A stretch of DNA of 64,000 nucleotides, taken from positions 8,799-72,798 of the forward strand of contig JAFXTB010000048.1 of NCBI GenBank assembly GCA_017525225.1, in the 5' to 3' direction. Positions 1 through 64,000 of this stretch are shown here, in pieces (the first letter of the stretch is position 1; each line of letters begins with the position of its first letter). The notes below the pieces were generated by a model. The model was not told the DNA's origin and made no database searches. It worked only from the letters and a program-made list of their open reading frames with translations. The position numbers were made by a program, and so were the translations under genes. The stretch comes from Kiritimatiellia bacterium (lineage in GTDB: Bacteria; Verrucomicrobiota; Kiritimatiellia; RFP12; UBA1067).

Positions 1-2
1 AG

Positions 3-1379
3 GGATGCACGGGGCTTCTGCTTGATTTCATAAACGACATCGCGTCGTCGGTGAAAGACGACTATCCGTACGTGCGCGTCAGGACGTTCGCCTATCTGTG
101 GTCGTCCGCGCTGCCGACCGACGACACCAAGGCGGCCGACAACGTGGTGATACAGTTTTGCAACACTGAATCGAATCTCGCCGGCTCGATCCTGGACGCA
201 GACAATCCGTGGCTTCTGTCTACGCTCAAAAAGTGGTCGCAGCGGGCGAAGGAGCTGCACGCGTGGGACTACATGGTCACGTATTCGAAGGGTTCGCTTG
301 GTTTCCCGGTGCCCGGCGAATTCGGGTTCGGGGCGCTGTTCAAGGCATATCGCGACTACCATGCCACGTCGATGTTCCTCGAACACGAGAACCAGCACCG
401 TTCCGACATGTGGGAGCTGAAGTACAGGCTTGAAACGAAGCTGATGCAGAATCCGGATGCGGACGCCGATGCGATCATAGACGATTTCATGCGCCTCTAC
501 TATGGTCCCGCCGCGGCGAAGGTATATGCGTACCGCCGCGCACTCTGGAATGCGCGCATCAAGAACAAGGGATTCGTCCGCTGGATACCGCCAGGCAACG
601 ATTTCGACTACATCAAGGAGGAGAATCTTGCCGAATGCAACCGGATCATGGACGAGGCGGAGGCGAGCGTGGCGGACAACGCGACGTTCCTCGCCCGCGT
701 AAGGCGCGCGCGCATCGGGCTTGACATGCTGACGATCCAGCGCGCGCGGATCGCAGGCCGCGTCGACACGGATGCCGTGAAGTCGGCGGAGAACCGCATC
801 AAGACGGACTGGTTCAAGTGGATGTCCCGCTATCCCGATCCCAAGGGCAGCTGGAAGCGCTTCGAGATGATGTCCGCCGTAGGATTGCCTCCGCCGCCTC
901 GCTTCGCAGGACGGAAGATCGTGGATTTCCCGGCGATTTTCATCAAGGATCCAGAGGTGATCGCCGGCGGCGATTCGGTGGACGATCCCACGACTCCGGT
1001 GGGACTGGCGCGGCGGCTGAACTATGACTACAAGAAGGACGAGCATCTGCTGATGCCGTTCAGTGCAGGCATGTACGACAGGATGGCAAAGCGCGTGGTG
1101 CGCGGGGCATCCTTCGACAAGCCTGCGGGAGAGGGGTGGCATTGGTATCACATCGGCAAGGGACACGTTTCGGCCAAGACGATGTTCTGGATGACGCGTT
1201 CATGGCAGATATTCGTGCCGGGCGAGCGTTTTGTGGAGATCTGGGACAAGGACTGGGACATGTGGGTGTCCGCGAAATTCACGGGGCCTGCCTACGGTTT
1301 CCCGTCGAAGGACGGAAAGTCGTACGTGTGGATCGACAGGATGATCCTGGTGGAGCCAGAAGAAGAAAAGGTCAAGTGA
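3..1379 (+). CDS. C-terminal part of a secreted glycoside-hydrolase-like protein (DUF4838-like); the gene continues upstream of the window
   Basis: Frame 3 is open from position 3, with no stop before the 51 GTG of the track ORF. GC-rich third codon positions. An ENQH-containing region resembles DUF4838/GH20-like proteins. Convergent 8-nt overlap with the HAD gene. Confidence 0.55.
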   Translation, partial: GCTGLLLDFINDIASSVKDDYPYVRVRTFAYLWSSALPTDDTKAADNVVIQFCNTESNLAGSILDADNPWLLSTLKKWSQRAKELHAWDYMVTYSKGSLGFPVPGEFGFGALFKAYRDYHATSMFLEHENQHRSDMWELKYRLETKLMQNPDADADAIIDDFMRLYYGPAAAKVYAYRRALWNARIKNKGFVRWIPPGNDFDYIKEENLAECNRIMDEAEASVADNATFLARVRRARIGLDMLTIQRARIAGRVDTDAVKSAENRIKTDWFKWMSRYPDPKGSWKRFEMMSAVGLPPPPRFAGRKIVDFPAIFIKDPEVIAGGDSVDDPTTPVGLARRLNYDYKKDEHLLMPFSAGMYDRMAKRVVRGASFDKPAGEGWHWYHIGKGHVSAKTMFWMTRSWQIFVPGERFVEIWDKDWDMWVSAKFTGPAYGFPSKDGKSYVWIDRMILVEPEEEKVK

Positions 1380-1998
1380 GGCAGGGCGGCGCGTCGCTCT
1401 TGAATTGATATGCGCGCCAGCCGCAGCGGAGCGCGCCTTCGACGTTCGCCGGAGAATCGTCGAAGAACACCAGTTCTGGTCCTGCAAGCCCGAGCCGCTC
1501 CTCCATGAGCCTGTATATGGCGGGGTCCGGCTTGCAGACGCGGTGTTCGCCGGAGATGACCATGGCATCCGCGAGCGCGATGCTTTCACCCGCCTTCGGG
1601 ATGAACCAGCCGTCGCGGAATTCCACCGACATGTTGGTCAGTATGCCCACCTTGCGGCCCTGGGACTTGAAAGTGCGCATGAGCGCGAGCGTGTCCGCGT
1701 TGAAGCTCCTCACCCATCCCTCGCAGTCGGCGGCGAGCAGAAGGCGCAGGTCGTCGTCCGTGGCGGGGAGGGCGTTGTCGGCGAAGATGCGCCGGTACAT
1801 CTCCAGCCCGTCGATGAAGCCGCCGTCCCATAGCTGGCGGTACTTGCGGAATCCGGCGTCGAACGCGGCCCTGTCCAGTCCGAGCTCTGCCGCGACGCGA
1901 TAGGCGGCCCAGCCATCGCCTGGCGGAAGCGATATCACGCCTCCGAAGTCGAACACGACGCCTTTTGCGTCCTTTGCGATGTCGAGCCAGTTCTGCAT
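1372..1998 (-). CDS. HAD-superfamily hydrolase (subfamily IA-like)
   Basis: Only the C-terminal 208 aa of track ORF 1372..2703 look genuine: MQNWLDIAKDAKGVVFDFGGVI (HAD motif I DxDGV-like), later VFFDDSPANVEGA (motif IV). The upstream part of the ORF is Arg-rich junk. Alternative start 2007 (MCGM). Confidence 0.7.
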   Translation of the reverse strand: MQNWLDIAKDAKGVVFDFGGVISLPPGDGWAAYRVAAELGLDRAAFDAGFRKYRQLWDGGFIDGLEMYRRIFADNALPATDDDLRLLLAADCEGWVRSFNADTLALMRTFKSQGRKVGILTNMSVEFRDGWFIPKAGESIALADAMVISGEHRVCKPDPAIYRLMEERLGLAGPELVFFDDSPANVEGALRCGWRAYQFKSDAPPCLT

Positions 1999-2054
1999 GC
2001 CGCACATTCTACCACTTTCACCCGTCGCCATCCAGCGTTTTCGTCGCGTCATCA

Positions 2055-2083
2055 TTGACTTCAAGCGCGGTCTTTGGGATAAT
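2055..2083 (+). promoter_or_regulatory. sigma70-like promoter TTGACT-17-GATAAT ending 8 nt before ATG 2092 (leaderless-type)
   Basis: TTGACT 2055-2060, 17-nt spacer, GATAAT 2078-2083, ATG at 2092, no SD. Confidence 0.45.
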
Positions 2084-2091
2084 ACGGGGCG

Positions 2092-4668
2092 ATGAAAAAC
2101 AAGCACTCCATTCTCAAGGGTATTTCGTTCGGCCTTGCGGCGGCGGCGTTGTGCGCAGCGGCCGCAGATCTCGGCGCAGGCAGGCCGTTGCCGCCGGACA
2201 GGCGTCCGTACGAGTTCAGGAACGCCGGGCGCGACAAAGACGACGTGGCGCCGCTTGTCGATTTCGAGGACGGGCGGGCGTGGCGGGCAACCGCCGCCGA
2301 AGCGGAGGCCTTCTGCGAGATCACGCAGGAGGAGCAGCTTTTCGGGACGAACACCTTGAGGCTTTCGTATTGCGGGAAGGGGGTGTCGCCCCGGGTGTCG
2401 ATCATTCCGCCAAAGCCTGTCGCGCTGCCGGAGACGTTTGACACCATGTACGTATGGGTCATGGGCAACCATTTCGGAACTGGCGGCAATACGGACTTCA
2501 GCATACCCAATTCGGAACTGTTCGCTGTATTTCGCGGCGCGCAGGGCGAAGAGGTGAAGATGTCGCTTGCCAAGGTCGCCTGGCCGGACTGGCACCAGGT
2601 GAACCGACGCTTCACGGAGGCGGAGCGCGCGAAACTGGCAGGCGCGTCGTTTGCAGGGTTCGAGCTTTCCGGCGGCACGCAGACGCAAAGTCTGCAGATG
2701 CATTTCGACAACGTGGCCGTGTTCGTGGACGATCTCAAGACGCCGCTTGCCGTGAAACCGCGCGCGCGCCGCAATCTGAAGCCGCTTCCGGGCGCCGTAC
2801 AGGGCATCAACACGGGCGAGGGGCGGCTGCCTTTCCCGACAGGCGAGGACACGATAATCCCCAGAACCTCCGCGCCGGAGAAAGGCGACATGCTCGCGCA
2901 GTTCAACGGCGGCGCGGTGAAGAAGGACGAGTCTGCCAGCCTCAGGATGGACACCTGGCGGAAGGGGAAGTCGCTCGTGGTGGACTTCTACGCGGCTGCT
3001 GGAACCGTGACCGAAGTATCGGCGGGAACGGCCTGCGAGGCGAAGATCCTAAAGAGCTTCAAGGTTCCGTATCTTGCGTATGGCGACAGGGAAGGGCGGC
3101 TCAGGATCGATCTACTGGAAGGCGGCTGGTACCGCAGCGCGGTGTTCGACTGGTACCGGTCGAACGCCAGCACGCCGAGTTCTACCAACGGCGCGTTCAC
3201 GATGGTCTATCGTCCCAAAACCGATGGCACGTACAACCCGGTGAGCGAACGGCTCGTGATAACCGTGAGCCGCGACTTCGCGGAAGTCCTGCCGGAGATA
3301 CCCAATCCCGCCTCTCCGTACAAGGCTGTCACGGGGAAGAACGCATGGCGCGCCTACGGCAGCTTTGAACATGCGTACGACCGCGCATTCTGGCAGAAGG
3401 TGAAGGAGGCGGGCATCGAGCATGTGGTCGTCAACGACCATGAAACGATGTGGCGTGACAGGGGCGAGAGCTTCACGTTCCGGACGGAAGCCGCGCCTGG
3501 CCGTGGCGGCGACGCCGGGGCCGCGGAGTACTCGCGGTTCATGCGCGGTGAGCTGGGCTATGTGTACGGCCCGTACAACAACTACACGGACTTCTCGCCC
3601 ATGAACGCGCACTGGTCGCGCGATCGCGTGTCGCGCCTGGGCGACGGCAGGATGCTGTCCGCGTGGGTGCGCTGCTACGCGCCGAAACCAGTCTTCGCGC
3701 CGCAGATGTGCGAGGAGATCGTGCCGAAGGCGCAGGCGAAGTTTGCGTTCAACACGGCCTACTGCGACGTGCACACCGCGGTGACCCCATACAGCCGCAC
3801 GGACTACGATGCGCGCGTGCCGGGCGCGGCCACGTTCGCGCAGACGTTCTATGCCTGGGGCGAGCTGCTGCTCCTGCAGAAGAGGTTCTGGAACGGTCCT
3901 GTCTACTCCGAAGGCGGGCGGCAGTTCCTCTATTCCGGGCTTTCCGACGGCAACTATGCGCAGGACGGCGGCTACAACTTCCACGCGCAGCCGTGGATCG
4001 TGGATTTTGACATCCTGAAGATCCATCCGCTGGAATGCAACTTCGGCATGGGCACGCTCGCGATGTTCTCGCCCGGCAAGACGAAGGAGGAAATCCGCCG
4101 CCACAGGCCGCACACGCCTACGGAGAAGGCGCGCGACGAGCTTGTAGATCTGTTCCTCACGGCGACCGTCGCGTTCGGCCATGCGCCGTTCCTCGTGCTG
4201 GACTACTGCTTCGATCCGCCCAAGGCATTCGGTCCGGCATACCATGGGCCTACCAGGACCGTCATGGACAGAGGGCTGCCGGTGGCACTCAGGAGCTATG
4301 CGATGGTGCAGCCGATCGCCGCAATGTATACGCAGTCCGAGGCCAGGAGAATCCGCTACTTCGACGCTTCCGGCAGGATGCTCACGTCGTCGGAGGCGAT
4401 AGCCTCGGGCGATGTCGCGCGCAACCAGGTGTTCGTGGAGTATGCGGATGGCACCTGCGTGGTCGCCAACGGCAATGTGCGCGAGAGGCTGAAGGCCATG
4501 GTCGACGGGTGCGGTTGCGACGTGCCGCCGCGCGCGTTCAAGGCATGGACGAGAGACGGCAGCGTGCGGGCGGAGATTTCAGAGGATGCCGACGGCCGGC
4601 GCACGTATTTCAGCGACTGTCCGGAATTCACCTACAAGGACGGCAGGCTTGTGAAGAAGGCTCCATAG
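2092..4668 (+). CDS. large secreted hypothetical protein (858 aa), possibly carbohydrate-active
   Basis: N-terminal signal peptide MKNKHSILKGISFGLAAAALCAAAA. Long ORF with GC3-rich codon usage. No family motif recognised by eye. Confidence 0.7.
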   Translation: MKNKHSILKGISFGLAAAALCAAAADLGAGRPLPPDRRPYEFRNAGRDKDDVAPLVDFEDGRAWRATAAEAEAFCEITQEEQLFGTNTLRLSYCGKGVSPRVSIIPPKPVALPETFDTMYVWVMGNHFGTGGNTDFSIPNSELFAVFRGAQGEEVKMSLAKVAWPDWHQVNRRFTEAERAKLAGASFAGFELSGGTQTQSLQMHFDNVAVFVDDLKTPLAVKPRARRNLKPLPGAVQGINTGEGRLPFPTGEDTIIPRTSAPEKGDMLAQFNGGAVKKDESASLRMDTWRKGKSLVVDFYAAAGTVTEVSAGTACEAKILKSFKVPYLAYGDREGRLRIDLLEGGWYRSAVFDWYRSNASTPSSTNGAFTMVYRPKTDGTYNPVSERLVITVSRDFAEVLPEIPNPASPYKAVTGKNAWRAYGSFEHAYDRAFWQKVKEAGIEHVVVNDHETMWRDRGESFTFRTEAAPGRGGDAGAAEYSRFMRGELGYVYGPYNNYTDFSPMNAHWSRDRVSRLGDGRMLSAWVRCYAPKPVFAPQMCEEIVPKAQAKFAFNTAYCDVHTAVTPYSRTDYDARVPGAATFAQTFYAWGELLLLQKRFWNGPVYSEGGRQFLYSGLSDGNYAQDGGYNFHAQPWIVDFDILKIHPLECNFGMGTLAMFSPGKTKEEIRRHRPHTPTEKARDELVDLFLTATVAFGHAPFLVLDYCFDPPKAFGPAYHGPTRTVMDRGLPVALRSYAMVQPIAAMYTQSEARRIRYFDASGRMLTSSEAIASGDVARNQVFVEYADGTCVVANGNVRERLKAMVDGCGCDVPPRAFKAWTRDGSVRAEISEDADGRRTYFSDCPEFTYKDGRLVKKAP

Positions 4669-4680
4669 CGTCGACAACTG

Positions 4681-4709
4681 TTGCGCTAACGGTGCAAGTA
4701 TGGTAAAAT
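4681..4709 (+). promoter_or_regulatory. sigma70-like promoter TTGCGC-17-TGgTAAAAT (extended -10)
   Basis: TTGCGC 4681-4686, 17-nt spacer, TG-extended TAAAAT 4704-4709 in an AT-rich island upstream of gene 4776. Confidence 0.45.
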
Positions 4710-4715
4710 CTCCGC

Positions 4716-4734
4716 CATGGCGCACTGCGCCATG
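4716..4734 (+). promoter_or_regulatory. perfect 9-bp inverted repeat CATGGCGCA-c-TGCGCCATG at the predicted transcription start (candidate operator or 5' stem-loop)
   Basis: Arms 4716-4724 and 4726-4734 are exact reverse complements. Lies 7 nt downstream of the -10 hexamer, i.e. +1..+19. Confidence 0.5.
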
Positions 4735-4775
4735 CAGACGGTTTTCAAGGAAACAAAAAAGGAAGGAAAGAGAAA

Positions 4776-5846
4776 ATGGCGAAGGTTAGGTATGCCATCA
4801 TCGGGTTCGGCGGCATCGCCGAGAACCGTGTGGCGAAGGAAGGGTATGCCTGCGACAGAAAGCGGTTCAAACCCTTGAAGAAAGCGGTCCTCACGGGTGC
4901 GACGGACGTCAATCCAGCCCGGCAGGCGGCGGCCGAGGCGCTCGGGCTCAAGTGGTACAAGGACGCGGCGGAGGTGTTCGCCGATCCTTCCGTGGACGCC
5001 GTGTACATCGCCACGAACAACGCCTCACACGCCAAGATCGCCATCGCGGCCCTCAAGGCCGGCAAGCACGTCATAAGCGAAAAGCCCATGGCGACGTCCG
5101 TCGCGGACGCGAAGACGATGGACAGGATCGCCCGCGCCAAGGGGCTCTCGCTCACCGTGGACCACATGATGGTCCACAACGCCTGGAACGTGGCGGCGGC
5201 CAAGGCCGTGCAGGGCGGCAAGCTCGGCAAGGTCAACGACGGGTGCTTCCACATGGAGTTCGCCTACGGCTACGATCCTGCCGAGGCGGCCACCTGGCGC
5301 TGCTCGAAGGTGGAGGAGATGGGCGGACCCATCGGCGACGTGGCGAGCCATTGCTTCTACGTGGCGGAATACGTCTTCGGCAAGCGCATCGCAAAGGTGG
5401 CGGCCGTGTACTACCCCAAGATCATGAAGATCAAGGCGGAGGATGGCGCGTACATAAAGTACTTCTTCGAGGATGGCACGCAGGGCAGCGTCAACGCGGC
5501 GTTCAGCGAGCTGCGCGGCGGCCTCGCCGGCACGCTCACGAACCTCGGCTTCGAGGTCTACGGCGACAAGGCGGCGCTGCGTTCCTACGGCACGATGTTC
5601 CAGCTCTCCGGATATGACGACGAGCCCATCCGCCAGAGGCTCGAGCTCGACGACGGCCGCACCGTAGCGGCCATCAAGCCGGCGAAGATCCAGAACGTAT
5701 ACCAGACGCTCATCGAGGGCCACGCGGCCTCGATACTGGCGAAGAAGCCGCTTACGGGCGCGGATGCGATCCACAACCTCGCGCTGTGCGCGGCGGCGCA
5801 CGAGTCCGCGAAGAAGGGCGGCAGGACGATCACGGTCAGGCTGTAG
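4776..5846 (+). CDS. Gfo/Idh/MocA-family NAD(P)-dependent oxidoreductase
   Basis: N-terminal Rossmann MAKVRYAIIGFGGIAENR, then EKP motif (VISEKPMATS), typical of the Gfo/Idh/MocA family. SD-like AAGGAAGGAAAGAG upstream. Confidence 0.85.
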   Translation: MAKVRYAIIGFGGIAENRVAKEGYACDRKRFKPLKKAVLTGATDVNPARQAAAEALGLKWYKDAAEVFADPSVDAVYIATNNASHAKIAIAALKAGKHVISEKPMATSVADAKTMDRIARAKGLSLTVDHMMVHNAWNVAAAKAVQGGKLGKVNDGCFHMEFAYGYDPAEAATWRCSKVEEMGGPIGDVASHCFYVAEYVFGKRIAKVAAVYYPKIMKIKAEDGAYIKYFFEDGTQGSVNAAFSELRGGLAGTLTNLGFEVYGDKAALRSYGTMFQLSGYDDEPIRQRLELDDGRTVAAIKPAKIQNVYQTLIEGHAASILAKKPLTGADAIHNLALCAAAHESAKKGGRTITVRL

Positions 5847-5872
5847 AAGTTGAAATGGAAGAGGAAGAAACA

Positions 5873-7378
5873 ATGAAGAAGCTTGCAATGGCATCGGCGG
5901 CCGCGCTGTGCGCGGCGACCGTGGCGGGGGATTTCAAGGCGGGGTTCTCCCGCGTGGACATCACGCCTCCGCTCGGTTCGTTCATGCCCGGGTACTACAA
6001 GGACCGCAGGGCGAAGGAGGTGCTCGACCCCCTGACGATCAACTGCGTGGCGTTCTCGGACGGCGCCAAGACGGCGCTCGTGATGCAGTTCGACACCGAG
6101 GCGCTGTCGGACTCCGTGGCAGACAAGATGCGCGACGCCGTGGCGAAGGCGACGGGTGTCGATCGGGACGCCATGCTTCTGCACGCATCGCACACGCATG
6201 ACGGCGCGTACCTCGCTATGAAGACGGACAATGGCTCCGCCTCCTCTGCGAAGGTCGGCGACGACGGAGTGCCGAGCAACGCCACGAAGCTGGACATGAT
6301 CTATGTGGACATGTGCGTGACGCGCGCGGCGGACGCCGCCGTGGAGGCCATCCGCGACCTCAAGCCCGCGAAACTCTCCTACCAGCGCTCGGAGGCGAAG
6401 CGGATATCGTTCGGCCGCAGGTATCTGATGAAGGATGGCAAGGTGCGCACTAACCCCGGCACCAACAACCCCGACATCGTCAAGCCGGCCGGCATTCCGC
6501 CGGACGAGGAGGTGCAGCTGCTGCGCATCGACCGCGATGGCGGCAAGCCGATCTGCATGATCAACTTCCAGACGCACCCGGACGTTGTGGGTGGCGAGAC
6601 GATCACGGCGGACTGGCCCGGCCTGACGCGCACGGTCTTCGAGGCGGCCACGCTCGGCAAGACGCACTGCATCGTCATAAACGGCACGCAGGGCGACGTG
6701 AACCACTGCAACGTGATGCCCAAGCCGGGCGAGCTCAACGGCCTGAAGCGCGACTTCGACGCCGTGGACCGCGGCTACGATCATGCGTGGCACATGGCGA
6801 ACGTGCTTGCCGCCGCGGCGCTCTCCAAGTGGATGAAGTGCATCCCGCTCGAGGCGGGCCCCATCAGGTTCGCCACGAGGAACGTGCGCGTGCCCGCCCA
6901 CAAGGCCAAGGACTCGGACGAGAAGAACCTCGCCTGGGCGAACGACGTCTGGAAGCTTCACGCGAAGGCGGAGAAGGACGGCGTCGCTGGCACTCCCAAG
7001 GACTACGTGACCATCAAGTACGGATGGGCGGACATGGAGCTGACGACCGAGGTCGCGCGCGCCGGGCGCATCCGCCGCATGGCGAAGCACTCCGACTACC
7101 ACGACCTGCCGATCTACGGGGTCGCCATCGGCAAGTCGCTCGCGTTCGGCGGATTCCAGGGAGAGCCGTTCAACGACATCGGCAAGGCCGTGAAGAAGGG
7201 GTCGCCCTTCACGCTCACGATCCTCTCGTGCCTGACCAACGGTAGCCGCGGCTATTTCCCGTTCTCCGATGCCTACGTGGGCGGCGGGTACGAGTCGGCC
7301 ACGTCGCCGTTCGGTCCAACCGTGGCCGACGACCTCATCGCGGGGCAGCTTAAATTGTTGGGTGAATTGGCAAAATAG
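5873..7378 (+). CDS. secreted neutral/alkaline (non-lysosomal) ceramidase-like N-terminal-domain protein
   Basis: Signal peptide MKKLAMASAAALCAATVAG. SRVDITPPLGSFMPGYY ... LLHASHTHDGAY resembles bacterial neutral ceramidase (GRSDITGP...MLAATHTHSGP). Start chosen at ATG 5873 (GAGGAAG SD) rather than track start 5786. Confidence 0.65.
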   Translation: MKKLAMASAAALCAATVAGDFKAGFSRVDITPPLGSFMPGYYKDRRAKEVLDPLTINCVAFSDGAKTALVMQFDTEALSDSVADKMRDAVAKATGVDRDAMLLHASHTHDGAYLAMKTDNGSASSAKVGDDGVPSNATKLDMIYVDMCVTRAADAAVEAIRDLKPAKLSYQRSEAKRISFGRRYLMKDGKVRTNPGTNNPDIVKPAGIPPDEEVQLLRIDRDGGKPICMINFQTHPDVVGGETITADWPGLTRTVFEAATLGKTHCIVINGTQGDVNHCNVMPKPGELNGLKRDFDAVDRGYDHAWHMANVLAAAALSKWMKCIPLEAGPIRFATRNVRVPAHKAKDSDEKNLAWANDVWKLHAKAEKDGVAGTPKDYVTIKYGWADMELTTEVARAGRIRRMAKHSDYHDLPIYGVAIGKSLAFGGFQGEPFNDIGKAVKKGSPFTLTILSCLTNGSRGYFPFSDAYVGGGYESATSPFGPTVADDLIAGQLKLLGELAK

Positions 7379-7402
7379 GTCTGAAAGGTTTGTTTCGGCT
7401 AG

Positions 7403-7436
7403 CCAACTAACCAACTACCAACAAACCAACTACCAA
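7403..7436 (+). repeat. CCAACTA direct repeats (x4, imperfect) in the leader of the aldolase gene
   Basis: ccaactaaccaactaccaacaaaccaactaccaa read directly. C/A-rich, no SD nearby except a weak AGGAA. Confidence 0.6.
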
Positions 7437-7458
7437 TGTCCCAACAGGAATCAATAAA

Positions 7459-8316
7459 ATGTTAGTAAATCTTGACGATGTCCTGAAGCGCGCGCAGCGC
7501 GAACACTACGGCGTGGGCCTCTTCAACACTACCGACACGGACATGCTCCAGGCGGCCATCGAGGCCGCCGAGGCGCTGAGGAGCCCGATAATACTCGGCA
7601 CCGCCGAGGTGCTGCTGCCCTACGGCGACCTGCCGCTCATCGCGCCGGCCCTGCTGGCGGCGGCAAGGCGTGCCTCCGTGCCGGTGGTCGTGCACTACGA
7701 CCACGGCCTCACGTTCGAGCGCACCATGCAGGCGCTGAAGCTCGGCTTCTCGTCCGTGATGTTCGACGCCTCCGCAAAGCCCTACGATGAAAACATCGCC
7801 GCCACGAAGGAGGTGGTGAAGATCGCCCACGCGATGGGCGCCACCGTCGAGGGCGAAATCGGCCACGTGGGCCTTGCGCAGCAGGGCGACAACGAGGACG
7901 AGGACCGCTACACCACGCCCGAGGAGGCCGTGGCGTTCCAGACGGCGACGGGCGTGGACGCGCTCGCCGTGGCGATCGGAACGGCGCACGGGGTCTACAA
8001 GTCCAAGCCGAAGCTCAACCTGGAGCGCCTGCGCGCCATCCGCGCCGCCACCGAGACGCCGCTTGTGCTGCACGGCGGCAGCGGGCTTTCGGACGACGAC
8101 TTCCGCAATACGATCCGCGATGGCGTCGCCAAGGTGAACATCCACACCGACATGACCATCGCCGGCGCCATCGCCATGCGCGACGGGCTTGCGAAGTTCG
8201 CGGACCGCGCGCCGCTCACGATGGACTATCTGGAGGTGCGCAACCTGCGCGTCGCCTACATCCGCAGGTGCATCGAGGAGAAGATCCGCCTCTTCGGCAG
8301 CGCCGGCCGCGCATAG
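7459..8316 (+). CDS. class II fructose/tagatose-bisphosphate aldolase family protein
   Basis: Motifs VVVHYDHG, EGEIGHVG, LVLHGGSG diagnostic of class II (zinc) ketose-bisphosphate aldolases, 285 aa. Confidence 0.85.
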   Translation: MLVNLDDVLKRAQREHYGVGLFNTTDTDMLQAAIEAAEALRSPIILGTAEVLLPYGDLPLIAPALLAAARRASVPVVVHYDHGLTFERTMQALKLGFSSVMFDASAKPYDENIAATKEVVKIAHAMGATVEGEIGHVGLAQQGDNEDEDRYTTPEEAVAFQTATGVDALAVAIGTAHGVYKSKPKLNLERLRAIRAATETPLVLHGGSGLSDDDFRNTIRDGVAKVNIHTDMTIAGAIAMRDGLAKFADRAPLTMDYLEVRNLRVAYIRRCIEEKIRLFGSAGRA

Positions 8317-8381
8317 CCGAGAAGGCCATGTGCCTAGACTTCCTGGAAGGAAGACCACAGCCCGTGGCGACACACAACCCC

Positions 8382-8410
8382 TTGCCTTTGGGCGAGGGGT
8401 TTGCTATAAT
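8382..8410 (+). promoter_or_regulatory. sigma70-like promoter TTGCCT-17-TATAAT, 6 nt before ATG 8417 (leaderless-type)
   Basis: TTGCCT 8382-8387, 17-nt spacer, TATAAT 8405-8410, ATG 8417, no SD. Confidence 0.5.
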
Positions 8411-8416
8411 CGCCGC

Positions 8417-10264
8417 ATGGCAAAAAACACGAATTCCCGCAAGGTCCGCATCACCGACACCACCCTGCGCGACGCCCACCAGTCCCTCTGGGCCACGCGC
8501 ATGCGTACGGACGACATCCTCGCCATAGCCGAAAAGATAGATTCGGCCGGCTACTATTCACTTGAATGCTGGGGCGGCGCCACGTTCGACGTGTGCATGC
8601 GCTTCCTGCGCGAAAACCCGTGGGAGAGGCTCCGCCGCATCAAGGCGGTATGCCGCCGCACCCCGCTGCAGATGCTGCTCAGGGGCCAGAACATCCTCGG
8701 CTACAAGCATTATCCGGACGACGTGGTGGACCGTTTCGTGGCGCTTGCGTGCGAGAACGGCATGGACATATTCCGCGTCTTCGACGCGCTCAACGACCCG
8801 CGCAACCTCGAGACGGCCATCCGCGCCGTCAAGAAGTACGGCGGCCACGCGCAGGGCACGATCAGCTACACCACCTCGCCCGTACATACCGTGGAGTCGT
8901 ACGTGGCGCTCGCGAGGGAGCAGGCGGCGATGGGCATCGATTCGCTCGCGATCAAGGACATGGCGGGCATACTCACGCCCGGCGCCGCGCGCGAGCTCGT
9001 AGGCGCGCTCGTGAAGGCCCTGCCCGACATGCCGATCCAGGTGCACTCCCACATGACGAGCGGCATGGCGGCCGCGATGTACATGGCCGCCGTGGAGGCC
9101 GGCGCGGGATGCGTGGACACCGCGATCTCCACGCTGTCATCCTTCTCCTCACAGCCGCCTTGCGAATCGGTGATGACGATTCTCGAGTCGGAGGGCTTCG
9201 ATACCGGCCTAGACCGCGCCGTGCTGGGGGAAATCAACGCCTACTTCATGGATCTGAAGAAGAAGCGCCAGCCGGCGTCGTCCGCAAGGGTCGAGGCCGT
9301 GGATGCCGGCGTGCTGGTGCATGCGATCCCCGGCGGCATGATCTCCAACCTGCGCAGCCAGCTGGCACAGCAGGGTGCGCTGGACCGTCTGGACGACGTG
9401 CTGGCGGAACTGCCCAGGACGCGCGCCGACATGGGCTATCCGCCCCTGGTCACGCCAACCTCGCAGATCGTGGGCGTACAGAGCGTACTGAACGTACTTT
9501 CCGGCCGGCGCTACTCAATGGTCACCGACGAGACCAGGCACTACGCCGCCGGATACTACGGCCGTACGCCAGCGCCCATCGACAGGAAGCTGAGGAAGAA
9601 GCTGATGGGCGACCTGAAGCCGATAGACTGCCGTCCCGCGGACCTTCTTAAGCCAGGCCTCTCCGCGGCGGCGGACGAGATCCCCGCAAAGCTCATCCAG
9701 GCCGAGGAGGACATTCTCTCCTACTGCCTGTTCCCGGAGGTCGCGCTGGACTTCTTCAAATGGCGCGCCAAGCCCGAGGGTGAGCGCGATCCGATTCCTG
9801 CAGATCTGGAGATGCAGAAGGCCGAGGCGGAAAAGGCCGCCGCGCCCGCCCTGGACGAGCAGACGGCGAAGTTCGCCAGCATCGGAAGGGCTTTCGCTTC
9901 TCTGATGGCCGCATGCGGCGGCACGGGTGATCTTAACGGCCTTAACGGCACTAACGGCGTTAATGGCCTTAACGGCGCTGATGTTCAGGAGGCCGGTGAG
10001 TCCAAGAAGGAACCTGAGGATCAGATTCCCGCCGGCGAGCCGGTTCTGGCACCTCTCAACGGCACGTTCTACCGCAGCGCAGGGCCGGGCAAGCCGGAAC
10101 TGGCCGCCGACGGCGCCACAGTGAAGGCTGGCGAGCCGTGCTGCATCGTCGAGGCGATGAAGCTCTTCAACCCGATCAAGGCGCCTGTCGCGGGGAAGAT
10201 CACCTTCCTCGTGAAGCATGGCACGGTCGTGGTCAAGGGCCAGACACTGGCCGTGGTGGCATGA
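8417..10264 (+). CDS. biotin-dependent carboxyltransferase: oxaloacetate decarboxylase alpha subunit / pyruvate carboxylase subunit B-like (5S carboxyltransferase + biotinyl domain)
   Basis: MAKNTNSRKVRITDTTLRDAHQSL (HMGL-like TIM-barrel start) and a C-terminal biotinyl domain with the EAMKLFNPI (AMK) biotinylation motif. Real start ATG 8417 rather than track start 8189. Confidence 0.85.
   Translation: MAKNTNSRKVRITDTTLRDAHQSLWATRMRTDDILAIAEKIDSAGYYSLECWGGATFDVCMRFLRENPWERLRRIKAVCRRTPLQMLLRGQNILGYKHYPDDVVDRFVALACENGMDIFRVFDALNDPRNLETAIRAVKKYGGHAQGTISYTTSPVHTVESYVALAREQAAMGIDSLAIKDMAGILTPGAARELVGALVKALPDMPIQVHSHMTSGMAAAMYMAAVEAGAGCVDTAISTLSSFSSQPPCESVMTILESEGFDTGLDRAVLGEINAYFMDLKKKRQPASSARVEAVDAGVLVHAIPGGMISNLRSQLAQQGALDRLDDVLAELPRTRADMGYPPLVTPTSQIVGVQSVLNVLSGRRYSMVTDETRHYAAGYYGRTPAPIDRKLRKKLMGDLKPIDCRPADLLKPGLSAAADEIPAKLIQAEEDILSYCLFPEVALDFFKWRAKPEGERDPIPADLEMQKAEAEKAAAPALDEQTAKFASIGRAFASLMAACGGTGDLNGLNGTNGVNGLNGADVQEAGESKKEPEDQIPAGEPVLAPLNGTFYRSAGPGKPELAADGATVKAGEPCCIVEAMKLFNPIKAPVAGKITFLVKHGTVVVKGQTLAVVA
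9932..9976 (+). repeat. 5 x 9-bp in-frame tandem repeat (CTTAACGGC-like) encoding an LNG/TNG/VNG linker before the biotinyl domain
   Basis: cttaacggc cttaacggc actaacggc gttaatggc cttaacggc read directly, encoding GDLNGLNGTNGVNGLNGAD. Confidence 0.8.
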
Positions 10265-10320
10265 TCGTCCGGAGGAATCGGCCAAGGGCGGGCAACCGAC
10301 AATGAAGGAAGGGGTTTCCA

Positions 10321-10776
10321 ATGACTGACTTTCTGACGGCAAAATGGATATGGCTTTACATCGGCGCGTTCCTGATGCTCGCCGAGATACTGGCTCCAGG
10401 GTTCGTGATATTCTTCTTCGGCCTGGCGGCGGCGACGATAGGTCTTTTCCTGTTCGTTCTGCCAGGCGGCTTCCATGTGACGCTTGCCTGGCAGCTTGCG
10501 CTCTTCTCGTTTTTCTCGATACTCTACCTGCTTACGCTCAGGCGCTATGCAAAAAAGGTGTTCCTTGGCGACATCGACCAGTCCAGCGCGATAGACTCCG
10601 AGTATGTCGGGCGCATCGCGAAGGTGACGGAGACGATACGTCCCGAGGCGCCAGGGCGCGTGATGCTGGGCGATGCCGAATGGACAGCATCCTCCGCCGA
10701 ACGGCTGGAGCCGGGCACTGAGGTGAAGGTGGTCGGACGAAGCAATCTCACGCTGGAAGTAGAAAGGCTGGCATAG
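10321..10776 (+). CDS. NfeD-family membrane protein (OB-fold C-terminal domain)
   Basis: Three N-terminal hydrophobic helices then a soluble C-terminal region (GRVMLGDAEWTASSAERLEPGTEVKVVG), typical of NfeD. GAAGGAAGGGG SD. Confidence 0.6.
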   Translation: MTDFLTAKWIWLYIGAFLMLAEILAPGFVIFFFGLAAATIGLFLFVLPGGFHVTLAWQLALFSFFSILYLLTLRRYAKKVFLGDIDQSSAIDSEYVGRIAKVTETIRPEAPGRVMLGDAEWTASSAERLEPGTEVKVVGRSNLTLEVERLA

Positions 10777-10779
10777 CAA

Positions 10780-12294
10780 ATGAATGTCTCTAGACGCTGG
10801 TTCATAGGAGGCGCGTCGTCGATCGGCGTGCTGGCGGGGTGCAGGTGCTTCAGGACGCCGTGCGCGGCGTCGGACACGGGGCCGAACCTCACCTTCGGGG
10901 TCATAAGCGACGTGCACGTGCGTCTCGCGGCCGATGGCAGGGGGATGGCGGCAAGCCACGACTGCTCGACGCTCATACATGCGTTCGAATGGTTCCGCGA
11001 CCAGGGTGCGGATGCGGTGATGATCGTAGGCGACATCGCCGACAAGGGCGTGGTGGCCGAGCTTGAGGCCGTCGCCGCCGCTTGGCAGAAGGTATTCCCC
11101 GGTTCCAAGGCGCCGGACGGCCGCAAGGTCGAGCGGGTGTTCGTGTACGGGAACCACGACTGGGAGGGCTTCAACTACGGCGATGCCATCAAGAAGCTCT
11201 ATCCGGACAAGGACGAGCTGGCCCGCAACATCCTGCGCACCGACATGAAGAGGAACTGGGAGAAGGTGTTCGACGAGCCGTACGAGCCCATCTACCGCAA
11301 GGACGTGAAGGGCTACGCCTTCATCGGGGCGCATTGGCAGGCGGACCACTGCCGGGGATGCGACGAGAAGGCGTTCGACCATGTGGGGGACTGGTTCGAC
11401 GCCCACGGCAGGGACATCGATCCCTCGCGTCCGTTCTTCTACTGCCAGCACGCGCACCCGAAGGACACCGTCTATGGCCACTGGGCCTGGGGGCATGACT
11501 GCGGCGTCACGACAAGGGCGCTCTCGAAGTTCCCGGGCGCGGTCGCCTTTTCAGGCCATTCCCACTATTCGCTCACCGACGAACGCTCCATCTGGCAGGG
11601 CGCCTTCACGTCGCTCGGCACGAGTTCGCTGCGCTACACAGGCATGGCATACGACCAGTACCCGGGCGTCGGATACGAGAACACCGGCGGTTCGCGGGAT
11701 GGCGACGTCTACAAGGTGATGAAGCCCTATTCCTCGTTCGACGGGCGCCAGGGGATGCTGGTGCGCGTCTTCGACGACTGCATGTCGTTCCGCCGCCGCG
11801 AATTCGTGACCGACCGCGTTCTGGGCGACGACTGGGTGATGCCCCTGCCGTCGGTAGAACCCAGGCCGTTCACGTTCGCCGGCCGCGCCGCCAAGGCGAA
11901 GAGCCCGGAATTCCCCGCAGGTACCGCGCTTTCCATCTCAAAGGTGCGCGCCAGGAACCGCGGCGGGTTGCCGAGGGGCGCCAAGCCCGGCAACAAGGTG
12001 CCATCCGTGGAAAAGGACGTGCTGAGACTTGAATTTCCGCAGGCTACGGCCACCCATGGAGTGCGGCCCATCGAGTACGAGCTGACGTTCAAGGCATCCC
12101 AGGGCGAACCGCTTGTCCGCCATGTCCTGGCCAACGGCTTCAACCAGTCGACCGAAGACCCGCGCACGGCCGAGAGGCAGTGCTGTGCCATCGCTTTGGA
12201 CAGGCTGCCTGCCGCGCCGTTCGGGATCGGGGTGCGGGCCGTGTCGTCGCTTGGACGCAAGAGCGCTGCGCTCACAGGGAAGTTTGAAGGTTGA
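10780..12294 (+). CDS. TAT-exported metallophosphoesterase (calcineurin-like)
   Basis: Twin-arginine motif SRRWFIGGASS. Motifs GDIADKG, GNHDWE and GHSHY match the calcineurin-like phosphoesterase signature. Confidence 0.75.
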   Translation: MNVSRRWFIGGASSIGVLAGCRCFRTPCAASDTGPNLTFGVISDVHVRLAADGRGMAASHDCSTLIHAFEWFRDQGADAVMIVGDIADKGVVAELEAVAAAWQKVFPGSKAPDGRKVERVFVYGNHDWEGFNYGDAIKKLYPDKDELARNILRTDMKRNWEKVFDEPYEPIYRKDVKGYAFIGAHWQADHCRGCDEKAFDHVGDWFDAHGRDIDPSRPFFYCQHAHPKDTVYGHWAWGHDCGVTTRALSKFPGAVAFSGHSHYSLTDERSIWQGAFTSLGTSSLRYTGMAYDQYPGVGYENTGGSRDGDVYKVMKPYSSFDGRQGMLVRVFDDCMSFRRREFVTDRVLGDDWVMPLPSVEPRPFTFAGRAAKAKSPEFPAGTALSISKVRARNRGGLPRGAKPGNKVPSVEKDVLRLEFPQATATHGVRPIEYELTFKASQGEPLVRHVLANGFNQSTEDPRTAERQCCAIALDRLPAAPFGIGVRAVSSLGRKSAALTGKFEG

Positions 12295-12319
12295 TCATCT
12301 AACAACAAAGGAGAATGAA

Positions 12320-13504
12320 ATGAGACAGATCAATTGCTGGATTGTCGCGGGACTTGCGGTCGTCGCGGCTTGTGCACAGGCCCAGGATGTCGCGAAGTTC
12401 GATCCGCGCATGGCCATGGAGAAGGCCGAGATCGACACGAACGGCGTCAAGTGGATAGACGGCCGATATCTGCCGCTGGAAGGAAAGTACTTCCAGGACG
12501 TGGATAGATTCTACGACCGGCTGCCGTCTGGCGTGACGACGAACGTCAACGGGGGCGTCCGCAGCATGAAGTGCCATACGTCCGGGATGATGTTCCGTTT
12601 CCGGACCGATTCCAAGCACCTTACGTTCCGCTGGATTCCGATCTCCCCCAATCTGGCCATGGGTCACATGCCCGCGACGGGCGTATCCGGCATCGACGTC
12701 TACTGCCAGGACGCCAAGGGACGCTGGCGCTACGTGAAGACGGGTCGCATATCGGATGCGGTCAAAGGCGGTACGCTGACGATGGGCTGGACGCCCGGCT
12801 CGGCCTGCCTCGTGAACCTGCCTCTCTACAACGGCATCAAGTCCTTCTCGCTCGGCATCGACAAGAATGCCAAGGTGGAGGCTCTCGGTCCGCGCAAGAG
12901 CGGCATCGACAAGCCGGTTGTGTTCTACGGCACATCGATCACCCACGGTGGCTGCGCGTCCCGTCCGGGCATGGGCTTCGTGAACATCGTCGGCCGCGAT
13001 CTCGACGTGCCGGTGTGCAACCTCGGATTCTCCGGCTCGGGCCGCATGGAGATGGAGATGGTCGACCACCTCGCGCGCATCGACGCGAGCTGCTATGTGC
13101 TGGACTGCCTGTGGAACATGGGCACGCCCAGCACCAAGCCTGGCACCGCCTTCGACGACATGCTGGCGGCGGGGTACGACAAGAAAGATCCGATCCCGGT
13201 CGTGCGCTTTCGCTACGAGCCGTTCATCCGCGCGCTCCGCGCGAAGCGGCCGGACGTGCCGATCGTCATGGCGGAGCAGTGCGACGTGTTCTGCGGCGAG
13301 AAGAGCGTCAAGAACAAGTTCGTGCGCGCCCTCTACGAGAAGCTCGTGGCGGAAGGCTGGAAGAACCTCGTTTACCTTCCCAACGACACGATGTATTCAG
13401 GCGACGGGGAAGGCACCGTGGACGGCTGCCATCCGAACGACCTCGGCATGATGTCGATGGGCAAGGCCTTCGGCAAGGCGGTGCGCGAGGCGTTGAAGCT
13501 GTAA
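12320..13504 (+). CDS. secreted SGNH/GDSL-family hydrolase (carbohydrate or sialate O-acetylesterase-like)
   Basis: Signal peptide MRQINCWIVAGLAVVAACAQA. VVFYGTSITHGG (GDS-like block I) and DGCHPND (block V DxxH). AAGGAG SD 7 nt upstream. Paralog of 30046..31146. Confidence 0.75.
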   Translation: MRQINCWIVAGLAVVAACAQAQDVAKFDPRMAMEKAEIDTNGVKWIDGRYLPLEGKYFQDVDRFYDRLPSGVTTNVNGGVRSMKCHTSGMMFRFRTDSKHLTFRWIPISPNLAMGHMPATGVSGIDVYCQDAKGRWRYVKTGRISDAVKGGTLTMGWTPGSACLVNLPLYNGIKSFSLGIDKNAKVEALGPRKSGIDKPVVFYGTSITHGGCASRPGMGFVNIVGRDLDVPVCNLGFSGSGRMEMEMVDHLARIDASCYVLDCLWNMGTPSTKPGTAFDDMLAAGYDKKDPIPVVRFRYEPFIRALRAKRPDVPIVMAEQCDVFCGEKSVKNKFVRALYEKLVAEGWKNLVYLPNDTMYSGDGEGTVDGCHPNDLGMMSMGKAFGKAVREALKL

Positions 13505-13529
13505 CCGCCACTGGCAGGGAGTGAGTGAC

Positions 13530-16500
13530 ATGGCAAGACCGATCTTTCTGGCCGCGGCCGCCATCATGGCCATTGTTTCCGTGTACGCCGCCGAAGGGCA
13601 GGCGTGCAAGGGCCGTACGCCGGCCGAGGCATATCGCGCCAACATCGCAGCCGGAATGAAGACGCCAGAGACGTCGCGTCTTTTCGAGAAGTTCACGGAT
13701 CCCGTGTCGGGTGTGGTATCCTACATCCTGAAGCCGGGATCCATCGCCTTCAACCAGCAGACTACGTACTTCACGGCGAAGTCGATGACGGACGACGGGC
13801 GATTCCTCGTGTTCCATGCGGCGGACGACGAGTTCCCGCCCGAAAAGCAGGGCCAGCGCGTCCCCGTCAGAAAGCGCAAGGTGCTGATCGACTTCCTCAA
13901 GGACGAAGCCATCGATATCGGAGCGGGCGGCGGGATACCTTTTCTCGACACCGCAACCGACCAGATGTGGTACACCGACAATCAGGGTCTGCACCGGCGC
14001 GACTTCCTCGTCAACCCCACGAACGATGTGCTCGTCTGCACCTGGCCGCCGGAGCTGGCGCCAAAGCGCACGGGCGGCAGGTACGGAACGCACATAACGT
14101 TCTCGCCCGACCGGCGGTTCATGTTCATGGATACCACCATCGACGGACAGGACGTGGAGGGCGTCGTGGACACGGCCACCGGCAAATGGATCGAATGGGC
14201 GCGCTCCAACTTCCTCTGCAACCATGGGCAGTTCAACCCGAAGGATCCCACCCTCGCCATGTGCGCCTGGGAGAACGCCTGGCAGAAGGTACGCGACGAG
14301 ATGACGCCCGAGGAAATCGCCAAGGCCACGTTCACGAGACGCTTCGTCAGTGACATCCGCCGCGACTCCGACGACGTATATCCCCGCCTCTGGCTCATGC
14401 GCCAGGGGAAGAAGTGGGAAGTGACCTCTAAGATCACGGGCTATGCTACGCACGAATATTTCGCGGAGGACGGCAAGGGCTTCTACTGGTGTTCGAGCGG
14501 CGTGAGCTACCATGATCTCGCCACGGGCCGCGAATGGCGCATCAACCCAGTCGGCTCCGCGCACGCGACGATGACGGCCGACAACAGGTACATAGTCGCG
14601 GACTGTAGCTGGGGTGGCTGGTGGCGCGGCTGCGGCTGGACGGTACATTTCTGGAATCGCGATACCCACCGCGCGGTATACGTCCATTCCTGCCGTCCGC
14701 GCATCGCCTCCAAGGCCAACGAGAGCAAGCTACATCCCGACCCCCATCCGCATTTCGCCTGCCTCGACCGTTACATCATTAGCACCTTCAACGACGAAGA
14801 GCGCCGTATGAACGTGTCGATCACGCCCGTGGAGCAGCTGGTGAGGATCACATCCGATCCTGCCACCGCGCCCAGGCCGAAGACCTTCCCGCTCGCGTTC
14901 GACCCTGCCTCGCGCACGGACGCCACGTACGAGATGGAGATCGACGTGAAGTCGCTCAAGGACCGCAAGTTCGTCGCATCGCCGCCCTGCACCGTCGGCG
15001 CCGACAGCTACACGCCGTTCGCGCTCAGGGCGGTTGTCGGCGGCAAGGAGGGGCCTCTGCCGTTCGAGGCCGTGCAGGGAAGCGACTTCAAGCGGAACGT
15101 AGTACTGCGCTTCAAGCTGCCGAAGGGCGTCGAGAAGCTCTTCTGCGTGGCCGACGCCCCCGGCCGCTTCGAATACTACGATTCGGAATCCTGCGCCAAC
15201 ATCTTCGCGCATGCCTACGAGCATGAAAACTTGGGCCGCTGGACCTGCGGGACCGGAGTGGAAGGGTCCACGCACCGCGCAGGGCTCGTGTTCACGCGCA
15301 CGGCGGCGGATGGCGATGCGTTCCCGGGTGCGGCGTACACGGCCGATCTGCCCGATGGCGTGGCAGGACGCGACTTCAAGTTCGAGCTGAACCTGAACAA
15401 CCTCGGCGTGTCCGAATGGTGCGGCGGCATCCGCATGCAGCAGCTGGATGCCTCCGGCGCCGAACTCGGCGACGCATTCAACGGCCGCGGGCTGACGAAG
15501 ACCATCGCCCCCGGCAGGCGCCGCGAGTTCCGCCTGACGGGCCGCATTGCCCCGGCCGCGAGGAAGGTGCGCCTGGAGATTGGTCTCAAGTCTAAGGATG
15601 GCAAGCCGGCCAAGGTGCTTGTATGGAGGATGAACCTGCGCGAGGCGACGGTATTCCCGTACACACCTCCCGCAGATGTCACAATGAAGACGCCGGAGAC
15701 GTCGAAGAATTTCGTCAAGCGCGTGGACAAGCGCACGAAGCTGACATCGTACGTGCTGAAGCCCGGGCTCGTGGACGACAGCCAGCAGAGCTGGTACTTC
15801 ACGGCGAAGTCTATGACCGACGATGGACGTTTCCTCTTCTTCTGGGCGTTCAAGAACGAGAACAAGCCGCAGACAGGCAAGCGGATGGCGTACGTCGATT
15901 TCCTTGACGATACCGTCCACACCACCGACATCATGGAACTTCCTTTCCAGAAGCCTTTCCTTGACGTGGAGACGGACCGCCTATACTACATCCGCCGCGA
16001 TCCGGACAGAATATGCCGCCGGGACTTGCTCTCCGACCCAGAGAAGGAGATCACGATGGCGATGATACCGGAACGCTTCACGCGGCCTGGCGTCAAGGTG
16101 AGGTACTACTGTACCCACCTTACGCTCACACGCGACAGGCAGAAGGCGTTTCTCGACGTCGGCCTGACCGAAGGCGGAAAGGATACGTACGAGCAGGGGC
16201 TTCTCGATCTCAGGACAGGCCGGTGGGAGAAGTGGACCGAGACGGATTTCTTCTGCAACCACGGCCAGATATGCCCTACGGACGACGCTCTCGCGCTCTG
16301 CGCATGGGAAAGATGCTGGAAGAAGACGGTGGTGTCGAATGGTGTACCTGTTGAGATCGACCGTCCGAAGGACGAGCCGTATCCCCGCGTATGGCTCCTG
16401 CGTGCGGACGGCACGAAGCGGAACATACTGCCGGAGGAGTTCAACTACGCCACGCACGAGCACTGGCAGACGGACGGCAAGGGCATCATGTGGTGCTGCT

Positions 16501-18011
16501 CCAACGGGCTCTACGGCTACAATCTCGGCGAGGACCGCCAGTACTGCATAATGCCGTTCGCCGCAGGGCACGCCACCATGACCGACGGCAACCGGTACGT
16601 TGTCACGGACTATCCTGTCGGCGGCTGGTACCGTGGCTGCAACTGGCAGACCGTGTTCTACGACCGCATGACGGGCAAGGTGGTGTTCCCGCACTACAAG
16701 AACGACAGGCTGTGCCCCGATGACGGCGGAATGCACAACCACCCCGATCCGCATCCGCAGTTCGTCTGCCGCGATCGCTACATCGTGAGCACCATCAACA
16801 TGGCCGACGGCCACATGGATCTTTCCGTCACGCCTGTCGGGCCGCTCATGGACCGCACGCGCTTCGCGACGGATTCCGGCGGACATTCGCGCAACTTCTG
16901 GTTCGACGCCCTGCCGAAGGAGGCTTCGCCGATGGAAGTGGGCGGACGCATCGTCAGGCAGTTCCTGTCGTCCCCGCCCGACGCCTACTTCCCGAAGGGT
17001 GCGACGGCGCTTCACGCCAGGGGGTACGTGCCGTACGCAATAGTGAGTACATGGGCGAACGCGATCGAATACGCCTCGCGCACGCACAACGCGTATCTTG
17101 AAACGCGCCTTGCAGATCTCTTCAAGCCGTTCACCGGTCCGAAGAAGAACGAGTGTTCGCGTCCGGACCACGTGGACTTCTCGATATTCGGCGCGGTGCC
17201 GATGTCCGTGGCGCGCCTCACGGGCGACAAGACGCTGCGCAAATTCGGCCTGGACTATGCCGACAGGCAGTGGACGCGTCCCGCGGGTCCGGAGGACGTG
17301 CGCATCTCGAAGAACGAGGTGGACGTTCCGTACGAGGAGCGCCTGAGGCTCTTCGACCAGGGCTACACGGCGCAGACGCGCTTCTGGATCGACGACATGT
17401 ACATGATCACGGTGCTGCAGACGCAGGCCTATCTGACCACTCGCGACAGGAAGTACCTCGATCGCGCCGCAAAGGAAATGTGCCTCTATCTCGACCGCCT
17501 GCAGCTCAAGGAGGGCAGGGCGAAGGGGCTGTTCTACCATGCGCCGGACGTCCCGTACGTCTGGGGGCGCGGAGCTGGCTGGATGGCTGGCGGCATGGCG
17601 CTGCTGCTGAGGCACCTGCCAGAGGATTCCGAATACCACGCGCGCATCACGGCCGGGTACAGGTCGATGATGGAGGCGCTTCTCAGGTTCCAGCGCGCCG
17701 ACGGCATGTGGGGGCAGCTTGTGGACGAGCCGGAGAGCTGGGCCGAGTCCTCGGGGTCGGCCATGTTCACCTCGGCCTTCATCGTCGGCGTGCGCCGTGG
17801 CTGGCTCGACATGAACGCATACGGACCTGCCGCGCGCAAGGCATGGCTCGCCCTCTGCCGCCGTCTCGACCGCTACGGCAACATTTCGGACGTCTGCATG
17901 GGCACCGGCAAGAAGAACGACCACCAGTACTATCTCGACCGTCCGCGCCTCAACGGCGATCCCCACGGACAGGCGCCGATGCTCTGGTGCGTCAACGCCA
18001 TGTTGGAATAG
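13530..18011 (+). CDS. giant secreted multidomain enzyme: two PL22-like oligogalacturonate-lyase beta-propeller domains + C-terminal GH88/GH105-like unsaturated glycuronyl hydrolase
   Basis: Internal duplication (MKTPETSRLFEKFTDP...YILKPG...YFTAKSMTDDGRFL twice). Both copies carry FxCNHGQ and HPDPHP(H/Q)F resembling the Ogl/PL22 THPHPSF region. C-terminal FWIDDMYMITVLQTQAY and (alpha/alpha)6-like sequence resemble YteR/UGL. Start ATG 13530 (AGGGAG 9 nt upstream) rather than GTG 13521. Confidence 0.7.
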   Translation: MARPIFLAAAAIMAIVSVYAAEGQACKGRTPAEAYRANIAAGMKTPETSRLFEKFTDPVSGVVSYILKPGSIAFNQQTTYFTAKSMTDDGRFLVFHAADDEFPPEKQGQRVPVRKRKVLIDFLKDEAIDIGAGGGIPFLDTATDQMWYTDNQGLHRRDFLVNPTNDVLVCTWPPELAPKRTGGRYGTHITFSPDRRFMFMDTTIDGQDVEGVVDTATGKWIEWARSNFLCNHGQFNPKDPTLAMCAWENAWQKVRDEMTPEEIAKATFTRRFVSDIRRDSDDVYPRLWLMRQGKKWEVTSKITGYATHEYFAEDGKGFYWCSSGVSYHDLATGREWRINPVGSAHATMTADNRYIVADCSWGGWWRGCGWTVHFWNRDTHRAVYVHSCRPRIASKANESKLHPDPHPHFACLDRYIISTFNDEERRMNVSITPVEQLVRITSDPATAPRPKTFPLAFDPASRTDATYEMEIDVKSLKDRKFVASPPCTVGADSYTPFALRAVVGGKEGPLPFEAVQGSDFKRNVVLRFKLPKGVEKLFCVADAPGRFEYYDSESCANIFAHAYEHENLGRWTCGTGVEGSTHRAGLVFTRTAADGDAFPGAAYTADLPDGVAGRDFKFELNLNNLGVSEWCGGIRMQQLDASGAELGDAFNGRGLTKTIAPGRRREFRLTGRIAPAARKVRLEIGLKSKDGKPAKVLVWRMNLREATVFPYTPPADVTMKTPETSKNFVKRVDKRTKLTSYVLKPGLVDDSQQSWYFTAKSMTDDGRFLFFWAFKNENKPQTGKRMAYVDFLDDTVHTTDIMELPFQKPFLDVETDRLYYIRRDPDRICRRDLLSDPEKEITMAMIPERFTRPGVKVRYYCTHLTLTRDRQKAFLDVGLTEGGKDTYEQGLLDLRTGRWEKWTETDFFCNHGQICPTDDALALCAWERCWKKTVVSNGVPVEIDRPKDEPYPRVWLLRADGTKRNILPEEFNYATHEHWQTDGKGIMWCCSNGLYGYNLGEDRQYCIMPFAAGHATMTDGNRYVVTDYPVGGWYRGCNWQTVFYDRMTGKVVFPHYKNDRLCPDDGGMHNHPDPHPQFVCRDRYIVSTINMADGHMDLSVTPVGPLMDRTRFATDSGGHSRNFWFDALPKEASPMEVGGRIVRQFLSSPPDAYFPKGATALHARGYVPYAIVSTWANAIEYASRTHNAYLETRLADLFKPFTGPKKNECSRPDHVDFSIFGAVPMSVARLTGDKTLRKFGLDYADRQWTRPAGPEDVRISKNEVDVPYEERLRLFDQGYTAQTRFWIDDMYMITVLQTQAYLTTRDRKYLDRAAKEMCLYLDRLQLKEGRAKGLFYHAPDVPYVWGRGAGWMAGGMALLLRHLPEDSEYHARITAGYRSMMEALLRFQRADGMWGQLVDEPESWAESSGSAMFTSAFIVGVRRGWLDMNAYGPAARKAWLALCRRLDRYGNISDVCMGTGKKNDHQYYLDRPRLNGDPHGQAPMLWCVNAMLE

Positions 18012-18020
18012 CGAACGTCC

Positions 18021-18054
18021 TGCGGTCGGGGATTGACCGCAAGGCGCTGTTTTG
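18021..18054 (+). terminator. candidate rho-independent terminator after the giant pectinolytic gene (TGCGGTC-loop-GACCGCA followed by a T-run)
   Basis: 7-bp stem 18021-18027 / 18035-18041, TTTT at 18050-18053. Overlaps the -35 of the next promoter. Confidence 0.35.
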
Positions 18055-18061
18055 ATATAGT
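18033..18061 (+). promoter_or_regulatory. sigma70-like promoter TTGACC-17-TATAGT followed by a 5'-leader hairpin (GCCGTCG...CGACGGC 18065-18097)
   Basis: Hexamers read directly. Inverted repeat 18065-18071 / 18091-18097 with a nested GGCA/TGCC. Confidence 0.45.
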
Positions 18062-18115
18062 ATCGCCGTCGTTCGGCATGGGGTGCCGGGCGACGGCAAG
18101 GAAAGGCATACACAC

Positions 18116-18472
18116 ATGGCATGTTTCACAGTTCCGCTTGCGACCGCCGTTGCGGCGACCGCGGCAAAGTCCGCGCTTCCTGAATCGGCGCGCAGCAATC
18201 CCTTCGTGGCCAAGCTCGGATGGCTCGGCAAGATGATGTTCGGTGGCAGCTTCCTGCTCGCGATCGAGCATGTGTACCACGGCGAGATCATCTTCACGCC
18301 GCCGTTCCTCACCGCGGTGAAGGATGGCGAGGTCTCCGGCATGCTGCACGAGATGGCGACGCGCGGCGTCGCGATGGCCGTGCTGCTGGCGGTCGTGTGG
18401 GTGGTAATGGTGTCCGTATCCGCCATGCGCGAACGCGCGGCGCTCGGCTCTGCAAAGCCGCAGGAGGCCTAG
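18116..18472 (+). CDS. small membrane protein (hypothetical)
   Basis: AAGGAAAGG SD upstream of ATG 18116. Two to three hydrophobic segments. ORF ends 3 nt before the next ATG. Confidence 0.5.
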   Translation: MACFTVPLATAVAATAAKSALPESARSNPFVAKLGWLGKMMFGGSFLLAIEHVYHGEIIFTPPFLTAVKDGEVSGMLHEMATRGVAMAVLLAVVWVVMVSVSAMRERAALGSAKPQEA

Positions 18473-18474
18473 CC

Positions 18475-18753
18475 ATGTGCGAGCTTATGACGATCGCCGC
18501 CGCCGTGGCGTTCACGGCCCTGTACTTCACCGGCAAGAGGCTGGGATGGCGCACCAAGGCGCTTTTCACCACGATGCTCATGTTCTGGGGCGCCGCGCTC
18601 ATGTGGAGCGTAGACTGCGTGGCGGAGAAGCTTGACGGCGAGGCTCTGCTCGACATCAGCCGCGAGGACACGATCCTCGGCTTCATCATCATCGCCGCGG
18701 GTCTGCTTGCCTACGGGGTGTTCAGCCTGCACGAACGGCTGTCCACACACTGA
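18475..18753 (+). CDS. small membrane protein (hypothetical, 92 aa)
   Basis: CAGGAGG SD 8 nt upstream. Three hydrophobic helices (MCELMTIAAAVAFTALYF..., FTTMLMFWGAALMW..., ILGFIIIAAGLLAYGVF). Real start inside track ORF 18220..18753. Confidence 0.5.
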   Translation: MCELMTIAAAVAFTALYFTGKRLGWRTKALFTTMLMFWGAALMWSVDCVAEKLDGEALLDISREDTILGFIIIAAGLLAYGVFSLHERLSTH

Positions 18754-18757
18754 ACCG

Positions 18758-19957
18758 ATGAAACGCAGGACGGTTCTGTTCCTTGGCGACGGCATGGCCG
18801 ATGAGCCGCTGCCGTCGCTGGGCGGCATTACGCCGCTGCAGGCGGCCCGCACTCCAAACATGGACTGGATCGCCGCCAACGGACGCTGCGGCGACATGCT
18901 TACGCTTCCGGACGGCTTCCCGACATCGTCCGACGTCGCCAACATGTCCGTTCTCGGCGGCGACCTGGCGAAGGAGCTCTGCGGACGCGGTCCATTGGAG
19001 GCCGCGTCGCAGGGCATAGCGATGGGGCCAGACGATGTCGTATTCCGCGTGAACCTCATATCCGTGGCTCCGGACGGTACGCTGGCGGACTTCTCCGGCG
19101 GGCATGTCGGCGAGGTCGAGCAGCGCGAGGCCATCGCGCTTCTGAACGAGAGGATCGCGGATGCATGGAAGGGGAATCCCGGCGAGTACATCAGGTTCTA
19201 CGCAGGCGTCTCCTACCGCAACCTCGTGCTTCTGCATGGTCCAGCGTTCAGCGGTTCGGCCGTCGCCTACGACAAGCCGGACGACAACAGCGGCAATCCC
19301 GTCTTGGAACATCTGCCCCGTGCCCGGACGCCCGAGGGCGAATACACGGCAGGGGTTCTTCGCGATCTCGTGGCGCGTGCGGCCGAAGTCCTTGTCGGTC
19401 GTCCTGCGAACGGCATCTGGCCGTGGTCCGGCGGCAAGGCCGGCGCCATACATTCTGTGGCGGATAGATACGGCATCAAGGGTGCGATCGTCGCGGCGGT
19501 CGACGTGATAAACGGCCTTGGACGCACGATGGGGCTTGACGTCATAAAGGTGCCTGGTGCAACCGGCTACATCGATACGAACTACGAGGGCAAGGCCGAC
19601 GCCGCCATCAAGGCGATCCGGGATGGTTATGATTTCGTGTATGTGCACATCGAGGCGACCGACGAGGTGTCGCATGCGCAGGATCTCAAGCTGAAGATCA
19701 AGGCGCTCGAGGATTTCGACGGCAGGCTCATCGGGCGCGTAAGAGCGGCGCTGGGCGACGATGTGGCGTACTGCGTCCTGCCGGACCATCCCGTACCGAT
19801 CCGCCTCGGCAAGCATACCCGCACGCCCGTGCCGGTGGCCGTGTACCAGCCCGGCATCCCTGCCGACCACGTCGGGGCGTACAACGAGATAGATTGTCCG
19901 AAAGGCGCTCTCGGACATCTCGCCGGCGGCGATCTCATGGATTTGCTGCTTGGATGA
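18758..19957 (+). CDS. apgM: cofactor-independent phosphoglycerate mutase, archaeal-type (ApgM family metalloenzyme)
   Basis: [17 protein letters not shown] start and the overall ApgM/alkaline-phosphatase-superfamily pattern ([23 protein letters not shown]). Start 4 nt after the previous stop. Confidence 0.8.
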
Positions 19958-20001
19958 CGATTTGTGCAGACGTCGTATGCGCTGCGGCAGGAGGAGGTGC
20001 A

Positions 20002-21189
20002 ATGTTCAAAAGACATCTCAAGACAGGGCAGAGATCGGCCGTCGCTGTAGCGGCGGTGTCCGCGGCCATGCTTCTGCCTGCCGGTGAACTGCCGGTCGTC
20101 GACCTGAGCGGCGATGCCAGCCGGCATGCCGTCATCGCCGCCGGAACGGAAAAGGACTACCAGGGACATCCGACGACGGTGCTGACGCCGGACGGACGCA
20201 TCATCGCCGTCTGGTGCACGCCTCACGGCGGATGGTGTGGCCCGGCGGCGGAGAGCGCAGATGGCGGGAAGACATGGACGCGCATAGACGGCCGTTTCCC
20301 GGAGGGTTTCCGTCGCCATGTGAACTGCCCGAGCATATACCGCCTGGAAGGCCCCGACGGCAAGGCGCGGATCTGGACATGGAGCCAGGTGAAGATGCCG
20401 CCAGACGCGAAGGACCATGACGACCACCGCGAGCGGGGCGAGCCGATGCCGTCCGTCATGAGCGAGGACGAAGGGCGTACGTGGAGGGAGATGCCGCCCT
20501 TGGGCGCGAAGTTCCGCTGCGTGATGGCCTTCGCCTCCATCGTGCGCCTGAAGGACGGTTCGTACCTCGGCATGTTCCACGCCGGTCCCGGTGGCGCCGA
20601 TAGGCCGCCTCTCAAGGTCTGGCAGTCCGTCACAAGGGACGGAGGATTCACATGGAGCGATCCCGTCCTCGTGGCGTCCGTAGAGGGCAAGAACCTATGC
20701 GAGCCTTATGTGTTCCGTTCGCCGGATGGCGGCGAGCTTTGCTGCCTCATGCGCGAAAACACGCACAAGGGGTGTTCGATGATGATGTTCTCGCAGGACG
20801 ACGGCCGCACATGGTCGGTGCCCGAGGATTCTCCCTGGGGGCTCACGGGCGATCGGCATCAAGGTGTTCAGCTGCCCGACGGGCGGTTCGTGGTGGCGTT
20901 CCGCGACATGGCGCCGAAGTCGCCGACGCGCGGGCATTTCGTTGCGTGGGTTGGACCCTACGCCGCGATCAGATCACGCGAGAAGAAGGGTACCTATCGC
21001 ATCAAGCTGCTTCACAACTATGCCGGCGTGGACTGCGGCTATCCCGGTATACACCTCCTGCCGGACGGCACCATCATCGCGACGACATACGTCAAGTACT
21101 GGAACGACGCCAGGCAGCAGTCGGTAGTCTCCACGCGCTTCCGGGTGGAAGAGACTGACAGGCGCATCATGTTGCAAACCGGTCCATGA
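20002..21189 (+). CDS. secreted BNR/Asp-box repeat sialidase-like glycoside hydrolase
   Basis: Four Asp-boxes ([32 protein letters not shown]), signal peptide [37 protein letters not shown]. No clear RIP motif, so the sialidase assignment is moderate. Confidence 0.65.
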
Positions 21190-21200
21190 TGGTGTATAAT
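21172..21200 (+). promoter_or_regulatory. sigma70-like promoter TTGCAA-17-TATAAT upstream of the mutarotase-symporter gene
   Basis: TTGCAA 21172-21177, 17-nt spacer, TATAAT 21195-21200. Confidence 0.5.
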
Positions 21201-21234
21201 GCCGTCCGTGTCAGTTGTCCAAGAGAGATTCAAG

Positions 21235-23817
21235 ATGAAGATGGCGTTGTCTGCGAGGTACGGCGTACTGGCGTTCGCCGGTGCATGTCTTTCCACCTGC
21301 CTCTGGGCGCATGTGGAGCTGAACTGGGGCGAGGAGTTCCTTCTGCCGCCATTGGACGGCAGACCCAACGTGGGCGTGGCAAGGCCCTTCGCGGGCGTTT
21401 CCAACGGACGCGTCCTTCTTGCCGGCGGCGCGAACTTCCCGGTGAAGCCGCTCATCGAGGGCGGCCCCAAGGTCTACCATGACGAGATCTGGAGCTTCGA
21501 TCCGTCGGCTGCGAAGCCGGCATGGGAGCTTTCGGGACGTCTGCCCATGGCGCGCGGGGAAGGTGCGTATGCGACCGTGCCACAGGGCGTGGTGTGCGTC
21601 TCCGGCGCGATCGGTGCCGACGGCAAGGCGCTCACGAACGGATGCTTCCTCATGCGCTGGGAAGGCGGCCAGGTGCAAGTTTCCGACCTGCCGCCATTCC
21701 CCGAGCCGGCGAGATACGCGGCCGCCGCCTCGCGAGGCTCCAAGGTGTATGCGGTAGGTGTCCGCAAGGTGGCGTCCATCGACCTGGGCGACGCGAATCC
21801 GCGGTGGACTTCGCTACCCGACCTCCCGGAAGAGGTGTTCCAGCCTGCATGCGCCGTGCAGAACCTCTCGCACCAGCGCACGGGGCTTTTCGTCTTCGCG
21901 GAGCACGGGAAGGACAAGCTTTCCGGCGGATGGTTCCTGGATCTCGCCCCGGATGCCGCCGCAGGCTGGCAGCCGGTCCCCGACGTCCCTGCGGACGGAC
22001 CTCTCGGGGACCGCAAGTTCGTAGGTTCGCTCGCGCTCGCCTCTGGCGACCAGCACATACTCTTCTTCGGCGGCACCAGTCGAGGCCCGGCGCGTGAAAG
22101 CGAAGGCAAGGGACGCGACTGGTACCTCAATCATCCGCCGGAATGGTTCCGCTTCCCGAAGGCCGTGCTTGTCTACCACACCGTCACCGAGCGCTGGTTC
22201 ACGCTGGCGGAGACTCCGTTCCCGGGCCGCGCCGGGGCCGCGCTCGTGGCGCTGCCCGACGGCCGCATCCTGCTGCATGGCGGAGAGATCGGCCCTGGCA
22301 CGCGCACGCCTCGCGGCGCGATCGGCGCCTTCGCGCGCACGAAGGGGTGGCATCCGGTCAACTATGCGGTGGTGGTGCTGTATTTCGCGGCCATGGCCGG
22401 GATGGGGTTCTGGTTCATGCGGCGCAACAGGTCTTCCGACACGTACTTCAAGGGTGGCGGCCACATCCCGTGGTGGTTCGTCTCGATGTCCATATACGCC
22501 ACGATGCTCTCGTCGATCACCTTCATCTCGATCCCGGCGCTGGTGTACCTAACGGACTGCCGCTATTTCGCGATCACGTTCGGCATACTCATACTCGCGC
22601 CGATAGTCACGCGCTACTATCTGCCGTTCTTCCGCCGGCTCAACCTCACGAGCGCGTACGAGTACCTGGAGGTGCGCTTCAACCTCGCATGCCGTCTCTT
22701 TGCGTCGGCGGCGTTCATCCTCTTCATGGTCGCGCGCACGGCGATAGTCACGTACCTTCCGGCGATCGCGCTTTCCGCGGTCGTGGATGTGGACGTCAAC
22801 CTGTCGATCGTGCTGGTGACCGCGGTGACGATCCTCTACTGCACGCTTGGCGGCGTGGAGGCCGTCATCTGGAGCGATTTCGTGCAGTCGCTCATCCTGA
22901 TACTCGGAACGCTGATGATATACGCATACCTCGTGTGCGGCACGGAAGGGGGGCTGGGCGGCTTCATCGCGATGGGCGCGGCGGCGGAGAAGTTCAGGGT
23001 GTTCGATTTCACTCTCGACTGGTCGAAGCCCGTGTTCTGGGTGGTGTTCGTGGGCGGAGTGGTGGCGAATCTCGCGTCCTACACCTCCGACCAGTGTGTG
23101 GTGCAGCGTTACATGACCACGAAGGACGAGCAGGGCGCGGCGCGCTCGATCCTCTTCAACGGCGTACTGTCCTTCGTCAACAGCATGGTGTTCTTCACGC
23201 TGGGCGTGGCGCTCTGGACGTTCTTCCGCTCCAACCCCAGCCTCCTGGAGGTGACGATGCCGAAGAACGATTCAGTGTTCCCCCTCTTCATCGGCGGCGT
23301 GCTGCCTGTCGGCGTGTCGGGGCTGATACTCGCCGCCGTGGCGGCGGCCACGATGAGCACGCTCTCCGCGAACCTCAACAGCGCGGCGTCGGCCTTCACC
23401 ACCGACTTCTTCGCGCGCCTGGGCAGGAACGTGTCCGATGCCGCCAAGCTCCGCTGCGGACGCATCGCCACCATCGTCACGGGTCTTCTGGGGGGCTTCT
23501 TCGCGCTGGTGCTGGCGAACATGGAGATACACTCGATCTACGACCAGTTCCAGAGGTTCCTCGGAATCCTGACGGGCGGACTCGGATGCCTCTTCTTCAT
23601 GGGCATATTCATGAAGCGCGTGACACCCGCCGGGGCGACGGCCGGGCTTGTGGCTAACTACGCGGTCTGCTTCGCGCTCGACCAGCTTTCGTTCCCGCAC
23701 AAGCCGCATCTGCTGCTCTTCGGCGCGCTGGGCATGGTCGCGTGCCTGGTGGTGGCGCCGCTGGTGAGCGCGCTGACGCGCGGGCCGCAGACCGATCACC
23801 CGCGTACCGGCCCGTGA
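21235..23817 (+). CDS. fusion protein: periplasmic kelch-type sialic-acid mutarotase (NanM/cyclically-permuted mutarotase-like) + sodium:solute symporter (SSS, SiaT-like)
   Basis: Signal peptide MKMALSARYGVLAFAGACLSTCLWA. N-terminal ~370 aa is kelch/galactose-oxidase-like with repeated GG..GG blocks. C-terminal ~500 aa has 13 or more TM helices with SSS-family character. Start ATG 21235, since the track start 21199 overlaps the -10. Confidence 0.7.
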   Translation: MKMALSARYGVLAFAGACLSTCLWAHVELNWGEEFLLPPLDGRPNVGVARPFAGVSNGRVLLAGGANFPVKPLIEGGPKVYHDEIWSFDPSAAKPAWELSGRLPMARGEGAYATVPQGVVCVSGAIGADGKALTNGCFLMRWEGGQVQVSDLPPFPEPARYAAAASRGSKVYAVGVRKVASIDLGDANPRWTSLPDLPEEVFQPACAVQNLSHQRTGLFVFAEHGKDKLSGGWFLDLAPDAAAGWQPVPDVPADGPLGDRKFVGSLALASGDQHILFFGGTSRGPARESEGKGRDWYLNHPPEWFRFPKAVLVYHTVTERWFTLAETPFPGRAGAALVALPDGRILLHGGEIGPGTRTPRGAIGAFARTKGWHPVNYAVVVLYFAAMAGMGFWFMRRNRSSDTYFKGGGHIPWWFVSMSIYATMLSSITFISIPALVYLTDCRYFAITFGILILAPIVTRYYLPFFRRLNLTSAYEYLEVRFNLACRLFASAAFILFMVARTAIVTYLPAIALSAVVDVDVNLSIVLVTAVTILYCTLGGVEAVIWSDFVQSLILILGTLMIYAYLVCGTEGGLGGFIAMGAAAEKFRVFDFTLDWSKPVFWVVFVGGVVANLASYTSDQCVVQRYMTTKDEQGAARSILFNGVLSFVNSMVFFTLGVALWTFFRSNPSLLEVTMPKNDSVFPLFIGGVLPVGVSGLILAAVAAATMSTLSANLNSAASAFTTDFFARLGRNVSDAAKLRCGRIATIVTGLLGGFFALVLANMEIHSIYDQFQRFLGILTGGLGCLFFMGIFMKRVTPAGATAGLVANYAVCFALDQLSFPHKPHLLLFGALGMVACLVVAPLVSALTRGPQTDHPRTGP

Positions 23818-24695
23818 CCGGGCGGCATCGCCTCGCCCAGCAGCGCGAGGTCCGCGTCGCGGGATTCCCAGCCCTGCATCCAGCCGTGCGAGAAGCCGAA
23901 GTCCGCGGCAGCCTCGGTGACAGTGTCGTATTCCTCCTCCGTGACGCCGCGGTCGAATGGCGGCACATTCCGCGCCATGTATGCCGGGGTGTACTGGCTC
24001 ATCACCGATATGTGCACATCGCTCGAGCATTCCGCGGCCAGCCAGGCAAGGTTCTCGACCGCCTCTTCCGCATGGCCGGGCAGTACCAGCAGACGCACGA
24101 TGACACCCCTCGTCGCCCTGCCGGGCTCCTCGGAGTCCAGCGGACCGAGGGCGTTCCATAGATGCTTCACGGCGGCGCGGCTCGCGGCCACGTAGCCGGG
24201 CGCGGCCGAGGCCGCGCGCGCGGTGCGGTCGCTGGAGTAGCGCAGGTCCACGAGCGCGATGTCGCAGAGGTCGCGGAAATCGCGCAGCGTCTCCACCGAT
24301 TCGAAGCCGCTCGAGTTCCACACGAACGGCAGGCGCACGCCTTCATCCAGCAGCGGGCGCACGGCCTCGCGGATGAACGGCAGATACGGCGTAGGCGATA
24401 CGAGGTTCCAGTTGCAGCAGCCATCCTCCACGGCCAGCTGGCGCAGGATGCCGGAAAGCGCCGCCACGGTGACGTCCTCGCCGCCGCCCTGCCAGCTCCA
24501 GGGGGCGTTCTGGCAGTAGATGCACTTCATGGTGCACCGCGAGAAGAACACGGCCCCGGAACCCTTCTCCCCGCAGATGGGGGGCTCCTCTCCGAAGTGC
24601 GGGCCCCAGCGGAACACGCGCGGCATGCCGCCCGCGCCGCAGAAGCCGCCGGGCCTAGCCCTGCACCGGCGAGGACACAGACTGCATCCGCTCAT
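23796..24695 (-). CDS. PflX/AmmeMemoSam-type radical SAM protein
   Basis: N-terminal Cys cluster CSLCPRRC...FCG, then HFGEEPPICGEKGSGAVFFSRCTMKCIYCQN (CxxxCxxC radical SAM motif with the characteristic GEEPPISG preamble). Confidence 0.75.
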   Translation of the reverse strand: MSGCSLCPRRCRARPGGFCGAGGMPRVFRWGPHFGEEPPICGEKGSGAVFFSRCTMKCIYCQNAPWSWQGGGEDVTVAALSGILRQLAVEDGCCNWNLVSPTPYLPFIREAVRPLLDEGVRLPFVWNSSGFESVETLRDFRDLCDIALVDLRYSSDRTARAASAAPGYVAASRAAVKHLWNALGPLDSEEPGRATRGVIVRLLVLPGHAEEAVENLAWLAAECSSDVHISVMSQYTPAYMARNVPPFDRGVTEEEYDTVTEAAADFGFSHGWMQGWESRDADLALLGEAMPPGHGPVRG

Positions 24696-25518
24696 GGCGG
24701 GCCCTGCCCCTTACGAAGAACGCGCATGTCACCGGGACGGTGAACATGTATGCGATGCCTGCGGCGCCGATGGTCATCCAGAAGTTGGATACCAGCAGCG
24801 CCACCACGAACAGCGCGCCGGCCATGAGCGGCAGCACCGCGCTGCGGTGGACGTGCAGATGCTTCAGCGAGATCGTAGGCAGGCGGCTTGCCATGAGGGC
24901 GCCCACGAAGAGCAGCATGAACATGCCGAATATGGGGTTCTGGAAGAACTCGGCGTAGGCGGGCGCCTTGCCCTTGGCGTCAAGCGCCAGCGAGAGGATC
25001 GCCGGCGAGAGCACCATCCAGCATCCGCCTGGCGCCGGCACGCCGAGGAAGTAGTTCTTCCAGTATGGCAGCGTGGGCTGCTCAAGCATGGTGTTGAAGC
25101 GGGCGAGACGGAAGCAGTCGCACATCGCGTAGAAGAGCGAGCATCCGAGCACGAGGCGCACAATGTGCGGATCCACCGCCAGGTGGCTCGGACCGCCCGT
25201 GAGCCAGTAGTACATGAACATCGCGGGCGCCACGCCGAAGTTCACGAAGTCCGCGAGCGAGTCCAGCTCGGCCCCCAGCTTCGAGCTGCATTTCAGCAGC
25301 CGCGCCACGCGGCCGTCGATGCCGTCACACAGGCACGCGACGAGCAACGCCACCAGGGCGTGCGTCCAGCGTTCCTCCGAGGAGAGCGAGATCGAGGTGA
25401 TCCCGGCGCACGCCGCTGCCGACGTGATGAGGTTGGGCACTATGGAACGCAGCGGTATGCGGTCCTGACGGACGGTGCGCTCCTTGCGGCGGCGGCCTCT
25501 CAATCTGAATCTGCTCAT
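24655..25518 (-). CDS. pssA: CDP-diacylglycerol--serine O-phosphatidyltransferase (phosphatidylserine synthase)
   Basis: CDP-alcohol phosphatidyltransferase motif DGIDGRVARLLKCSSKLGAELDSLAD and multiple TM helices. Confidence 0.8.
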   Translation of the reverse strand: MSRFRLRGRRRKERTVRQDRIPLRSIVPNLITSAAACAGITSISLSSEERWTHALVALLVACLCDGIDGRVARLLKCSSKLGAELDSLADFVNFGVAPAMFMYYWLTGGPSHLAVDPHIVRLVLGCSLFYAMCDCFRLARFNTMLEQPTLPYWKNYFLGVPAPGGCWMVLSPAILSLALDAKGKAPAYAEFFQNPIFGMFMLLFVGALMASRLPTISLKHLHVHRSAVLPLMAGALFVVALLVSNFWMTIGAAGIAYMFTVPVTCAFFVRGRARHERMQSVSSPVQG

Positions 25519-25569
25519 GTCTGACTCCCGTTCCTGGAAAGTGGGTTGCTTATAATTATCTCATTTCAT

Positions 25570-25598
25570 TTGCTTTCGCGCAAGTGGTAAGGTATACT
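25570..25598 (+). promoter_or_regulatory. sigma70-like promoter TTGCTT-17-TATACT in the divergent region between pssA and the TolB-like gene
   Basis: Hexamers read directly. CAGGAG SD then ATG 25629. Confidence 0.4.
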
Positions 25599-25628
25599 AT
25601 GCTGACAACCACCCAAACAGGAGTCTAC

Positions 25629-26789
25629 ATGTCCAACAAAGCATTTCTACTGTCCATAGCGCTCTGCGCCGCCGTCGGCGCCGCGCCTGTCCCCAACGCC
25701 GTCGTCGAGAAGGCCGGCGCCGAACGCATCACAGTGTCCGTGGCGACGCCGCCCGGCGCCTACACCTCGTCGCTCAAGCGGAACCTGCAGATATCCGGCT
25801 GGTTCACGCTTGCGGGCGAAGGCGCGGCCATAAAGGTGTCCGGCACGCCCGGGGTGTCGGTGACGGCCACGGGGCGCGGCAAGACGATCACCGCTACCAC
25901 CGCGTTCCAGGACGACCGCGGTGCGCGCATGGCGGCGCGCAGGTTCGTGGACACGATGGTGAAGGAGTTCTCGGATGGCGGCAGGGGCTTCGCCACGACG
26001 CGCCTGGCGTTCGTCAACCGCAAGGGGCCGGACAATGCCGAGCTGTACACCTGCTATCCCGACGGCTACGACATCCGCCAGATCACGAGCGACGGCTGCG
26101 CCGCGGTGGGGCCGCGCTGGGCGCCTGACGGGGAGACCATCTACTACACCAGCTTCATCCACAAGTTCGGCAACGTGTTCCGCATCAACGCGTCCGCCGG
26201 CCAGCGTCCGGTGCCGCTGGCGCCCTTCAAGGGCACGGCGACCGGGGCCGCCATCGCGCCGGACGGTAACCGCTGCGCGATCGTCCTTTCCTACGAGGGC
26301 AATCCGGAGCTCTACGTGATGGATATCGCATCGCGGAGGATCAAGCGCATGACCAATACGCCCGCCGCCGCCGAGGCCTCGCCGTGCTGGAGCCCGGATG
26401 GAACCAGGATCGCGTACGTGTCCGACCAGAGCCGCCATCCGCAGGTATACATCCTCGACGTCGCGTCGCGCAGGTCAGTGCGCTTCACGAACAAGGGAAG
26501 CGAGAACACGAATCCGGACTGGAACGCCGACGGCAAGCTCGTGTGGGCATCGAAGCGCCAGGGGCAGACGGTGCTGATGGTCGCCGACGTCGCGGCGGGT
26601 GAAGGGGCTGCTCGTGCGGTCACCACGCCCGGCAGCTGGGAACATCCGTCCTGGGCCGCCAACGGCCGCCATGTGGTGGCATCCCGCGACAAGGCGCTCT
26701 TCCTCGTCGACACCGATCCTGACGCCGACAAGCCCGTGCAGCTCTTCCACAACAAGGGCAACTGGATGAATCCGGCGCTCAGCCGCTGA
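25629..26789 (+). CDS. TolB-like periplasmic beta-propeller protein (PD40 repeats)
   Basis: Signal peptide MSNKAFLLSIALCAAVGA. Repeated WAPDGETIYYTS / IAPDGNRCAIV / WSPDGTRIAYVS PD40 blocks. Confidence 0.6.
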   Translation: MSNKAFLLSIALCAAVGAAPVPNAVVEKAGAERITVSVATPPGAYTSSLKRNLQISGWFTLAGEGAAIKVSGTPGVSVTATGRGKTITATTAFQDDRGARMAARRFVDTMVKEFSDGGRGFATTRLAFVNRKGPDNAELYTCYPDGYDIRQITSDGCAAVGPRWAPDGETIYYTSFIHKFGNVFRINASAGQRPVPLAPFKGTATGAAIAPDGNRCAIVLSYEGNPELYVMDIASRRIKRMTNTPAAAEASPCWSPDGTRIAYVSDQSRHPQVYILDVASRRSVRFTNKGSENTNPDWNADGKLVWASKRQGQTVLMVADVAAGEGAARAVTTPGSWEHPSWAANGRHVVASRDKALFLVDTDPDADKPVQLFHNKGNWMNPALSR

Positions 26790-26806
26790 ACCACGGAGGC
26801 CCGCGC

Positions 26807-27625
26807 ATGGACTATGCATTCTTCGACCGCGCGGCGGAGGTGCTGCCGGACGCATGTTTCACACAGCCGCCCGACCTGGGCGTGGTGCTTGGCAGCGGCT
26901 GGGGCGAGGCGCTCGTCAAGGACCACGTGCTGCTGCGCATCCCGTATTCCGACATTCCAGGCGTGGGCCGTTCCACCGTGGTGGGGCATGCCGGGGAGTT
27001 CGTGCTGTACGAGCGCTTCGGGCGACGCATTGCCGCCTTCTGCGGCAGGCGCCACTGGTACGAGGGCGTCGGATGGGAGACCGTCGTGGCGCCTGTGGAG
27101 CTGCTGCGCCGCATGGGATGCGCGCGGCTGCTGCTGACGAACGCCGTCGGCGGAATCAACCCGGCTCTGCATGCCGGCGATTTCGTCATACTGCGCGACC
27201 ATATCAACACCGTGGGCGTGAACCCGTTGGCGGGGCCGCACCGCGAGGAATGGGGTCCGCGCTTCCCCGATATGACCGAGGTCTACACCCAGCATCTGCG
27301 CGACATGCTGCGCGCGGTCGCGCGCAAGCTGGGCATCCGCACGCTCGAGGGTGTGTATGCCTTCACCGCGGGGCCGGTATTCGAGACGCCCGCTGAGATC
27401 CGCGCCTACGCCCATCTCGGGGCGGACGTTGTCGGCATGAGCACCGTGCCGGAGGCGGTGTTCGCGCGGGCCTGCGGCATCCAGGTGGCGGGGCTTTCGC
27501 TTGTCGCGAACCTCGCGGCCGGCATCTCGCCCGTGCCGCTGACGCACGAGGACGTGATGCGCGCGTCCACCGAGGCCAAGCCGCTGATGGCGAAGATCTG
27601 CGACGCATTCATCGAGGCGCTTTGA
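26807..27625 (+). CDS. purine-nucleoside phosphorylase (PNP/MTAP family, trimeric type)
   Basis: VVLGSGWGEA (GSGLG-like phosphate loop) and FTAGPVFETPAEIRAYAHLGADVVGMSTVPEAV, typical of PNP family 2. Confidence 0.8.
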   Translation: MDYAFFDRAAEVLPDACFTQPPDLGVVLGSGWGEALVKDHVLLRIPYSDIPGVGRSTVVGHAGEFVLYERFGRRIAAFCGRRHWYEGVGWETVVAPVELLRRMGCARLLLTNAVGGINPALHAGDFVILRDHINTVGVNPLAGPHREEWGPRFPDMTEVYTQHLRDMLRAVARKLGIRTLEGVYAFTAGPVFETPAEIRAYAHLGADVVGMSTVPEAVFARACGIQVAGLSLVANLAAGISPVPLTHEDVMRASTEAKPLMAKICDAFIEAL

Positions 27626-28797
27626 TGGGTGCCGGCATGGAGATGCGCGTGATCGATCCCGTGTCCGGAACGGATTCCGGCAGCGATGCGCGGTATCTGT
27701 CGGTCCCCGGCCTTGTAGACGTGCATGTGCATTTCCGCGACCCCGGCCAGCCCGAGGCCGAGACGCGCGCTACCGGCGCGGCGGCGGCCGCAGCCGGTGG
27801 ATTTACGGCGGTCGTCACCATGCCCAACACCAGTCCGGCCGGCGATTCGCCGGCATGGGTACGCGAGCAGATCGAGGACGCATCGCTGCCTGTGGCGATA
27901 TGGCCGTCGGCATGCATCACGAAAGGGCGCCTCGGACGCGAGGTGGCCGACCTGGAGGCGCTCGCTGCGGCTGGCGCGGTGGCGTTCACGGACGATGGAT
28001 CGTTCGTGGAGGACGCGCATGTGATGGAATCGGCGATGCGCCGCGCCGAGAAGCTGGGCATCCCAGTGATGCAGCATGCCGTGGTGCCGGCGCTGCTCGC
28101 GGGCGGCGTCCTGCGCGACTGCGCGGTGGCGCGCCGGTTCGGTCTGCCGACGATGCCGCCCGAGGCCGAGACCGAGGCCGTGCGGCGCGACATCGCGCTC
28201 GTGCGCACGACCGGATGCCGCCTCCATGTGCAGCATGTCTCATGCGCCGGGACCGTGGAGCTAATCCGTGCCGCCAGGCGCGAGGGCCTGCCCGTCACGG
28301 GCGAGGCGACTCCGCACCATCTTCTCTTCTCTTGCGACGACATCCCTGCGGACGACGCCAACTGGAAGATGGCCCCGCCGCTCGGTTCGCGCGAGGATGT
28401 CGCCGCCATACGCGAAGGTGTCAAGGACGGCACCCTGGGCATGTTCGCTACCGACCACGCGCCGCACTCCGCCGCGAAGAAGGCGGGCGGCTTCCGCAGC
28501 GGAGCCAACGGCATCATCGGCCTCGAGACGGCCGTTGCCGCGACATGGCAGGCGATGGTGGTCGAAGAGGGCATGTCGCCCCTGGAATGGACGCGCCGAT
28601 GGACGACCGGTCCGGCGGCCCTCGTGGGGAAGCCGCTTCTTGGCCGTACGCTGATCGATCTCAAGGCGGACCGGACGGTCGAGCCGGACATGTTCCTTTC
28701 AAGGAGCAGGAACCAGCCGTATGCCGGACTTGCCTTCCAAGCATGGCCGAAGGCGGTTCGTGACGATGTATCCATGACTGAACAGGAAAAGGAGTAA
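27622..28797 (+). CDS. pyrC: dihydroorotase (amidohydrolase superfamily)
   Basis: LVDVHVHFRDPGQ (HxH metal motif) and FATDHAPHS. ATGA overlap with the PNP stop. Confidence 0.8.
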   Translation: MMGAGMEMRVIDPVSGTDSGSDARYLSVPGLVDVHVHFRDPGQPEAETRATGAAAAAAGGFTAVVTMPNTSPAGDSPAWVREQIEDASLPVAIWPSACITKGRLGREVADLEALAAAGAVAFTDDGSFVEDAHVMESAMRRAEKLGIPVMQHAVVPALLAGGVLRDCAVARRFGLPTMPPEAETEAVRRDIALVRTTGCRLHVQHVSCAGTVELIRAARREGLPVTGEATPHHLLFSCDDIPADDANWKMAPPLGSREDVAAIREGVKDGTLGMFATDHAPHSAAKKAGGFRSGANGIIGLETAVAATWQAMVVEEGMSPLEWTRRWTTGPAALVGKPLLGRTLIDLKADRTVEPDMFLSRSRNQPYAGLAFQAWPKAVRDDVSMTEQEKE

Positions 28798-28799
28798 AG

Positions 28800-30017
28800 A
28801 TGAAACTGATGGAAGATGCACGATCCAATGCTGCATGGCTGACGTGCCTGGCAACGGCGTTCGCATGCCTCGCGGCGGCGGCGCAGATGGAGTCGTTCAA
28901 CACGGACTATCCCGGCGCGAACGGGAAGCTCCAGTCGATAGACCGTGCCTCACGCACAGTGCGCTACGAGTCGGACTGGCGCGGAGGCAGCCACTACTGG
29001 TTCAATTTCGAGGCTCGCGGCTTCACCGGCAGATGGCGGTTCATAGGCTCGCGCATCACCAAGGTGGGCCCGGCAGTGAGCGAGGATGGCGGCAAGAGCT
29101 GGTACTTCCTCTACCCGAGTGCCGACGCCCAGCGCGAGATATTCGACTTCGACTTCGGCGATGTCGCAAGGCCCGTGCGCTTCGCACTGTCGATCCCGTA
29201 CCAGCTTGCCGACTGGAACCGTCTGGCGGACCGGATCCGCGGCAAGGAGGGCGTGAAGCTTGGCGTGCTGTGCAAGGACCGTCTGGGTACGCCGGCGCCG
29301 GTCCTGGAGATATGCCGTTCGGAAAGGCCGGAGTGGACCTTCCTCTTCACCGCCCGCCACCATGCGTGCGAGTGTTCGGCGAGCTGGGTCATGGAGGGCC
29401 TGATCGACGAGGTCCTTTCCGATACTCCGGAGGCGCGCTGGGTGCGCGAACGGGCGCGGATCGTCTGCGTGCCGTTCATCGATCTCGATGGCGTGGAGCA
29501 GGGCGAGCAGGGCAAGAGCCGCAAGCCGCACGACCACAACCGGGACTACGCGCAGGAACTCTATCCCACGATCAAGGCGCTCAAGGCGTACGTCAAGGCG
29601 CATTGCATGGACGGCAGTCTTGTGTTCATCGACATGCATTCGCCTGGCGTGCGCGGCATCGAGCACGACCACTACTATGGTCTGGGACCCGCAGGCGAAG
29701 GCCCGAACCGCCTTTGGCTCGCCTACAGCCGCGAGCTGGAAAAGGCGACGCGCCGTGCCCGGCTGCGCTACGATCCGCAGTGGGACATCCCGTTCGGGCG
29801 GCCCTGGAACACGGAGGCGCTTTTCTACAGCAGCAACGACCTGGTGAAGTCCGACCGCTACTTCGCCTCGCTGCCCAACTGCAAGCTTGCCTTCTGCATG
29901 GAGTACGGCTACGGCCTGTGCGGCGGCATATTCTGTCCTGAAGGGGCGAACGAAGTAGGCCGCTGCACGATCAAGGCGGTAGTCAGATCGCTGACCGGCC
30001 AGTCGAATGCCAGGTGA
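28800..30017 (+). CDS. secreted M14-like zinc carboxypeptidase-family protein
   Basis: Signal peptide. FTARHHACECSASW (HxxE zinc motif), NRDY, and a later MHS histidine. AAAAGGAG SD. Confidence 0.5.
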   Translation: MKLMEDARSNAAWLTCLATAFACLAAAAQMESFNTDYPGANGKLQSIDRASRTVRYESDWRGGSHYWFNFEARGFTGRWRFIGSRITKVGPAVSEDGGKSWYFLYPSADAQREIFDFDFGDVARPVRFALSIPYQLADWNRLADRIRGKEGVKLGVLCKDRLGTPAPVLEICRSERPEWTFLFTARHHACECSASWVMEGLIDEVLSDTPEARWVRERARIVCVPFIDLDGVEQGEQGKSRKPHDHNRDYAQELYPTIKALKAYVKAHCMDGSLVFIDMHSPGVRGIEHDHYYGLGPAGEGPNRLWLAYSRELEKATRRARLRYDPQWDIPFGRPWNTEALFYSSNDLVKSDRYFASLPNCKLAFCMEYGYGLCGGIFCPEGANEVGRCTIKAVVRSLTGQSNAR

Positions 30018-30045
30018 AGGCGGTGTGCCGAAGGAGGCTGGAGCC

Positions 30046-31146
30046 ATGGCAGAGGGAACGGCATCTATCCTGGTCGCATGTGCGATAAGCGCCATGGCGT
30101 TCGCCAGGGCGCCGTGGAAGTCGGACATGCCCGACAAGGATTTTGTCTGGTTTGATGGTTCGCAGCTTCCGCTCGAAGGCAAGGGGTTCAAGGCCGCCGG
30201 CGGGGACCTCTACGCCAGGCTGCCCGCCGAACTGCGCGCAAGGCCCGATCTGGAAAAGATAAGGGGCATGGCCAGGAACTCGACAGGCATCAATTTCAGG
30301 TTCAAGACGGATTCCGACCTCATGCGCATCCGCTGGTCGTTGGCGAACGACCCGCCCTACGGCAGCGGTGCCTCCACCGGCCTTGCGCATTCCGGCATAG
30401 ATGTCTATTCATGGTTCTCCTGCCACGGCTGGCGCTTCTGGCAGAACGACTTCCCGCGCGGACGCACGAACACGCTGGACGTGGTCTGGAAGCCGGGTAG
30501 GGCCTGCACGGTCTATCTTCCGCTCTTCAACAAGGTGGAATCGTTCTCGATCGGAATAAAGAAGGGGACTTCCATCTCCAGGGCGAGGGCGCATGCGCTA
30601 GACAGGCCGGTTGTGGTGTACGGCACGTCGATGGTCAACGGTTACAGCTCGTCGCGCCCGGGAACGTTGTGGACGTCCATCCTGGGACGCATGCTCGACG
30701 TGGAGATCGTCAACCAGGGTTATTCCGGCAACGGCAAGCTTGAAGAGTCCATGCTGGAATTTCTCGGCGGCATCGACGCGGCGGCGTACTGCTTCCTGTG
30801 CTGCGGCGAGCAGCATACCATCGAGACGATGCGCGCCCTGTACCGCCCGTTCCTGGAGCGTCTCCACAAGCGGCGTCCCTCTGTGCCCATAGTCCTCGGC
30901 GAATACTACTACGTGCACGGACGGAACGCGTTCGCGTTCGACAATCCGAAGCGCGACTTCATCGCCGACCTGGTCGCGGAACTCAAGGAAAGCGATCGGG
31001 AGTTCTGGAAGAACCTGTACATCGTCCGTGCCAGCGACATGACGACCCCGGAAGGAACCTTCGACATCGTGCATCTGAACGACATAGGCGCGCAGAAGAT
31101 GGCCGAAGCGTTTGCCGATGCCCTGCGCCGCGCCCTTGACCTGTAA
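30046..31146 (+). CDS. SGNH/GDSL-family hydrolase paralog (NanS-like O-acetylesterase candidate)
   Basis: Paralog of 12320..13504: VVVYGTSMVNGY, HLNDIG (DxxH-like), same N-terminal beta-sandwich region. AGGAGG SD 9 nt before ATG 30046. Track start 30007 overlaps the upstream gene. Confidence 0.7.
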   Translation: MAEGTASILVACAISAMAFARAPWKSDMPDKDFVWFDGSQLPLEGKGFKAAGGDLYARLPAELRARPDLEKIRGMARNSTGINFRFKTDSDLMRIRWSLANDPPYGSGASTGLAHSGIDVYSWFSCHGWRFWQNDFPRGRTNTLDVVWKPGRACTVYLPLFNKVESFSIGIKKGTSISRARAHALDRPVVVYGTSMVNGYSSSRPGTLWTSILGRMLDVEIVNQGYSGNGKLEESMLEFLGGIDAAAYCFLCCGEQHTIETMRALYRPFLERLHKRRPSVPIVLGEYYYVHGRNAFAFDNPKRDFIADLVAELKESDREFWKNLYIVRASDMTTPEGTFDIVHLNDIGAQKMAEAFADALRRALDL

Positions 31147-31172
31147 GGCCCGCCGATATTCGTCGCGGGGGC

Positions 31173-31202
31173 TTGCGGATTCATGCGGGAATTTGGTATA
31201 AT
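31173..31202 (+). promoter_or_regulatory. sigma70-like promoter TTGCGG-18-TGgTATAAT, 7 nt before ATG 31210 (leaderless-type)
   Basis: TTGCGG 31173-31178, TATAAT 31197-31202 with upstream TG, ATG 31210. Confidence 0.5.
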
Positions 31203-31209
31203 GGCCCAC

Positions 31210-32106
31210 ATGAAAACCAAGAAACTTGAAGGGTTGGTCGCAGCGGCGCATACGCCGTTCGCGAAGGACGGTTCGGTGGACGTGGATCAGGTGCCCCGCC
31301 AGGCGGCGGCGCTCCTGAAGCAGAAGGTGATCGGCGCATACGTGTGCGGCACCACGGGCGAGGGCATATCCTGCTCTGTCGAGGAACGCAAGGCTGTGAT
31401 GGCGGCCTGGGCGCGCGCGGCGAAGGGGAAGCTCTTCCTCATCGCACACACGGGCGCGCTCGGCCTCACCGACGCGCAGGAGCTGGGGGCGTACGCCGAG
31501 GAGCTCGGATATGACGCCGTATCGGTGGTGCCGGCAAACTACTTCAAGCCTGGCTCCGTAGCGACGCTCGTCGACTACCTCAACGCCGCGCTTGAAGGCT
31601 GCCGCAATACGCCGTTCTACTACTACCACACCGGCATGAGCGGAATCCATCTCGACATGCAGCAGTTCCTCGAGAAGGCCGACGGCCGCATCCCCAACCT
31701 TGCCGGCATCAAGTTCAACTATCCCGACCTCTACATGTACCAGCGCTGCATGCGCTGCTGCGGCGGCAAATACGACATCACGTGGGGGATCGACGAATGG
31801 TTCGCTGGCGCAGTGGCCTGCGGCGCGAAGAGCGCCATCGGCTCCACATACAACTACGCCGCCCCGATATACACCCGCATAGCCGAGGCCGTGCGAAAGG
31901 GCGACCTGAAGGCGGCCGAGAAGGGCATGAAGAAGGTGTGCGACATCGTGGACATCCTCGTGCAGTACGGCGGCGTGGCCGCCGGCAAGACGATGATGGC
32001 CGTGCACGGGATGGACCTGGGCGACGTTCGCCTGCCGTGCGTGCCGCTTACGGCGGCGCAGAAGGCCGACTGCATCGCGCGACTCCGCAAGATAGGCTAC
32101 CGCTGA
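31210..32106 (+). CDS. N-acetylneuraminate lyase / dihydrodipicolinate synthase-family aldolase
   Basis: GTTGEG motif, Schiff-base lysine context AGIKFNYPD, 299 aa. Context: downstream of SGNH esterase, with sialidase and mutarotase-symporter nearby. Confidence 0.7.
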   Translation: MKTKKLEGLVAAAHTPFAKDGSVDVDQVPRQAAALLKQKVIGAYVCGTTGEGISCSVEERKAVMAAWARAAKGKLFLIAHTGALGLTDAQELGAYAEELGYDAVSVVPANYFKPGSVATLVDYLNAALEGCRNTPFYYYHTGMSGIHLDMQQFLEKADGRIPNLAGIKFNYPDLYMYQRCMRCCGGKYDITWGIDEWFAGAVACGAKSAIGSTYNYAAPIYTRIAEAVRKGDLKAAEKGMKKVCDIVDILVQYGGVAAGKTMMAVHGMDLGDVRLPCVPLTAAQKADCIARLRKIGYR

Positions 32107-32123
32107 CAACCGGGGAGGTGACC

Positions 32124-33614
32124 ATGGGTATCGCAGGAGCCGGCAGGGCACTCGCCCTTGCCATAGCGGTGGCGGCGCTTGCCGCCGCCGGACATGGAGC
32201 TGTAGGCGCTCAGGACGTGATTCCGGGCGGCTGCGCGGCGTTCTCGCCGGACGGTCGGAGCATCGCGTTCCAGCGCGAGCGCGGCGACTGGTATGATCTC
32301 GTGGTACGCGACATCGCAACCGGCGCGGAGACCGTGATCGAGACAGGCGGGCCTTTCCGCGCCGGCCAGCCCGCATGGGGGCCGGACGGTTCGCTCGCCT
32401 ACATACTGTGTCCCGCCACGAACACCGCGTTCGAGGCGGCGGTCGCGAAGAGCGAGGACGGCTGCAACATCTGGCTGTGGAAGGACGGGGCCAGGCGTCG
32501 CCTCACGTGGGGACGCTTCCGCGATTCGACGCCGTCGTTCGGTCCCGACGGCCTAATCTACTTCGCCTCGTCGTTCCCCGACGGGAAGAGGGGGCTGCCG
32601 GCCCTCTTCACGGTCGATCCGTCGAAGAATGGTGCCGACGGCCGTCCGGAGAGGAAGGTGATATACAAGGCGCCGGCGATGCATTCGACGGGCGTGTCGC
32701 AGCCGACGGTCTCTCCGGACGGCAGGCTGCTCGTCTGGGCGGAGCTCGACGACTTCGAGGATGTATGGCATATCTGCGTATCCCGCGCGTCCGACACCTC
32801 CAAGGCTCAGCGGCTGACATCCTTCGGCGTGTGGGCGTACGCGCCCAGGTGGTGTCCGGATTCGCGCCACCTCGTATGCACCGCGTTCCGCGCGGGCGAT
32901 GAATCGTGGGGCGTGTTCACGGTGGACGTGCGCACGGGCGCGATGGCGCGCCTCTTCACGGGCGAGGAGCCGTCCGTATCCCCCGACGGACGCAAGCTCG
33001 TCTATGAACGCGACGGGGGAATACGTTTCGTGGACATGAAGCCGGAGTTCCTTCCGTCCGGCGACGTCTGCGGGAGGAAGGTCAGCGACGAGCCGGAACG
33101 CGTACTCCTTTCGCGCGGCGACATGGATAACAAGACGATTGTCGCCCTCGACGATTCGCTCAAGTTCGGCGCCGACCGCACGTTCTTCGTGCGCGCTGAA
33201 TTCGACTACGACGGCGATGCCTCGCTCTACCAGGACGTGGCGCGCGGAGCCTACGAAGAGAGCTCTCTCGGATTCAACCTCTATCTCGCCAAGGGGATTC
33301 CGCACTTCGGTACGCGCGACATCCGCAACCAGCACTTCCGCGTGTATTCCGGCGCGAGGTTCAGGAAGAGACACGGGGTCCTCACGGGCATACGTACGCG
33401 CGACGCCCTCTACCTGTACGTCGAGGGCGACGCCGATGGCGACAGGCTCTATTCCAAGGGCATGAGCCGCGGCGCGATCGCGCTCGACCACCCGAAGCAG
33501 ATGGTGGTGGGCGGCACCTTCAAGCCCAAGAGCCGCGTGCGAAAGATCGAGGTGGGCACGGGCTGGCCAGCCAACGTCCCGCAACCGTTCAATGGAGAGG
33601 AGCTCTTCAGATGA
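32124..33614 (+). CDS. secreted PD40/TolB-like beta-propeller protein with a C-terminal beta-sandwich-like domain (cassette copy 1)
   Basis: Signal peptide. AFSPDGRSIAFQRERGD, WGPDGSLAY, VSPDGRLLVW, VSPDGRKLVY PD40 blocks. GGGGAGG SD. Paralogs at 34812 and 42388. Confidence 0.65.
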   Translation: MGIAGAGRALALAIAVAALAAAGHGAVGAQDVIPGGCAAFSPDGRSIAFQRERGDWYDLVVRDIATGAETVIETGGPFRAGQPAWGPDGSLAYILCPATNTAFEAAVAKSEDGCNIWLWKDGARRRLTWGRFRDSTPSFGPDGLIYFASSFPDGKRGLPALFTVDPSKNGADGRPERKVIYKAPAMHSTGVSQPTVSPDGRLLVWAELDDFEDVWHICVSRASDTSKAQRLTSFGVWAYAPRWCPDSRHLVCTAFRAGDESWGVFTVDVRTGAMARLFTGEEPSVSPDGRKLVYERDGGIRFVDMKPEFLPSGDVCGRKVSDEPERVLLSRGDMDNKTIVALDDSLKFGADRTFFVRAEFDYDGDASLYQDVARGAYEESSLGFNLYLAKGIPHFGTRDIRNQHFRVYSGARFRKRHGVLTGIRTRDALYLYVEGDADGDRLYSKGMSRGAIALDHPKQMVVGGTFKPKSRVRKIEVGTGWPANVPQPFNGEELFR

Positions 33615-34804
33615 GAAGCGCAAAGACGATTCTCGCGGCGGCCGCGTGCGCCATCGCTTTTTCAGGACTCGATGCGGGGCAGCTCTACCGCGCCGCGCTC
33701 GTTGACAGCTTCGACTTCGCAAGGTACTTCGACTGCGAGACGAAGAAGGGAACTGTGCAGATAATAGACCACGTCCTCTCGCACGGCGGCAACGCCGTAT
33801 GGTGGCGCGCGAACGGCGGCGCTGTGCAGCGCTACCCTAGCAGGCTGGAGGACGGCCCGATGCTCGAGAATCCGTTCGACAAGCGCCGCCTCCCCGACGA
33901 GCGCGAGTACTACGGTTGGCTCCGACTCGATCGCGGCGAGACGAACCTCATCGCATACGCGCTCGGATGCTGCCGTGCGCGCGGAATCCCCAACGGGATA
34001 CACGTCTCGTACGAGGAGAACCACTGGAGCGCGACGATGATCGGCGGCTGGAACCTCCGCCATCCGCAGTACTGGGTGCGCACTAAGAACGGTCCGCCCT
34101 GGCCCGGCCGCGCGTCGATGGCGTTCCCGGAGGTGTTCGAACGCAAGGTCCAGATGATGGGCGAGCTCCTTGACATGGAGCCCGAATGGCTTTACATCGA
34201 CATGTGGAGGGCGGGACGCTGGTCGCTCGTGTACGAATACGTGGAGCCGATGGTGAAGGCCTGGCGCGAGAAGTACGCCTGCGAGCCGCCGGACGACCCG
34301 GAGGATCCGCGCTGGATAGAGCTTTTCGAGCCCATCCAGACGGCCTACTTCCGCGCCATCAAGCGCGAGATCGCGAAACGCGGCGGCAAGACGAAGCTCT
34401 GCGCGGGACTTCCCCACATGAACGCCGAGGAGGACGTCAACTACAAGACCCTCGCGCTCAACTGGCGCAAGCTGGCGGCGGAGGGGACGCTCGACGGGAT
34501 AGCCGTGACGAGCATACGTCTTCCCCCGAAGGCGAAGGGCGAGGCGTTGTGGGGTGTCATCCGCGACGCGTACATGTACGCGAAGAAGAACAGCGGCAAG
34601 GCCGAGACGTTCTTCCACTGCAGCATGTACGACTACCAGAAGGGCATACCGACCTACAAGGACCGCACCGGACTCTCGGCCGGGGAGTGCGCGAAGCGCC
34701 TTCTCGATCTTGCAGAGGAGTGTGGCGGCAAGGGCGTGGTGCTCGAATGCGTGGACTATCCAAACTATCCCGCCGACGTTGTGGGGGAGCTGAACAAGAG
34801 GTAG
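33611..34804 (+). CDS. secreted hypothetical protein, putative TIM-barrel glycoside-hydrolase-like (cassette copy 1 partner)
   Basis: ATGA overlap with the upstream PD40 gene. Signal peptide. Conserved blocks SHGGNAVWWR, GWNLRHPQYW, EPEWLYIDMWR, VLECVDY shared with 36299 and 43848 paralogs. Confidence 0.55.
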   Translation: MRSAKTILAAAACAIAFSGLDAGQLYRAALVDSFDFARYFDCETKKGTVQIIDHVLSHGGNAVWWRANGGAVQRYPSRLEDGPMLENPFDKRRLPDEREYYGWLRLDRGETNLIAYALGCCRARGIPNGIHVSYEENHWSATMIGGWNLRHPQYWVRTKNGPPWPGRASMAFPEVFERKVQMMGELLDMEPEWLYIDMWRAGRWSLVYEYVEPMVKAWREKYACEPPDDPEDPRWIELFEPIQTAYFRAIKREIAKRGGKTKLCAGLPHMNAEEDVNYKTLALNWRKLAAEGTLDGIAVTSIRLPPKAKGEALWGVIRDAYMYAKKNSGKAETFFHCSMYDYQKGIPTYKDRTGLSAGECAKRLLDLAEECGGKGVVLECVDYPNYPADVVGELNKR

Positions 34805-34811
34805 CGAACCC

Positions 34812-36302
34812 ATGGAACGGACGACGCGAATCATGATCTCCACGGCCATGCTGGCGGCCGCCATCACCTGCGGAGCATCTGCCGCTCGGGCGGCCGGAGC
34901 GTCCATCGCGGGCGACTGCGCCGTGTTTTCGCCGGATGGCGGACGCATCGCCTTCCAGCGCGAGCGCGGCGACGCATTCGACCTTGTGGTGCGCGACCTG
35001 TCCACCGGCGAGGAGACGCTGGTCGAGAAGGGCGGGAAGGTGATCGCGGGCCAGCCGGCGTGGGGGCCGGACGGCTCGCTCGCCTACGTAATGATGCCCG
35101 CCACCAACACCGCGTACGAGGCGGCGGTCGCCAAGAGCGAGGACGGAAGCAACCTGTGGCTGTGGAAGGACGGCGCCAGGCGCCGGATCACCTGGGGGCG
35201 GGTGCACGATTCCACGCCGTCGTTCGGTCCGGACGGACGCATATACTTCGCCTCGGCCTGCGGCTACGCGCAGAGAAAGGCCGGCACGCCCGCCCTGTTC
35301 GTCGTCGATCCCCGCGAGGCCAGGCCGGAAAGGAAGATGATATACTTCGCCCCGAACGCGCGTACGATATGCGTGTCGACGGGCGTCTCGCAGCCCTCCG
35401 TCTCGCCGGACGGCAAGCTGCTTGTCTGGACCGAGATCAACGCCCTGGACGACGTATGGCACATCTGCATCGCCAGGCTCTCGGATCCGGCCGGCACGAT
35501 GCGCCGCCTGACGCCTTTCGCCATGTGGGCGTATTCGCCCCGCTGGTGCCCCGACGGCCGGCACGTGGTCTTCACCGGGTTCAACGCCGGGGACGATGGG
35601 TGGGGAGTGCATGTGGCCGATGCGCGTACCGGGGCGATCAAGCGCCTCTTCCCGGGCGAAGAGCCGTCCCTTTCCGCCGATGGGCGGCGCATCGTCTTCA
35701 CGCGCGACGCGTCGCTGAGGTTCGCGGACGTCACGCCGGACACGTTCACCTTCCGTGCCGGGGATTCCCGCTCCCAGCCCTGGGACGAGCCGGAGCGGTT
35801 GCTGCTTGCGAAGACGAACATGACGAATTCGATGTCCGCAGCCCTCGGGGACGACTTCAAGTTCGGCAGCGACCGCACGTTCTTCGTGCGGGCGGAGTTC
35901 GACTATGACGGGGACATCTCGAAGAACCACGACATCGTCCACGGCATCTACAAGGAGAGCCATATCGGATTCCACCTCTATCTCATCAAGGGTACGCCGA
36001 ACTTCGGCACGCGCTACCCGGACAACAGGCATCTGCATATATGCTCCAACGGCAAGTTCAAGGACCGCCACGGCATGCTGACGGGCATTCGCACCAAGGA
36101 CGCCATCTACCTGTACGTCGAGGGTGGCGGGTTCTACTCCAAGGGCCTGGGCAAAGGGGCGATCGCCCTCGACCATCCGATCCGCGTCGAGGTAGGCAAC
36201 GCGCTTTCCGGTTCGGTCAGTCTCGTGCGAAAGCTCGATATCGGAACCGGGTGGCCTGTGAACGTGCCAAAGCCATTTGCTGGAGAGGAGCTGTTCAAAT
36301 GA
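34812..36302 (+). CDS. PD40/TolB-like beta-propeller protein (cassette copy 2)
   Basis: About 65-70% identical to 32124..33614 by eye (AVFSPDGGRIAFQRERGD..., same C-terminal FFVRAEFDYDGD block). Confidence 0.65.
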   Translation: MERTTRIMISTAMLAAAITCGASAARAAGASIAGDCAVFSPDGGRIAFQRERGDAFDLVVRDLSTGEETLVEKGGKVIAGQPAWGPDGSLAYVMMPATNTAYEAAVAKSEDGSNLWLWKDGARRRITWGRVHDSTPSFGPDGRIYFASACGYAQRKAGTPALFVVDPREARPERKMIYFAPNARTICVSTGVSQPSVSPDGKLLVWTEINALDDVWHICIARLSDPAGTMRRLTPFAMWAYSPRWCPDGRHVVFTGFNAGDDGWGVHVADARTGAIKRLFPGEEPSLSADGRRIVFTRDASLRFADVTPDTFTFRAGDSRSQPWDEPERLLLAKTNMTNSMSAALGDDFKFGSDRTFFVRAEFDYDGDISKNHDIVHGIYKESHIGFHLYLIKGTPNFGTRYPDNRHLHICSNGKFKDRHGMLTGIRTKDAIYLYVEGGGFYSKGLGKGAIALDHPIRVEVGNALSGSVSLVRKLDIGTGWPVNVPKPFAGEELFK

Positions 36303-37531
36303 AAACCTTGCATTCATCCGGGGAACTTACGGCGGCAAGGCGTTTCGCCCGTGCATCGCGCATGGCGTTCGCGGCGGCGCTTGCCGTGGCGGCGCTGCCG
36401 GCAAGCGGCCTCTACAGGGCCGCGCTCGTCGACAGCTTCGACTTCGCCCGCGTCTTCGACTGCGAGACGAAGAAGGGGTCCGAGCAGATAATCGCGCACG
36501 TCCTCTCGCACGGCGGCAACGCGGTGTGGTGGAGGTCCAACGGCGGGGCCATCCAGCGCTATCCCAGCAGGTTCGAGACGGGGGCTGCCCTGAACAGGCC
36601 GTTCAACAAGCTGCTGCCGCCCGACGAGCGCGAGTTCTACGGATGGCTGCGGCTCGACCGCGGCGAGACGAACCTGATAGCGCACGTCCTCGGCTACTGC
36701 CGCGAGCACGGCATCCCGAGCGGCATCCATACGGCCTACGAGGAAAACCACAACAGCATAAAGTGGATAGGCGGATGGAACTCCCGCCATCCGCAGTACT
36801 GGTCGCGCACAAGGAAGGGCATCCCATGGCCGGGGAGGACGTCCATGATGTTCCCGGAGGTGTTCGAGCGCAAGGTGAAGATGATGTGCGAGCTGCTGGA
36901 CATGGAGCCGGAGTGGCTCTTCCTGGACATGTGGCGCTGCTGCTGGTCGCTCGTATACGAGTATGTGGAGCCTATGTGCGCGGCATGGCGCGAGAAGTAC
37001 GGATGCGAGCCGCCGGAAGACCCGCAGGATCTCCGCTGGGTCGCGCTCTTCGAGCCGGTCCAGACGGCGTTCTTCCATGCGATCAGGCGCGAGATAGCGG
37101 CGCGCGGCAGCAAGACGAAGTTCTGCATAGGACTGCCGTACATGACGCCCGAAGAGGACATCAACTACAAGAGGCTCGGGCTCAACTGGCGCCAGCTCGC
37201 GGCCGACGGAACGGCCGACGCGCTCGCGGTGATGTGCGTACGCCTGCCGAAGGACGCGAAGGGTGAGGCCGTATGGGAGGCGACGCGCGCCGCGTACAGG
37301 CACGTCTACGAAAACCGGGGCAAGGCGGAGGTGTTCTACCATTGCAGCATGTATGACGGCGGCCAGGTTTGCATTCCGGCCTACCGCAAGCGTACGGGTC
37401 TTTCCAACGGCGAATGCGCCAAGCGCTTCCTCGACCTCGCCGAGGAATTCGGCGGCAAGGGCGTGGTGCTGGAGTGCGTGGACTACGGAAACTATCCAGA
37501 CGATGTCGTGAAGGAACTGAACAAGAGGTGA
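36299..37531 (+). CDS. putative glycoside-hydrolase-like secreted protein (cassette copy 2 partner)
   Basis: ATGA overlap. Close paralog of 33611..34804 (LYRAALVDSFDFARVFDCETKKGS..., EPEWLFLDMWR). Confidence 0.55.
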   Translation: MKTLHSSGELTAARRFARASRMAFAAALAVAALPASGLYRAALVDSFDFARVFDCETKKGSEQIIAHVLSHGGNAVWWRSNGGAIQRYPSRFETGAALNRPFNKLLPPDEREFYGWLRLDRGETNLIAHVLGYCREHGIPSGIHTAYEENHNSIKWIGGWNSRHPQYWSRTRKGIPWPGRTSMMFPEVFERKVKMMCELLDMEPEWLFLDMWRCCWSLVYEYVEPMCAAWREKYGCEPPEDPQDLRWVALFEPVQTAFFHAIRREIAARGSKTKFCIGLPYMTPEEDINYKRLGLNWRQLAADGTADALAVMCVRLPKDAKGEAVWEATRAAYRHVYENRGKAEVFYHCSMYDGGQVCIPAYRKRTGLSNGECAKRFLDLAEEFGGKGVVLECVDYGNYPDDVVKELNKR

Positions 37532-37650
37532 GAAGGGTCTGAAGCCATGAAAGTTGTAGACATGAAGCATTTCGTTTCCCGCGTTATGCCGGTAGCAGGT
37601 GTTTGTGAGGTAGTGAGGTGACTTGACTTGACTCGATGGAACAGGTTTAC

Positions 37651-37699
37651 GAAGGTTGTGAAGGTTGTGAGGGTTGTGAGGGTTGAGAAGGTTGTGAAA
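37651..37699 (+). repeat. 5 x 9-bp tandem repeat GARGGTTGW immediately upstream of the RBS of giant gene 1
   Basis: gaaggttgt gaaggttgt gagggttgt gagggttga gaaggttgt read directly. ATG at 37714. Confidence 0.8.
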
Positions 37700-37713
37700 A
37701 GAAAGGAAAAAAG

Positions 37714-40700
37714 ATGAAGACGATACGGACTCTTGAGGCGTCAAGGGGAGTGAAGGGTTTTGCAATGCTGGCCCTTCTTGCATCAATTTCGCTTCCCGGC
37801 GCGTTGCATGGCGCCAACTACACCTACACCTGGACCTGGACCGGCAATGGCGACGGCATTACCTGGTCGGACGGCGGCAACTGGACATGTTCCCCGTCCG
37901 GAGCGGCGTACGAATACCCGTCCACGGTGGAGGACTTTGTCAAGTTCAACTCGAAAGTCGGCGGCGGACTCGTGGTGACGTCTCGTCTGGATGAAGCCGT
38001 GACGATATATGGAATCCTGCAGAGCGGTTCCGACCCGTTGCTGCTTACCACGACCAACGATTCGCAATTGACGTTCAGCATACATTCCGGGGGCGATGTC
38101 GAGTCGATGTACGACGGTGTGTGCGTCGATCAAGGCTCGACGCTCTACCTGGACGTCCCCATCGTGATGGATAGACGTTTCGACAAATGGGGTGGTGGTA
38201 CGGTCTACTGGCAGAGGAGCTTCGTGAACGGAGTCAATACCTCGTCGGCGAGGTACAACTTTATAGGAGGTGCCGGGACGAACTTCCTCGTCGGAAACTT
38301 CTCTTTGACGGGGGGAAGCAAGATGGATTCCAACTTCGGGTTTGGCGCCGACGTCGGGAAATGGACGTATTTGTACGTGCAGGACAACGCATCGCTGGAA
38401 TGCTACAGACTGAAGCTGGGCACGAGCCGTTCGGCACCCAACATATTGTTCAGGCAGGATGGCGACGGTACCAGGGTCGTGGCAAGCGACTTTCTTGGAA
38501 TAGGCAATTTCACGGATGGAAATCACAATGACTGGAGTACGTCCGTATACCACATGGTGCGGGGGACTCTTTCGGCATCGTACATGAACCTCGCGCCAGG
38601 GCGACCGGGACGCTACGTACAGGATGGCGGTACGGCCACGGTGTCATACGTCTCGTGTGGCGCGGAAGTAAGATCGTATGGATCGTTCGAGTTGAATGGC
38701 GGGCGGTTCGTAGACACCTCGGGCGACTCTTCCGCAGACATGTTCTGCTCCATTTCGTCCCCCAGATTCGACGTGTCTCTTACAGGCGGCACGCTGGCAT
38801 TCACGGGCGAGCCTGTGATCAGGCGGCGCCTCCGCCTTTCAGGTTCGCCTTCGATAGAGATGGCATCGGGCAAGGCGGTGCAATTCCGCGCGGCGCCCGA
38901 CATCGCCGCCGGAACATCGCTGACGAAGACTGGTCCGGGAACGATGAGGATCATGACGGATTTCCCGGCGGTCGGGTCGTTAACGGTGGAGGAAGGGGCT
39001 GTCTATCTGGGCTATAGCAACGCCTCGCAGCGGTACGGGGTCTATGGCGCGTACGACGACTATACGCCGTGGCATGTCAAGATCAAGAATGGCGGCTTGC
39101 TCGGCTGGCATGAAGCGACGACCTCGATCACCTCGTACTTCTACCAGCCGATGGATCTCGATATCGATGACGGTGGATGCTTCAGCTTCTACTCCCACCG
39201 TACCGCGGCGTTCGCGCATTCTCTCACTGCGAACGGCGTCAAGGTGGCTCGCGGCGTGTATCGCGCCACCAAGACCGGTCACATCAGATGTTCTGGAACC
39301 GAGAATATCGCCCACATGATAGTGCCCTACACCTGGACTGGTGGTGGCGACGGGGTGTCGTGGACCGATACGGCGAACTGGGAGGACGGAGCCGTGCCTC
39401 CGAACGTCAGTGCATCAGACTTTAATGTGCCATACGCCGACCTCTCCCGCGCCACCAACATCACATTCACCTCCAACATCACCATCGGCGGCATCCTCTA
39501 TTCGCCAAACGGCGCCAACAAGAGGCTCGTCATCTCCAGCGACACGGCGACCTTGAAGCTGGCCCCTCCAAACTACCAGATTTCCTGCCAGATACGCCCT
39601 GATGCTACGCTTGAATTCGACTGCAAGGTCGCGCGTTACAAGACGTGCGGACTTGTCGGCAACGGCACGTACGTCTTCCGCCGGAACATCCCTGGGGCGT
39701 TCCTGAAAAAGACCGGATTCGACAATGACTTCATGCTGTCCCTCGTGGTCGACGGCACGTTGATCCTCCGTGGCGTGAAGGAGTGTATTCCTGAAAGCTC
39801 GAACCACACCACGGCGCTCGGATTCCACTCAAACCAGTCGGGAAGCGAATCGACGATCGTCTTCGAGGGTGAAGATACCGACTTCGCCCTGAACTACCTG
39901 TTTTTCTCCAGGGGCGGGTACACGGGCATGAACCGCTACATCCAGCGCGACGGGGCGAAGCTCACGGTGACGAACTTCTGCGTGAACACGCATCGTACCG
40001 AGCAGGAACCGAAGCGGTACTACCTGCAGGGCGGCACGCTTACATGCGTGGAAGGGCTGTTCCTCAACACGAACCTGAGCTCCACGGTCTCTTCCTGCAA
40101 CCGCGTGCCGGGCGGCAGCTTCGAAATGACGGGCGGCACGCTCACGACCCCGCAGATCGGGAGCGAGTGCCTGCAGAACTGGTGCTATCTCAACGGCGGC
40201 GACGCATACGTGGGAGCTGGCGGCATATCGCGGACGTGCTGCACGAACGGCTATGGCGGGATGGACAAGCAGTACCAGAGCCAGAGTGCCTACAATCTGA
40301 AGACCGGCGAGATCCTCTACAACACCACGCCGTCGCTACAGCTGGGCGGGGTGAACCTGCATGCCTCGGCCGACTTCTCTGTTACGCTGGACACCGCCTT
40401 CAGCGGCGTGGGCGGAGCGACTACGATCGATACCGCCGGGCACGACATAACGTTCGAGGGCTGCGTACTTGCCGGGACCGGCGGCTGGCGCAAGATCGGA
40501 GAAGGAACCCTTTACCTCAACGGCACGAACAGCTTCACGGGCGCGATGTCCGTGGAGGCGGGCACGGTCGTCGTAGGGGCGGAGGCCGTGAACGAATCCG
40601 CTCCGGCGAGGCTTGAACTTGCCTCCGCCTCTTCCCTCTCGCTTCCCGCGGGAGCGGCGTGGACGGTCGAGACGCTGATCGTGGGCGGGGTCCGCAAGGC

Positions 40701-42060
40701 CGCCGGCGAGAGCGTTACGGTTGGCGAAGGCACGGTGACGGTGGTGCAGCCTGCCGCACTCGCCGCAGGCCGCTGGATCGGCCCTGCCGCAGGCGGCGAC
40801 TGGTTTGCGCCGGCCAACTGGTCCGACGGCGTCGTCCCCAATGCGGAACGCGTCACGGTGGATCTTGTCAATACATCCCTGGCCGACGGCGCGCAGCTGT
40901 CGATAGGCTCCGATCTGATCCTTGGCGGAATGTCGGTGGAGATGCCCGGCACGGTGACTCTTTCCGCCGCAGGCGATGTGCGGCTGGTCCTTACCAATGC
41001 AACCCTGAATGTCTCGCCGGAGACGACCCTCGTCATAGACATCCCGGTGGTCGTAGGCAAGTCGCCATCCACCGTCTCTGGCGGCAAGACTGTCATACAG
41101 ACGAAGCCGCTCGTCCTTACCGGCGGCGGGAAGGTGGTGTTCGCGCGCGATGTCGTCAACCAGGACGGCACCTTCAATCTCAACGGCTACCACCATCTGA
41201 AAACGGCTGTCGGCATGCAGGTGGAGTTCCGCGGCTTGCTATGGGGCGTTATGCTCCAGGCATCTTCGTCGCAATGGCAGACGGACTGCACCGAACTCAC
41301 GGCGGCGGATGGCTCAATGATCAATCTGGCGGCAACGCCCATAACCTCCGGTTTCGTCAAGCTGACTCAGTCGGGCGGAACCGTCACGTTCACGAACTCG
41401 GTGATATTGGTGGAGAAAGAGAATACCCGCTACGACCATGTGCTGAATTCCGGCGAACTTCTGCTTCCGAACGGCAATACGCTGGATGGAGGATTTGGCA
41501 ATTGCGCGAAGCTGGAGCTAAACGGCGGCACGGTGAAGACGTCTGGCTACGGGATTTCCTTTGGATATGGACTGCCTACATGGCTTGGCGGGGCGGTTGC
41601 GTTCGCGCAGTCGGATGCGGAGACGGATTCGACGTTCGCCTGTCCGTTCCAGGGTGAAGGAAGCGTGACGCAGCAGGGTCCGGGACGCATCACCTTCACA
41701 GGGGGGATGCCGAACGCCGGTGCGTTTGCCGTCCAGGGCGGAACGCTTGCGCTTAAGTGTCTGGCTGCTCCGACGAACCTTGTCGTCGGGGCGGGCGTGC
41801 TTGCGATAGACGAGGTGGCGGCGGCAGGAATGTCCTCCGGCGCCGCATCGCTGCACATAACCCGCAAGAGCACGCTTGAACTGGATTTCGATGGAGAGCT
41901 TGTGGTGCGGGAACTCTTCCTCAACGGAGTCCACAGGTCTGCCGGCCTCTACGACGACGGAACGCTCTACGACACCACCATCGCGCCGAACATCCGTGGA
42001 AGGGGCGTGCTGCGCGTGCTGGAAGGCTTCGGCCCCGGCCTGCAGCTGTTTGTGAGGTGA
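37714..42060 (+). CDS. giant secreted PATR-type (autotransporter-associated beta-strand repeat) surface protein, 1448 aa (giant 1)
   Basis: Signal peptide. N-terminal YTYTWTWTGNGDGITWSDGGNWTC and internal IVPYTWTGGGDGVSWTDTANWEDGAVPPN repeats. Long Gly/Thr/Asn-rich beta-helix-like sequence. C-terminal tail GVLRVLEGFGPGLQLFVR. Confidence 0.75.
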   Translation: MKTIRTLEASRGVKGFAMLALLASISLPGALHGANYTYTWTWTGNGDGITWSDGGNWTCSPSGAAYEYPSTVEDFVKFNSKVGGGLVVTSRLDEAVTIYGILQSGSDPLLLTTTNDSQLTFSIHSGGDVESMYDGVCVDQGSTLYLDVPIVMDRRFDKWGGGTVYWQRSFVNGVNTSSARYNFIGGAGTNFLVGNFSLTGGSKMDSNFGFGADVGKWTYLYVQDNASLECYRLKLGTSRSAPNILFRQDGDGTRVVASDFLGIGNFTDGNHNDWSTSVYHMVRGTLSASYMNLAPGRPGRYVQDGGTATVSYVSCGAEVRSYGSFELNGGRFVDTSGDSSADMFCSISSPRFDVSLTGGTLAFTGEPVIRRRLRLSGSPSIEMASGKAVQFRAAPDIAAGTSLTKTGPGTMRIMTDFPAVGSLTVEEGAVYLGYSNASQRYGVYGAYDDYTPWHVKIKNGGLLGWHEATTSITSYFYQPMDLDIDDGGCFSFYSHRTAAFAHSLTANGVKVARGVYRATKTGHIRCSGTENIAHMIVPYTWTGGGDGVSWTDTANWEDGAVPPNVSASDFNVPYADLSRATNITFTSNITIGGILYSPNGANKRLVISSDTATLKLAPPNYQISCQIRPDATLEFDCKVARYKTCGLVGNGTYVFRRNIPGAFLKKTGFDNDFMLSLVVDGTLILRGVKECIPESSNHTTALGFHSNQSGSESTIVFEGEDTDFALNYLFFSRGGYTGMNRYIQRDGAKLTVTNFCVNTHRTEQEPKRYYLQGGTLTCVEGLFLNTNLSSTVSSCNRVPGGSFEMTGGTLTTPQIGSECLQNWCYLNGGDAYVGAGGISRTCCTNGYGGMDKQYQSQSAYNLKTGEILYNTTPSLQLGGVNLHASADFSVTLDTAFSGVGGATTIDTAGHDITFEGCVLAGTGGWRKIGEGTLYLNGTNSFTGAMSVEAGTVVVGAEAVNESAPARLELASASSLSLPAGAAWTVETLIVGGVRKAAGESVTVGEGTVTVVQPAALAAGRWIGPAAGGDWFAPANWSDGVVPNAERVTVDLVNTSLADGAQLSIGSDLILGGMSVEMPGTVTLSAAGDVRLVLTNATLNVSPETTLVIDIPVVVGKSPSTVSGGKTVIQTKPLVLTGGGKVVFARDVVNQDGTFNLNGYHHLKTAVGMQVEFRGLLWGVMLQASSSQWQTDCTELTAADGSMINLAATPITSGFVKLTQSGGTVTFTNSVILVEKENTRYDHVLNSGELLLPNGNTLDGGFGNCAKLELNGGTVKTSGYGISFGYGLPTWLGGAVAFAQSDAETDSTFACPFQGEGSVTQQGPGRITFTGGMPNAGAFAVQGGTLALKCLAAPTNLVVGAGVLAIDEVAAAGMSSGAASLHITRKSTLELDFDGELVVRELFLNGVHRSAGLYDDGTLYDTTIAPNIRGRGVLRVLEGFGPGLQLFVR

Positions 42061-42108
42061 GGTTGAAAAGTAGAAAGGTTGAAAGGTTGAAAAGTTGAAA
42101 GGTTGAAA
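42061..42108 (+). repeat. 6 tandem copies of GGTTGAAA(A) immediately after the giant-1 stop
   Basis: ggttgaaaag tagaaa ggttgaaa ggttgaaaa gttgaaa ggttgaaa read directly. Confidence 0.8.
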
Positions 42109-42174
42109 TTCCGCCGTCCGCGCTGGCGCTGGAATGTAAATGAGGATAAGTTTAATGAGGCAGTCGCAAAACCC

Positions 42175-42247
42175 GGTAGGGCGGTCGCCCCGCGACCGCC
42201 GCGGGCGGCGCGGGGCGCCGTCCCTACCATGTGTGCGCGGGGTTTTT
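42175..42247 (+). terminator. GC-rich imperfect long inverted repeat (GGTAGGG...CCCTACC, about 54 nt) followed by CGCGGGG-TTTTT: candidate rho-independent terminator of giant 1
   Basis: Arms 42175-42181 / 42222-42228 with extensive internal complementarity. T5 at 42243-42247. Confidence 0.5.
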
Positions 42248-42248
42248 G

Positions 42249-42340
42249 CAATTGCCTCAATTGTTCACAAGTTTCCAATCTCAATTTGTATTTGTGACAA
42301 TGGTGGCATTTGTGAACAATTGAGATTTGTGAACATTCAA
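42249..42340 (+). promoter_or_regulatory. AT-rich island with iterated ATTTGTGA(A)CAA motifs (3 direct, 1 inverted) and three CAATTG palindromes: candidate multi-site regulator-binding region or promoter for 42388
   Basis: TTGTTCACAA 42261-42270 (inverted). TTTGTGACAA 42291-42300, TTGTGAACAA 42310-42319, TTGTGAACAT 42327-42336 (direct, 17-19 nt apart). Confidence 0.4.
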
Positions 42341-42387
42341 GTTACAGGCAAGGTTGAAAAGTCAAACGAGAACAAGATGGAGCAGAG

Positions 42388-43851
42388 ATGAAACTTGAAG
42401 CAATGGTTGCAAGTGTGGTGACCATATCCTTTGCCGCCGCACCCGACCCAATCGAGAATGCGAGCGCCGGCGTGTTCTCGCCCGATGGCCGGTATCTGGC
42501 GTTCGAGAGGCAGGACGGCTGGGACAGGCATCTGGGCGTAATGGACCTAGAGTCGCGAAAGGTGGAATGGGTGGAGAACGGCCCTGGTCTCGCGGGGCTT
42601 GCAAGCTGGGGGAGTGATGGATCGCTTGTCTATACCGCAGGGAATGTGACGAACACCGCGTTCGCGGGCGAGCGGCTGAAGTCCGAGGACGGCTTCGGCA
42701 TCCGCATCTGGCGGCGCGGAAAGGGCGTGCGCGAATTCACGAAAGGCCGCCGCCGCGATGCCACGCCATCCTTTTCGCCCGACATGAAGACCCTGTACTG
42801 GGTTTCCCCGGAAGGCAACACGCAGCATCGGCTCGCGCAGATATACATGTGGTCTGCCCCGGTGGACGCGCCGGAGCGACGCAGGCGCATCCTGACCCAG
42901 CAGATGCACTACATCGACGCCAGCGCGAACCAGCCGCAGGTGTCGCCGGATGGAAGGCTGCTCGCCTGGGCGCATCTCGACAGCATCCGCGACCGCTGGG
43001 GCATCAGGGCGGCGGCGATAGGCGATCCGAACCACAACGTGCCGATCACGGAGCCGGAGGCATCCGCATTCGAGCCTCGATGGAGCGCGGACGGCCGCTA
43101 TCTCGTATACACGGCGTTCAAGGACGGCGATCCCACATGGTGCTGCTACATCCAGGAACTGTCCTCCGGCGCGACCCGCAACCTGGGTCCCGGGCGCGAA
43201 CCCTGCCTTTCACCGGACATGCGCACTCTGGTGCGCACGCTTGACGGCAGGCTCGTTTTCACCCCGCTTTGCGCGAACGACCTGCCGCACGGGCCGAAAG
43301 TCGGTGCGGACCACCCGTCGCACGAGGCTGAGAAGGTGTTCTTCTCCGAGCGTCCGGTCGCAAGACGCCATTTCAGCGCAAAGGCCACCAGTGGCTTCGT
43401 TCTCGGCGCAGGGCGCACGTTCTTCGTCCGGACCAGGATCAGATGGACCGGCAAGCCGTTCAGCGGCGATGCGACCGTCATATCCGCCAAGTACGACGAG
43501 TGCTCCCAGGTCGCATTCCGCCTGGTGATGCAGGATTCTGTGCCGAACTTCTGGTGGCTCAACCGCGACAGGCAGGCCGTCCGCGTGCCGATGCCTGGAC
43601 CGCTGGAACCGGGCGAGCACGAGATCACCGCGGTACGCACCGCCACCGTCGTGTATCTGTCGGTCGACGGCTCCGAACCTATTCTGCAGCAGATGCGCGA
43701 AGGCCATCTGCCGCTCGACCATCCCCGGGGGATGGGGACGGGATCTATCTTCGAGCGCGACGACGACAAGCGTGTGCTCTCCATCGAGGTGGGTACAGGC
43801 TGGCCGGTCAACGTTCCGAAACCTGCAACCAGAAGGGATCTGCTGTCATGA
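42388..43851 (+). CDS. PD40/TolB-like beta-propeller protein (cassette copy 3, more divergent)
   Basis: VFSPDGRYLAFERQDG, SPDMKTLYW, VSPDGRLLAW, WSADGRYLVYTA. C-terminal GTGWPVNVPKP block shared with copies 1 and 2. GGAG SD. Confidence 0.65.
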   Translation: MKLEAMVASVVTISFAAAPDPIENASAGVFSPDGRYLAFERQDGWDRHLGVMDLESRKVEWVENGPGLAGLASWGSDGSLVYTAGNVTNTAFAGERLKSEDGFGIRIWRRGKGVREFTKGRRRDATPSFSPDMKTLYWVSPEGNTQHRLAQIYMWSAPVDAPERRRRILTQQMHYIDASANQPQVSPDGRLLAWAHLDSIRDRWGIRAAAIGDPNHNVPITEPEASAFEPRWSADGRYLVYTAFKDGDPTWCCYIQELSSGATRNLGPGREPCLSPDMRTLVRTLDGRLVFTPLCANDLPHGPKVGADHPSHEAEKVFFSERPVARRHFSAKATSGFVLGAGRTFFVRTRIRWTGKPFSGDATVISAKYDECSQVAFRLVMQDSVPNFWWLNRDRQAVRVPMPGPLEPGEHEITAVRTATVVYLSVDGSEPILQQMREGHLPLDHPRGMGTGSIFERDDDKRVLSIEVGTGWPVNVPKPATRRDLLS

Positions 43852-45071
43852 TGCGACATGAATGCACGCTGCTTTGCGCACTCGCGCTGGCACTGGCAAC
43901 GGCCGATGGCAGGGCCGCCTCGCCGAGGTGCCCGCATGAAGCCACGCCCCGCTTCGAGAAGATCGCGCTCATCGACAGCTACGACTTCGTCAGGTATTTC
44001 GACTGCGAGACGAAGACCGGCACCGTGCAGGTGGTGGAGAACGTCGCCGGGCAGGTAGGCGCGACGCATCTTCTCTGGCGTCACCAGACAGGGGGCATCC
44101 CGCGCTATCCTTCGGCGGAGGAATCGAGCGTTATCCATCGGATGCCATTCGAGAAGCGGGTCGTGGAGGTAAACAACATCCACGGATGGAGCGATCTCGC
44201 CAAGGGCGAGACGAACCTGCTGGCGTACGCGATCGAGCAGATAGCCGCGCACGGATTCGTGGCGGGGATACATCATACATGGGAGGAGAACCACTTCCAG
44301 AGCCGCACATGCAGCCAGTGGAACCTGGACCATCCCGAATACTCCACCAGGTCGCTGCACGGCATAGCAAGGCCGGGCTACACGAGCTCGCTTGCATACG
44401 AGGAGGTGCTGGCGCACAAGCTCCGCCGCTTCGATGAGGTGCTTTCCACCGGACCTTCCATGATCTACATCGACATGTGGCGGCAGGGCGGATGGTACGC
44501 GAGGCTGGAATACGTTAAGCCGATGTGCGACCGCTGGCGCAGCCGCTACGGCTGCGAACCGCCCGAGGATGCGTCCGACGAAAGATGGCTCGCGCTCGTG
44601 GCGGAATGCAACCATCGCTACATCAGGGCGATGCGCGCGCGCATGGACGCGACCGGCCGCCCGATGCAGCTAGTGCTCGGGATCCCGTACTGCGACCTCG
44701 AAGACAAGGAGCTATGGCGGCGCTATGCAGTGGACTGGAAGGCGCTTGCGGCCGACGGCACCGTGGATGCCATCTCGGTGATGAGCGTCAGGCCGGACGA
44801 GAAGCGCATCTGGGATTCCACCCGGGAGATATACGAATACGTCTACCGCAACCGAGGCAGGGCCAAGGTCTACTTCCCGGTGTCGCAGTACAACTTCACC
44901 TTCGGCATCCCCTCGTACTGCAAGGCGACAGGCCTCAAGGGCGAAGAGGTCGCCGCAAGGCTTCTCGATCTCGCCGCATCGTGCGGCGGGGCCGGCGTGA
45001 CGTTTGAATGCGTGGACATGTACAACTATACCGATGCCATGCGCGAAGTCATAAGGAGGTTCCACAGATGA
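43848..45071 (+). CDS. putative glycoside-hydrolase-like secreted protein (cassette copy 3 partner)
   Basis: ATGA overlap. Paralog of 33611 and 36299 (IALIDSYDFVRYFDCETKTGTVQ, GETNLLAYA, YIDMWRQGGW, TFECVDMYNY). Confidence 0.55.
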   Translation: MMRHECTLLCALALALATADGRAASPRCPHEATPRFEKIALIDSYDFVRYFDCETKTGTVQVVENVAGQVGATHLLWRHQTGGIPRYPSAEESSVIHRMPFEKRVVEVNNIHGWSDLAKGETNLLAYAIEQIAAHGFVAGIHHTWEENHFQSRTCSQWNLDHPEYSTRSLHGIARPGYTSSLAYEEVLAHKLRRFDEVLSTGPSMIYIDMWRQGGWYARLEYVKPMCDRWRSRYGCEPPEDASDERWLALVAECNHRYIRAMRARMDATGRPMQLVLGIPYCDLEDKELWRRYAVDWKALAADGTVDAISVMSVRPDEKRIWDSTREIYEYVYRNRGRAKVYFPVSQYNFTFGIPSYCKATGLKGEEVAARLLDLAASCGGAGVTFECVDMYNYTDAMREVIRRFHR

Positions 45072-45100
45072 AGAGGGCCTCGTTGTCATAGGCCTTGGAA

Positions 45101-45127
45101 TTGACAGGGGGAAAGAAATCGTATAAT
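45101..45127 (+). promoter_or_regulatory. sigma70-like promoter TTGACA-15-TATAAT upstream of giant gene 2
   Basis: TTGACA 45101-45106, TATAAT 45122-45127. ATG 45161. Confidence 0.4.
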
Positions 45128-45160
45128 ATACGCATAACAACCCAAGAAAGGTAGAAATCC

Positions 45161-48100
45161 ATGGCAACAGGAAAAGCACTCAATGGAAAGCCGCATGCGG
45201 GAAATCCGCACGTACGGTTTGATGAGGGGGGAGTCGTACCGTCGGCAACGCCGAGGCGTGGGTCTCTACTCTACAAGAATGTTGAGGCGTTGCGGAGCGC
45301 AAGGGGCGCCATGCTTGCCCTGTTTGCGTCGTTTTCGTTTGTCGGCGCGTTGCATGGCGCCAACTACACCTACACCTGGACCTGGAACGGCAATGGCGAC
45401 GGCGTGACCTGGACGAACGGAAGCAACTGGACATGTTCCCCTGCCGGAGCGGCGTACGAATACCCGTCCACGGTCGAGGACATAGCCAAGTTCAACTCAA
45501 AAGTCGGCGGCGGGCTCGTGGTGACGTCGCGTCTGGACAAGGCCGTGACGCTATATGGAATCATGCAGAGCGGTTCCGATCCGGTTGTGTTGACCACGAC
45601 GAACAATTCGAGCCTTGCTTTTGGCCTGCGTTCGGGAGCGGTCGTGGCGATCGACTACGATGGAATCGTGGCGAAGGCCGGCACTACGCTCTATCTGGAC
45701 GTACCCATAGTGATGAACCAGCGCTTCGACCGCTGGGGCGACGGCACGGTGGTATGGTCGCACAGCATATCCAACGGCCTCGACAAGACCGGCACCTACA
45801 TGAGCAATTTCTTCGGCGGCAACGGTACGAACATCTTCACAGGCGACTTCACGTTTCTGGCTAACGCCAGTTCCGCTTACTCTTTCGGATATGGGGGGAA
45901 GCCCGGCAGGTGGGCGTATTCGATCCAGCAGGACAACGCCTCGTTCTCGACGAAGGAGCTGAAGGTCGGCAACAGCAGGTCGTGCCCCAACGCCGTGTGG
46001 CGGCAGGATGGCGATGCCACCATCACCTCGGTCACGAACCTCTATGTCGGCAACAACACGGATACGGACGACTGGAGCACGTCCGTCTATCACATGGTGC
46101 GCGGAACGCTTTCTGCCTCATCGAAGCTGAATCTGGGCAATGGCCGCCCCGGGTATTTCGTGCAGGACGGTGGAACCGCCACGGTGGCGATGGTGGAATG
46201 CGGCACGGGCGCGCGTTCGTACGGAGGTCTCGAGGTACGGGGCGGAAGGTTCGTGATGAACGGCACGATGGACTTCGGAAAGGAGGGGAGGTTCGACTTC
46301 ATCCACAGCGGCGGCACGTTCGTCGTCCCGGTCGCCTTGACGCTCAACGACACGGTGAAGCTTTCGGGCTCCCCAACGCTCGAAGTCGCGTCCGGAAAGA
46401 GCCTGACGCTTCGCCGTTCGCCGCAGATCGCCGCAGGCACTTCGTTGACGAAGACCGGCGCCGGCAAGGTCTACATACAGGCCGACGTGCCGGCACGGGG
46501 ATCGCTGACGGTTGCCGAAGGCGAGATCGCGATCGGCAACGGCGGCGCCTATACGGACCGCATGGGCATACTGGGCGCGTACGACGACTACGAGCCCTGG
46601 CAGGTGACGATCAAGAACGGAGCGTCGCTGGGCTGGCAGTCATCCGGCTATTCCATAACCGCGTACTACTACAAGCCCATGGATCTCAACATCGAGGATG
46701 GCGGGCGGTTCTACTTCCACAACCACCGTACGGCGGCGTTCGCGCACTCCCTCGTGACGAACGGCGTGGCGCTTCCGCGCGGCACATACACCACGGCTCC
46801 CAACTCCCCGCTATACAGTACCAGCGAAAAAGGTCTCTCACATATGATCGTGCCGTATACGTGGACGGGCGGCGGCGACGGGACCACCTGGACAGATCCC
46901 TTGAACTGGGAGGATGGCGCCGTGCCGCCGAACAATGCGACAGGGTCGGAAAGCGGGGTGTTCGCCGACCTTTCGCGCGCCACGAACATAACGTTCTCGG
47001 CGAACATAGCCATAGGCGGCATCCTCTATGCCCCATGCGGCGCCAATAGGCGGCTTGTGATCTCCAGCCAGACTGCCTCCTTCAAGCTCGACCGTGCCAG
47101 CTACCATACGTCCTGCATGGTCGTGCCCGATGCGACGCTCGAGTTCGACTGCAAGGTGTTGCGCCGGGCCACTGTCAGCATGGTGGGCAACGGCACGTTC
47201 GTATTCGACAGATATGTCCTGGGGTCCACGCTCGCGGCCAGCGGGTTCAATAATAACTACATGCCGATATTCTGCATCGACGGTACCGTCATATACCGCA
47301 ACGCGACGGAGTTCACGCGCTTCGACGAGAGTTCGTCCTACCGCCGGGCGGTCGCATGGCACGCCAACCAGTCCGGTTCCGAGGCTCGCATCATATTCGA
47401 GGGCGAGGATACCGATCTTGAATACGATCTGTTCATGTGGTCGCGTGGTGGCTATACGAGCGCCAACTGGGTGTACCAGCGCGGAGGGGCGAACATCACG
47501 GTCTCCAACTTCTGCATGAACACATGCCGCAATGATGGACAGAAACCACAGCGCTACTATCTGCAGGATGGTACGCTCACATGCGTGGAGGGCATCTATC
47601 TGAACAAGAACGTGGCGGATGGCGTCTCGTGCTGCCAGAACTATCCGGGAGGGGACTTCGAGATGACAGGCGGCACGCTGACCACTCCGCTGATGGGCAG
47701 CGAATGCCTGCAGAACTGGTACTATCTGAATGGCGGCGATCTCTACATCGGCGCGGGTGGCATCGTGCGCACGTGCGATACGCGGAACTATGCCCCGACC
47801 GATTCCAAGACGAAGGGCGCGTACGATGCGACCACCGGTCTGCCTCTCTACAACACCACGCCGTCGCTCCAGCTTGGCGGCGTAAGGCTGCATGCGACGG
47901 CCGACTTCTCCGTCTCGCTCGATACCGCCTTCAGCGGCAAGGGCGGTGCGACGACTATCGATACCGCCGGTCACGACATAACGTTCGAAGGATGCGTCCT
48001 GACTGGTACCGGCGGCTGGCGCAAGATCGGCGAAGGCACCCTCTACCTCAACGGTACCAACAGCTTCACGGGCGCGATGTCCGTGGAGGCGGGCACGGTG

Positions 48101-49558
48101 AGCATCGGCGCAGGCGCCGTGAACGAAGCCGTCCCGGCGAGAATCGAACTCGCCTCCGCCTCCTCGCTCTCGCTTCCTGCAGGTGCGGCCTGGACGGTCG
48201 AGACACTGATCGTGGGCGGGGTCCGCAAGACTGCCGGTGAAAGCGTGACGTTCGGCGAAGGCTCGGTGACGGTGGCGCAGCCTGCAACGCTCGCCGCAGG
48301 CCGCTGGATAGGCCCTGCCGCCGGCGGCGACTGGCTCGCGACGTCCAACTGGTCCGATGGCGTGATACCCAACGGCAAGACGGCGTCCGCGGATCTCAAG
48401 GGCACGTCGCTGGCGGATGGGGCCCGGATCACGTTCGCCTCGGACATCGTTCTCGGCGGGCTTGATGTGGACGTCCCCGGGACGATAACGCTCGCAGCCA
48501 CGGATGGCGCGTGCATACTTCTCACCAATGCCACGGTGACCGTCTCGCCGGAGACGACGCTCGTGTTCGACTCGCCTGTGGTGGTGGGTGCGTCGAAGAA
48601 CGGCAACAGTCCCGTGTATGTGGCTGGCGGCGGCAGGGTGGTGTTCGCAAAGGAGGTCCTCGACCAGGTCGGCGCCAGCTCCAAGCATCGCATGATGGTG
48701 GATGATGGCACGGTGGCCGAATTCCGCGATCAGCTGCAGGGCGTGACGCTCGAGGCCAGGTCCGCGCACTGGCAGACGTCCTGGGCGGACATCATTGTCG
48801 CCGAAGGCGGGGATTTGAATCTTGCAAATAGCGTGCTTGCGGGTGGCGCCGTACGCATGACGCAGACCGGCGGCAAGGTCGCCGTGACCAACTCGTTCGT
48901 CCTTGCCGGGGCTTGCAGCACGCAGACGCGCTGCTACCACACGCTCGATTCGGGCGAGCTGCTTGTGGCAAACGGCTGTACTCTTGGCGGCGGATGGACA
49001 GGTGACATGCGGCTGTATCTCAATGGCGGTGTTATCAAGACGTCCGGCCAGGGCACGGCGTTCAAGTCAGACCTGCTGGTGACGCTGGGGGGCGCCGTCA
49101 CATTCACGCAGGCTGACGCCAAGACCGATTCGAGATTCGACAACGACTTCTACGGAGAGGGGAGCATCACGCAGGCGGGGCCGGGCCGCGCCACGTTCAC
49201 AGGCATCCAGTCGGCCGTCACGTCGTACACGGTCCTGGGCGGAACGCTGGCGATACAGGGTGCGGCGGCGGCCACGAACCTGACCGTCACGGCAGGCACT
49301 CTGTCCGTGGGCGGGGCGGCTGCGGCCACGATCCCGCCGACCGCTTCGCTGAGCCTCCGGCGCACAGGTAAGCTCAACCTCGATTTCGACGGCGAACTCG
49401 TAGTACGCAAGCTTCGCGTAGGTAGCTACAGCATGGCGGCGGGCATATACGACGACGGCACGCGCTACACCACACCGCTTTCGCAGTACATCACGGGACC
49501 CGGCGTGCTGCGCGTGCTGGAAGGCCACGGCCCCGGCCTGCATCTGTTTGTGAGGTGA
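45161..49558 (+). CDS. giant secreted PATR-type surface protein, 1465 aa (giant 2, paralog of giant 1)
   Basis: Same architecture and long near-identical stretches to giant 1. C-terminal tail GVLRVLEGHGPGLHLFVR. Confidence 0.75.
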   Translation: MATGKALNGKPHAGNPHVRFDEGGVVPSATPRRGSLLYKNVEALRSARGAMLALFASFSFVGALHGANYTYTWTWNGNGDGVTWTNGSNWTCSPAGAAYEYPSTVEDIAKFNSKVGGGLVVTSRLDKAVTLYGIMQSGSDPVVLTTTNNSSLAFGLRSGAVVAIDYDGIVAKAGTTLYLDVPIVMNQRFDRWGDGTVVWSHSISNGLDKTGTYMSNFFGGNGTNIFTGDFTFLANASSAYSFGYGGKPGRWAYSIQQDNASFSTKELKVGNSRSCPNAVWRQDGDATITSVTNLYVGNNTDTDDWSTSVYHMVRGTLSASSKLNLGNGRPGYFVQDGGTATVAMVECGTGARSYGGLEVRGGRFVMNGTMDFGKEGRFDFIHSGGTFVVPVALTLNDTVKLSGSPTLEVASGKSLTLRRSPQIAAGTSLTKTGAGKVYIQADVPARGSLTVAEGEIAIGNGGAYTDRMGILGAYDDYEPWQVTIKNGASLGWQSSGYSITAYYYKPMDLNIEDGGRFYFHNHRTAAFAHSLVTNGVALPRGTYTTAPNSPLYSTSEKGLSHMIVPYTWTGGGDGTTWTDPLNWEDGAVPPNNATGSESGVFADLSRATNITFSANIAIGGILYAPCGANRRLVISSQTASFKLDRASYHTSCMVVPDATLEFDCKVLRRATVSMVGNGTFVFDRYVLGSTLAASGFNNNYMPIFCIDGTVIYRNATEFTRFDESSSYRRAVAWHANQSGSEARIIFEGEDTDLEYDLFMWSRGGYTSANWVYQRGGANITVSNFCMNTCRNDGQKPQRYYLQDGTLTCVEGIYLNKNVADGVSCCQNYPGGDFEMTGGTLTTPLMGSECLQNWYYLNGGDLYIGAGGIVRTCDTRNYAPTDSKTKGAYDATTGLPLYNTTPSLQLGGVRLHATADFSVSLDTAFSGKGGATTIDTAGHDITFEGCVLTGTGGWRKIGEGTLYLNGTNSFTGAMSVEAGTVSIGAGAVNEAVPARIELASASSLSLPAGAAWTVETLIVGGVRKTAGESVTFGEGSVTVAQPATLAAGRWIGPAAGGDWLATSNWSDGVIPNGKTASADLKGTSLADGARITFASDIVLGGLDVDVPGTITLAATDGACILLTNATVTVSPETTLVFDSPVVVGASKNGNSPVYVAGGGRVVFAKEVLDQVGASSKHRMMVDDGTVAEFRDQLQGVTLEARSAHWQTSWADIIVAEGGDLNLANSVLAGGAVRMTQTGGKVAVTNSFVLAGACSTQTRCYHTLDSGELLVANGCTLGGGWTGDMRLYLNGGVIKTSGQGTAFKSDLLVTLGGAVTFTQADAKTDSRFDNDFYGEGSITQAGPGRATFTGIQSAVTSYTVLGGTLAIQGAAAATNLTVTAGTLSVGGAAAATIPPTASLSLRRTGKLNLDFDGELVVRKLRVGSYSMAAGIYDDGTRYTTPLSQYITGPGVLRVLEGHGPGLHLFVR

Positions 49559-49586
49559 CATGATGGAATCAGCGCCGTGGTTTTGG

Positions 49587-49592
49587 TATAAT
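49587..49592 (+). promoter_or_regulatory. extended -10 element TGgTATAAT after giant 2
   Basis: ttttggtataat read directly. Weak -35. Confidence 0.3.
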
Positions 49593-49653
49593 AAGTCCAT
49601 GCCGTCGGCAGAAGTCCAGTTGAAAGGTTAGACGATAACAAGAAGGAGCAGAG

Positions 49654-51249
49654 ATGAAACTTGAAGCAGTGATTGCAAGTGCTGTGGCAGTGTCCATTTT
49701 CGCAGGCTGTTCGGTCAAGAACGGCGATGCGTTTGAGAGCAAGCGGTCCGCCTTGCTGGCGCGGAGCAGGCCGGTGGTGTACAACACCGACGGCTGCGAC
49801 ATGCTGTACTACCCCACGAACCTTCCGCTCTCGGTCGAGGCGTTCTGCGGGATGAGGCTCGACTACTCGAAGGGTCCGGTGATAGGCACGATATCGTACT
49901 GTCCGGTAAGCTCAGGGTTCTCGCACTTCACCGCCACGAAGGCCGGCGACCTGTTCTCGGGCTCGGTGCTGTCCTCGCCGCCCTCGGCGCGCAACGCCAC
50001 GCTGGAGTTCCGCGACAAGATCAAGACGGACTCCCTCCAGATGGCGGTGGACTTCTGCCGCCGCGAGGGCAAGGAGATATTCGTCGGCATCCGCGTCAAC
50101 GACACGCACGATGCGAACGGCACATACGGGAAGTATCTCTTCCCGCCCTTCAAGAAGGCGCATCCGGAATGCCTGATGGGGACGGCGTCGAACAAGCCGC
50201 CGCATTGCAGCTGGACGGCCGTGGACTTCGCCCACGAGGCGGTGCGCGAGCACATGCGCAAGTTCGTCCGCGAGTTCGTGGAGAACTACGACCTCGACGG
50301 CATAGAGTACGACTTCATGCGCCATGCCCAGCTTTTCAAGACCGTCGCCTGGGGCGGCAGGGCCACCGTCGCCGAGTGCGACATGATGTCGGCCCTGATG
50401 CGCGACCTGCGCGCCATCACCGAGGCGGAAGGGCGCCGTCGCGGCAGGCCGATCCTCGTGGTGGCGCGCACGCCCGATTCCCTGCCGTACGCGAAGGCGA
50501 TCGGCATGGATGTGGAAAGATGGATGACCGACCGCTCCCTGGACATCTGGGTCGGGTCCGGCTACTTCCAGCTGGAGCAGTGGACGAAGGCCGTGGAGGT
50601 GGCACGCAGGCATGGCGTCAAGTTCTACGCCTCGATCGACGAGTCGCGCATCCCAAATACGGCCAAGCGCCGCAAGCTGCCCATCATCCCGGGCCGCCAG
50701 ACGATCGAGTTCTACCATGCGCGCTTCGCCGCCGCCCTTGCGCTGGGATGCGATGGCGTGTATGTGTTCAACCTCGAGCGCAAGAGCCTCAAGGACTACC
50801 TTGCCGACGATCCGCGCGACCTTGCGGGCAGGAACAAGATATACTTCGCGACCGAGCGCGCATCGGGCGGATACCGCGCCTGGCACTATCTCGAGGGCGG
50901 ACGCGACTTCTGGAACATGGCGCAGATCGACCCCGGCGAGCCTCGCAAGATGGCGGCCGGCGAGACGTATGCCTTCGAGATCGCCATCGGCGAGGACTTC
51001 GCGAAGGCCGCGGCGGCAGGCAAGAAGGCGGAGGTGACCGTACTCGCCCAGACCGGCCTCAAGGCGGAGGCGCCGCTTGCGGTGAGGATGAACGGCCGTG
51101 ACCTTTCCGGGGCCACATTCAAGAACGGCCTCTTCTCGTTCAAGGTGGACGCATCCCAGGTGGTCAAGGGCCTGAACCGCTTCGAGGTAAAGATGCCGGC
51201 CGCGACGACCTTCAACGACTTTGCGGTCAAGGTCGACTACAGGCCTTGA
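49654..51249 (+). CDS. lipoprotein, putative TIM-barrel glycoside-hydrolase-like (GHL10/DUF187-like)
   Basis: Lipobox SIFAGC. DGIEYDFMRH resembles the GHL10 DGIHxDYIRYP block. AAGGAG SD. Confidence 0.55.
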   Translation: MKLEAVIASAVAVSIFAGCSVKNGDAFESKRSALLARSRPVVYNTDGCDMLYYPTNLPLSVEAFCGMRLDYSKGPVIGTISYCPVSSGFSHFTATKAGDLFSGSVLSSPPSARNATLEFRDKIKTDSLQMAVDFCRREGKEIFVGIRVNDTHDANGTYGKYLFPPFKKAHPECLMGTASNKPPHCSWTAVDFAHEAVREHMRKFVREFVENYDLDGIEYDFMRHAQLFKTVAWGGRATVAECDMMSALMRDLRAITEAEGRRRGRPILVVARTPDSLPYAKAIGMDVERWMTDRSLDIWVGSGYFQLEQWTKAVEVARRHGVKFYASIDESRIPNTAKRRKLPIIPGRQTIEFYHARFAAALALGCDGVYVFNLERKSLKDYLADDPRDLAGRNKIYFATERASGGYRAWHYLEGGRDFWNMAQIDPGEPRKMAAGETYAFEIAIGEDFAKAAAAGKKAEVTVLAQTGLKAEAPLAVRMNGRDLSGATFKNGLFSFKVDASQVVKGLNRFEVKMPAATTFNDFAVKVDYRP

Positions 51250-51260
51250 GGAAGAACGGA

Positions 51261-53090
51261 ATGTCCCACTGCGAGAGCGAGGCGAAGATGAACAGGAGAG
51301 ACTTCATAAAGGCGGGCATGTCTGGTTCCGCCCTGATGGCCGGCGGCTCGATGTTCGCCGGACCCGTCCTTAAGAATCCGGGACGAAAGGGGAAGGAACG
51401 CATCCTCGCCTACAGTCCGCCGTATGGGCAGAACTACCTCATGGATATCGAGACCGTCAATTTCATGCACCGGTGCGGCATTGACGTGGTGAAGCTGATA
51501 CTGAGCAATTCCATCGCCGCCTTCGGATATCCGTATTCGCCCTATCCCCCGATCTGGAGCGACGACACCACCTACAACCTTGATGTCGTCGACCGCCAGA
51601 TCGCCGACCTTGTCGCGCAGAATCCGGATGTGCGCTTCATCGCGATGATCGACCTGAATTCGCCGCCGTTCATCGTGACGCGGTATCATCTGGATTCGTT
51701 CAAGGACCTGGTCGAATGCTATCTTACGCCGCGCTGGAACGAATTGATGATCGGCTATCAGAAGGCGTTGCTGGAGCATCTCGAGCGCAACCACGCCGAC
51801 AGGATATGCGGATACTACATCGCCTGCGGACGCACCCAGGAGTGGTTCGACCTCACTCTCGACCGGATTACGGAGGCAAGGCTCGAGCATTATGGCGAAT
51901 GGTGCCGCGAGATGGGGCTGCCGCGGCTGCCGGCTCCAGGCGAGGCGGACTTCGATTCGATGCCGGTCTCGGAGCGGGCGATCCAATGGCGGCGCTATGG
52001 AAACTCGCTGGTCGGGCGGTGCTTTTCCGAATATCTGGCCAGGGCGAGGAAACTGATCCGCCCCGGGATTCCGATCTACGCCGTCTATGGCAACATCCAC
52101 TCGTCCAGCTCGAATGGCCACTTCGAGGCCGAACGCATCCTGCGGAAGACGACCTACGATTTCTACATCGGGCCGTCCTGCAACTCCATCGGCGCAATGG
52201 GCGGCGCCAGCGGCTTTCAGTCCGCGCTCGCGATGCTCGAACGCCACGGCATCGGCTACCTCCACTCCTGCGACCGGATGACCAGCACCGTACGGGGTTC
52301 GGCGCTAGGCTTGCGGCAGACCCCTCAGTTCCTGGCAAGGCGGATGCGCAATGCGGCGGAGGATGTGGCCTGCCTGAAGCGCGAGTTTTCCCTCGCGCTG
52401 CTGCACGGCTTTTCGCTGTGGTTCTTCAACATCTGTGGTTTCGCCTATACGGGGAAGGAGGTCAGGCAGCTTTTCATGCAGTTTGGGGAGCTGTGGCGCC
52501 GCTATGCGGACGAGCCCAGCCGTTCCGACGCCGAGACGCTGCTCGTCTTCGACACCGAGAGCACGTATGCCATTCTGGGTTTCGGAAACCGGGCCCACAA
52601 AAACACGCCCCTTCACATCTATTCGGTTCGCACCAAGCTGCTTCCCGAGGCCGGGATTCCGTTCGTGACCGCGACGTTCGACGACCTTCAGCACATTGAT
52701 CTTGCGCCATACAAGCTGGTGGTGTTCAACAACCTCATTGTCATGAACGAGGACAAGAGGCGCATCCTGCGCGAAAAGGTCTGCGTGGGCGGTCGGGCGG
52801 CCTATGGGATTCCGGGGGGAGACGAGAAGTGGACGGCCGAGGATCTGCGCCAGGCAGGGAAGAAGGCCGGGCTTCACTTCTTCACCGAGGATGGCGATCT
52901 CAAGGTGTGGAGCTCAGGAAGGTTCATCTCCGCCCACACCAAAGACGGCGGCGTGAAGACCTTGAAGTTGAAGCGCGCGGCGTCGCGGGTGGTCGAGCTC
53001 TTCTCAGGAAAGGAAGTCGCAAGGAACTGCCAGACGTTCACCGATGACTTCGCCGCGCCCGATACCAGGCTTTACAGGATCGAATACTGA
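51261..53090 (+). CDS. TAT-exported glycoside-hydrolase-like protein (possible GH42-like trimerisation-type C-terminal domain)
   Basis: Twin-arginine MNRRDFIKAGMSGSALMAGGSMFA. GAGGAAG SD 5 nt before ATG 51261. Alternative start 51288. Confidence 0.5.
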   Translation: MSHCESEAKMNRRDFIKAGMSGSALMAGGSMFAGPVLKNPGRKGKERILAYSPPYGQNYLMDIETVNFMHRCGIDVVKLILSNSIAAFGYPYSPYPPIWSDDTTYNLDVVDRQIADLVAQNPDVRFIAMIDLNSPPFIVTRYHLDSFKDLVECYLTPRWNELMIGYQKALLEHLERNHADRICGYYIACGRTQEWFDLTLDRITEARLEHYGEWCREMGLPRLPAPGEADFDSMPVSERAIQWRRYGNSLVGRCFSEYLARARKLIRPGIPIYAVYGNIHSSSSNGHFEAERILRKTTYDFYIGPSCNSIGAMGGASGFQSALAMLERHGIGYLHSCDRMTSTVRGSALGLRQTPQFLARRMRNAAEDVACLKREFSLALLHGFSLWFFNICGFAYTGKEVRQLFMQFGELWRRYADEPSRSDAETLLVFDTESTYAILGFGNRAHKNTPLHIYSVRTKLLPEAGIPFVTATFDDLQHIDLAPYKLVVFNNLIVMNEDKRRILREKVCVGGRAAYGIPGGDEKWTAEDLRQAGKKAGLHFFTEDGDLKVWSSGRFISAHTKDGGVKTLKLKRAASRVVELFSGKEVARNCQTFTDDFAAPDTRLYRIEY

Positions 53091-53165
53091 AACAATGAAG
53101 AAACAACTGCCGGTCGCTTCTGTCGCGGCATTTTCGTTCGCAATGAAAAAGAGAAAATCCCGGCA

Positions 53166-54551
53166 ATGAAGGATATCATCGGCAAAATGGCGTGTGGCAG
53201 CGCGGGAAGGCTTGTGTCGGCATGTGCGGTCTTGGTGTCTGCCCTTTCGGCGCGGGCGGTCGAGATCGATCTGTGCGCGGCGCGGATCACGGTCGAGAAC
53301 AGGGAGAACGGCACGCAGGCGCGCGCGGCGGAGGAGCTTGAGAAGCACCTCGCGCTCATCGCGGGCGAGCGGAAGCCCGCCGCCGGCGGATTCGAGTTTG
53401 TGATTGGGCGTGTTGCGCCGGGGAAGGTGGCGGCGAAGGATTGGGAGTCGCACGCGGCCGCAGTCGATGGAAAGATATACTTCTGGGGCGACGACGGCGA
53501 TGGCAGGAGGGCGCGTCCCGGTTCGAGCTTCGCGGTGTACGGGTTCCTCGAGAAGGTGCTTGGCGTAAAGTGGGTGCGGCCGGGCGACGATGGCATCGTG
53601 TTCGAGCGCCGGACGAAGGTGGAGGTGCCGGACGGTTGGACATACCGCTTCTATCCGCCGCTTGAGAAGAGTGACATCCGCGTCGGCGCCTGTCCGAAGA
53701 AGCGGCCGGACTTCTCCGACTTCATGTTCAGGAAGCGGTTTGACCTGGAGGTCATCCCGAACGAATTCATGGACGCCTTCACGCTTTCGCGCATGCGCCC
53801 GGAGTACTGGGACTTCCGGCACTGGACCTGGCGGATGCGGCTCCAGACCCGCGCAACCTACCGTTATGGCCATGCGTTCGTCAGATGGAACGACAGGTTC
53901 TACAAGTCCCATCCGGAGTACATGGCGATGTGGCATGGCACGAGCCGCGGGCATTCCAGGAAGGAGAACGGGAAGTACGTGCACCTCTGCTACTCCAACC
54001 CCGGCACGCAGGACCAGGTCATCCGCGACTGGCTCGCCGCCGGCACCAACGAGTACCTGAACATCTGCGCGGCGGCGGACGACATGAAGGAATACTACGC
54101 GCGGGTCCGCGCACGCGGCGAGGCGGCGCGGATCGCCATCATGAAGAAAGGTGGATTGGAAAGCGCGCTCGACGACAGCGAACTCTCGCGGCTGATGACC
54201 TTCAGCGGCAGCAACCAGGCGGCGCTCGACGGCGATCTGGCCGTGATCGCGCGGGCCGTAGCCCGTCCCGGACTCTCAGAAGCCGAACGGCGGCGCGTCA
54301 ACGAGGTGCGACTGGTGGTGGAGCACGCGAAACTCACGCAGGACTTCATCCTGAAGGCACCGCCGGAAGGCGTGACGGACGAGTTCATCGCCGCCGCCGA
54401 GAGACTGAAGGCGTTCCGCATCCGCCATGTCAAAGACATGCGCGAGGCGTGGACGATGCTCTTTTCCGACAAGAAGCTGGAGCGGCCGCTCTGGCATCGC
54501 GTACGCGGCGCGCATCGCTCCGGAAAGCTGCAGCCATCCGCCAGTTTGTAG
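53166..54551 (+). CDS. secreted DUF4838-like protein (N-terminal-type, short at 461 aa)
   Basis: VYGFLEKVLGVKWVRPGDDGIVF is characteristic of the DUF4838 N-terminus. Signal peptide. Confidence 0.5.
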   Translation: MKDIIGKMACGSAGRLVSACAVLVSALSARAVEIDLCAARITVENRENGTQARAAEELEKHLALIAGERKPAAGGFEFVIGRVAPGKVAAKDWESHAAAVDGKIYFWGDDGDGRRARPGSSFAVYGFLEKVLGVKWVRPGDDGIVFERRTKVEVPDGWTYRFYPPLEKSDIRVGACPKKRPDFSDFMFRKRFDLEVIPNEFMDAFTLSRMRPEYWDFRHWTWRMRLQTRATYRYGHAFVRWNDRFYKSHPEYMAMWHGTSRGHSRKENGKYVHLCYSNPGTQDQVIRDWLAAGTNEYLNICAAADDMKEYYARVRARGEAARIAIMKKGGLESALDDSELSRLMTFSGSNQAALDGDLAVIARAVARPGLSEAERRRVNEVRLVVEHAKLTQDFILKAPPEGVTDEFIAAAERLKAFRIRHVKDMREAWTMLFSDKKLERPLWHRVRGAHRSGKLQPSASL

Positions 54552-54623
54552 AGTCTAGCCGGTGCAGCATTACCTGCTTGCGCTTTATGGGCGTGTTTCG
54601 TATAATATGGAGCGTTTCCACGG

Positions 54624-57600
54624 ATGTTGGTGGACAATGGAACCAGAACCATGTTGAAAGGGCGATCAATCATGTACAATAAGGCGACAGCATTCGCTAT
54701 TGCGGCGAGTCTTTCAGCTTCGCTTCTGGCCACGGAGTACAAGTGGACTGGCGGCGGGAGCGACGGCAGCTGGAAGAATCCAGACAACTGGGACCAGTCC
54801 ACCGGCTATCCGTGCCAATCCAACGACATCGCGCTGTTCGGGATGTCGGCCACCGTGACGTTTGATGCCGGCCCCGACACGCCGCTCAACGCCATAAAGA
54901 CAGAGAAGACGACGGGCGTGGAGGTGTCCATCAACGCCGATTCCAACGGCTCGAGCATCCGCTTTTCCGACCAGGGCGGCCCAAAGGCCGCGGATGGTAC
55001 GATATTGCGCATGGGGGTGCCAATCTCCTGCGAGGCAAGATTCAACCCGTCCTCGGGCAAGGGGGCGACGGTCTATTTCTCCAATACCTTGACGAACCTT
55101 GTCCCGCCCACCCAGAACATGTACTTTGGCGGACTGGGCAGCTACGTGCTGGAAGGCGACTGCGACATCTTCACCATCAACCGCACGGACCTGGGCTGGT
55201 ATGGCAATTCGCCGCAAGGTACGGTCGTCAATCACTACCTGCGCGGCAATGCACGCTTCACTGCGACGAATTCCACGTCCTACGGCTACATCAACATGGT
55301 TGGAAATGGTTCGACCAAGGCGCCTAGCGTGTATTTAGAGCAGGATGGCGACGACACCGCAATGACGCTCACGACGCTCAACCTCGGTGGCTACAGCGGC
55401 TCCACCACCCCGTACCACGACGATGCATTCGCCCTCTATAGGCTCAAGCGCGGGACGTTCACGATCCTCGATACGTTGAACGTGGGCACGAAGGTGTATG
55501 GATCGTATGTGCAGGAGGGGGGCACGGCAACTGTGGCGAAGCTGGTGTTCGGCAACAAGCTTGCACCGGACGACAAGTTCGAGATCCTTGGCGGCAGTTT
55601 CACGGTAGGCACCGTCTCCGGCACGCCCGCCACATCGGTGCTTCTTTCAAACTGCACGTTCAGGACCACGGGATCGCTTACGGCCTCCTTCCCGATCATG
55701 CTGGCGGGTACCGTGGGCATCGCCGCGCCGACCGGCAAGGAGATTCAGCTGAACAACGTGTCCGCGCCGGGAGGATGCGTCGTCGACTCTGCGGGAGAGG
55801 GTACGGTCTATCTGCAGGCCGTCGGCGAGTTCGTGCAGAACGGCGGCGACGTCTCGCTCAGCAGGCTGGATGTGGGCGATATCCAGACGGGCCACTACAC
55901 GCTCCAGGGAGGTTCGCTGGCGGCGGCCGGACTCAAGATAGGCGGCATGAACTCCGCCAGGATGAACGTCCTGGGTGGAACGCTGACCGTGCCAACGATC
56001 TCCACCTCTTCGCGCGGAGTCCTCGATGTGTCCGGCGGCGGCGTTCTGGCATTCACGGGTGATACGAATTTCAATCCGGATGACTTCCGCATCTCAATGA
56101 GCAACGCCACGTTCCAGGCCCAGGGTGGCGTGACGATGGGAACGGCGATGGATCTCGCCGGCACCGTGACGTTCGATGTCGCCGCCGGCAAGAAGTTCGC
56201 CTTCTCCGTGCCGCCGCGCATCGCGCCCGGCACTCTCATCCGCAAGACGGGCGCGGGCGAGCTTGATTTCGCATGTGACTTTATCTGGCGTGGCGACATG
56301 GAGATCGTCGAGGGCCAGGTGACGATGACGCACGAGGTCGACAACGCGGACGGCGACGATTCCGTGCGCAATCTTACGATTCGGGACGGGGCGGTGCTCT
56401 ATACCGGCAACGTGACCCACAAGGTCAACGTGCCGATCGATCTGAAGATATATGGCGAGGGATATGTGCGCTCCGATTTCACATCCAGCATATTCCCGGT
56501 GCGCCATCTCTGGACGAACGATGTCGCCGTCGCGCGCGGTGCCATCTTCAACTGCGGCGATCTTACGACCGCCGGGGCGCCATATCGGTACAAGGGGTCC
56601 TCGGGCTCGGCCACCCACAACCGCAGCCCCATGGTGATCTCCTATACATGGACCGGCGGCGGCGACGGCAAGACCTGGAGCGATTCCGCCAATTGGGAGG
56701 ACGGCGAGATCCCGTTGGACCATTCAGGGCACTCGTATGCAGACCTTTCCCGCGCTACCGACATCGTCCTCACGGCGGATGTCGACATAGCAGGACCCAT
56801 CTTCTGCGGGAACAAGGGCGACAGGACGCTTGTCATCCATGCCGATGCCGCGCAGAACTTCTACACCTATGTCCCCCAAGCCTACCAGCCGGAGGCATAC
56901 ATCGCGACGGGCCGGACGATCATATTCAGGAACGTGAAATTCCCCAGGTCTCCGACGGCAGGGAATAACGTAGGTTATGTCCTGGGCTTCGGCACCATGA
57001 TCCTCGAGGGCAACTGCCACGGAGGCTACGTTCCGGCCGGCATGCCGAGGACGGCCGGCACCGTCCTCTATAGATACGCGACAAACACGGCATATCAGGC
57101 GAATGCCTACGGTTTTTCCATCAATACCGAGCTCGGGCTCCTCTGCTTTGGCAAAGGAACCGACATGAAGTTCATGAAGTCCTTTGCAGGTAATTCCGGA
57201 CACGCGAACCTGAAGGGGCAGGTGTTCCTGCCGGGCTGCACGGTGAAGTTCCGCGACGGACTGTATGTGACGCGCCACCACGGCAATGTAGCGTACAATG
57301 TCCGCATCGAAGGTGGCGACGTGTCCGTGGAGAAGGCCGCTGGAATCAGCATCGGGACTCTGAACGTATTCAATGACACGAACAACACCAAGATGCACGG
57401 TCTTGAGACATTCGAGATGCTGGGCGGCAGTCTCACGGTGGAGCGTTTCGCGAGCGAATGCAACCGGAACCACGCATATCTCACGGGCGGCGACATCTAC
57501 GTGGGCGCGGGCGGCTTCGTCGTCACCGATACGCATACGACGAACGCCGCCGCCTGCGTTGTATCCTGGTCGCCCAACACCGATCCGGTTGTGTTCTGGG

Positions 57601-59135
57601 GCGGTACCGCGATCCACGCGACGAACAGTTTCACGGTAAGCCTTGAAATGGAGTTGACGGGCGAGGGCGGAGAACCTGTCCTTGACGTACCGACCGGCTT
57701 CCAGGTGACGCTTGCGACGAACATGACCGGCTCTGCCGCGCTCGTGAAGACGGGCGGCGGCATTCTGCTGGTGTCGAACGCCGTGCAATCCGTCTCGATG
57801 CGCATCGAAGAAGGTACGCTCTCCTTCGATGGCGATGCCGATTTCACCGCATCCATGGGACCGCTGGTGCTCGCTTCCGACGCGTGCCTCTCCATCCCGG
57901 CCGGCAAGACACTCAAGGTCGCCACGCTGGTCTCCGCCGGCGTCGTGCGCACGGGTACGATTGCCTGGGGCGATGGCTTCGTGGAGGTGGCCGGTGAGGG
58001 GACTGCGGATTGGCTCGCACCCGCCGTGTACACGAAGGAGTTCACCGCCGCATGCAACGACGCCAAGTCGCTGGACGGGATCCACTACGCATACGCGGCC
58101 GGGTCGAACGGCACGCTGACGGTCTCCGGGACGGGCTCGCTGGAATTCGCTGCCGATTCCAGGATATATGTTCGTCCTGGCGACACGCTTGTGTTCGAGG
58201 TGCCGGTTTCGCTGGCAGGGCGGCTGGACATCCTTGGCGGCGGCGATGTCGTGTTTGAAAGCACGGCCACTCTTTCCGCGCCTGTCGACCCCACCTATCT
58301 CTACGTCCATGACGGATCGCGCCTCGTGCTGCGCAGCGTGGTGAATGGCGGCGCAAAGGGCATTTCCATGTATGCCGTGACGCGCCGTCTCGGCGAGCGC
58401 TACTCAACCATCAGGATCGAGGCCGGCGGCTATCTCTGCCAGGAATTCTACGCTTGCACGTTCTCGGGCGAGGATTCCTCGATAGGCGGCGTGCTGGAAA
58501 TCGCGGAAGGCGGCGAGTTCAGACTGCCCCGAACCGACAACTACTCCAGGATCGGGGCATCTGCAAACATTCACGAGACGCTTCGCCTTTGCGGCGGCAC
58601 GTTCAACCCCGCGACATACCTGCGCTACTACACCGGCAATGTGACGCTGCGCTTCGAGTCCGGGAAGATATTTGTGAACAACACCGGCACGATGCTCTCG
58701 CGCGACTTCACGGTGGATCTGGGCGGAAAGATAGACTTCGCGTCCATGACTGAAACGCCGGTCAGCACGATCGCGGCGGACATCGTGGGCGATGGCGAGA
58801 TCGTCCAGAGCGGCTCCAACACTGTGGTGCTCTGCGGTGCTCAGACCGGCGTACGGCGCTACTCGGCCCAATGCGGTACTCTGGCTTTCGGAGAGACGGC
58901 GGCGGCGACCTGCCGGCGGGATGTCCGGATTGATGCTTCCAGCGATGCGACGGTGAAGCTGGACTTCACGGGCATCATGACCGTGGGCAGCCTCTTCCTT
59001 GACGGCAAGCATCTCATCAAGGGCATATACGGCGCCGACACCTCGCCCACGGCCCGCAGGCCGAATTTGACAGGTCCTGGCTTCCTCGAAGTTCTTGAAG
59101 GGGAGCGTCCAGGCGTCGTGATACACCTGAGGTAG
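54624..59135 (+). CDS. giant secreted PATR-type surface protein, 1503 aa (giant 3)
   Basis: EYKWTGGGSDGSWKNPDNWDQS and VISYTWTGGGDGKTWSDSANWEDGEIP repeats. C-terminal tail GFLEVLEGERPGVVIHLR. TATAAT at 54601-54606 just upstream. Alternative start 54672 (MYNKATAFAIAASL). Confidence 0.7.
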   Translation: MLVDNGTRTMLKGRSIMYNKATAFAIAASLSASLLATEYKWTGGGSDGSWKNPDNWDQSTGYPCQSNDIALFGMSATVTFDAGPDTPLNAIKTEKTTGVEVSINADSNGSSIRFSDQGGPKAADGTILRMGVPISCEARFNPSSGKGATVYFSNTLTNLVPPTQNMYFGGLGSYVLEGDCDIFTINRTDLGWYGNSPQGTVVNHYLRGNARFTATNSTSYGYINMVGNGSTKAPSVYLEQDGDDTAMTLTTLNLGGYSGSTTPYHDDAFALYRLKRGTFTILDTLNVGTKVYGSYVQEGGTATVAKLVFGNKLAPDDKFEILGGSFTVGTVSGTPATSVLLSNCTFRTTGSLTASFPIMLAGTVGIAAPTGKEIQLNNVSAPGGCVVDSAGEGTVYLQAVGEFVQNGGDVSLSRLDVGDIQTGHYTLQGGSLAAAGLKIGGMNSARMNVLGGTLTVPTISTSSRGVLDVSGGGVLAFTGDTNFNPDDFRISMSNATFQAQGGVTMGTAMDLAGTVTFDVAAGKKFAFSVPPRIAPGTLIRKTGAGELDFACDFIWRGDMEIVEGQVTMTHEVDNADGDDSVRNLTIRDGAVLYTGNVTHKVNVPIDLKIYGEGYVRSDFTSSIFPVRHLWTNDVAVARGAIFNCGDLTTAGAPYRYKGSSGSATHNRSPMVISYTWTGGGDGKTWSDSANWEDGEIPLDHSGHSYADLSRATDIVLTADVDIAGPIFCGNKGDRTLVIHADAAQNFYTYVPQAYQPEAYIATGRTIIFRNVKFPRSPTAGNNVGYVLGFGTMILEGNCHGGYVPAGMPRTAGTVLYRYATNTAYQANAYGFSINTELGLLCFGKGTDMKFMKSFAGNSGHANLKGQVFLPGCTVKFRDGLYVTRHHGNVAYNVRIEGGDVSVEKAAGISIGTLNVFNDTNNTKMHGLETFEMLGGSLTVERFASECNRNHAYLTGGDIYVGAGGFVVTDTHTTNAAACVVSWSPNTDPVVFWGGTAIHATNSFTVSLEMELTGEGGEPVLDVPTGFQVTLATNMTGSAALVKTGGGILLVSNAVQSVSMRIEEGTLSFDGDADFTASMGPLVLASDACLSIPAGKTLKVATLVSAGVVRTGTIAWGDGFVEVAGEGTADWLAPAVYTKEFTAACNDAKSLDGIHYAYAAGSNGTLTVSGTGSLEFAADSRIYVRPGDTLVFEVPVSLAGRLDILGGGDVVFESTATLSAPVDPTYLYVHDGSRLVLRSVVNGGAKGISMYAVTRRLGERYSTIRIEAGGYLCQEFYACTFSGEDSSIGGVLEIAEGGEFRLPRTDNYSRIGASANIHETLRLCGGTFNPATYLRYYTGNVTLRFESGKIFVNNTGTMLSRDFTVDLGGKIDFASMTETPVSTIAADIVGDGEIVQSGSNTVVLCGAQTGVRRYSAQCGTLAFGETAAATCRRDVRIDASSDATVKLDFTGIMTVGSLFLDGKHLIKGIYGADTSPTARRPNLTGPGFLEVLEGERPGVVIHLR

Positions 59136-59180
59136 CCGGGCCGTCCACGTTCCACGCAAATCAGGCAGGGAGGGGAATCA

Positions 59181-59432
59181 ATGCCTACATACCAGTACGA
59201 GGCGCGCGACAGGCGCAAGTCCTGCGCTAAATGCCGTGATGGATTCGAGATAATGCAGTCGATCAACGACGACAGGCTGACTGTCTGCCCCGACTGCGGG
59301 TCGCCCATATTCCGCGTGATCGGTGCGCCTGCGCTCGGCCATTCCAAGACGGATCTCAACTATCGCGCCAAGCGTGCCGGATTCCACAGCTACAGGAAGG
59401 TACAGAAGGGCGAATACGAGAAGCAGTATTGA
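59181..59432 (+). CDS. FmdB-family zinc-ribbon protein
   Basis: MPTYQYEARDRRKSCAKCRDGFE...CPDCGSP, two CxxC pairs, 83 aa. GGGAGGGG SD. Confidence 0.7.
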   Translation: MPTYQYEARDRRKSCAKCRDGFEIMQSINDDRLTVCPDCGSPIFRVIGAPALGHSKTDLNYRAKRAGFHSYRKVQKGEYEKQY

Positions 59433-59442
59433 AAAGCGGGAT

Positions 59443-60381
59443 ATGGTGCATGTCGATGCCATCAAGGTACGGGCGAAGGTTCTTCACGAGATTCGCGGAT
59501 TCTTCGATGCGCGCGGTTTCATCGAGGTTGAAACCCCGGTACGCCTTGCCGCGCCCGCGCCCGAGCCGCATATAGACTGTCCCATCGTGCCGGTGCCTCC
59601 TTCGGGCGGGCGGACGACCTTCCTGCGCGCCTCTCCGGAGCTGCAGATGAAGAAGCTCCTCGCGGCGGGGATGGAGCGCATATACCAGATAGGCCCGTGC
59701 TTCAGGGAAGGGGAGTCCGGCAGACGGCACAACCCCGAGTTCACGATGCTCGAATGGTATCGCGCACATGCAAACTACATGGATATCCTGTCCGACATGG
59801 AGTCCCTGATCCTTCACTTCTTCCCCCAACCCTCCCAACTCTCCCAACCCTCCCAACCCTCACAATCTTCCCAACCCTCACAACCTTCTTCCCCTCTTGT
59901 CAAATCAAGCCCCCTCTTGTTCCCTTTCCCTCGGATCACGGTGCGTGAGGCCTATCGGCGTTGGGCGGACTGGGATCCTTTCTCGGAATGGGATGCCGAC
60001 AGGTTCGACTTCGATATGGCCGTCAAGATAGAGCCTAACATGCCGAAGGGGCCTGTGTTCCTGATGGACTATCCTCCGCAGGCGGCATCGCTCGCGAAGC
60101 TGCGTGATGGTGTTGCCGAACGCTGGGAACTCTACATGGACGGGATTGAGCTGGCCAACGCCTTCACCGAGCTGGGCGATCCGGTAGAGCAGCGGCGGCG
60201 GTTCGAGGAGGCACGTGCAGAGCGCCGGATTCTTGGCGAGGCGGACTATCCTCTGGATGAGGATTTCCTCTCCTCGCTGGCCGACATGCCGCCTGCCGGC
60301 GGCGTGGCGCTGGGCGTTGACCGCCTCGTGATGCTCGTATGTGGCGAGTCTGACATCGCCGCCGTCCGCATCGGCGAATGA
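59443..60381 (+). CDS. epmA: EF-P lysine aminoacylase-like (EpmA/PoxA/GenX family, class II LysRS-like core) with a low-complexity P/S/Q insertion
   Basis: CFREGESGRRHNPEFTMLEWY (class II motif 2) and GVALGVDRLVMLVCG (motif 3). Insertion FPQPSQLSQPSQPSQSSQPSQPSSP encoded by a 9-bp tandem repeat. Confidence 0.65.
   Translation: MVHVDAIKVRAKVLHEIRGFFDARGFIEVETPVRLAAPAPEPHIDCPIVPVPPSGGRTTFLRASPELQMKKLLAAGMERIYQIGPCFREGESGRRHNPEFTMLEWYRAHANYMDILSDMESLILHFFPQPSQLSQPSQPSQSSQPSQPSSPLVKSSPLLFPFPRITVREAYRRWADWDPFSEWDADRFDFDMAVKIEPNMPKGPVFLMDYPPQAASLAKLRDGVAERWELYMDGIELANAFTELGDPVEQRRRFEEARAERRILGEADYPLDEDFLSSLADMPPAGGVALGVDRLVMLVCGESDIAAVRIGE
59826..59888 (+). repeat. 7 x 9-bp in-frame tandem repeat (CAACCCTCC-like) inside the EpmA-like gene
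   Basis: caaccctcc caactctcc caaccctcc caaccctca caatcttcc caaccctca caaccttct read directly. Confidence 0.85.
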
Positions 60382-60429
60382 CTTCGTAGCTTTTTGTGGA
60401 GCTGCATTGTTCCGTTCAGGTGAAAATTA

Positions 60430-60458
60430 TGGTAAAATGCACGCATCGGAACCGATGC
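60430..60458 (+). promoter_or_regulatory. extended -10 (TGgTAAAAT) followed by leader hairpin GCATCGG-AA-CCGATGC
   Basis: TAAAAT 60433-60438. Inverted repeat 60443-60449 / 60452-60458. Second small palindrome GCACGGCGTGC downstream. AAAGGA SD before ATG 60521. Confidence 0.35.
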
Positions 60459-60520
60459 CTGCGGCCAGATGCACGGCGTGCGGTGACCGGTGGAAGAACT
60501 AGAAATGAAAGGATGAAGAC

Positions 60521-61585
60521 ATGTCGGAGATTAGATTGAACAGGCGCGGTTTTCTCGGCACGGCCGCAGCGGCGTCCATCGGAGCGATGGCATCCGCCCC
60601 TGTCCATGCCGCTCAAGGACCGGCGGCCAGATTGCCGCTCCCCGAGGGGAAGATGTTCGAGGGCTTCGATGGCGCCTGGGCCGCCATGTTCACGCCTTTT
60701 GTGCGCGACGAGCGCATTGACGCACCTGTCAACTACGACATCATCCCGTCCATGGTGGAGTATTTCATCGCGAGAGGTCTCAAGGGTGTGTACCTTACCG
60801 GCTCCACGGGCGAGGGATTCCTCCTGTCACACGACGAACGCGTGCGGATATATAGGACGGTCGTCGGTGCGGCGAAGGGCCGGCTCAAGGTGATAGCGCA
60901 CATCGGCTGTTTCTCCACGGCCGATGCCGTGAAACTGGCTAAGGCCGCGGCGGACGCGGGTGTCGACTGGGTGAGCTCCGTAGCGCCTGTCTACTTCGGA
61001 CAGTCCTTCAAGGCCGCATACGACCACTACAAGATCGTCTCCGAGGCGACCGATCTCCCGTTCCTCGTCTATTCCGTAGGGAAGAAGATCGTCCCGGCGG
61101 AGGCGTTCGAGCTGATGAAGCTCAAGAACGTACACGGCATGAAGTACACGGGCCGCGACTACTTCGACTTCGGCTGCATGTGCCGCAAGCTTGAGGCGAC
61201 CGGCAAGAGTGCGATCTATTTTGCCGGGGCGGATGAGCAGGTTCTCAATGCTTACGCGACAGGGCGCTTCTCGGGCTGCATCGGCACCTCCGACAACTTC
61301 ATCCCGGGCATCTACGCGAAGATCTGCGAGCTTGCCGCGAAGAACGATTTCGCCGCCGCGGCCCCGTACCAGGAAAAGGCGTGCCGCCTCATAGAGATGC
61401 TCTTTGCCACTGCGGGGAACGATTCGCTTTGGAAGGCCGTGATGCGCTACATAGGCCTTGACTGTGGCTATGGGCGCAGACCTTCCGGACGGCCGTATAC
61501 CGAAGCGCTGTACGCGGAGCACTGCGCACGGCTCGCCGCGCTTGGCGAGGATGTCGTTCGAAAGGACGACGCGAAGTTCATATAG
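60521..61585 (+). CDS. TAT-signal-bearing DHDPS/NAL-family aldolase (putative exported N-acetylneuraminate-lyase-like enzyme)
   Basis: Twin-arginine N-terminus NRRGFLGTAAAASIGAMASAPVHA. GSTGEG motif. Candidate Schiff-base lysine in VHGMKYTGRD. Confidence 0.65.
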   Translation: MSEIRLNRRGFLGTAAAASIGAMASAPVHAAQGPAARLPLPEGKMFEGFDGAWAAMFTPFVRDERIDAPVNYDIIPSMVEYFIARGLKGVYLTGSTGEGFLLSHDERVRIYRTVVGAAKGRLKVIAHIGCFSTADAVKLAKAAADAGVDWVSSVAPVYFGQSFKAAYDHYKIVSEATDLPFLVYSVGKKIVPAEAFELMKLKNVHGMKYTGRDYFDFGCMCRKLEATGKSAIYFAGADEQVLNAYATGRFSGCIGTSDNFIPGIYAKICELAAKNDFAAAAPYQEKACRLIEMLFATAGNDSLWKAVMRYIGLDCGYGRRPSGRPYTEALYAEHCARLAALGEDVVRKDDAKFI

Positions 61586-61615
61586 CCGTACGGGTATGAA
61601 CTCTTAGCTTTCGGC

Positions 61616-61644
61616 TTGCCAGCGGGGGTGGGACATGGTATCAT
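61616..61644 (+). promoter_or_regulatory. sigma70-like promoter TTGCCA-17-TATCAT, 6 nt before ATG 61651 (leaderless-type)
   Basis: TTGCCA 61616-61621, TATCAT 61639-61644, ATG 61651. 8-bp palindrome CCGTACGG at 61586-61593 upstream. Confidence 0.4.
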
Positions 61645-61650
61645 CATGCC

Positions 61651-64000
61651 ATGAAAAAAGTCCTATGTCTCGGTTGCGCCTCCCTGGCGGCGATGGTATT
61701 CGGCCGTTCGGTGTCGCTTGACTGGCGGAAGGGCGGCGATCAGCCCGTCGAGGTGATCGACTTCGGCCCGCAGACCGTGGGTGGCTACGCCGTCTTCGAA
61801 GTGGCAGATTTCACATCCGCTGCCGATGGTACTCTTCCCGTGCTGCGGCTCTCCTACGCGACCCACCCGGACGGCCTCTCGCCCGCCGGCGACTTCTCTC
61901 GCGAGACCCACGCGACCTACCTGCACGTGGACAACCCGGTCCTGCCCGCGAACATCAACCGCCACGAACTCTACACGATTCCGCGCAAGGGCCAGTTCGT
62001 CGCGCCGCTTCTCCAGGGACAGGAACGCTACATACGCGTGGCGCTCGACACGCCCGGCACCTCGCTCCGCCTCTCCTCGTTTGATATCGTGAACGCGGGC
62101 GTCTATTCGGAGGTGCCCGCGGTCGGGTCGTTCGCGTGCAACGACCCGCGCGCGAAGGCCGTGTGGGACATGGGCGCGCGCACGTGCCAGCTTGCCTCGA
62201 TCCCGAACGCCGACGCCTGGCGCGTGGTGGCGGACGTGCTGATCCCGCGCAAGCTTGAGAGGGGATCCGCCGATGGCTGGTGCCGCTTTGTGCCGAATTT
62301 CGAGGGCACGTTGGAGGTCACGTACGAGTTCCGCCTCAACCCGCATTTCCCGAATGGCGCCTTCAAGGTGTTCACCGGGTGGCTCAACGCCGAGCCCGAC
62401 GTACTTGAGACGATCAAGCAGGAGGGACCGGATGGCGTAATCAAGACGGCGAACATTCCGCTCAAGCCTGGCCGGTTCGGATTCCGTCTCGCGAAGGAGG
62501 AATGGCCGATGATCCATTCCGTCGTGGTGAAGGACAAGGCCGGCAAGGAACGGTGGCGCGACGATTTCACGGACGCGCCGTCCGGCAAGGCCGTCAACTG
62601 GGTCTACACGACTGCGATCCCGTACCTTGCCGACGGCGGCAAGCGCGACCGTCTCGTGTGGAGCGGCGACCTCTGGTGGGCGCAGCGCATGGTGTACTAC
62701 GCGTTCGGTCCGAAGGATCCCTACCTCGCGGGCGCGCTCCGTCTGTTGGCCTTCAACCAGACGCCCGAGGGATACTGCCACGCCGCGCCCTATGCCGAGA
62801 ACACCGTGAAGCCGATGTCGGGTGACTACGGATCCTTCGCCTCGGACGAGTTCTCCGCCTGGCTCGTGCCCTGCGCGTGGGAACACTACCTCTTCACCGG
62901 CGACGAGACGCTCGCGCGCGAGCTCTGGCCGGCGGTCGACCGCGACCTGTGCTACCTGGCCTCGCGCATGGGCGACGACGGACTCTTCGCGCCACGGTTC
63001 GAGACGTCGAAACACGCCATGCGGATGGACTGCGGCGACGTGCGCAAGCGCGTGTACCAGAACGTCATCTTCTGGATGTGCTGGCGCGACGGCGCGAAGC
63101 TCGCCCGCGCGCTGGGACACGCCGCGCGCGCGGACGAACTGCAAGGGATGGCCGATCGCCACGCGCAGGCGATCCGCGCCCGCTTCAAGGACCCAACCAC
63201 GGGGAAGTGGAACACGGTCCTCGGCGCGAAGGGCGCGGACGGCGCGAGCTGTGCCATGATGCTCGCGAGCGGCTTCGCGACACGCGATGAGGCGATTTCG
63301 CTCGCGCGTACCTGCTGGCATGTTGGCGTAGGTAAGTTCCAGTCGCTCGTGGCACGCGGCAAGTTCCGCTACGGCTTCACGCAGGGTGGCCTGCGCGCGA
63401 TCTCGGACGGCAACTGGCACTCGTTCATCGACCCCAGCTGGAAGGGTGCGCGGTGCTGTACGGAGTGCATGTACCTCACGACGAAGGGTTGGTGGGATGA
63501 ATCGCATCCCGATACGACAATTTCCGGCCTCTATACGGGCCACCTGCTCGGCGTGGAACCGGTCGAGCCCGGCTTTCGCGTCTTTACGATCGCTCCGCAG
63601 ATGGCGCCGTCCATCACGCGCGCAGAGGGTGTGGTGCCTACGCCCCATGGCAACATCGAGGTGGCATGGCGGTGCACGGGCGGCACGCTGACCATCGACT
63701 TCACGGTTCCCGAAGGGACTGTGGCAGATGTCGCCAGTGGGCTGGGAACGGGTCCACGCCGGTATGGCCCCGGACGCTATTCCTTCACGCGTGAGGTGCC
63801 ACCCGAGGAACTGGTCGATCCCACGCTTGACGCAGGCGTGGCCAAGGGACCGCAGACGCGCGAATTCGGCTTCGTCACGTCCCAGCCTTTTACCGACCCG
63901 GCGGCGCGTTACATCCAGACATTTGACCTGGACGAGGTCGTCTCGGTCGATTCCGTGACGCTCTTCCCTTCGGGAGAGGGTTTCCCAGACACGGTGGTGA
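61651..64000 (+). CDS. secreted GH78-like alpha-L-rhamnosidase-family (six-hairpin) glycosidase, 3'-partial; runs off the window end
   Basis: Own translation from ATG 61651 shows no stop to 64000 (783 codons), hence absent from the track. Signal peptide MKKVLCLGCASLAAMVFG. DGGKRDRLVWSGDLWWAQ matches the GH78 D-x3-R-[ED]-R-x2-W-x-G-D block. GC3-rich codons. The overlapping minus ORF 61663..63648 is an Arg-rich shadow. Confidence 0.65.
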   Translation, partial: MKKVLCLGCASLAAMVFGRSVSLDWRKGGDQPVEVIDFGPQTVGGYAVFEVADFTSAADGTLPVLRLSYATHPDGLSPAGDFSRETHATYLHVDNPVLPANINRHELYTIPRKGQFVAPLLQGQERYIRVALDTPGTSLRLSSFDIVNAGVYSEVPAVGSFACNDPRAKAVWDMGARTCQLASIPNADAWRVVADVLIPRKLERGSADGWCRFVPNFEGTLEVTYEFRLNPHFPNGAFKVFTGWLNAEPDVLETIKQEGPDGVIKTANIPLKPGRFGFRLAKEEWPMIHSVVVKDKAGKERWRDDFTDAPSGKAVNWVYTTAIPYLADGGKRDRLVWSGDLWWAQRMVYYAFGPKDPYLAGALRLLAFNQTPEGYCHAAPYAENTVKPMSGDYGSFASDEFSAWLVPCAWEHYLFTGDETLARELWPAVDRDLCYLASRMGDDGLFAPRFETSKHAMRMDCGDVRKRVYQNVIFWMCWRDGAKLARALGHAARADELQGMADRHAQAIRARFKDPTTGKWNTVLGAKGADGASCAMMLASGFATRDEAISLARTCWHVGVGKFQSLVARGKFRYGFTQGGLRAISDGNWHSFIDPSWKGARCCTECMYLTTKGWWDESHPDTTISGLYTGHLLGVEPVEPGFRVFTIAPQMAPSITRAEGVVPTPHGNIEVAWRCTGGTLTIDFTVPEGTVADVASGLGTGPRRYGPGRYSFTREVPPEELVDPTLDAGVAKGPQTREFGFVTSQPFTDPAARYIQTFDLDEVVSVDSVTLFPSGEGFPDTVV

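Follow-up and report, generated by a model that had tools for sequence, protein, structure and literature searches.

A conserved gene pair encoding a PD40 propeller protein and a putative exported glycosidase in a gut Kiritimatiellae genome and other bacteria

Introduction

In the inverting exosialidases of family GH156, represented by EnvSia156 (PDB 6RZD), roles have been assigned to individual residues, among them His134 as the acid and Arg202 (PMC6811678). Cwp19 of Clostridioides difficile belongs to GHL10, a functionally ill-defined family for which the reported activities are peptidoglycan hydrolysis and starch hydrolysis (PMC5765458; PMC9967864). Cwp19 itself is an S-layer protein of a Gram-positive host, with cell-wall-binding repeats and without a propeller partner, and a His/Arg-containing dyad has been discussed for it (PMC5765458). 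Six-bladed PD40 propellers are found in TolB, and propellers of the PD40/DPPIV_N type are joined to, or work with, hydrolase domains in DPP-IV/prolyl oligopeptidase and in tricorn protease. Gating by the propeller is known from these last families, and it is applied to the proteins described below by analogy. In Sus-like loci of Bacteroidota, genes for regulators, transporters and exported proteins of glycan degradation lie clustered and co-oriented, together with a SusC/SusD pair, and PVC bacteria encode Gly/Thr/Ser-rich proteins with PATR, or autotransporter-associated β-strand, repeats.

Here we describe a 64 000-nucleotide stretch of DNA (the window) from a gut Kiritimatiellae genome, which contains three two-gene units, all on the + strand. 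Each consists of a gene for a PD40 propeller protein (A) and a gene for a protein of about 400 residues (B). The original prediction had joined these pairs to genes for giant repeat proteins (G) as a triplicated three-gene cassette and had compared the whole to a Sus system.

Results and Discussion

The features of the window to which we refer are as follows.

19894..21189, + strand: BNR_2 (sialidase-type propeller) protein, context gene
21199..23817, + strand: NanM (sialate mutarotase)-SSF symporter fusion, context gene
30007..31146, + strand: SGNH/GDSL esterase (Pfam GxDLY and Lipase_GDSL_3), upstream member of the same gene string
31183..32106, + strand: NanA-like lyase of the DHDPS family (Pfam DHDPS, E 3e-46), 17 nt upstream of A1
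32124..33614, + strand: A1, exported TolB-type six-bladed PD40 propeller with β-sandwich
33611..34804, + strand: B1, exported (β/α)8 barrel, GHL10/GH156-like putative glycosidase, ATGA-coupled to A1
34812..36302, + strand: A2, 61% identical to A1
36299..37531, + strand: B2, 73% identical to B1, ATGA-coupled to A2
37714..42060, + strand: G2, Gly/Thr/Ser-rich exoprotein of 1448 aa, one PATR match and three W..W..NW module starts
42166..42249, + strand: terminator-like GC-rich hairpin followed by UUUUU, between G2 and A3 (-61 kcal/mol, z -3.5)
42388..43851, + strand: A3, a different subfamily, 33-35% identical to A1/A2
43848..45071, + strand: B3, 41-42% identical to B1/B2, ATGA-coupled to A3
45101..45129, + strand: σ70-like promoter match (TTGACA-17-TAATAT; consensus match only), between B3 and G3
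45161..49558, + strand: G3, 1465 aa, G2 paralogue (58%)
49654..51249, + strand: X1, GH156-family candidate exosialidase with lipoprotein-type signal (phmmer against 6rzd)
51288..53090, + strand: X2, about 600 aa, weak TAT-signal match (Pfam E 0.019, below cut-off) and otherwise no match in the family search
53166..54551, + strand: X3, exported protein of 461 aa, no match in the family search
54624..59135, + strand: G4, 1503 aa, distant G2/G3 paralogue (26-28%) with the C-terminal motif in common
60521..61585, + strand: second NanA-like lyase of the DHDPS family

All nine predicted open reading frames (A1-A3, B1-B3 and G2-G4) were found in place on the + strand with zero internal stops, and the predicted ATGA coupling of PD40 protein and ~400-aa protein was present at 3/3 A/B junctions in the window. 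The esterase upstream of the first lyase has a paralogue at 12113-13504. By BLASTP the A paralogues are 61% (A1/A2) and 35% (A1/A3) identical, the B paralogues 73% (B1/B2) and 42% (B1/B3), and the giants 58% (G2/G3) or 26-28% (G2 or G3 with G4); the A-B copies are old, diverged paralogues rather than the outcome of a recent triplication. Of the proposed cassette the three pairs thus stand, but only two of them are followed by a giant, and G4 is preceded by three unrelated genes (49654-54551), namely the GH156-like X1 and then X2 and X3.

The neighbourhood of B was compared across 80 loci from species-representative genomes. An A gene adjoined B on the same strand for 71 of the 73 informative B genes, as a separate gene upstream (63), fused with B into a single ORF (6) or downstream (2). 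The 73 junctions comprised 43 ATGA overlaps, 3 of the GTGA/TTGA type, 17 gaps of ≤30 nt, 6 fusions and 4 larger gaps, and a 4-nt stop/start overlap was present at 46/73. Conservation of the pair extends over six or more bacterial phyla; by record title, 31 loci are from taxa whose names begin with Kiritimatiell, 11 from 'Verrucomicrobia', 8 from Lentisphaerae/Victivallales, 10 from Planctomycetota, 12 from Armatimonadota, 2 from Zipacnadia and 1 from Hydrogenedentota. Some A-B pairs lie outside obvious glycan loci, for example that at L088, the A protein of which has a Y_phosphatase3 domain.

The identity matrices of A and B were closely correlated (r=0.908, Mantel 0 of 999), and A3 and B3 had the same nearest neighbour, L061; the A and B genes co-evolve. 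The set of domains stays constant while its arrangement is shuffled. Fusions of a propeller with B were seen in P0032 and P0072 and of LamG with B in P0088, while at L004 the gene order is LamG (as a separate gene), B, PD40, and the LamG-B fusion likewise has a PD40 gene behind it. P0228 joins an A-type propeller to a GH156-like barrel in one protein (E 9e-72). The arrangement recalls DPP-IV/prolyl oligopeptidase and tricorn protease; however, the partner of A is a glycosidase-like TIM barrel and not an α/β-hydrolase peptidase, and the two are usually separate polypeptides. The source genome contains at least five diverged A-B pairs. The real unit is therefore the A-B pair and not a triad, and for the pair the earlier view of a dedicated, undescribed module was borne out, both by its conserved neighbourhood and by a literature search in which a pair of a PD40 protein and a 400-aa protein was not found described. 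We consider it probable that A and B constitute an exported two-protein glycosidase module within a sialoglycan-type (nonulosonic-acid) utilisation locus, with the giants outside the module.

As had been predicted for a TIM-barrel-like protein, B was modelled as a (β/α)8 barrel (pLDDT 90.6), and the structure nearest to the model was that of Cwp19 (PDB 5OQ2), at 12% sequence identity, making this a Cwp19-like barrel. B1-B3 gave no Pfam or NCBIfam match, and none matched PF02638 (GHL10) at E≤0.01; among members of the B family 15/37 matched PF02638 weakly to moderately (best E 3.4e-8), and one homologue at L004 carries a precomputed GHL10 match, which is unmarked. B resembles Cwp19 in having no obvious second catalytic carboxylate on β7, but differs from it in having a propeller partner. 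Comparison of the B profile with a GH156-like profile (hhalign) gave a probability of homology of 96.9% (local) and 98.4% (global), although a phmmer search of the PDB with B1 yielded no GH156 match and the B profile against EnvSia156 itself was not significant (E 0.12). Invariant H138 of B corresponded to the GH156 acid His134 in four independent alignments, and invariant R200 was aligned with Arg202. Of the GH156 carboxylate-binding triad (Arg129/Arg202/Asn346) only Arg202 is kept; the Arg129 position is S133 in B (consensus Pro), the Asn346 position is an invariant C380, and an equivalent of Arg246 is absent. Since two of the three carboxylate-binding residues and Arg246 are missing, the active site does not imply a sialic-acid substrate. 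In the region of the GH156 catalytic base Asp14, which lies at the end of β1, B has invariant D32 and D35 after the first strand, where the N-terminus of the global hhalign alignment was shifted by one βα unit and an N-terminal sub-alignment to the GH156-like profile was not significant. The 6RZD chain, of 511 residues, also extends ~110 residues beyond B at the C-terminus. About 35 residues are invariant in the family, mostly charged or aromatic, including the arginines R66, R74 and R200, and hydrophobic signal regions were found in 33/37 B proteins. B thus appears to be a distant relative of both GHL10 and GH156, and the 400-aa family, which the original prediction could not name, acquires relatives.

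Genes of a sialic-acid type occur around the pairs of the window. The lyase upstream of A1 had N-acetylneuraminate lyase as its best NCBIfam match (170 bits, below the cut-off of that model). X1 matched 6rzd with an E of 1.6e-14 (phmmer), and its R147, H152, R223, R272, N373 and W187 correspond to GH156 Arg129, His134, Arg202, Arg246, Asn346 and Trp164; D46, at the end of β1 and conserved in 50/53 family sequences, is the presumed equivalent of Asp14, the N-terminus of the reference being missing. X1 is thus a candidate exosialidase of family GH156, with all key GH156 residues. Its GH156-like family has 2494 representatives, and whereas a PD40 partner is the constant companion of B, one was found for only 1/150 GH156-like representatives. 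Across the A-B loci the neighbouring families were AraC regulators (16), NanA-like lyases (14), NanM-SSF (10), sulfatases (8) and GH156-like genes (4), as raw counts which include the window where present and carry no genome-wide background. Thirteen other loci have a NanA-like (DHDPS) gene no more than 10 kb from A-B and 9 others have NanM-SSF near it, and in most A-B loci sialic-acid genes were absent within 10 kb.

A narrower form of the glycosidase module would have B as an exo-hydrolase of the inverting type, specific for sialic acids or for other nonulosonic/ulosonic acids (Neu5Ac variants, KDN, Kdo, Pse/Leg), acting as GH156 does with His138 as the acid, and the three window pairs covering different linkages or decorations. 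Taken as a whole this is possible but doubtful. It gains from the profile homology of B with the GH156-like family, the invariance of the His134 and Arg202 equivalents, the three invariant arginines, the lyase directly upstream of A1, the NanM-SSF, BNR and GH156-like genes of the window, and the recurrence of NanA-like and NanM-SSF genes near the pair. Arg129, Arg246 and Asn346 are, however, not conserved in B, no equivalent of Asp14 was mapped, the nearest structure is Cwp19 and not GH156, and the sialic-acid genes are missing near most pairs.

We then turn to the giants, which had been proposed as fixed members of the module. G2 and G3 resemble PATR proteins of the PVC group, being Gly/Thr/Ser-rich like G4, with an N-terminal signal peptide and matches to TIGR02601/PATR, but the expected PATR-type repeats were only partly found: Pfam gave a single significant PATR match in G2 (E 9e-9) and in G3 (E 2e-7) and none in G4, while the motif W..GGG.DG.W....NW occurs three times in G2, three times in G3 and twice in G4. 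All three share a short C-terminus, G.G.L.VL.G-x(5-6)-hhhh-[RK], in place of the C-terminal β-barrel translocator domain of type Va autotransporters; that the giants might be classic autotransporters with their own barrels had been named as an objection, and no barrel domain was detected in G2-G4 even at E≤5. Distant relatives are named 'beta strand repeat-containing protein' or 'autotransporter adhesin' by their sources.

A single Sus-like surface machine, in which the glycan would be captured by the giant, handed on by the propeller and cut by the barrel, is unlikely. In the window G2 follows B2 and G3 follows B3, and in 8 of the 80 other loci a giant of this family is present within 5 kb of A-B, but it may stand upstream or downstream, often with other genes between, and in 72/80 a giant is absent within 10 kb. 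P0211, a close giant paralogue in this genome, lies behind a GH16 gene, and the 10 kb upstream contain no A-B pair; G4 follows X1 and two uncharacterised genes. The identity between G2 and G3 (58%) exceeds that between the pairs which precede them (33-41%), so the three genes were not copied as a unit, and the terminator-like hairpin and the promoter-like site separate G2 from A3 and G3 from B3. Although the locus resembles Sus-like loci in its clustered, co-oriented exported proteins, regulators and transporters, its host is one of the Kiritimatiellae, no SusC/SusD-type Pfam family was found among the window genes scanned, and a capture-scaffold role of the giants was unsupported. Nor was the proposed surface location supported, the signal peptides of A and B being only of the Sec or lipoprotein type. 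The giants, which occur in a sublineage only, are PATR-type β-strand-repeat exoproteins separate from the A-B module; they accompany various glycosidase genes and are probably adhesins or scaffolds.

PD40 was significant in A1, A2 and A3 (Pfam, E 1e-20 to 1e-22). The model of A1 shows a six-bladed TolB-type propeller (residues ~33-304) and a β-sandwich (residues ~326-480), the C-terminal domain being all-β and of ~150 residues. PF13385 (LamG) was matched at E≤0.01 by 1/36 A members, a homologue has a 'weak' match to it, and relatives have a clear LamG domain, encoded by a gene of its own next to B or in fusion with B. Foldseek aligned full-length A to propeller-plus-lectin enzymes, but with high rmsd. 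On the basis of the model, the C-terminal domain of A, which had likewise been left without a name, would be a lectin-like β-sandwich. Hydrophobic signal regions were present in 36/36 A proteins and lipobox-like motifs in 17/36. Weak Pfam matches in the A family were to the DPPIV_N, Peptidase_S9_N and Tricorn_N/2nd models. As conservation in A falls mostly on the structural motifs of PD40, a role can be suggested for it from architecture alone.

A reading less probable still than the surface machine is that of envelope housekeeping, with A as a TolB-like periplasmic protein and B as a Cwp19-like peptidoglycan or exopolysaccharide hydrolase acting on the cell's own wall or matrix. The L088 pair, which lies among housekeeping genes beside a PBP gene, would suit it; five diverged pairs per genome would not, nor would recurrent neighbours such as AraC regulators, sulfatases, lyases, transporters and other glycosidases. 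A moreover departs from TolB in lacking the N-terminal TolA-binding α/β domain, its propeller starting just after the signal peptide (~residue 33 in the model), in having the C-terminal β-sandwich instead, in scoring 65 bits on TIGR02800 (NCBIfam) against a cut-off of 343, and in having glycan-related rather than tol-pal neighbours. Least probable is that A is itself a propeller-type lyase or hydrolase (as PL22, GH33, GH32 or GH43) which acts with B in successive steps, for while its architecture resembles GH33, GH32 and GH43 enzymes (Foldseek) and 2/36 A members gave weak PL22 (Pectate_lyase22) matches, the invariant positions of the propeller are structural SPDG-type motifs of PD40, and the Asp-box, RIP and arginine-triad patterns of sialidases were not seen.

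Conclusions

In the two-protein glycosidase module that we favour, B is the predicted catalytic subunit, an exported (β/α)8-barrel glycoside hydrolase of a distinct, uncharacterised family which would share its superfamily with GHL10 (Cwp19) and the inverting exosialidases of GH156. A would be its non-catalytic partner, a six-bladed propeller with a lectin-like β-sandwich, which probably binds B and aids the recognition, holding or gating of a glycan or glycopeptide substrate, and translational coupling may keep the output of the two in step. The glycan-directed hydrolase of the original prediction is retained in the glycosidase-like barrel of B, as modelled and compared with known structures, while Sus-type capture is not. 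The five or more diverged pairs of the genome presumably have different specificities, and for the three window pairs the most likely reaction would be removal of a terminal sugar that is acidic or decorated in some other way. The A-B pair thus looks like an uncharacterised sugar-cleaving module which is spread over several phyla.

Gene content and order of the locus

The open reading frames (ORFs) proposed in the original prediction were all recovered, as was the ATGA stop/start overlap, which is present at each of the three junctions between a gene for a PD40 propeller protein (A) and one for a barrel protein of ~400 aa (B). GC3 is 0.73-0.87 in the A, B and giant (G) frames and the genome, a Kiritimatiellae MAG with locus tags IKO72_, has a GC content of 63%, which argues that these frames are real genes.

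Paired and giant ORFs of the locus (window coordinates)
32124-33614 / 33611-34804: A1 / B1, ORF pair
34812-36302 / 36299-37531: A2 / B2, ORF pair
37714-42060: G2, giant ORF
42388-43851 / 43848-45071: A3 / B3, ORF pair
45161-49558: G3, giant ORF
54624-59135: G4, giant ORF

The genes are ordered SGNH esterase, NanA-like lyase, A1-B1, A2-B2, G2, A3-B3, G3, X1, X2, X3 and G4, where X1 is GH156-like and X2 and X3 (51288-53090 and 53166-54551) could not be assigned to a family even at E<=5. Upstream lie genes for a BNR_2 protein, a NanM-SSF fusion, a GH88-containing protein of 1496 aa and a DUF4838 protein, and farther downstream a second NanA-like lyase and a GH78-like gene. The GH88-containing protein (13521-18011) is a fourth protein of ~1500 aa, unrelated to G2-G4, with the GH88 domain confined to its last ~220 residues and no family match in the ~1250 N-terminal ones. 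The second NanA-like (DHDPS-family) lyase, at 60521-61585, has a twin-arginine-like start (MSEIRLNRRGFLGTAAAASIGAMASAPVHAA), a signal that would put this sialate-lyase-like enzyme outside the cytoplasm. A class II tRNA-synthetase-like gene (59323-60381) contains a 9-nt tandem repeat, CCCAACCCT x6.8, at 59825-59885.

Shared leaders and repeats were seen around G2, A3 and X1. A 5' leader of ~35 nt and the first ~12 codons (MKLEA[MV][VI]AS.V) are nearly identical in A3 and X1 (42353-42425 and 49619-49691), despite these being unrelated proteins that both follow a giant, which suggests either a recombination scar or a regulatory or translation-start cassette that the two genes share. G2 is bordered on both sides by purine-rich tandem repeats (37651-37698 and 42060-42108), with five copies of GAAGGTTGT just before its start and six of AGGTTGAA just after its stop. 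Words resembling AGGTTGAAA are found ahead of A3, X1 and G3 as well; the window has 15 such matches, where 4.4 would be expected. Three copies of TTTGTGAACA in an AT-rich stretch before A3 (42262-42335) could be a regulator site.

The A-B pair is a conserved unit

Pattern scanning of one genome per species gave 102 B relatives, from which 80 loci were kept; by record title these belong to Kiritimatiellia (31), unclassified 'Verrucomicrobia' (11), Lentisphaerae/Victivallales (8), Planctomycetota (10), Armatimonadota (12), Zipacnadia (2), Hydrogenedentota (1) and others (5). HMMs were built for B and, separately, for the propeller and the C-terminal domain of A. Conservation of the two genes as neighbours, on which the original prediction depended, was found almost throughout: of the 73 B genes that were informative, 71 have an A gene next to them on the same strand, as a separate upstream gene in 63 cases, as part of a single fused ORF in 6 and downstream in 2. 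The A-to-B junctions (n=73) comprised 43 ATGA overlaps, 3 GTGA/TTGA overlaps, 17 gaps of <=30 nt, 6 fusions and 4 larger gaps. Metagenomic relatives display every arrangement of the three domains (propeller, LamG and B), including P0032 and P0072, in which propeller and B are fused, a LamG-B fusion with a PD40 gene after it, and LamG, B and PD40 as separate genes in a row.

Over 65 pairs, the identities among A propellers correlate with those among B barrels (r=0.908; Mantel 0/999), and A3 and B3 have the same nearest neighbour in another genome. This genome holds at least five A-B pairs, and the copies of the window have diverged, with BLASTP identities of 61% (A1/A2), 35% (A1/A3), 73% (B1/B2) and 42% (B1/B3). 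We consider it probable that A-B is a conserved, translationally coupled and exported two-protein glycosidase module, present as three diverged copies in a sialoglycan-type utilisation locus. No description of the pair was found in the paper library searched, which was covered for Kiritimatiellota with sialic acid, sialidases or autotransporters, for PD40 with glycoside hydrolases and for GHL10. Another ATGA-type A-B pair of this MAG is immediately preceded by three FGE-sulfatase (formylglycine-generating-enzyme-like) genes in tandem (L087, 4393-8505).

B belongs to the GHL10/GH156 superfamily

Direct sequence searches with B1 against PDB, Pfam and NCBIfam gave no match, and none of the B proteins of the window matched Pfam or NCBIfam. 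The predicted TIM barrel was confirmed by a confident AlphaFold model (pLDDT 90.6, pTM 0.89), in which the signal peptide leads straight into a (β/α)8 barrel. When 37 family members were aligned, ~35 positions proved invariant, among them D32, D35, D41, E43, R66, R74, H131, E135, H138, H151, R200, E209, D232, D295, E379, C380 and D382. Pfam GHL10 was matched by 15 of the 37 at E<=0.01 (best 3.4e-8), the three B proteins of the window not being among them at this threshold. The GHL10 literature is small; Cwp19 of Clostridioides difficile is described in PMC5765458 and PMC6016235, and DogH in PMC9967864.

X1 (49654-51249), directly downstream of G3, is clearly homologous to GH156 (phmmer E 1.6e-14), and its family has 2494 representatives at E<=1e-3. 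It has every published key residue of GH156 (Arg129, His134, Arg202, Arg246, Asn346 and Trp164), with roles as given in PMC6811678, and an Asp at the end of β1 that is conserved in 50 of 53 family sequences. With X1 alone as the target, hhalign of the B profile reached a probability of 4%, which was too weak, and only the GH156-like family profile gave a convincing result (96.9% and E 1.7e-10 locally, over B residues 108-314; 98.4% globally). In these profile alignments H138 of B coincides with the GH156 acid His134 and R200 with Arg202, and E135/E136 align with Asn131/Asp132; Arg129, Arg246 and Asn346 are replaced in B by Ser/Pro, Gly and an invariant Cys. For the GH156 base Asp14, the global alignment was mis-registered by one βα unit and a sub-alignment reached E 0.18. 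By its sequence profile, B is a separate family within the GHL10/GH156 superfamily and not a member of GH156, because three GH156 key residues are replaced, the base is unmapped and the B profile finds the GH156 exosialidase EnvSia156 at E 0.12 only.

These alignments also bear on whether B is specifically a nonulosonic-acid hydrolase. The aligned acid His and Arg202 are in keeping with such a role, but the incomplete carboxylate triad of B weakens it, and we regard this specificity as doubtful. A metagenomic protein of 809 aa (P0228) fuses a GH156-like barrel (~15-495) to an A-type propeller (535-808; HMM E 9e-72), which extends the association with a propeller to the GH156-like family.

The giants are not part of the module

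G2 and G3 are 58% identical and G4 is 26-28% identical to both (BLASTP). The motif W..GGG.DG.W....NW starts three modules of ~480 residues in G2 and G3 and two in G4; G2 and G3 have one PATR match each and G4 has none. An autotransporter barrel domain was not detectable in any of the three, and we rejected their assignment as classical autotransporters. Searching for G2 homologues gave only 5 matches, as this low-complexity protein saturates the word index.

The three-gene cassette of propeller, hydrolase and giant in the original prediction did not hold, since giants of the same family occur in only 8 other loci, upstream or downstream and often with intervening genes. G4 follows X1-X3 and not an A-B pair, and P0211, the closest paralogue of these giants in the MAG (48%), comes after a GH16 gene and has no A-B pair within 10 kb on its upstream side. 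G2 and G3 resemble each other more (58%) than do the A-B pairs in front of them (33% for A, 41% for B). A3 and B3 have their closest relatives in other genomes (44-58%), not in A1/A2/B1/B2, indicating that the cassette was not duplicated as three genes; given this and the disagreement of the identities, a recent triplication was rejected. G2 and A3 are separated by a strong hairpin with a U-run behind it (-61 kcal/mol, z -3.5), and a σ70-like site lies upstream of G3. A Sus-like triad, although giants do follow two of the three pairs here, is thus unlikely.

The giants share a C-terminus of the form G.G.L.[VI]L.G-x(4-8)-4 or 5 hydrophobic residues-[RK]-COOH (e.g. GRGVLRVLEGFGPGLQLFVR), located at 41998-42057, 49496-49555 and 59073-59132 and also in L011, L018, L019, L045, L057, L059, L066 and L067. 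A regular expression for it found 10 proteins in 85 sequences scanned, all giants, and missed the similar L019 protein. No TM helix, PEP-CTERM motif or β-barrel was found in this C-terminus, which could be an undescribed sorting or secretion signal.

Genomic neighbourhood of the pair

Counting the window where it has the family, the recurrent neighbours over the loci were AraC regulators (16 loci), NanA-like lyases (14), NanM-SSF (10), sulfatases (8), ceramidase-like proteins (8) and GH156-like genes (4), these being raw counts with many loci lacking any. Such neighbours point to exported glycan degradation with a sialic-acid flavour, and envelope housekeeping as the role of the pair is very unlikely beside them. 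The fusion of a NanM-type (Kelch) mutarotase to an SSF sodium/solute symporter is found near A-B in 10 loci, the window (21199-23817) included (with L003, L028, L057, L059, L078 and others). A family of ~530 aa without a Pfam match, weakly similar in NCBIfam to β-1,2-mannobiose phosphorylase, adjoins A-B pairs, giants and GH156-like genes in six loci (L011 6190-7740, L018 5227-6789, L019 111-1709, L031, L045 and L049).

A is a propeller with a β-sandwich domain

PD40 was significant in all A proteins, and the A model (pLDDT 90.6) has a six-bladed propeller (~33-304) followed by an all-β domain (~326-480). LamG (PF13385) was weakly detectable in A and clear in relatives, as a separate gene or fused to B. 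Hydrophobic signal regions were found in 36/36 A and 33/37 B proteins, and a lipobox-like Cys in about half of the A proteins. Full-length Foldseek also aligned A with propeller-plus-lectin enzymes (trypanosomal sialidases, GH32, GH43), which might suggest that A itself is catalytic. We rejected A as a GH33-type sialidase, as the likeness is that of a generic six-blade fold, and since the invariant propeller residues are PD40 structural motifs they give no sign of catalysis; we hold a catalytic A to be most improbable.

The GTGWPxNVPKP tail of A was rejected as a linker to B; it is missing from propeller-B fusions and so belongs to the β-sandwich domain. A1 and A2 end in the conserved residues G-E-E-L-F-[RK], encoded by GGAGAGGAGCT... 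(33590-33614 and 36278-36302), a Shine-Dalgarno-like stretch ~10 nt before the B start codon, and conservation of the tail may thus partly serve B translation. In the same MAG (L088, 7722-10004), and in P0099, an A variant carries an N-terminal Y_phosphatase3 (tyrosine-phosphatase-like) domain before the propeller; the L088 variant keeps the 4-nt coupling to B and has housekeeping genes around it.

Implications

In the two-protein glycosidase module that we favour, catalysis would fall to the barrel of B, with A as its propeller/lectin partner and probably bound to it; we infer the class of substrate, the formation of a complex and any gating by A. More tentatively, A-B may be a new kind of glycosidase with two obligate subunits, the TolB-type propeller/lectin subunit docking on a bare GH156/GHL10-like barrel to supply substrate to it or to control substrate entry. 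It would then be the basis of a new CAZy family, present in at least six phyla and novel in its quaternary architecture, and its specificity might be for decorated or non-canonical nonulosonic acids that are out of reach of GH33 and GH156 enzymes.

The giants, correcting the earlier picture, are general companions of glycosidase genes and not part of the A-B module. Kiritimatiellae, Lentisphaerae, Planctomycetota and Armatimonadota are prolific, poorly understood glycan degraders of guts, digesters and sediments, with an enzyme repertoire that is largely unannotated. The pair is recognisable by sequence alone, and its barrel escapes Pfam and NCBIfam in this genome; being almost never separated, usually translationally coupled and sometimes fused, it offers a well-defined starting point for the discovery of enzymes. 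A new family of glycoside hydrolases akin to the GH156 sialidases could come of it, and it could exemplify a glycosidase dependent on a β-propeller partner.

Follow-up and report, generated by a model that had tools for sequence, protein, structure and literature searches.

An AT-rich motif array ahead of a Kiritimatiellia gene cassette is likely a degenerate copy of a dispersed palindromic repeat

A motif array in an intergenic gap

Does the short AT-rich island at positions 42243-42345 exist to control the genes that follow it? The island belongs to a 64,000-nucleotide stretch of Kiritimatiellia DNA (here called the window), in which it sits in a 327-nt gap, the sole sizeable one in a long co-directional gene array. 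It comes directly after a terminator-like hairpin that belongs to the upstream giant gene; the next start codon is 52 nt further on. Should that hairpin stop transcription, a promoter serving 42388 onward must be located in the island or close to it. The original prediction took the island for an iteron-like array of transcription-factor sites, reminiscent of CRP/FNR half-sites, that probably controls the third copy of a gene cassette (42388-49558).

The island is the most AT-rich stretch in the window. Its AT fraction is 67%, and the AT peak of the whole 64 kb falls within it (the best 80-nt window has an AT fraction of 0.675, against a median of 0.36). The composition given earlier, about 70% AT in a 65% GC background, therefore holds as to the AT-rich island but not as to the background, whose GC content is about 63%. 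The island contains four copies of TTGT(G/T)(A/C)ACAA (S1 to S4 in Table 1), and every repeat element listed earlier was recovered in its place. The distance from start to start is 18 nt between S2 and S3 and 17 nt between S3 and S4, in keeping with the predicted spacing of 17-19 nt. Thus, S2 to S4 repeat head to tail as three units of some 17 nt, with the consensus ATTTGTGAACAATTGAG. Four occurrences of the 9-mer at one mismatch or fewer were obtained in 14 of 2000 dinucleotide-preserving shuffles of the island, and an exact inverted repeat as long as its longest one (15 nt) in none of 2000. The window has no other perfect inverted repeat that is 14 nt or longer within 120 nt, and the island holds three of the window's four TTGT-N0-4-ACAA palindromes.

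Two features of the array call for a different reading. One motif had been described as inverted and three as direct, which is correct as listed, but each of the S sites is a small palindrome in itself (TTGT-N1-2-ACAA), and the "orientation" of a site resides in its central GA/TC dinucleotide alone. Likewise, the three CAATTG palindromes are present but are no feature in their own right: the window as a whole shows no excess of CAATTG (7 observed versus 10.7 expected), and the copies in the island are parts of other structures, two lying inside the arms of the 15-nt inverted repeat and one in the long hairpin upstream, as part of its 3' arm. The description as iteron-like we retain, in the sense of a short reiterated motif whose arrangement probably serves protein binding or the formation of a structure.

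Table 1. Features of the gap between the gene at 37714..42060 and the gene at 42388..43851
Feature	Position	Strand	Comment
Six tandem C-free octamers, AGGTTGAA	42060..42108	+	Directly 3' of the stop codon of 37714..42060
Left flanking box, GGAATGTAAATGAGGATAAG	42131..42150	+	One mismatch to family consensus GGAATGTAAATGAGGATAAC
GC-rich hairpin module	42156..42259	+	GCAAAACCC, then GGTAGGG...CCCTACC stem, then GGGGTTTTTGC
Repeat-element core, ORF-less copy	42247..42349	+	nhmmer match, profile positions 13-116 of 116
Perfect 15-nt inverted repeat, CTCAATTGTTCACAA / TTGTGAACAATTGAG	42256-42270 / 42310-42324		39-nt spacer; remnant of the family's long hairpin
S1, TTGTTCACAA	42261-42270	+	Sole left-arm motif surviving in the window copy; inverted relative to S2-S4
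S2, TTGTGACAA	42292-42300	+	Right-arm motif, 9-nt variant; TTGTGRCAA at the equivalent position in other copies
S3, TTGTGAACAA	42310-42319	+	Right-arm motif; opening half of the family's 26-nt arm word TTGTGAACAATTGAGATTTGTGAACA
S4, TTGTGAACAT	42327-42336	+	Outermost motif of the right arm
Right flanking box, AGTTACAGGCAAG	42340..42352	+	One mismatch to family consensus AGTTATAGGCAAG
Shine-Dalgarno sequence, GGAG	42379-42382	+	ATG at 42388-42390 of the PD40-repeat gene 42388..43851

A palindromic repeat family and its genomic settings

A profile made from eight copies of a repeat family matched the window at a single place in 64 kb, the island, with an E value of 1e-26 (90.6 bits, nhmmer). The island is likely a member of this family of palindromic repeats, dispersed in Kiritimatiellae genomes, that has degenerated and has no ORF. 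The window copy is about 103 nt long, and over some 75 nt, notably in its right half, it is almost the same as sequences from other MAGs (L082, and L086, which is located upstream of thiG). Its right arm is complete (S2-S4), whereas its left arm retains S1 only; the outermost left 10-mer is missing, two left motifs being present in 46 of 78 relatives. Intact copies are generally about 105-120 nt long (hairpins of 94-134 nt, median 112 nt) and are built of opposed arrays of the 10-mer TTGTTCACAA / TTGTGAACAA and its close variants TTGTCCACAA and TTGCCACAA, which are spaced 0, 7 or 9 nt apart within the arms. The copies were gathered by exact-word anchors, so that apparent motif conservation is biased and one arm is invariant by design, which precludes a covariation test. 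All 47 of the distinct full-length copies fold into a long hairpin (median -41 kcal/mol, z = -6.1); that of the window copy, folded as RNA (42247-42337), is the weakest in the family (-28.3 kcal/mol, z = -3.1).

The 26-nt arm word had 92 exact matches in metagenomes, representing about 78 unique loci, and no match in the viral contigs scanned. In genomes, the inverted pair of 10-mers gave at least six matches in Kiritimatiellae MAGs and at least four in rumen "RUG" bins, with at least three loci in RUG10619 and at least two each in RGIG4394 and RGIG10161. Matches in Chloroflexaceae, which dominated the genome scan, were set aside as a different, longer palindromic repeat that shares the 10-mer pair and has no PF05635 genes nearby.

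Copies of the family occur in a variety of settings: some precede guaA, thiG, and ackA; others are flanked by convergent genes, close to where a HisF-like gene (identified from the ORF translation) ends; and one is in frame within the linker of a GH5 protein. This linker is three to four residues long in the homologs P0033 and P0017, and the same insert is found in P0011. A half copy lies in frame within an ORF of 2193 amino acids. The genes near the copies (guaA, thiG, ackA, hisF, and those for a GT2 and an efflux pump) are functionally unrelated. Flanking genes were oriented (+,+) in 20 cases, (-,-) in eight, convergently in eight, and divergently in two, counts that are approximate because they rest on crude GC-frame gene calls (GC3 > GC1 > GC2 required). 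These orientations resemble random intergenic placement, with no preference for promoter regions.

The island does lie between a hairpin and the next cassette, as had been predicted, but the notion of an operator array dedicated to the control of cassette copy 3 does not survive the finding that the island belongs to a dispersed repeat, other copies of which are in unrelated contexts. It follows that the island did not originate as the control region of the 42388 operon. An incidental, co-opted effect on the expression of 42388-49558 may nonetheless exist.

The surroundings of the island have counterparts elsewhere in the family as well. The right flanking box (at three mismatches or fewer) was found 4-7 nt past the arm at 22 of the 78 unique loci, and the left box (at two mismatches or fewer) 69-179 nt ahead of the right arm at 12 of the 78 (for example, L129, L133, and L214). 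An extra copy of the octamer AGGTTGAA is located at 42351-42361, and C-poor or G-poor tandem arrays of 8-9 nt also trail family elements at other loci. Other assemblies of this locus are identical in sequence. One scaffold (L002) diverges at the apex of the hairpin into a TPR-like ORF of about 50% GC that is cut mid-frame, and we read it as chimeric rather than as a variant of the locus.

PF05635 genes and resemblance to known elements

The only genes enclosed by arm pairs in family loci are those for PF05635, the "23S rRNA intervening-sequence protein" (S23p), a small four-helix bundle. In all six distinct PF05635 cassettes examined, profile matches were found directly beside the gene (E values from 1e-10 to 1e-4). 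At one locus (L234, L235, and L236), three, one, and at least two tandem ORF-less copies, respectively, follow the four-helix-bundle gene. These copies keep the first ~12 nt of the ORF together with sequence past its stop codon, and hence look like internal-deletion derivatives. Meanwhile, an identical four-helix-bundle protein (P0170) occurs in at least three different combinations of flanks. The window has no PF05635 homolog detectable by tblastn, and its repeat copy retains no trace of the start codon of a four-helix-bundle gene, so that we infer its descent from a cassette by family membership only. In about 620 kb of family loci, no arm pair encloses a transposase, and a search for an autonomous transposon, with arms kilobases apart, yielded only chance single 9-mers and neighboring extra copies. 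Nor was a target-site duplication found at the ends of copies (L042, L048, L079, L084, L086, and the long subfamily), a weak negative because the exact ends of the element are uncertain.

The closest parallel in design is with the intervening sequences of rRNA, which like the repeat family are regarded as selfish elements and whose terminal inverted repeats form a stem that is cleaved by RNase III and whose loop carries the S23p ORF (PMC4990558). Their origin and mobility are unknown, and for over 25 years there has been no answer as to where these sequences and S23p come from, what they do, and how they move (PMC4990558). Those of 23S rRNA come in two types, S23p-encoding in Coxiella and Leptospira and about 100 nt long and ORF-less in Salmonella and others. 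The repeat family likewise has an inverted-repeat stem, a loop that is short or contains a PF05635 ORF, and long and short forms. It differs, however, in residing in the gaps of protein-coding operons, at the 3' ends of genes, and within ORFs rather than in helix 25 or 45 of 23S rRNA; in having arms in which a 10-mer is repeated several times, where the rRNA elements have just one complementary pair; and in its many copies per lineage. The window copy departs further from the rRNA elements in that it lacks an ORF and has a partial stem; it is flanked by protein-coding genes, and the window contains no rRNA gene.

The family also recalls the MITEs of bacteria and other small palindromic mobile repeats, such as the Correia elements of Neisseria, enterobacterial ERIC and RU-1, and the Rickettsia palindromic elements (RPE), which are roughly 100-200 nt long, non-coding, palindromic, and scattered in intergenic regions, which may contain promoter- or terminator-like parts, and among which nesting and truncation are common. 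Copies of RPE and RU elements are sometimes in frame inside ORFs (PMC2759123, PMC3184786). Unlike for MITEs, neither a target-site duplication nor a transposase-encoding parent was found for the family, and the enclosed gene encodes a four-helix-bundle protein and no known transposase. Finally, with plasmid iterons and operator arrays the island shares direct repeats of about 17 nt, an inverted partner, and an AT-rich setting, but not an adjacent rep or regulator gene, a CRP/FNR site, or an origin-like skew, and here an identical array is copied at many unrelated loci. We found neither rep nor dnaA beside the island, and cumulative GC skew is monotonic in the window.

The following origin and mode of action seem most likely. 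The short copies would be internal-deletion derivatives of gene-carrying cassettes, and the family would be, or once have been, mobile in the manner of MITEs, its design apparently matching that of an rRNA intervening sequence in which the S23p ORF in the loop of the inverted-repeat stem is optional. In a copy transcribed within an operon, the arms would pair as a long double-stranded RNA stem, a plausible substrate for RNase III. On the DNA itself, the repeated 10-mers probably serve for recognition by whatever protein is responsible for moving or maintaining the element. If the copy affects cassette 3, for example as a weak promoter, this would be a by-product and not the reason for the existence of the sequence. 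Part of the family may have a role as a promoter or leader, given that about a quarter of the copies have a conserved TATAGG-type box facing the downstream gene and that many lie 10-60 nt before start codons.

The family is abundant and shows signs of recent activity in the form of differences in tandem copy number between samples, identical cassettes in different flanks, and in-frame insertions in proteins. More tentatively, PF05635 genes bounded by arrays of the TTGTTCACAA type, together with their ORF-less derivatives of about 110 nt, might represent an undescribed mobile, "intervening-sequence-like" class that colonizes mRNA operons and reading frames in Kiritimatiellae, the 10-mers being bound by the element's own four-helix-bundle protein or by DnaA and the arms being cleavable by RNase III. 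If so, the intervening sequences of rRNA would be but one of the places where a broader mobile family has landed, and many recent insertions would be available for working out how the element moves. Our searches of the literature on the motif itself returned only noise, and those on Kiritimatiellae repeats and stand-alone PF05635 genes returned nothing specific.

For the locus, reading the island as a decayed selfish repeat leaves no basis for inferring the regulation of a glycan-degradation cassette from it and removes a tempting wrong annotation. The family connects the MITE-like palindromic repeats with the many stand-alone PF05635 genes inserted between the genes of Kiritimatiellae operons, two subjects that tend to be considered apart, and it offers material for testing whether such elements move, what recognizes their arms, and whether they punctuate operon transcripts. 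It also matters for the annotation of Kiritimatiellae MAGs, in which its elements break assemblies, fuse or extend ORFs, and introduce spurious peptides, such as ...FVNNCGQLS..., into protein databases.

Other readings of the island and its upstream hairpin

Could the island nevertheless be a functional promoter and operator module, its 10-mers being bound by a global or sugar-responsive regulator and its right-end box (TACAGG here and TATAGG in the family) acting as a -10-like element that drives 42388-49558? The pattern TTGT-N-ACAA is typical of operators of the GntR/FadR family, whose dimers would be candidates. The island fills the space that separates a terminator-like hairpin from the operon after it, it contains weak -35/-10 candidates as read by eye (TTGAGA at 42320-N17-TACAGG at 42343 and TTGTGA at 42292-N17-AACAAT at 42315), the box AGTTATAGGCAAG recurs 4-7 nt past the arm in 22 of 78 copies, and start codons are found 10-60 nt downstream of many copies. 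We regard this reading as unlikely, however. A sigma-70 scan of 41800-42600 (TTGACA-N16-18-TATAAT matched at 9 or more of 12 positions, A2 and T6 of the -10 element being required) returned no site, the best candidate by eye matching at 8 of 12 positions, although TTGnnn-N17-TATAAT promoters are visible elsewhere in the lineage. Ahead of the closest relative of the downstream gene (69% identity), an ordinary promoter, TTGTAA-N17-TATAAT, is present, and an array like that of the island is absent. This relative was the one closer homolog available to phylogenetic footprinting, and its upstream region is unrelated. None of the 37 ORFs of the window that were scanned against Pfam has a regulator or DNA-binding domain. 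As to a CRP/FNR-family regulator, the original prediction was right that a full CRP site is absent, but the CRP/FNR-like operator array to which it pointed does not hold up: TGTGA-N6-TCACA and the FNR-type site TTGAT-N4-ATCAA are absent from the whole window, also at spacings of N5-7, and the half-sites of the island, which are separated by at least 23 nt, run TCACA...TGTGA. Also at odds with a promoter are the copies between convergent genes, at the 3' ends of genes, and in frame within ORFs, the near-random orientations with few copies in divergent, promoter-rich gaps, and the unrelated functions of the neighboring genes.

Somewhat less probable still is a role selected at this locus at the level of RNA, in which the 15-bp stem, as part of the 42388 operon's leader, would determine processing or stability (for example as an RNase III site or a 5' stabilizer). 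The stem is perfect over 15 bp, 42247-42337 folds with the z of -3.1 given above, all intact copies of the family form long hairpins, and RNase III cuts rRNA intervening sequences of the same design (PMC4990558). In addition, elements lie within operons in the L152 cassette and in the MacAB-like operon of L215, where they must be transcribed since there is no room for a separate promoter. But the window hairpin, the weakest of the family, has lost its outer arm, and, being 3' of a strong terminator-like hairpin, the window copy may escape transcription from upstream. A search of the intergenic gap against Rfam, at a permissive threshold, gave no family match, only chance-level matches to microRNAs and snoRNAs, and palindromic DNA repeats fold on paper whether or not their RNA is relevant.

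A cluster of DnaA boxes, whether as a datA/DARS-like site of titration or reactivation, a DnaA-regulated promoter, or an origin, is very improbable. The island is AT-rich, and TTGTTCACA fits the relaxed consensus TT(A/T/G)TNCACA, of which the window has four occurrences, two of them perfect ones in the island; against TTWTNCACA, S1, S3, and S4 fit save for a G at position 3 (and one further mismatch in S4), although neither consensus may be that of Kiritimatiellae. Moreover, TTGTTCACA is one base off the actinobacterial TTGTCCACA, which is also a variant within the family, and a Burkholderiales chromosome has TTGTTCACAA about 1.4 kb from position 1, beside TTATCCAC and TTGTCCACAA. Yet dozens of near-identical, complex copies per lineage, some of them intragenic, are a poor fit to regulatory DnaA clusters, and the region is not an origin, since cumulative GC skew rises steadily and the genes on both sides are co-directional. 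The last reading, a local minisatellite produced by replication slippage, has next to no probability: tandem arrays of 8-9 nt are frequent between the genes of the window (7399-7436, 37651-37698, 42060-42108) and S2-S4 are arranged head-to-tail, but a local origin is excluded because other genomes and about 78 metagenome loci have the same sequence of about 100 nt, down to its non-repeated spacers and flanking boxes.

We return, then, to the island as a repeat copy and to the hairpin that adjoins it. The prediction of a terminator-like GC hairpin upstream was borne out: 42156-42259 folds at -75.8 kcal/mol (z = -7.3), and the base of the stem continues into GGGGTTTTT. A terminator scan of 41800-42600 was empty, but its limits on loop and stem miss a hairpin of this length, and folding was used for this reason. 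The module is terminator-like for the gene 37714..42060 and takes the place of the outer-left 10-mer of the repeat. Elsewhere it is a separate, nested module: L146, L172, and L193 have the same flanks with different stems at the center of the element, and L148 has a related arrangement. The hairpin, unlike the rest of the gap, is reminiscent of REP/BIME sequences, in that it is a GC-rich, imperfect palindrome that follows the end of a gene, starts with GGTAGGG, and ends with CCCTACC; hairpins with the same head are present in L197 and L148, and GTAG-headed REPs are a described class (PMC3733652). It differs from REPs in that no second copy is present in the window, no RAYT gene was seen, and its stem of about 54 nt is far longer than is typical, and the A-run and T-run that flank it lend 42156-42259 the look of a bidirectional terminator.

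The repeat island and its family

The AT-rich island at 42243-42345 is, with good probability, a decayed copy without an ORF, from a family of dispersed palindromic repeats that is related to PF05635 gene cassettes. Its sequence is as the original prediction described, with four copies of a 10-mer-type motif (S1-S4 in the table), one of them inverted. S2-S4 form contiguous units of 18, 17 and 17 nt (consensus ATTTGTGAACAATTGAG), and each of the four copies is itself a palindrome, TTGT-N1-2-ACAA. The AT-richness also held, at 67% rather than about 70%, in a background of about 63% rather than 65% GC, and the most AT-rich 80-nt stretch in the window falls inside the island. The three CAATTG palindromes are present but not independent: they arise from the inverted-repeat arms and the 3' arm of the upstream hairpin, and CAATTG is not enriched across the window. 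When the island itself was shuffled 2,000 times with dinucleotides preserved, four copies of the 9-mer (at most one mismatch) arose in 14 shuffles, and the perfect 15-nt inverted repeat 42256-42270/42310-42324, the only one of that size in the 64-kb window, in none.

When one genome per species was scanned for TTGTTCACAA-N20-50-TTGTGAACAA, most matches were to an unrelated Chloroflexaceae repeat; among the matches listed were also at least six loci in Kiritimatiellae MAGs and at least four in rumen bins, a small part of the collection for which we estimate about 0.1 matches by chance. These loci have far more in common than two 10-mers, namely a palindromic element of about 105-120 nt with the form TTGTTCACAA-atNNcaattgNcacaa-TTGTTCACAA-at..caaat-(variable centre)-atttgtatttgtgRcaatgRtggcat-TTGTGAACAA-ttgagat-TTGTGAACA(A/T). 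An eight-copy profile matched 42247-42349 with E=1e-26 and found no second copy within the window. Because the match covers model positions 13-116 of 116, the window copy is without the outermost left 10-mer, whose place, in comparison with L129, L146 and L148, is occupied by a GC hairpin module (GCAAAACCC, stem, GGGTTTTGC). In L146, L172 and L193 this module, with other stem sequences, sits in the centre of the element, so it is a separate nested unit. Each of the 47 distinct full-length ORF-less copies forms one long hairpin (median 112 nt, -41 kcal/mol, z = -6.1). The fold of the window copy is weaker (-28.3 kcal/mol, z = -3.1), in keeping with the loss of one outer arm. For its lineage, this copy is nothing unusual.

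Features of the gap between giant 1 and cassette 3, and 10-mer pairs in Verrucomicrobia
Feature	Sequence	Position	Remark
Six C-free octamers	AGGTTGAA	42060-42108	
Left box	GGAATGTAAATGAGGATAAG	42131-42150	1 mismatch to family consensus GGAATGTAAATGAGGATAAC
Very stable hairpin		42156-42259	-75.8 kcal/mol, z = -7.3
S1	TTGTTCACAA	42261-42270	inverted relative to S2-S4
S2	TTGTGACAA	42292-42300	
S3	TTGTGAACAA	42310-42319	
S4	TTGTGAACAT	42327-42336	
Right box	AGTTACAGGCAAG	42340-42352	1 mismatch to family consensus AGTTATAGGCAAG
One further octamer		between right box and GGAG	
Start of downstream gene	GGAG-N5-ATG	ATG at 42388	
Verrucomicrobia 10-mer pairs		L038 6557-6598; L090 4115-4155; L111 6455-6496; L114 7147-7187	

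Spread of the family and its PF05635 cassettes

The 26-nt right-arm word TTGTGAACAATTGAGATTTGTGAACA had 92 exact matches in metagenome contigs, at about 78 unique loci, and none in viral contigs. Two left-arm motifs were found at 46 of the 78 loci, the right box AGTTATAGGCAAG at 22 and the left box GGAATGTAAATGAGGATAAC at 12. Downstream of the copies lie guaA, thiG, ackA and many other unrelated genes. One copy (L042) lies between convergent genes beside the 3' end of a gene whose translation reads as HisF-like, another (L048) overlaps gene 3' ends, and a longer subfamily with extra outer inverted repeats is found between convergent genes. Flanking genes, as called by an approximate GC-frame method, were co-directional at 28 loci, convergent at 8 and divergent at 2, which resembles random intergenic placement rather than a preference for promoter regions.

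Copies also occur inside genes. A 93-nt element is in frame within a GH5 protein (L079), where a homolog alignment puts it in a hypervariable linker of 3-4 residues in P0033 and P0017; P0011 has the same element-derived peptide (...FVNNCGQLS...) in that linker. A half copy, LFTNLNCSQIANATNVNS, is in frame in a 2193-aa ORF (L202). Rickettsia palindromic elements and enterobacterial RU elements are small selfish palindromic repeats found inside genes, and by analogy the in-gene copies behave like such repeats and not like operators. The GH5 linker (L079 4424-4516; columns ~245-290 of the alignment) joins the N-terminal and GH5 domains of a Kiritimatiellae cellulase-family protein. In this hot spot different homologs have unrelated inserts of 30-45 residues: L079 and P0011 have the palindromic element, and P0012, P0021 and P0030 have other low-complexity sequences.

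At L152/L194 two arms exactly enclose a 131-aa PF05635 gene ("23S rRNA intervening sequence protein", E=1e-19): the left arm ends TTGTTCACAA-ATG, and the right arm includes the same 26-mer as the window. The encoded protein has 534 close relatives at E <=1e-15, many on very short contigs and one bearing the name Kiritimatiellae four-helix-bundle protein. We examined five further distinct cassettes (P0143, P0170, P0145, P0148 and P0168), and in all five, ORF-less family profile matches directly adjoin the gene (E from 1e-10 to 1e-4). The P0143 gene is inserted in a MacAB-like efflux operon, between the membrane-fusion and ATPase genes, and at least three combinations of neighbouring genes surround the identical P0170 protein. 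After the P0145 gene, three assemblies carry three, one and at least two tandem ORF-less palindromic copies; since these retain the post-stop sequence and ~12 nt from the start of the ORF (ATGGTCTATACC becoming atggtcaatacc), they look like internal-deletion derivatives. No PF05635 homolog was found in the window. Several cassettes lie inside operons with no space for a separate promoter (at L152 the right arm is only 10 nt from the next ATG), from which we infer that the elements are transcribed there and that the stem forms in mRNA.

Downstream of two different four-helix-bundle genes, the right arm leads straight into small called ORFs of 41 and 44 aa (L225 1906-2031, L240 1603-1737), dissimilar to each other, whose start reads TTGTGAACA-ATG. 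There, as at the L152 four-helix-bundle gene, the 10-mer abuts the start codon at the place expected for a Shine-Dalgarno sequence.

Regulation and relation to known elements

The island may have an incidental regulatory effect on cassette 3, the genes at 42388-49558. If the upstream hairpin terminates, the 42388 operon would need its own promoter, which the window copy may happen to supply; it holds the weak candidates TTGAGA-N17-TACAGG and TTGTGA-N17-AACAAT, and a sigma-70-type promoter scan of the gap region passed no site. A dedicated operator array controlling the cassette, as originally predicted, is not supported, the island being a copy of a dispersed family found upstream of unrelated genes. 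Orthology gave no footprint, as the downstream gene's closest homolog (69% identity) is preceded by an ordinary promoter, TTGTAA-N17-TATAAT, and lacks any such array. Nor is the proposed CRP/FNR-like character supported: the window has no CRP or FNR site anywhere. Among the 37 window ORFs scanned, no regulator gene was found. The 10-mers may be read by the four-helix-bundle protein of the element itself, by DnaA or by a host regulator. One base separates the 9-mer from the actinobacterial DnaA box, and canonical DnaA boxes lie beside it in a Burkholderiales origin-like region.

The 10-mer pair also occurs in other lineages. Three Chloroflexaceae MAGs (F17_50, F7_114 and SRR4030105_bin.95; L011-L122) have more than 60 loci with a different, longer palindromic repeat that includes TTGTTCACAA-N21-25-TTGTGAACAA, flanked by cgcctccggcagggtggaaga... 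and ...gtaccatgctgccgcaggcgaa, and no PF05635 gene was found near them. In four Verrucomicrobia MAGs, TTGTTCACAA-N21-22-TTGTGAACAA stands in surroundings that are otherwise rich in GC; the gene immediately downstream of it in L038 and L090 has an N-terminus (MYLKNLTVLGFKSFADKT...) that by eye resembles SMC. The pair may serve there as a conserved operator built on the same 10-mer.

The intervening sequences of rRNA are described as selfish, with terminal inverted repeats that form a stem cut by RNase III and a loop with or without an ORF for S23p (PF05635), and their origin and mobility are given as unknown (PMC4990558). The Kiritimatiellae family has the same design, an inverted-repeat stem with an optional PF05635 ORF, but lies in protein-coding operons and has arms made of a reiterated 10-mer. 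Descriptively it also resembles MITEs, being small, non-coding, dispersed, sometimes truncated or nested, and bounded by inverted repeats; of the defining MITE features, no target-site duplication was seen in the copies inspected and no transposase-bearing parent among the family loci. The family is MITE-like and intervening-sequence-like. We found no paper on it or on stand-alone PF05635 cassettes as mobile units, which, with incomplete literature coverage, is weak evidence of novelty. What intervening sequences and S23p-type proteins are is an old question, and the family offers a way to approach it.

The gap and the surrounding gene array

The window derives from a 73-kb Kiritimatiellae MAG contig (ena:ERZ27256870:k141_2740775). 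Nearly all its genes lie on the + strand and serve glycan and sialic-acid catabolism. They also include a set present three to four times, in which a PD40-repeat gene is joined by an unknown gene of ~400 aa and, in places, by a PATR-repeat giant of 1450-1500 aa. At 327 nt, the gap at 42061-42387 is the widest interruption of this array; it is a mosaic of modules without a match to any Rfam family. The terminator-like GC hairpin predicted before the island was borne out by its fold; it looks like a terminator because its base is flanked by an A-run and GGGGTTTTT.

The GC hairpin module recurs (window, L146, L172, L193, L148 and L197) as GCAAAACCC, a stem often of the form GGTAGGG...CCCTACC, then GGGTTTTGCAATTGCC. 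Its flanks are conserved and its stem differs by locus, and it lies beside the palindromic element or at its centre; it has the look of a REP-like unit or a portable bidirectional terminator. Tandem C-free or G-free units of 8-9 nt fill intergenic leaders right before or after genes (AGGTTGAA x6, GAAGGTTGT x5 and CTAACCAA x5, at 42060-42108, 37651-37698 and 7399-7436), and arrays of GTGGCTAGT, GGTTTCTA, CCTCTAAC and GGAGTTTG come after palindromic elements in many related loci (L136, L156, L169, L146, L213 and others).

The PD40-repeat (Tricorn-like) gene of ~490 aa and an overlapping gene of ~390-410 aa without Pfam match are a pair conserved across Kiritimatiellae, with three tandem occurrences in the window (31782-37531, 42388-45071) and otherwise different neighbourhoods elsewhere (L004, L007, L008). 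The most consensus-like promoter hexamer pair in the window, TTGACA-N15-TATAAT at 45101-45127, lies within the 90-nt gap that leads up to the giant gene 45161..49558, with a spacer below the 16-18-nt rule of the scan. In the leader of that gene, group II intron domains V-VI (Rfam RF00029) match at gathering level at 45186-45274 (+) (47 bits, cut-off 40), with a near-consensus domain V, GAAAGCCGCAUGCGGGAAAUCCGCACGUACGGUUU; the match stands alone, with no other intron domains or reverse transcriptase nearby. The annotated N-terminus, MATGKALNGKPHAGNPHVRFDEGG..., is the translation of this match, and since homology to giant 1 begins only past 45274, translation probably starts further downstream, at an in-frame TTG or ATG. 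Another assembly of the gap locus (L002 1-290, corresponding to 41911-42200) matches the window exactly once past the apex of the GC hairpin. Upstream of the apex it carries a TPR-like ORF of ~50% GC cut mid-frame, so that two sequences were most likely fused at the hairpin to give a chimeric scaffold.
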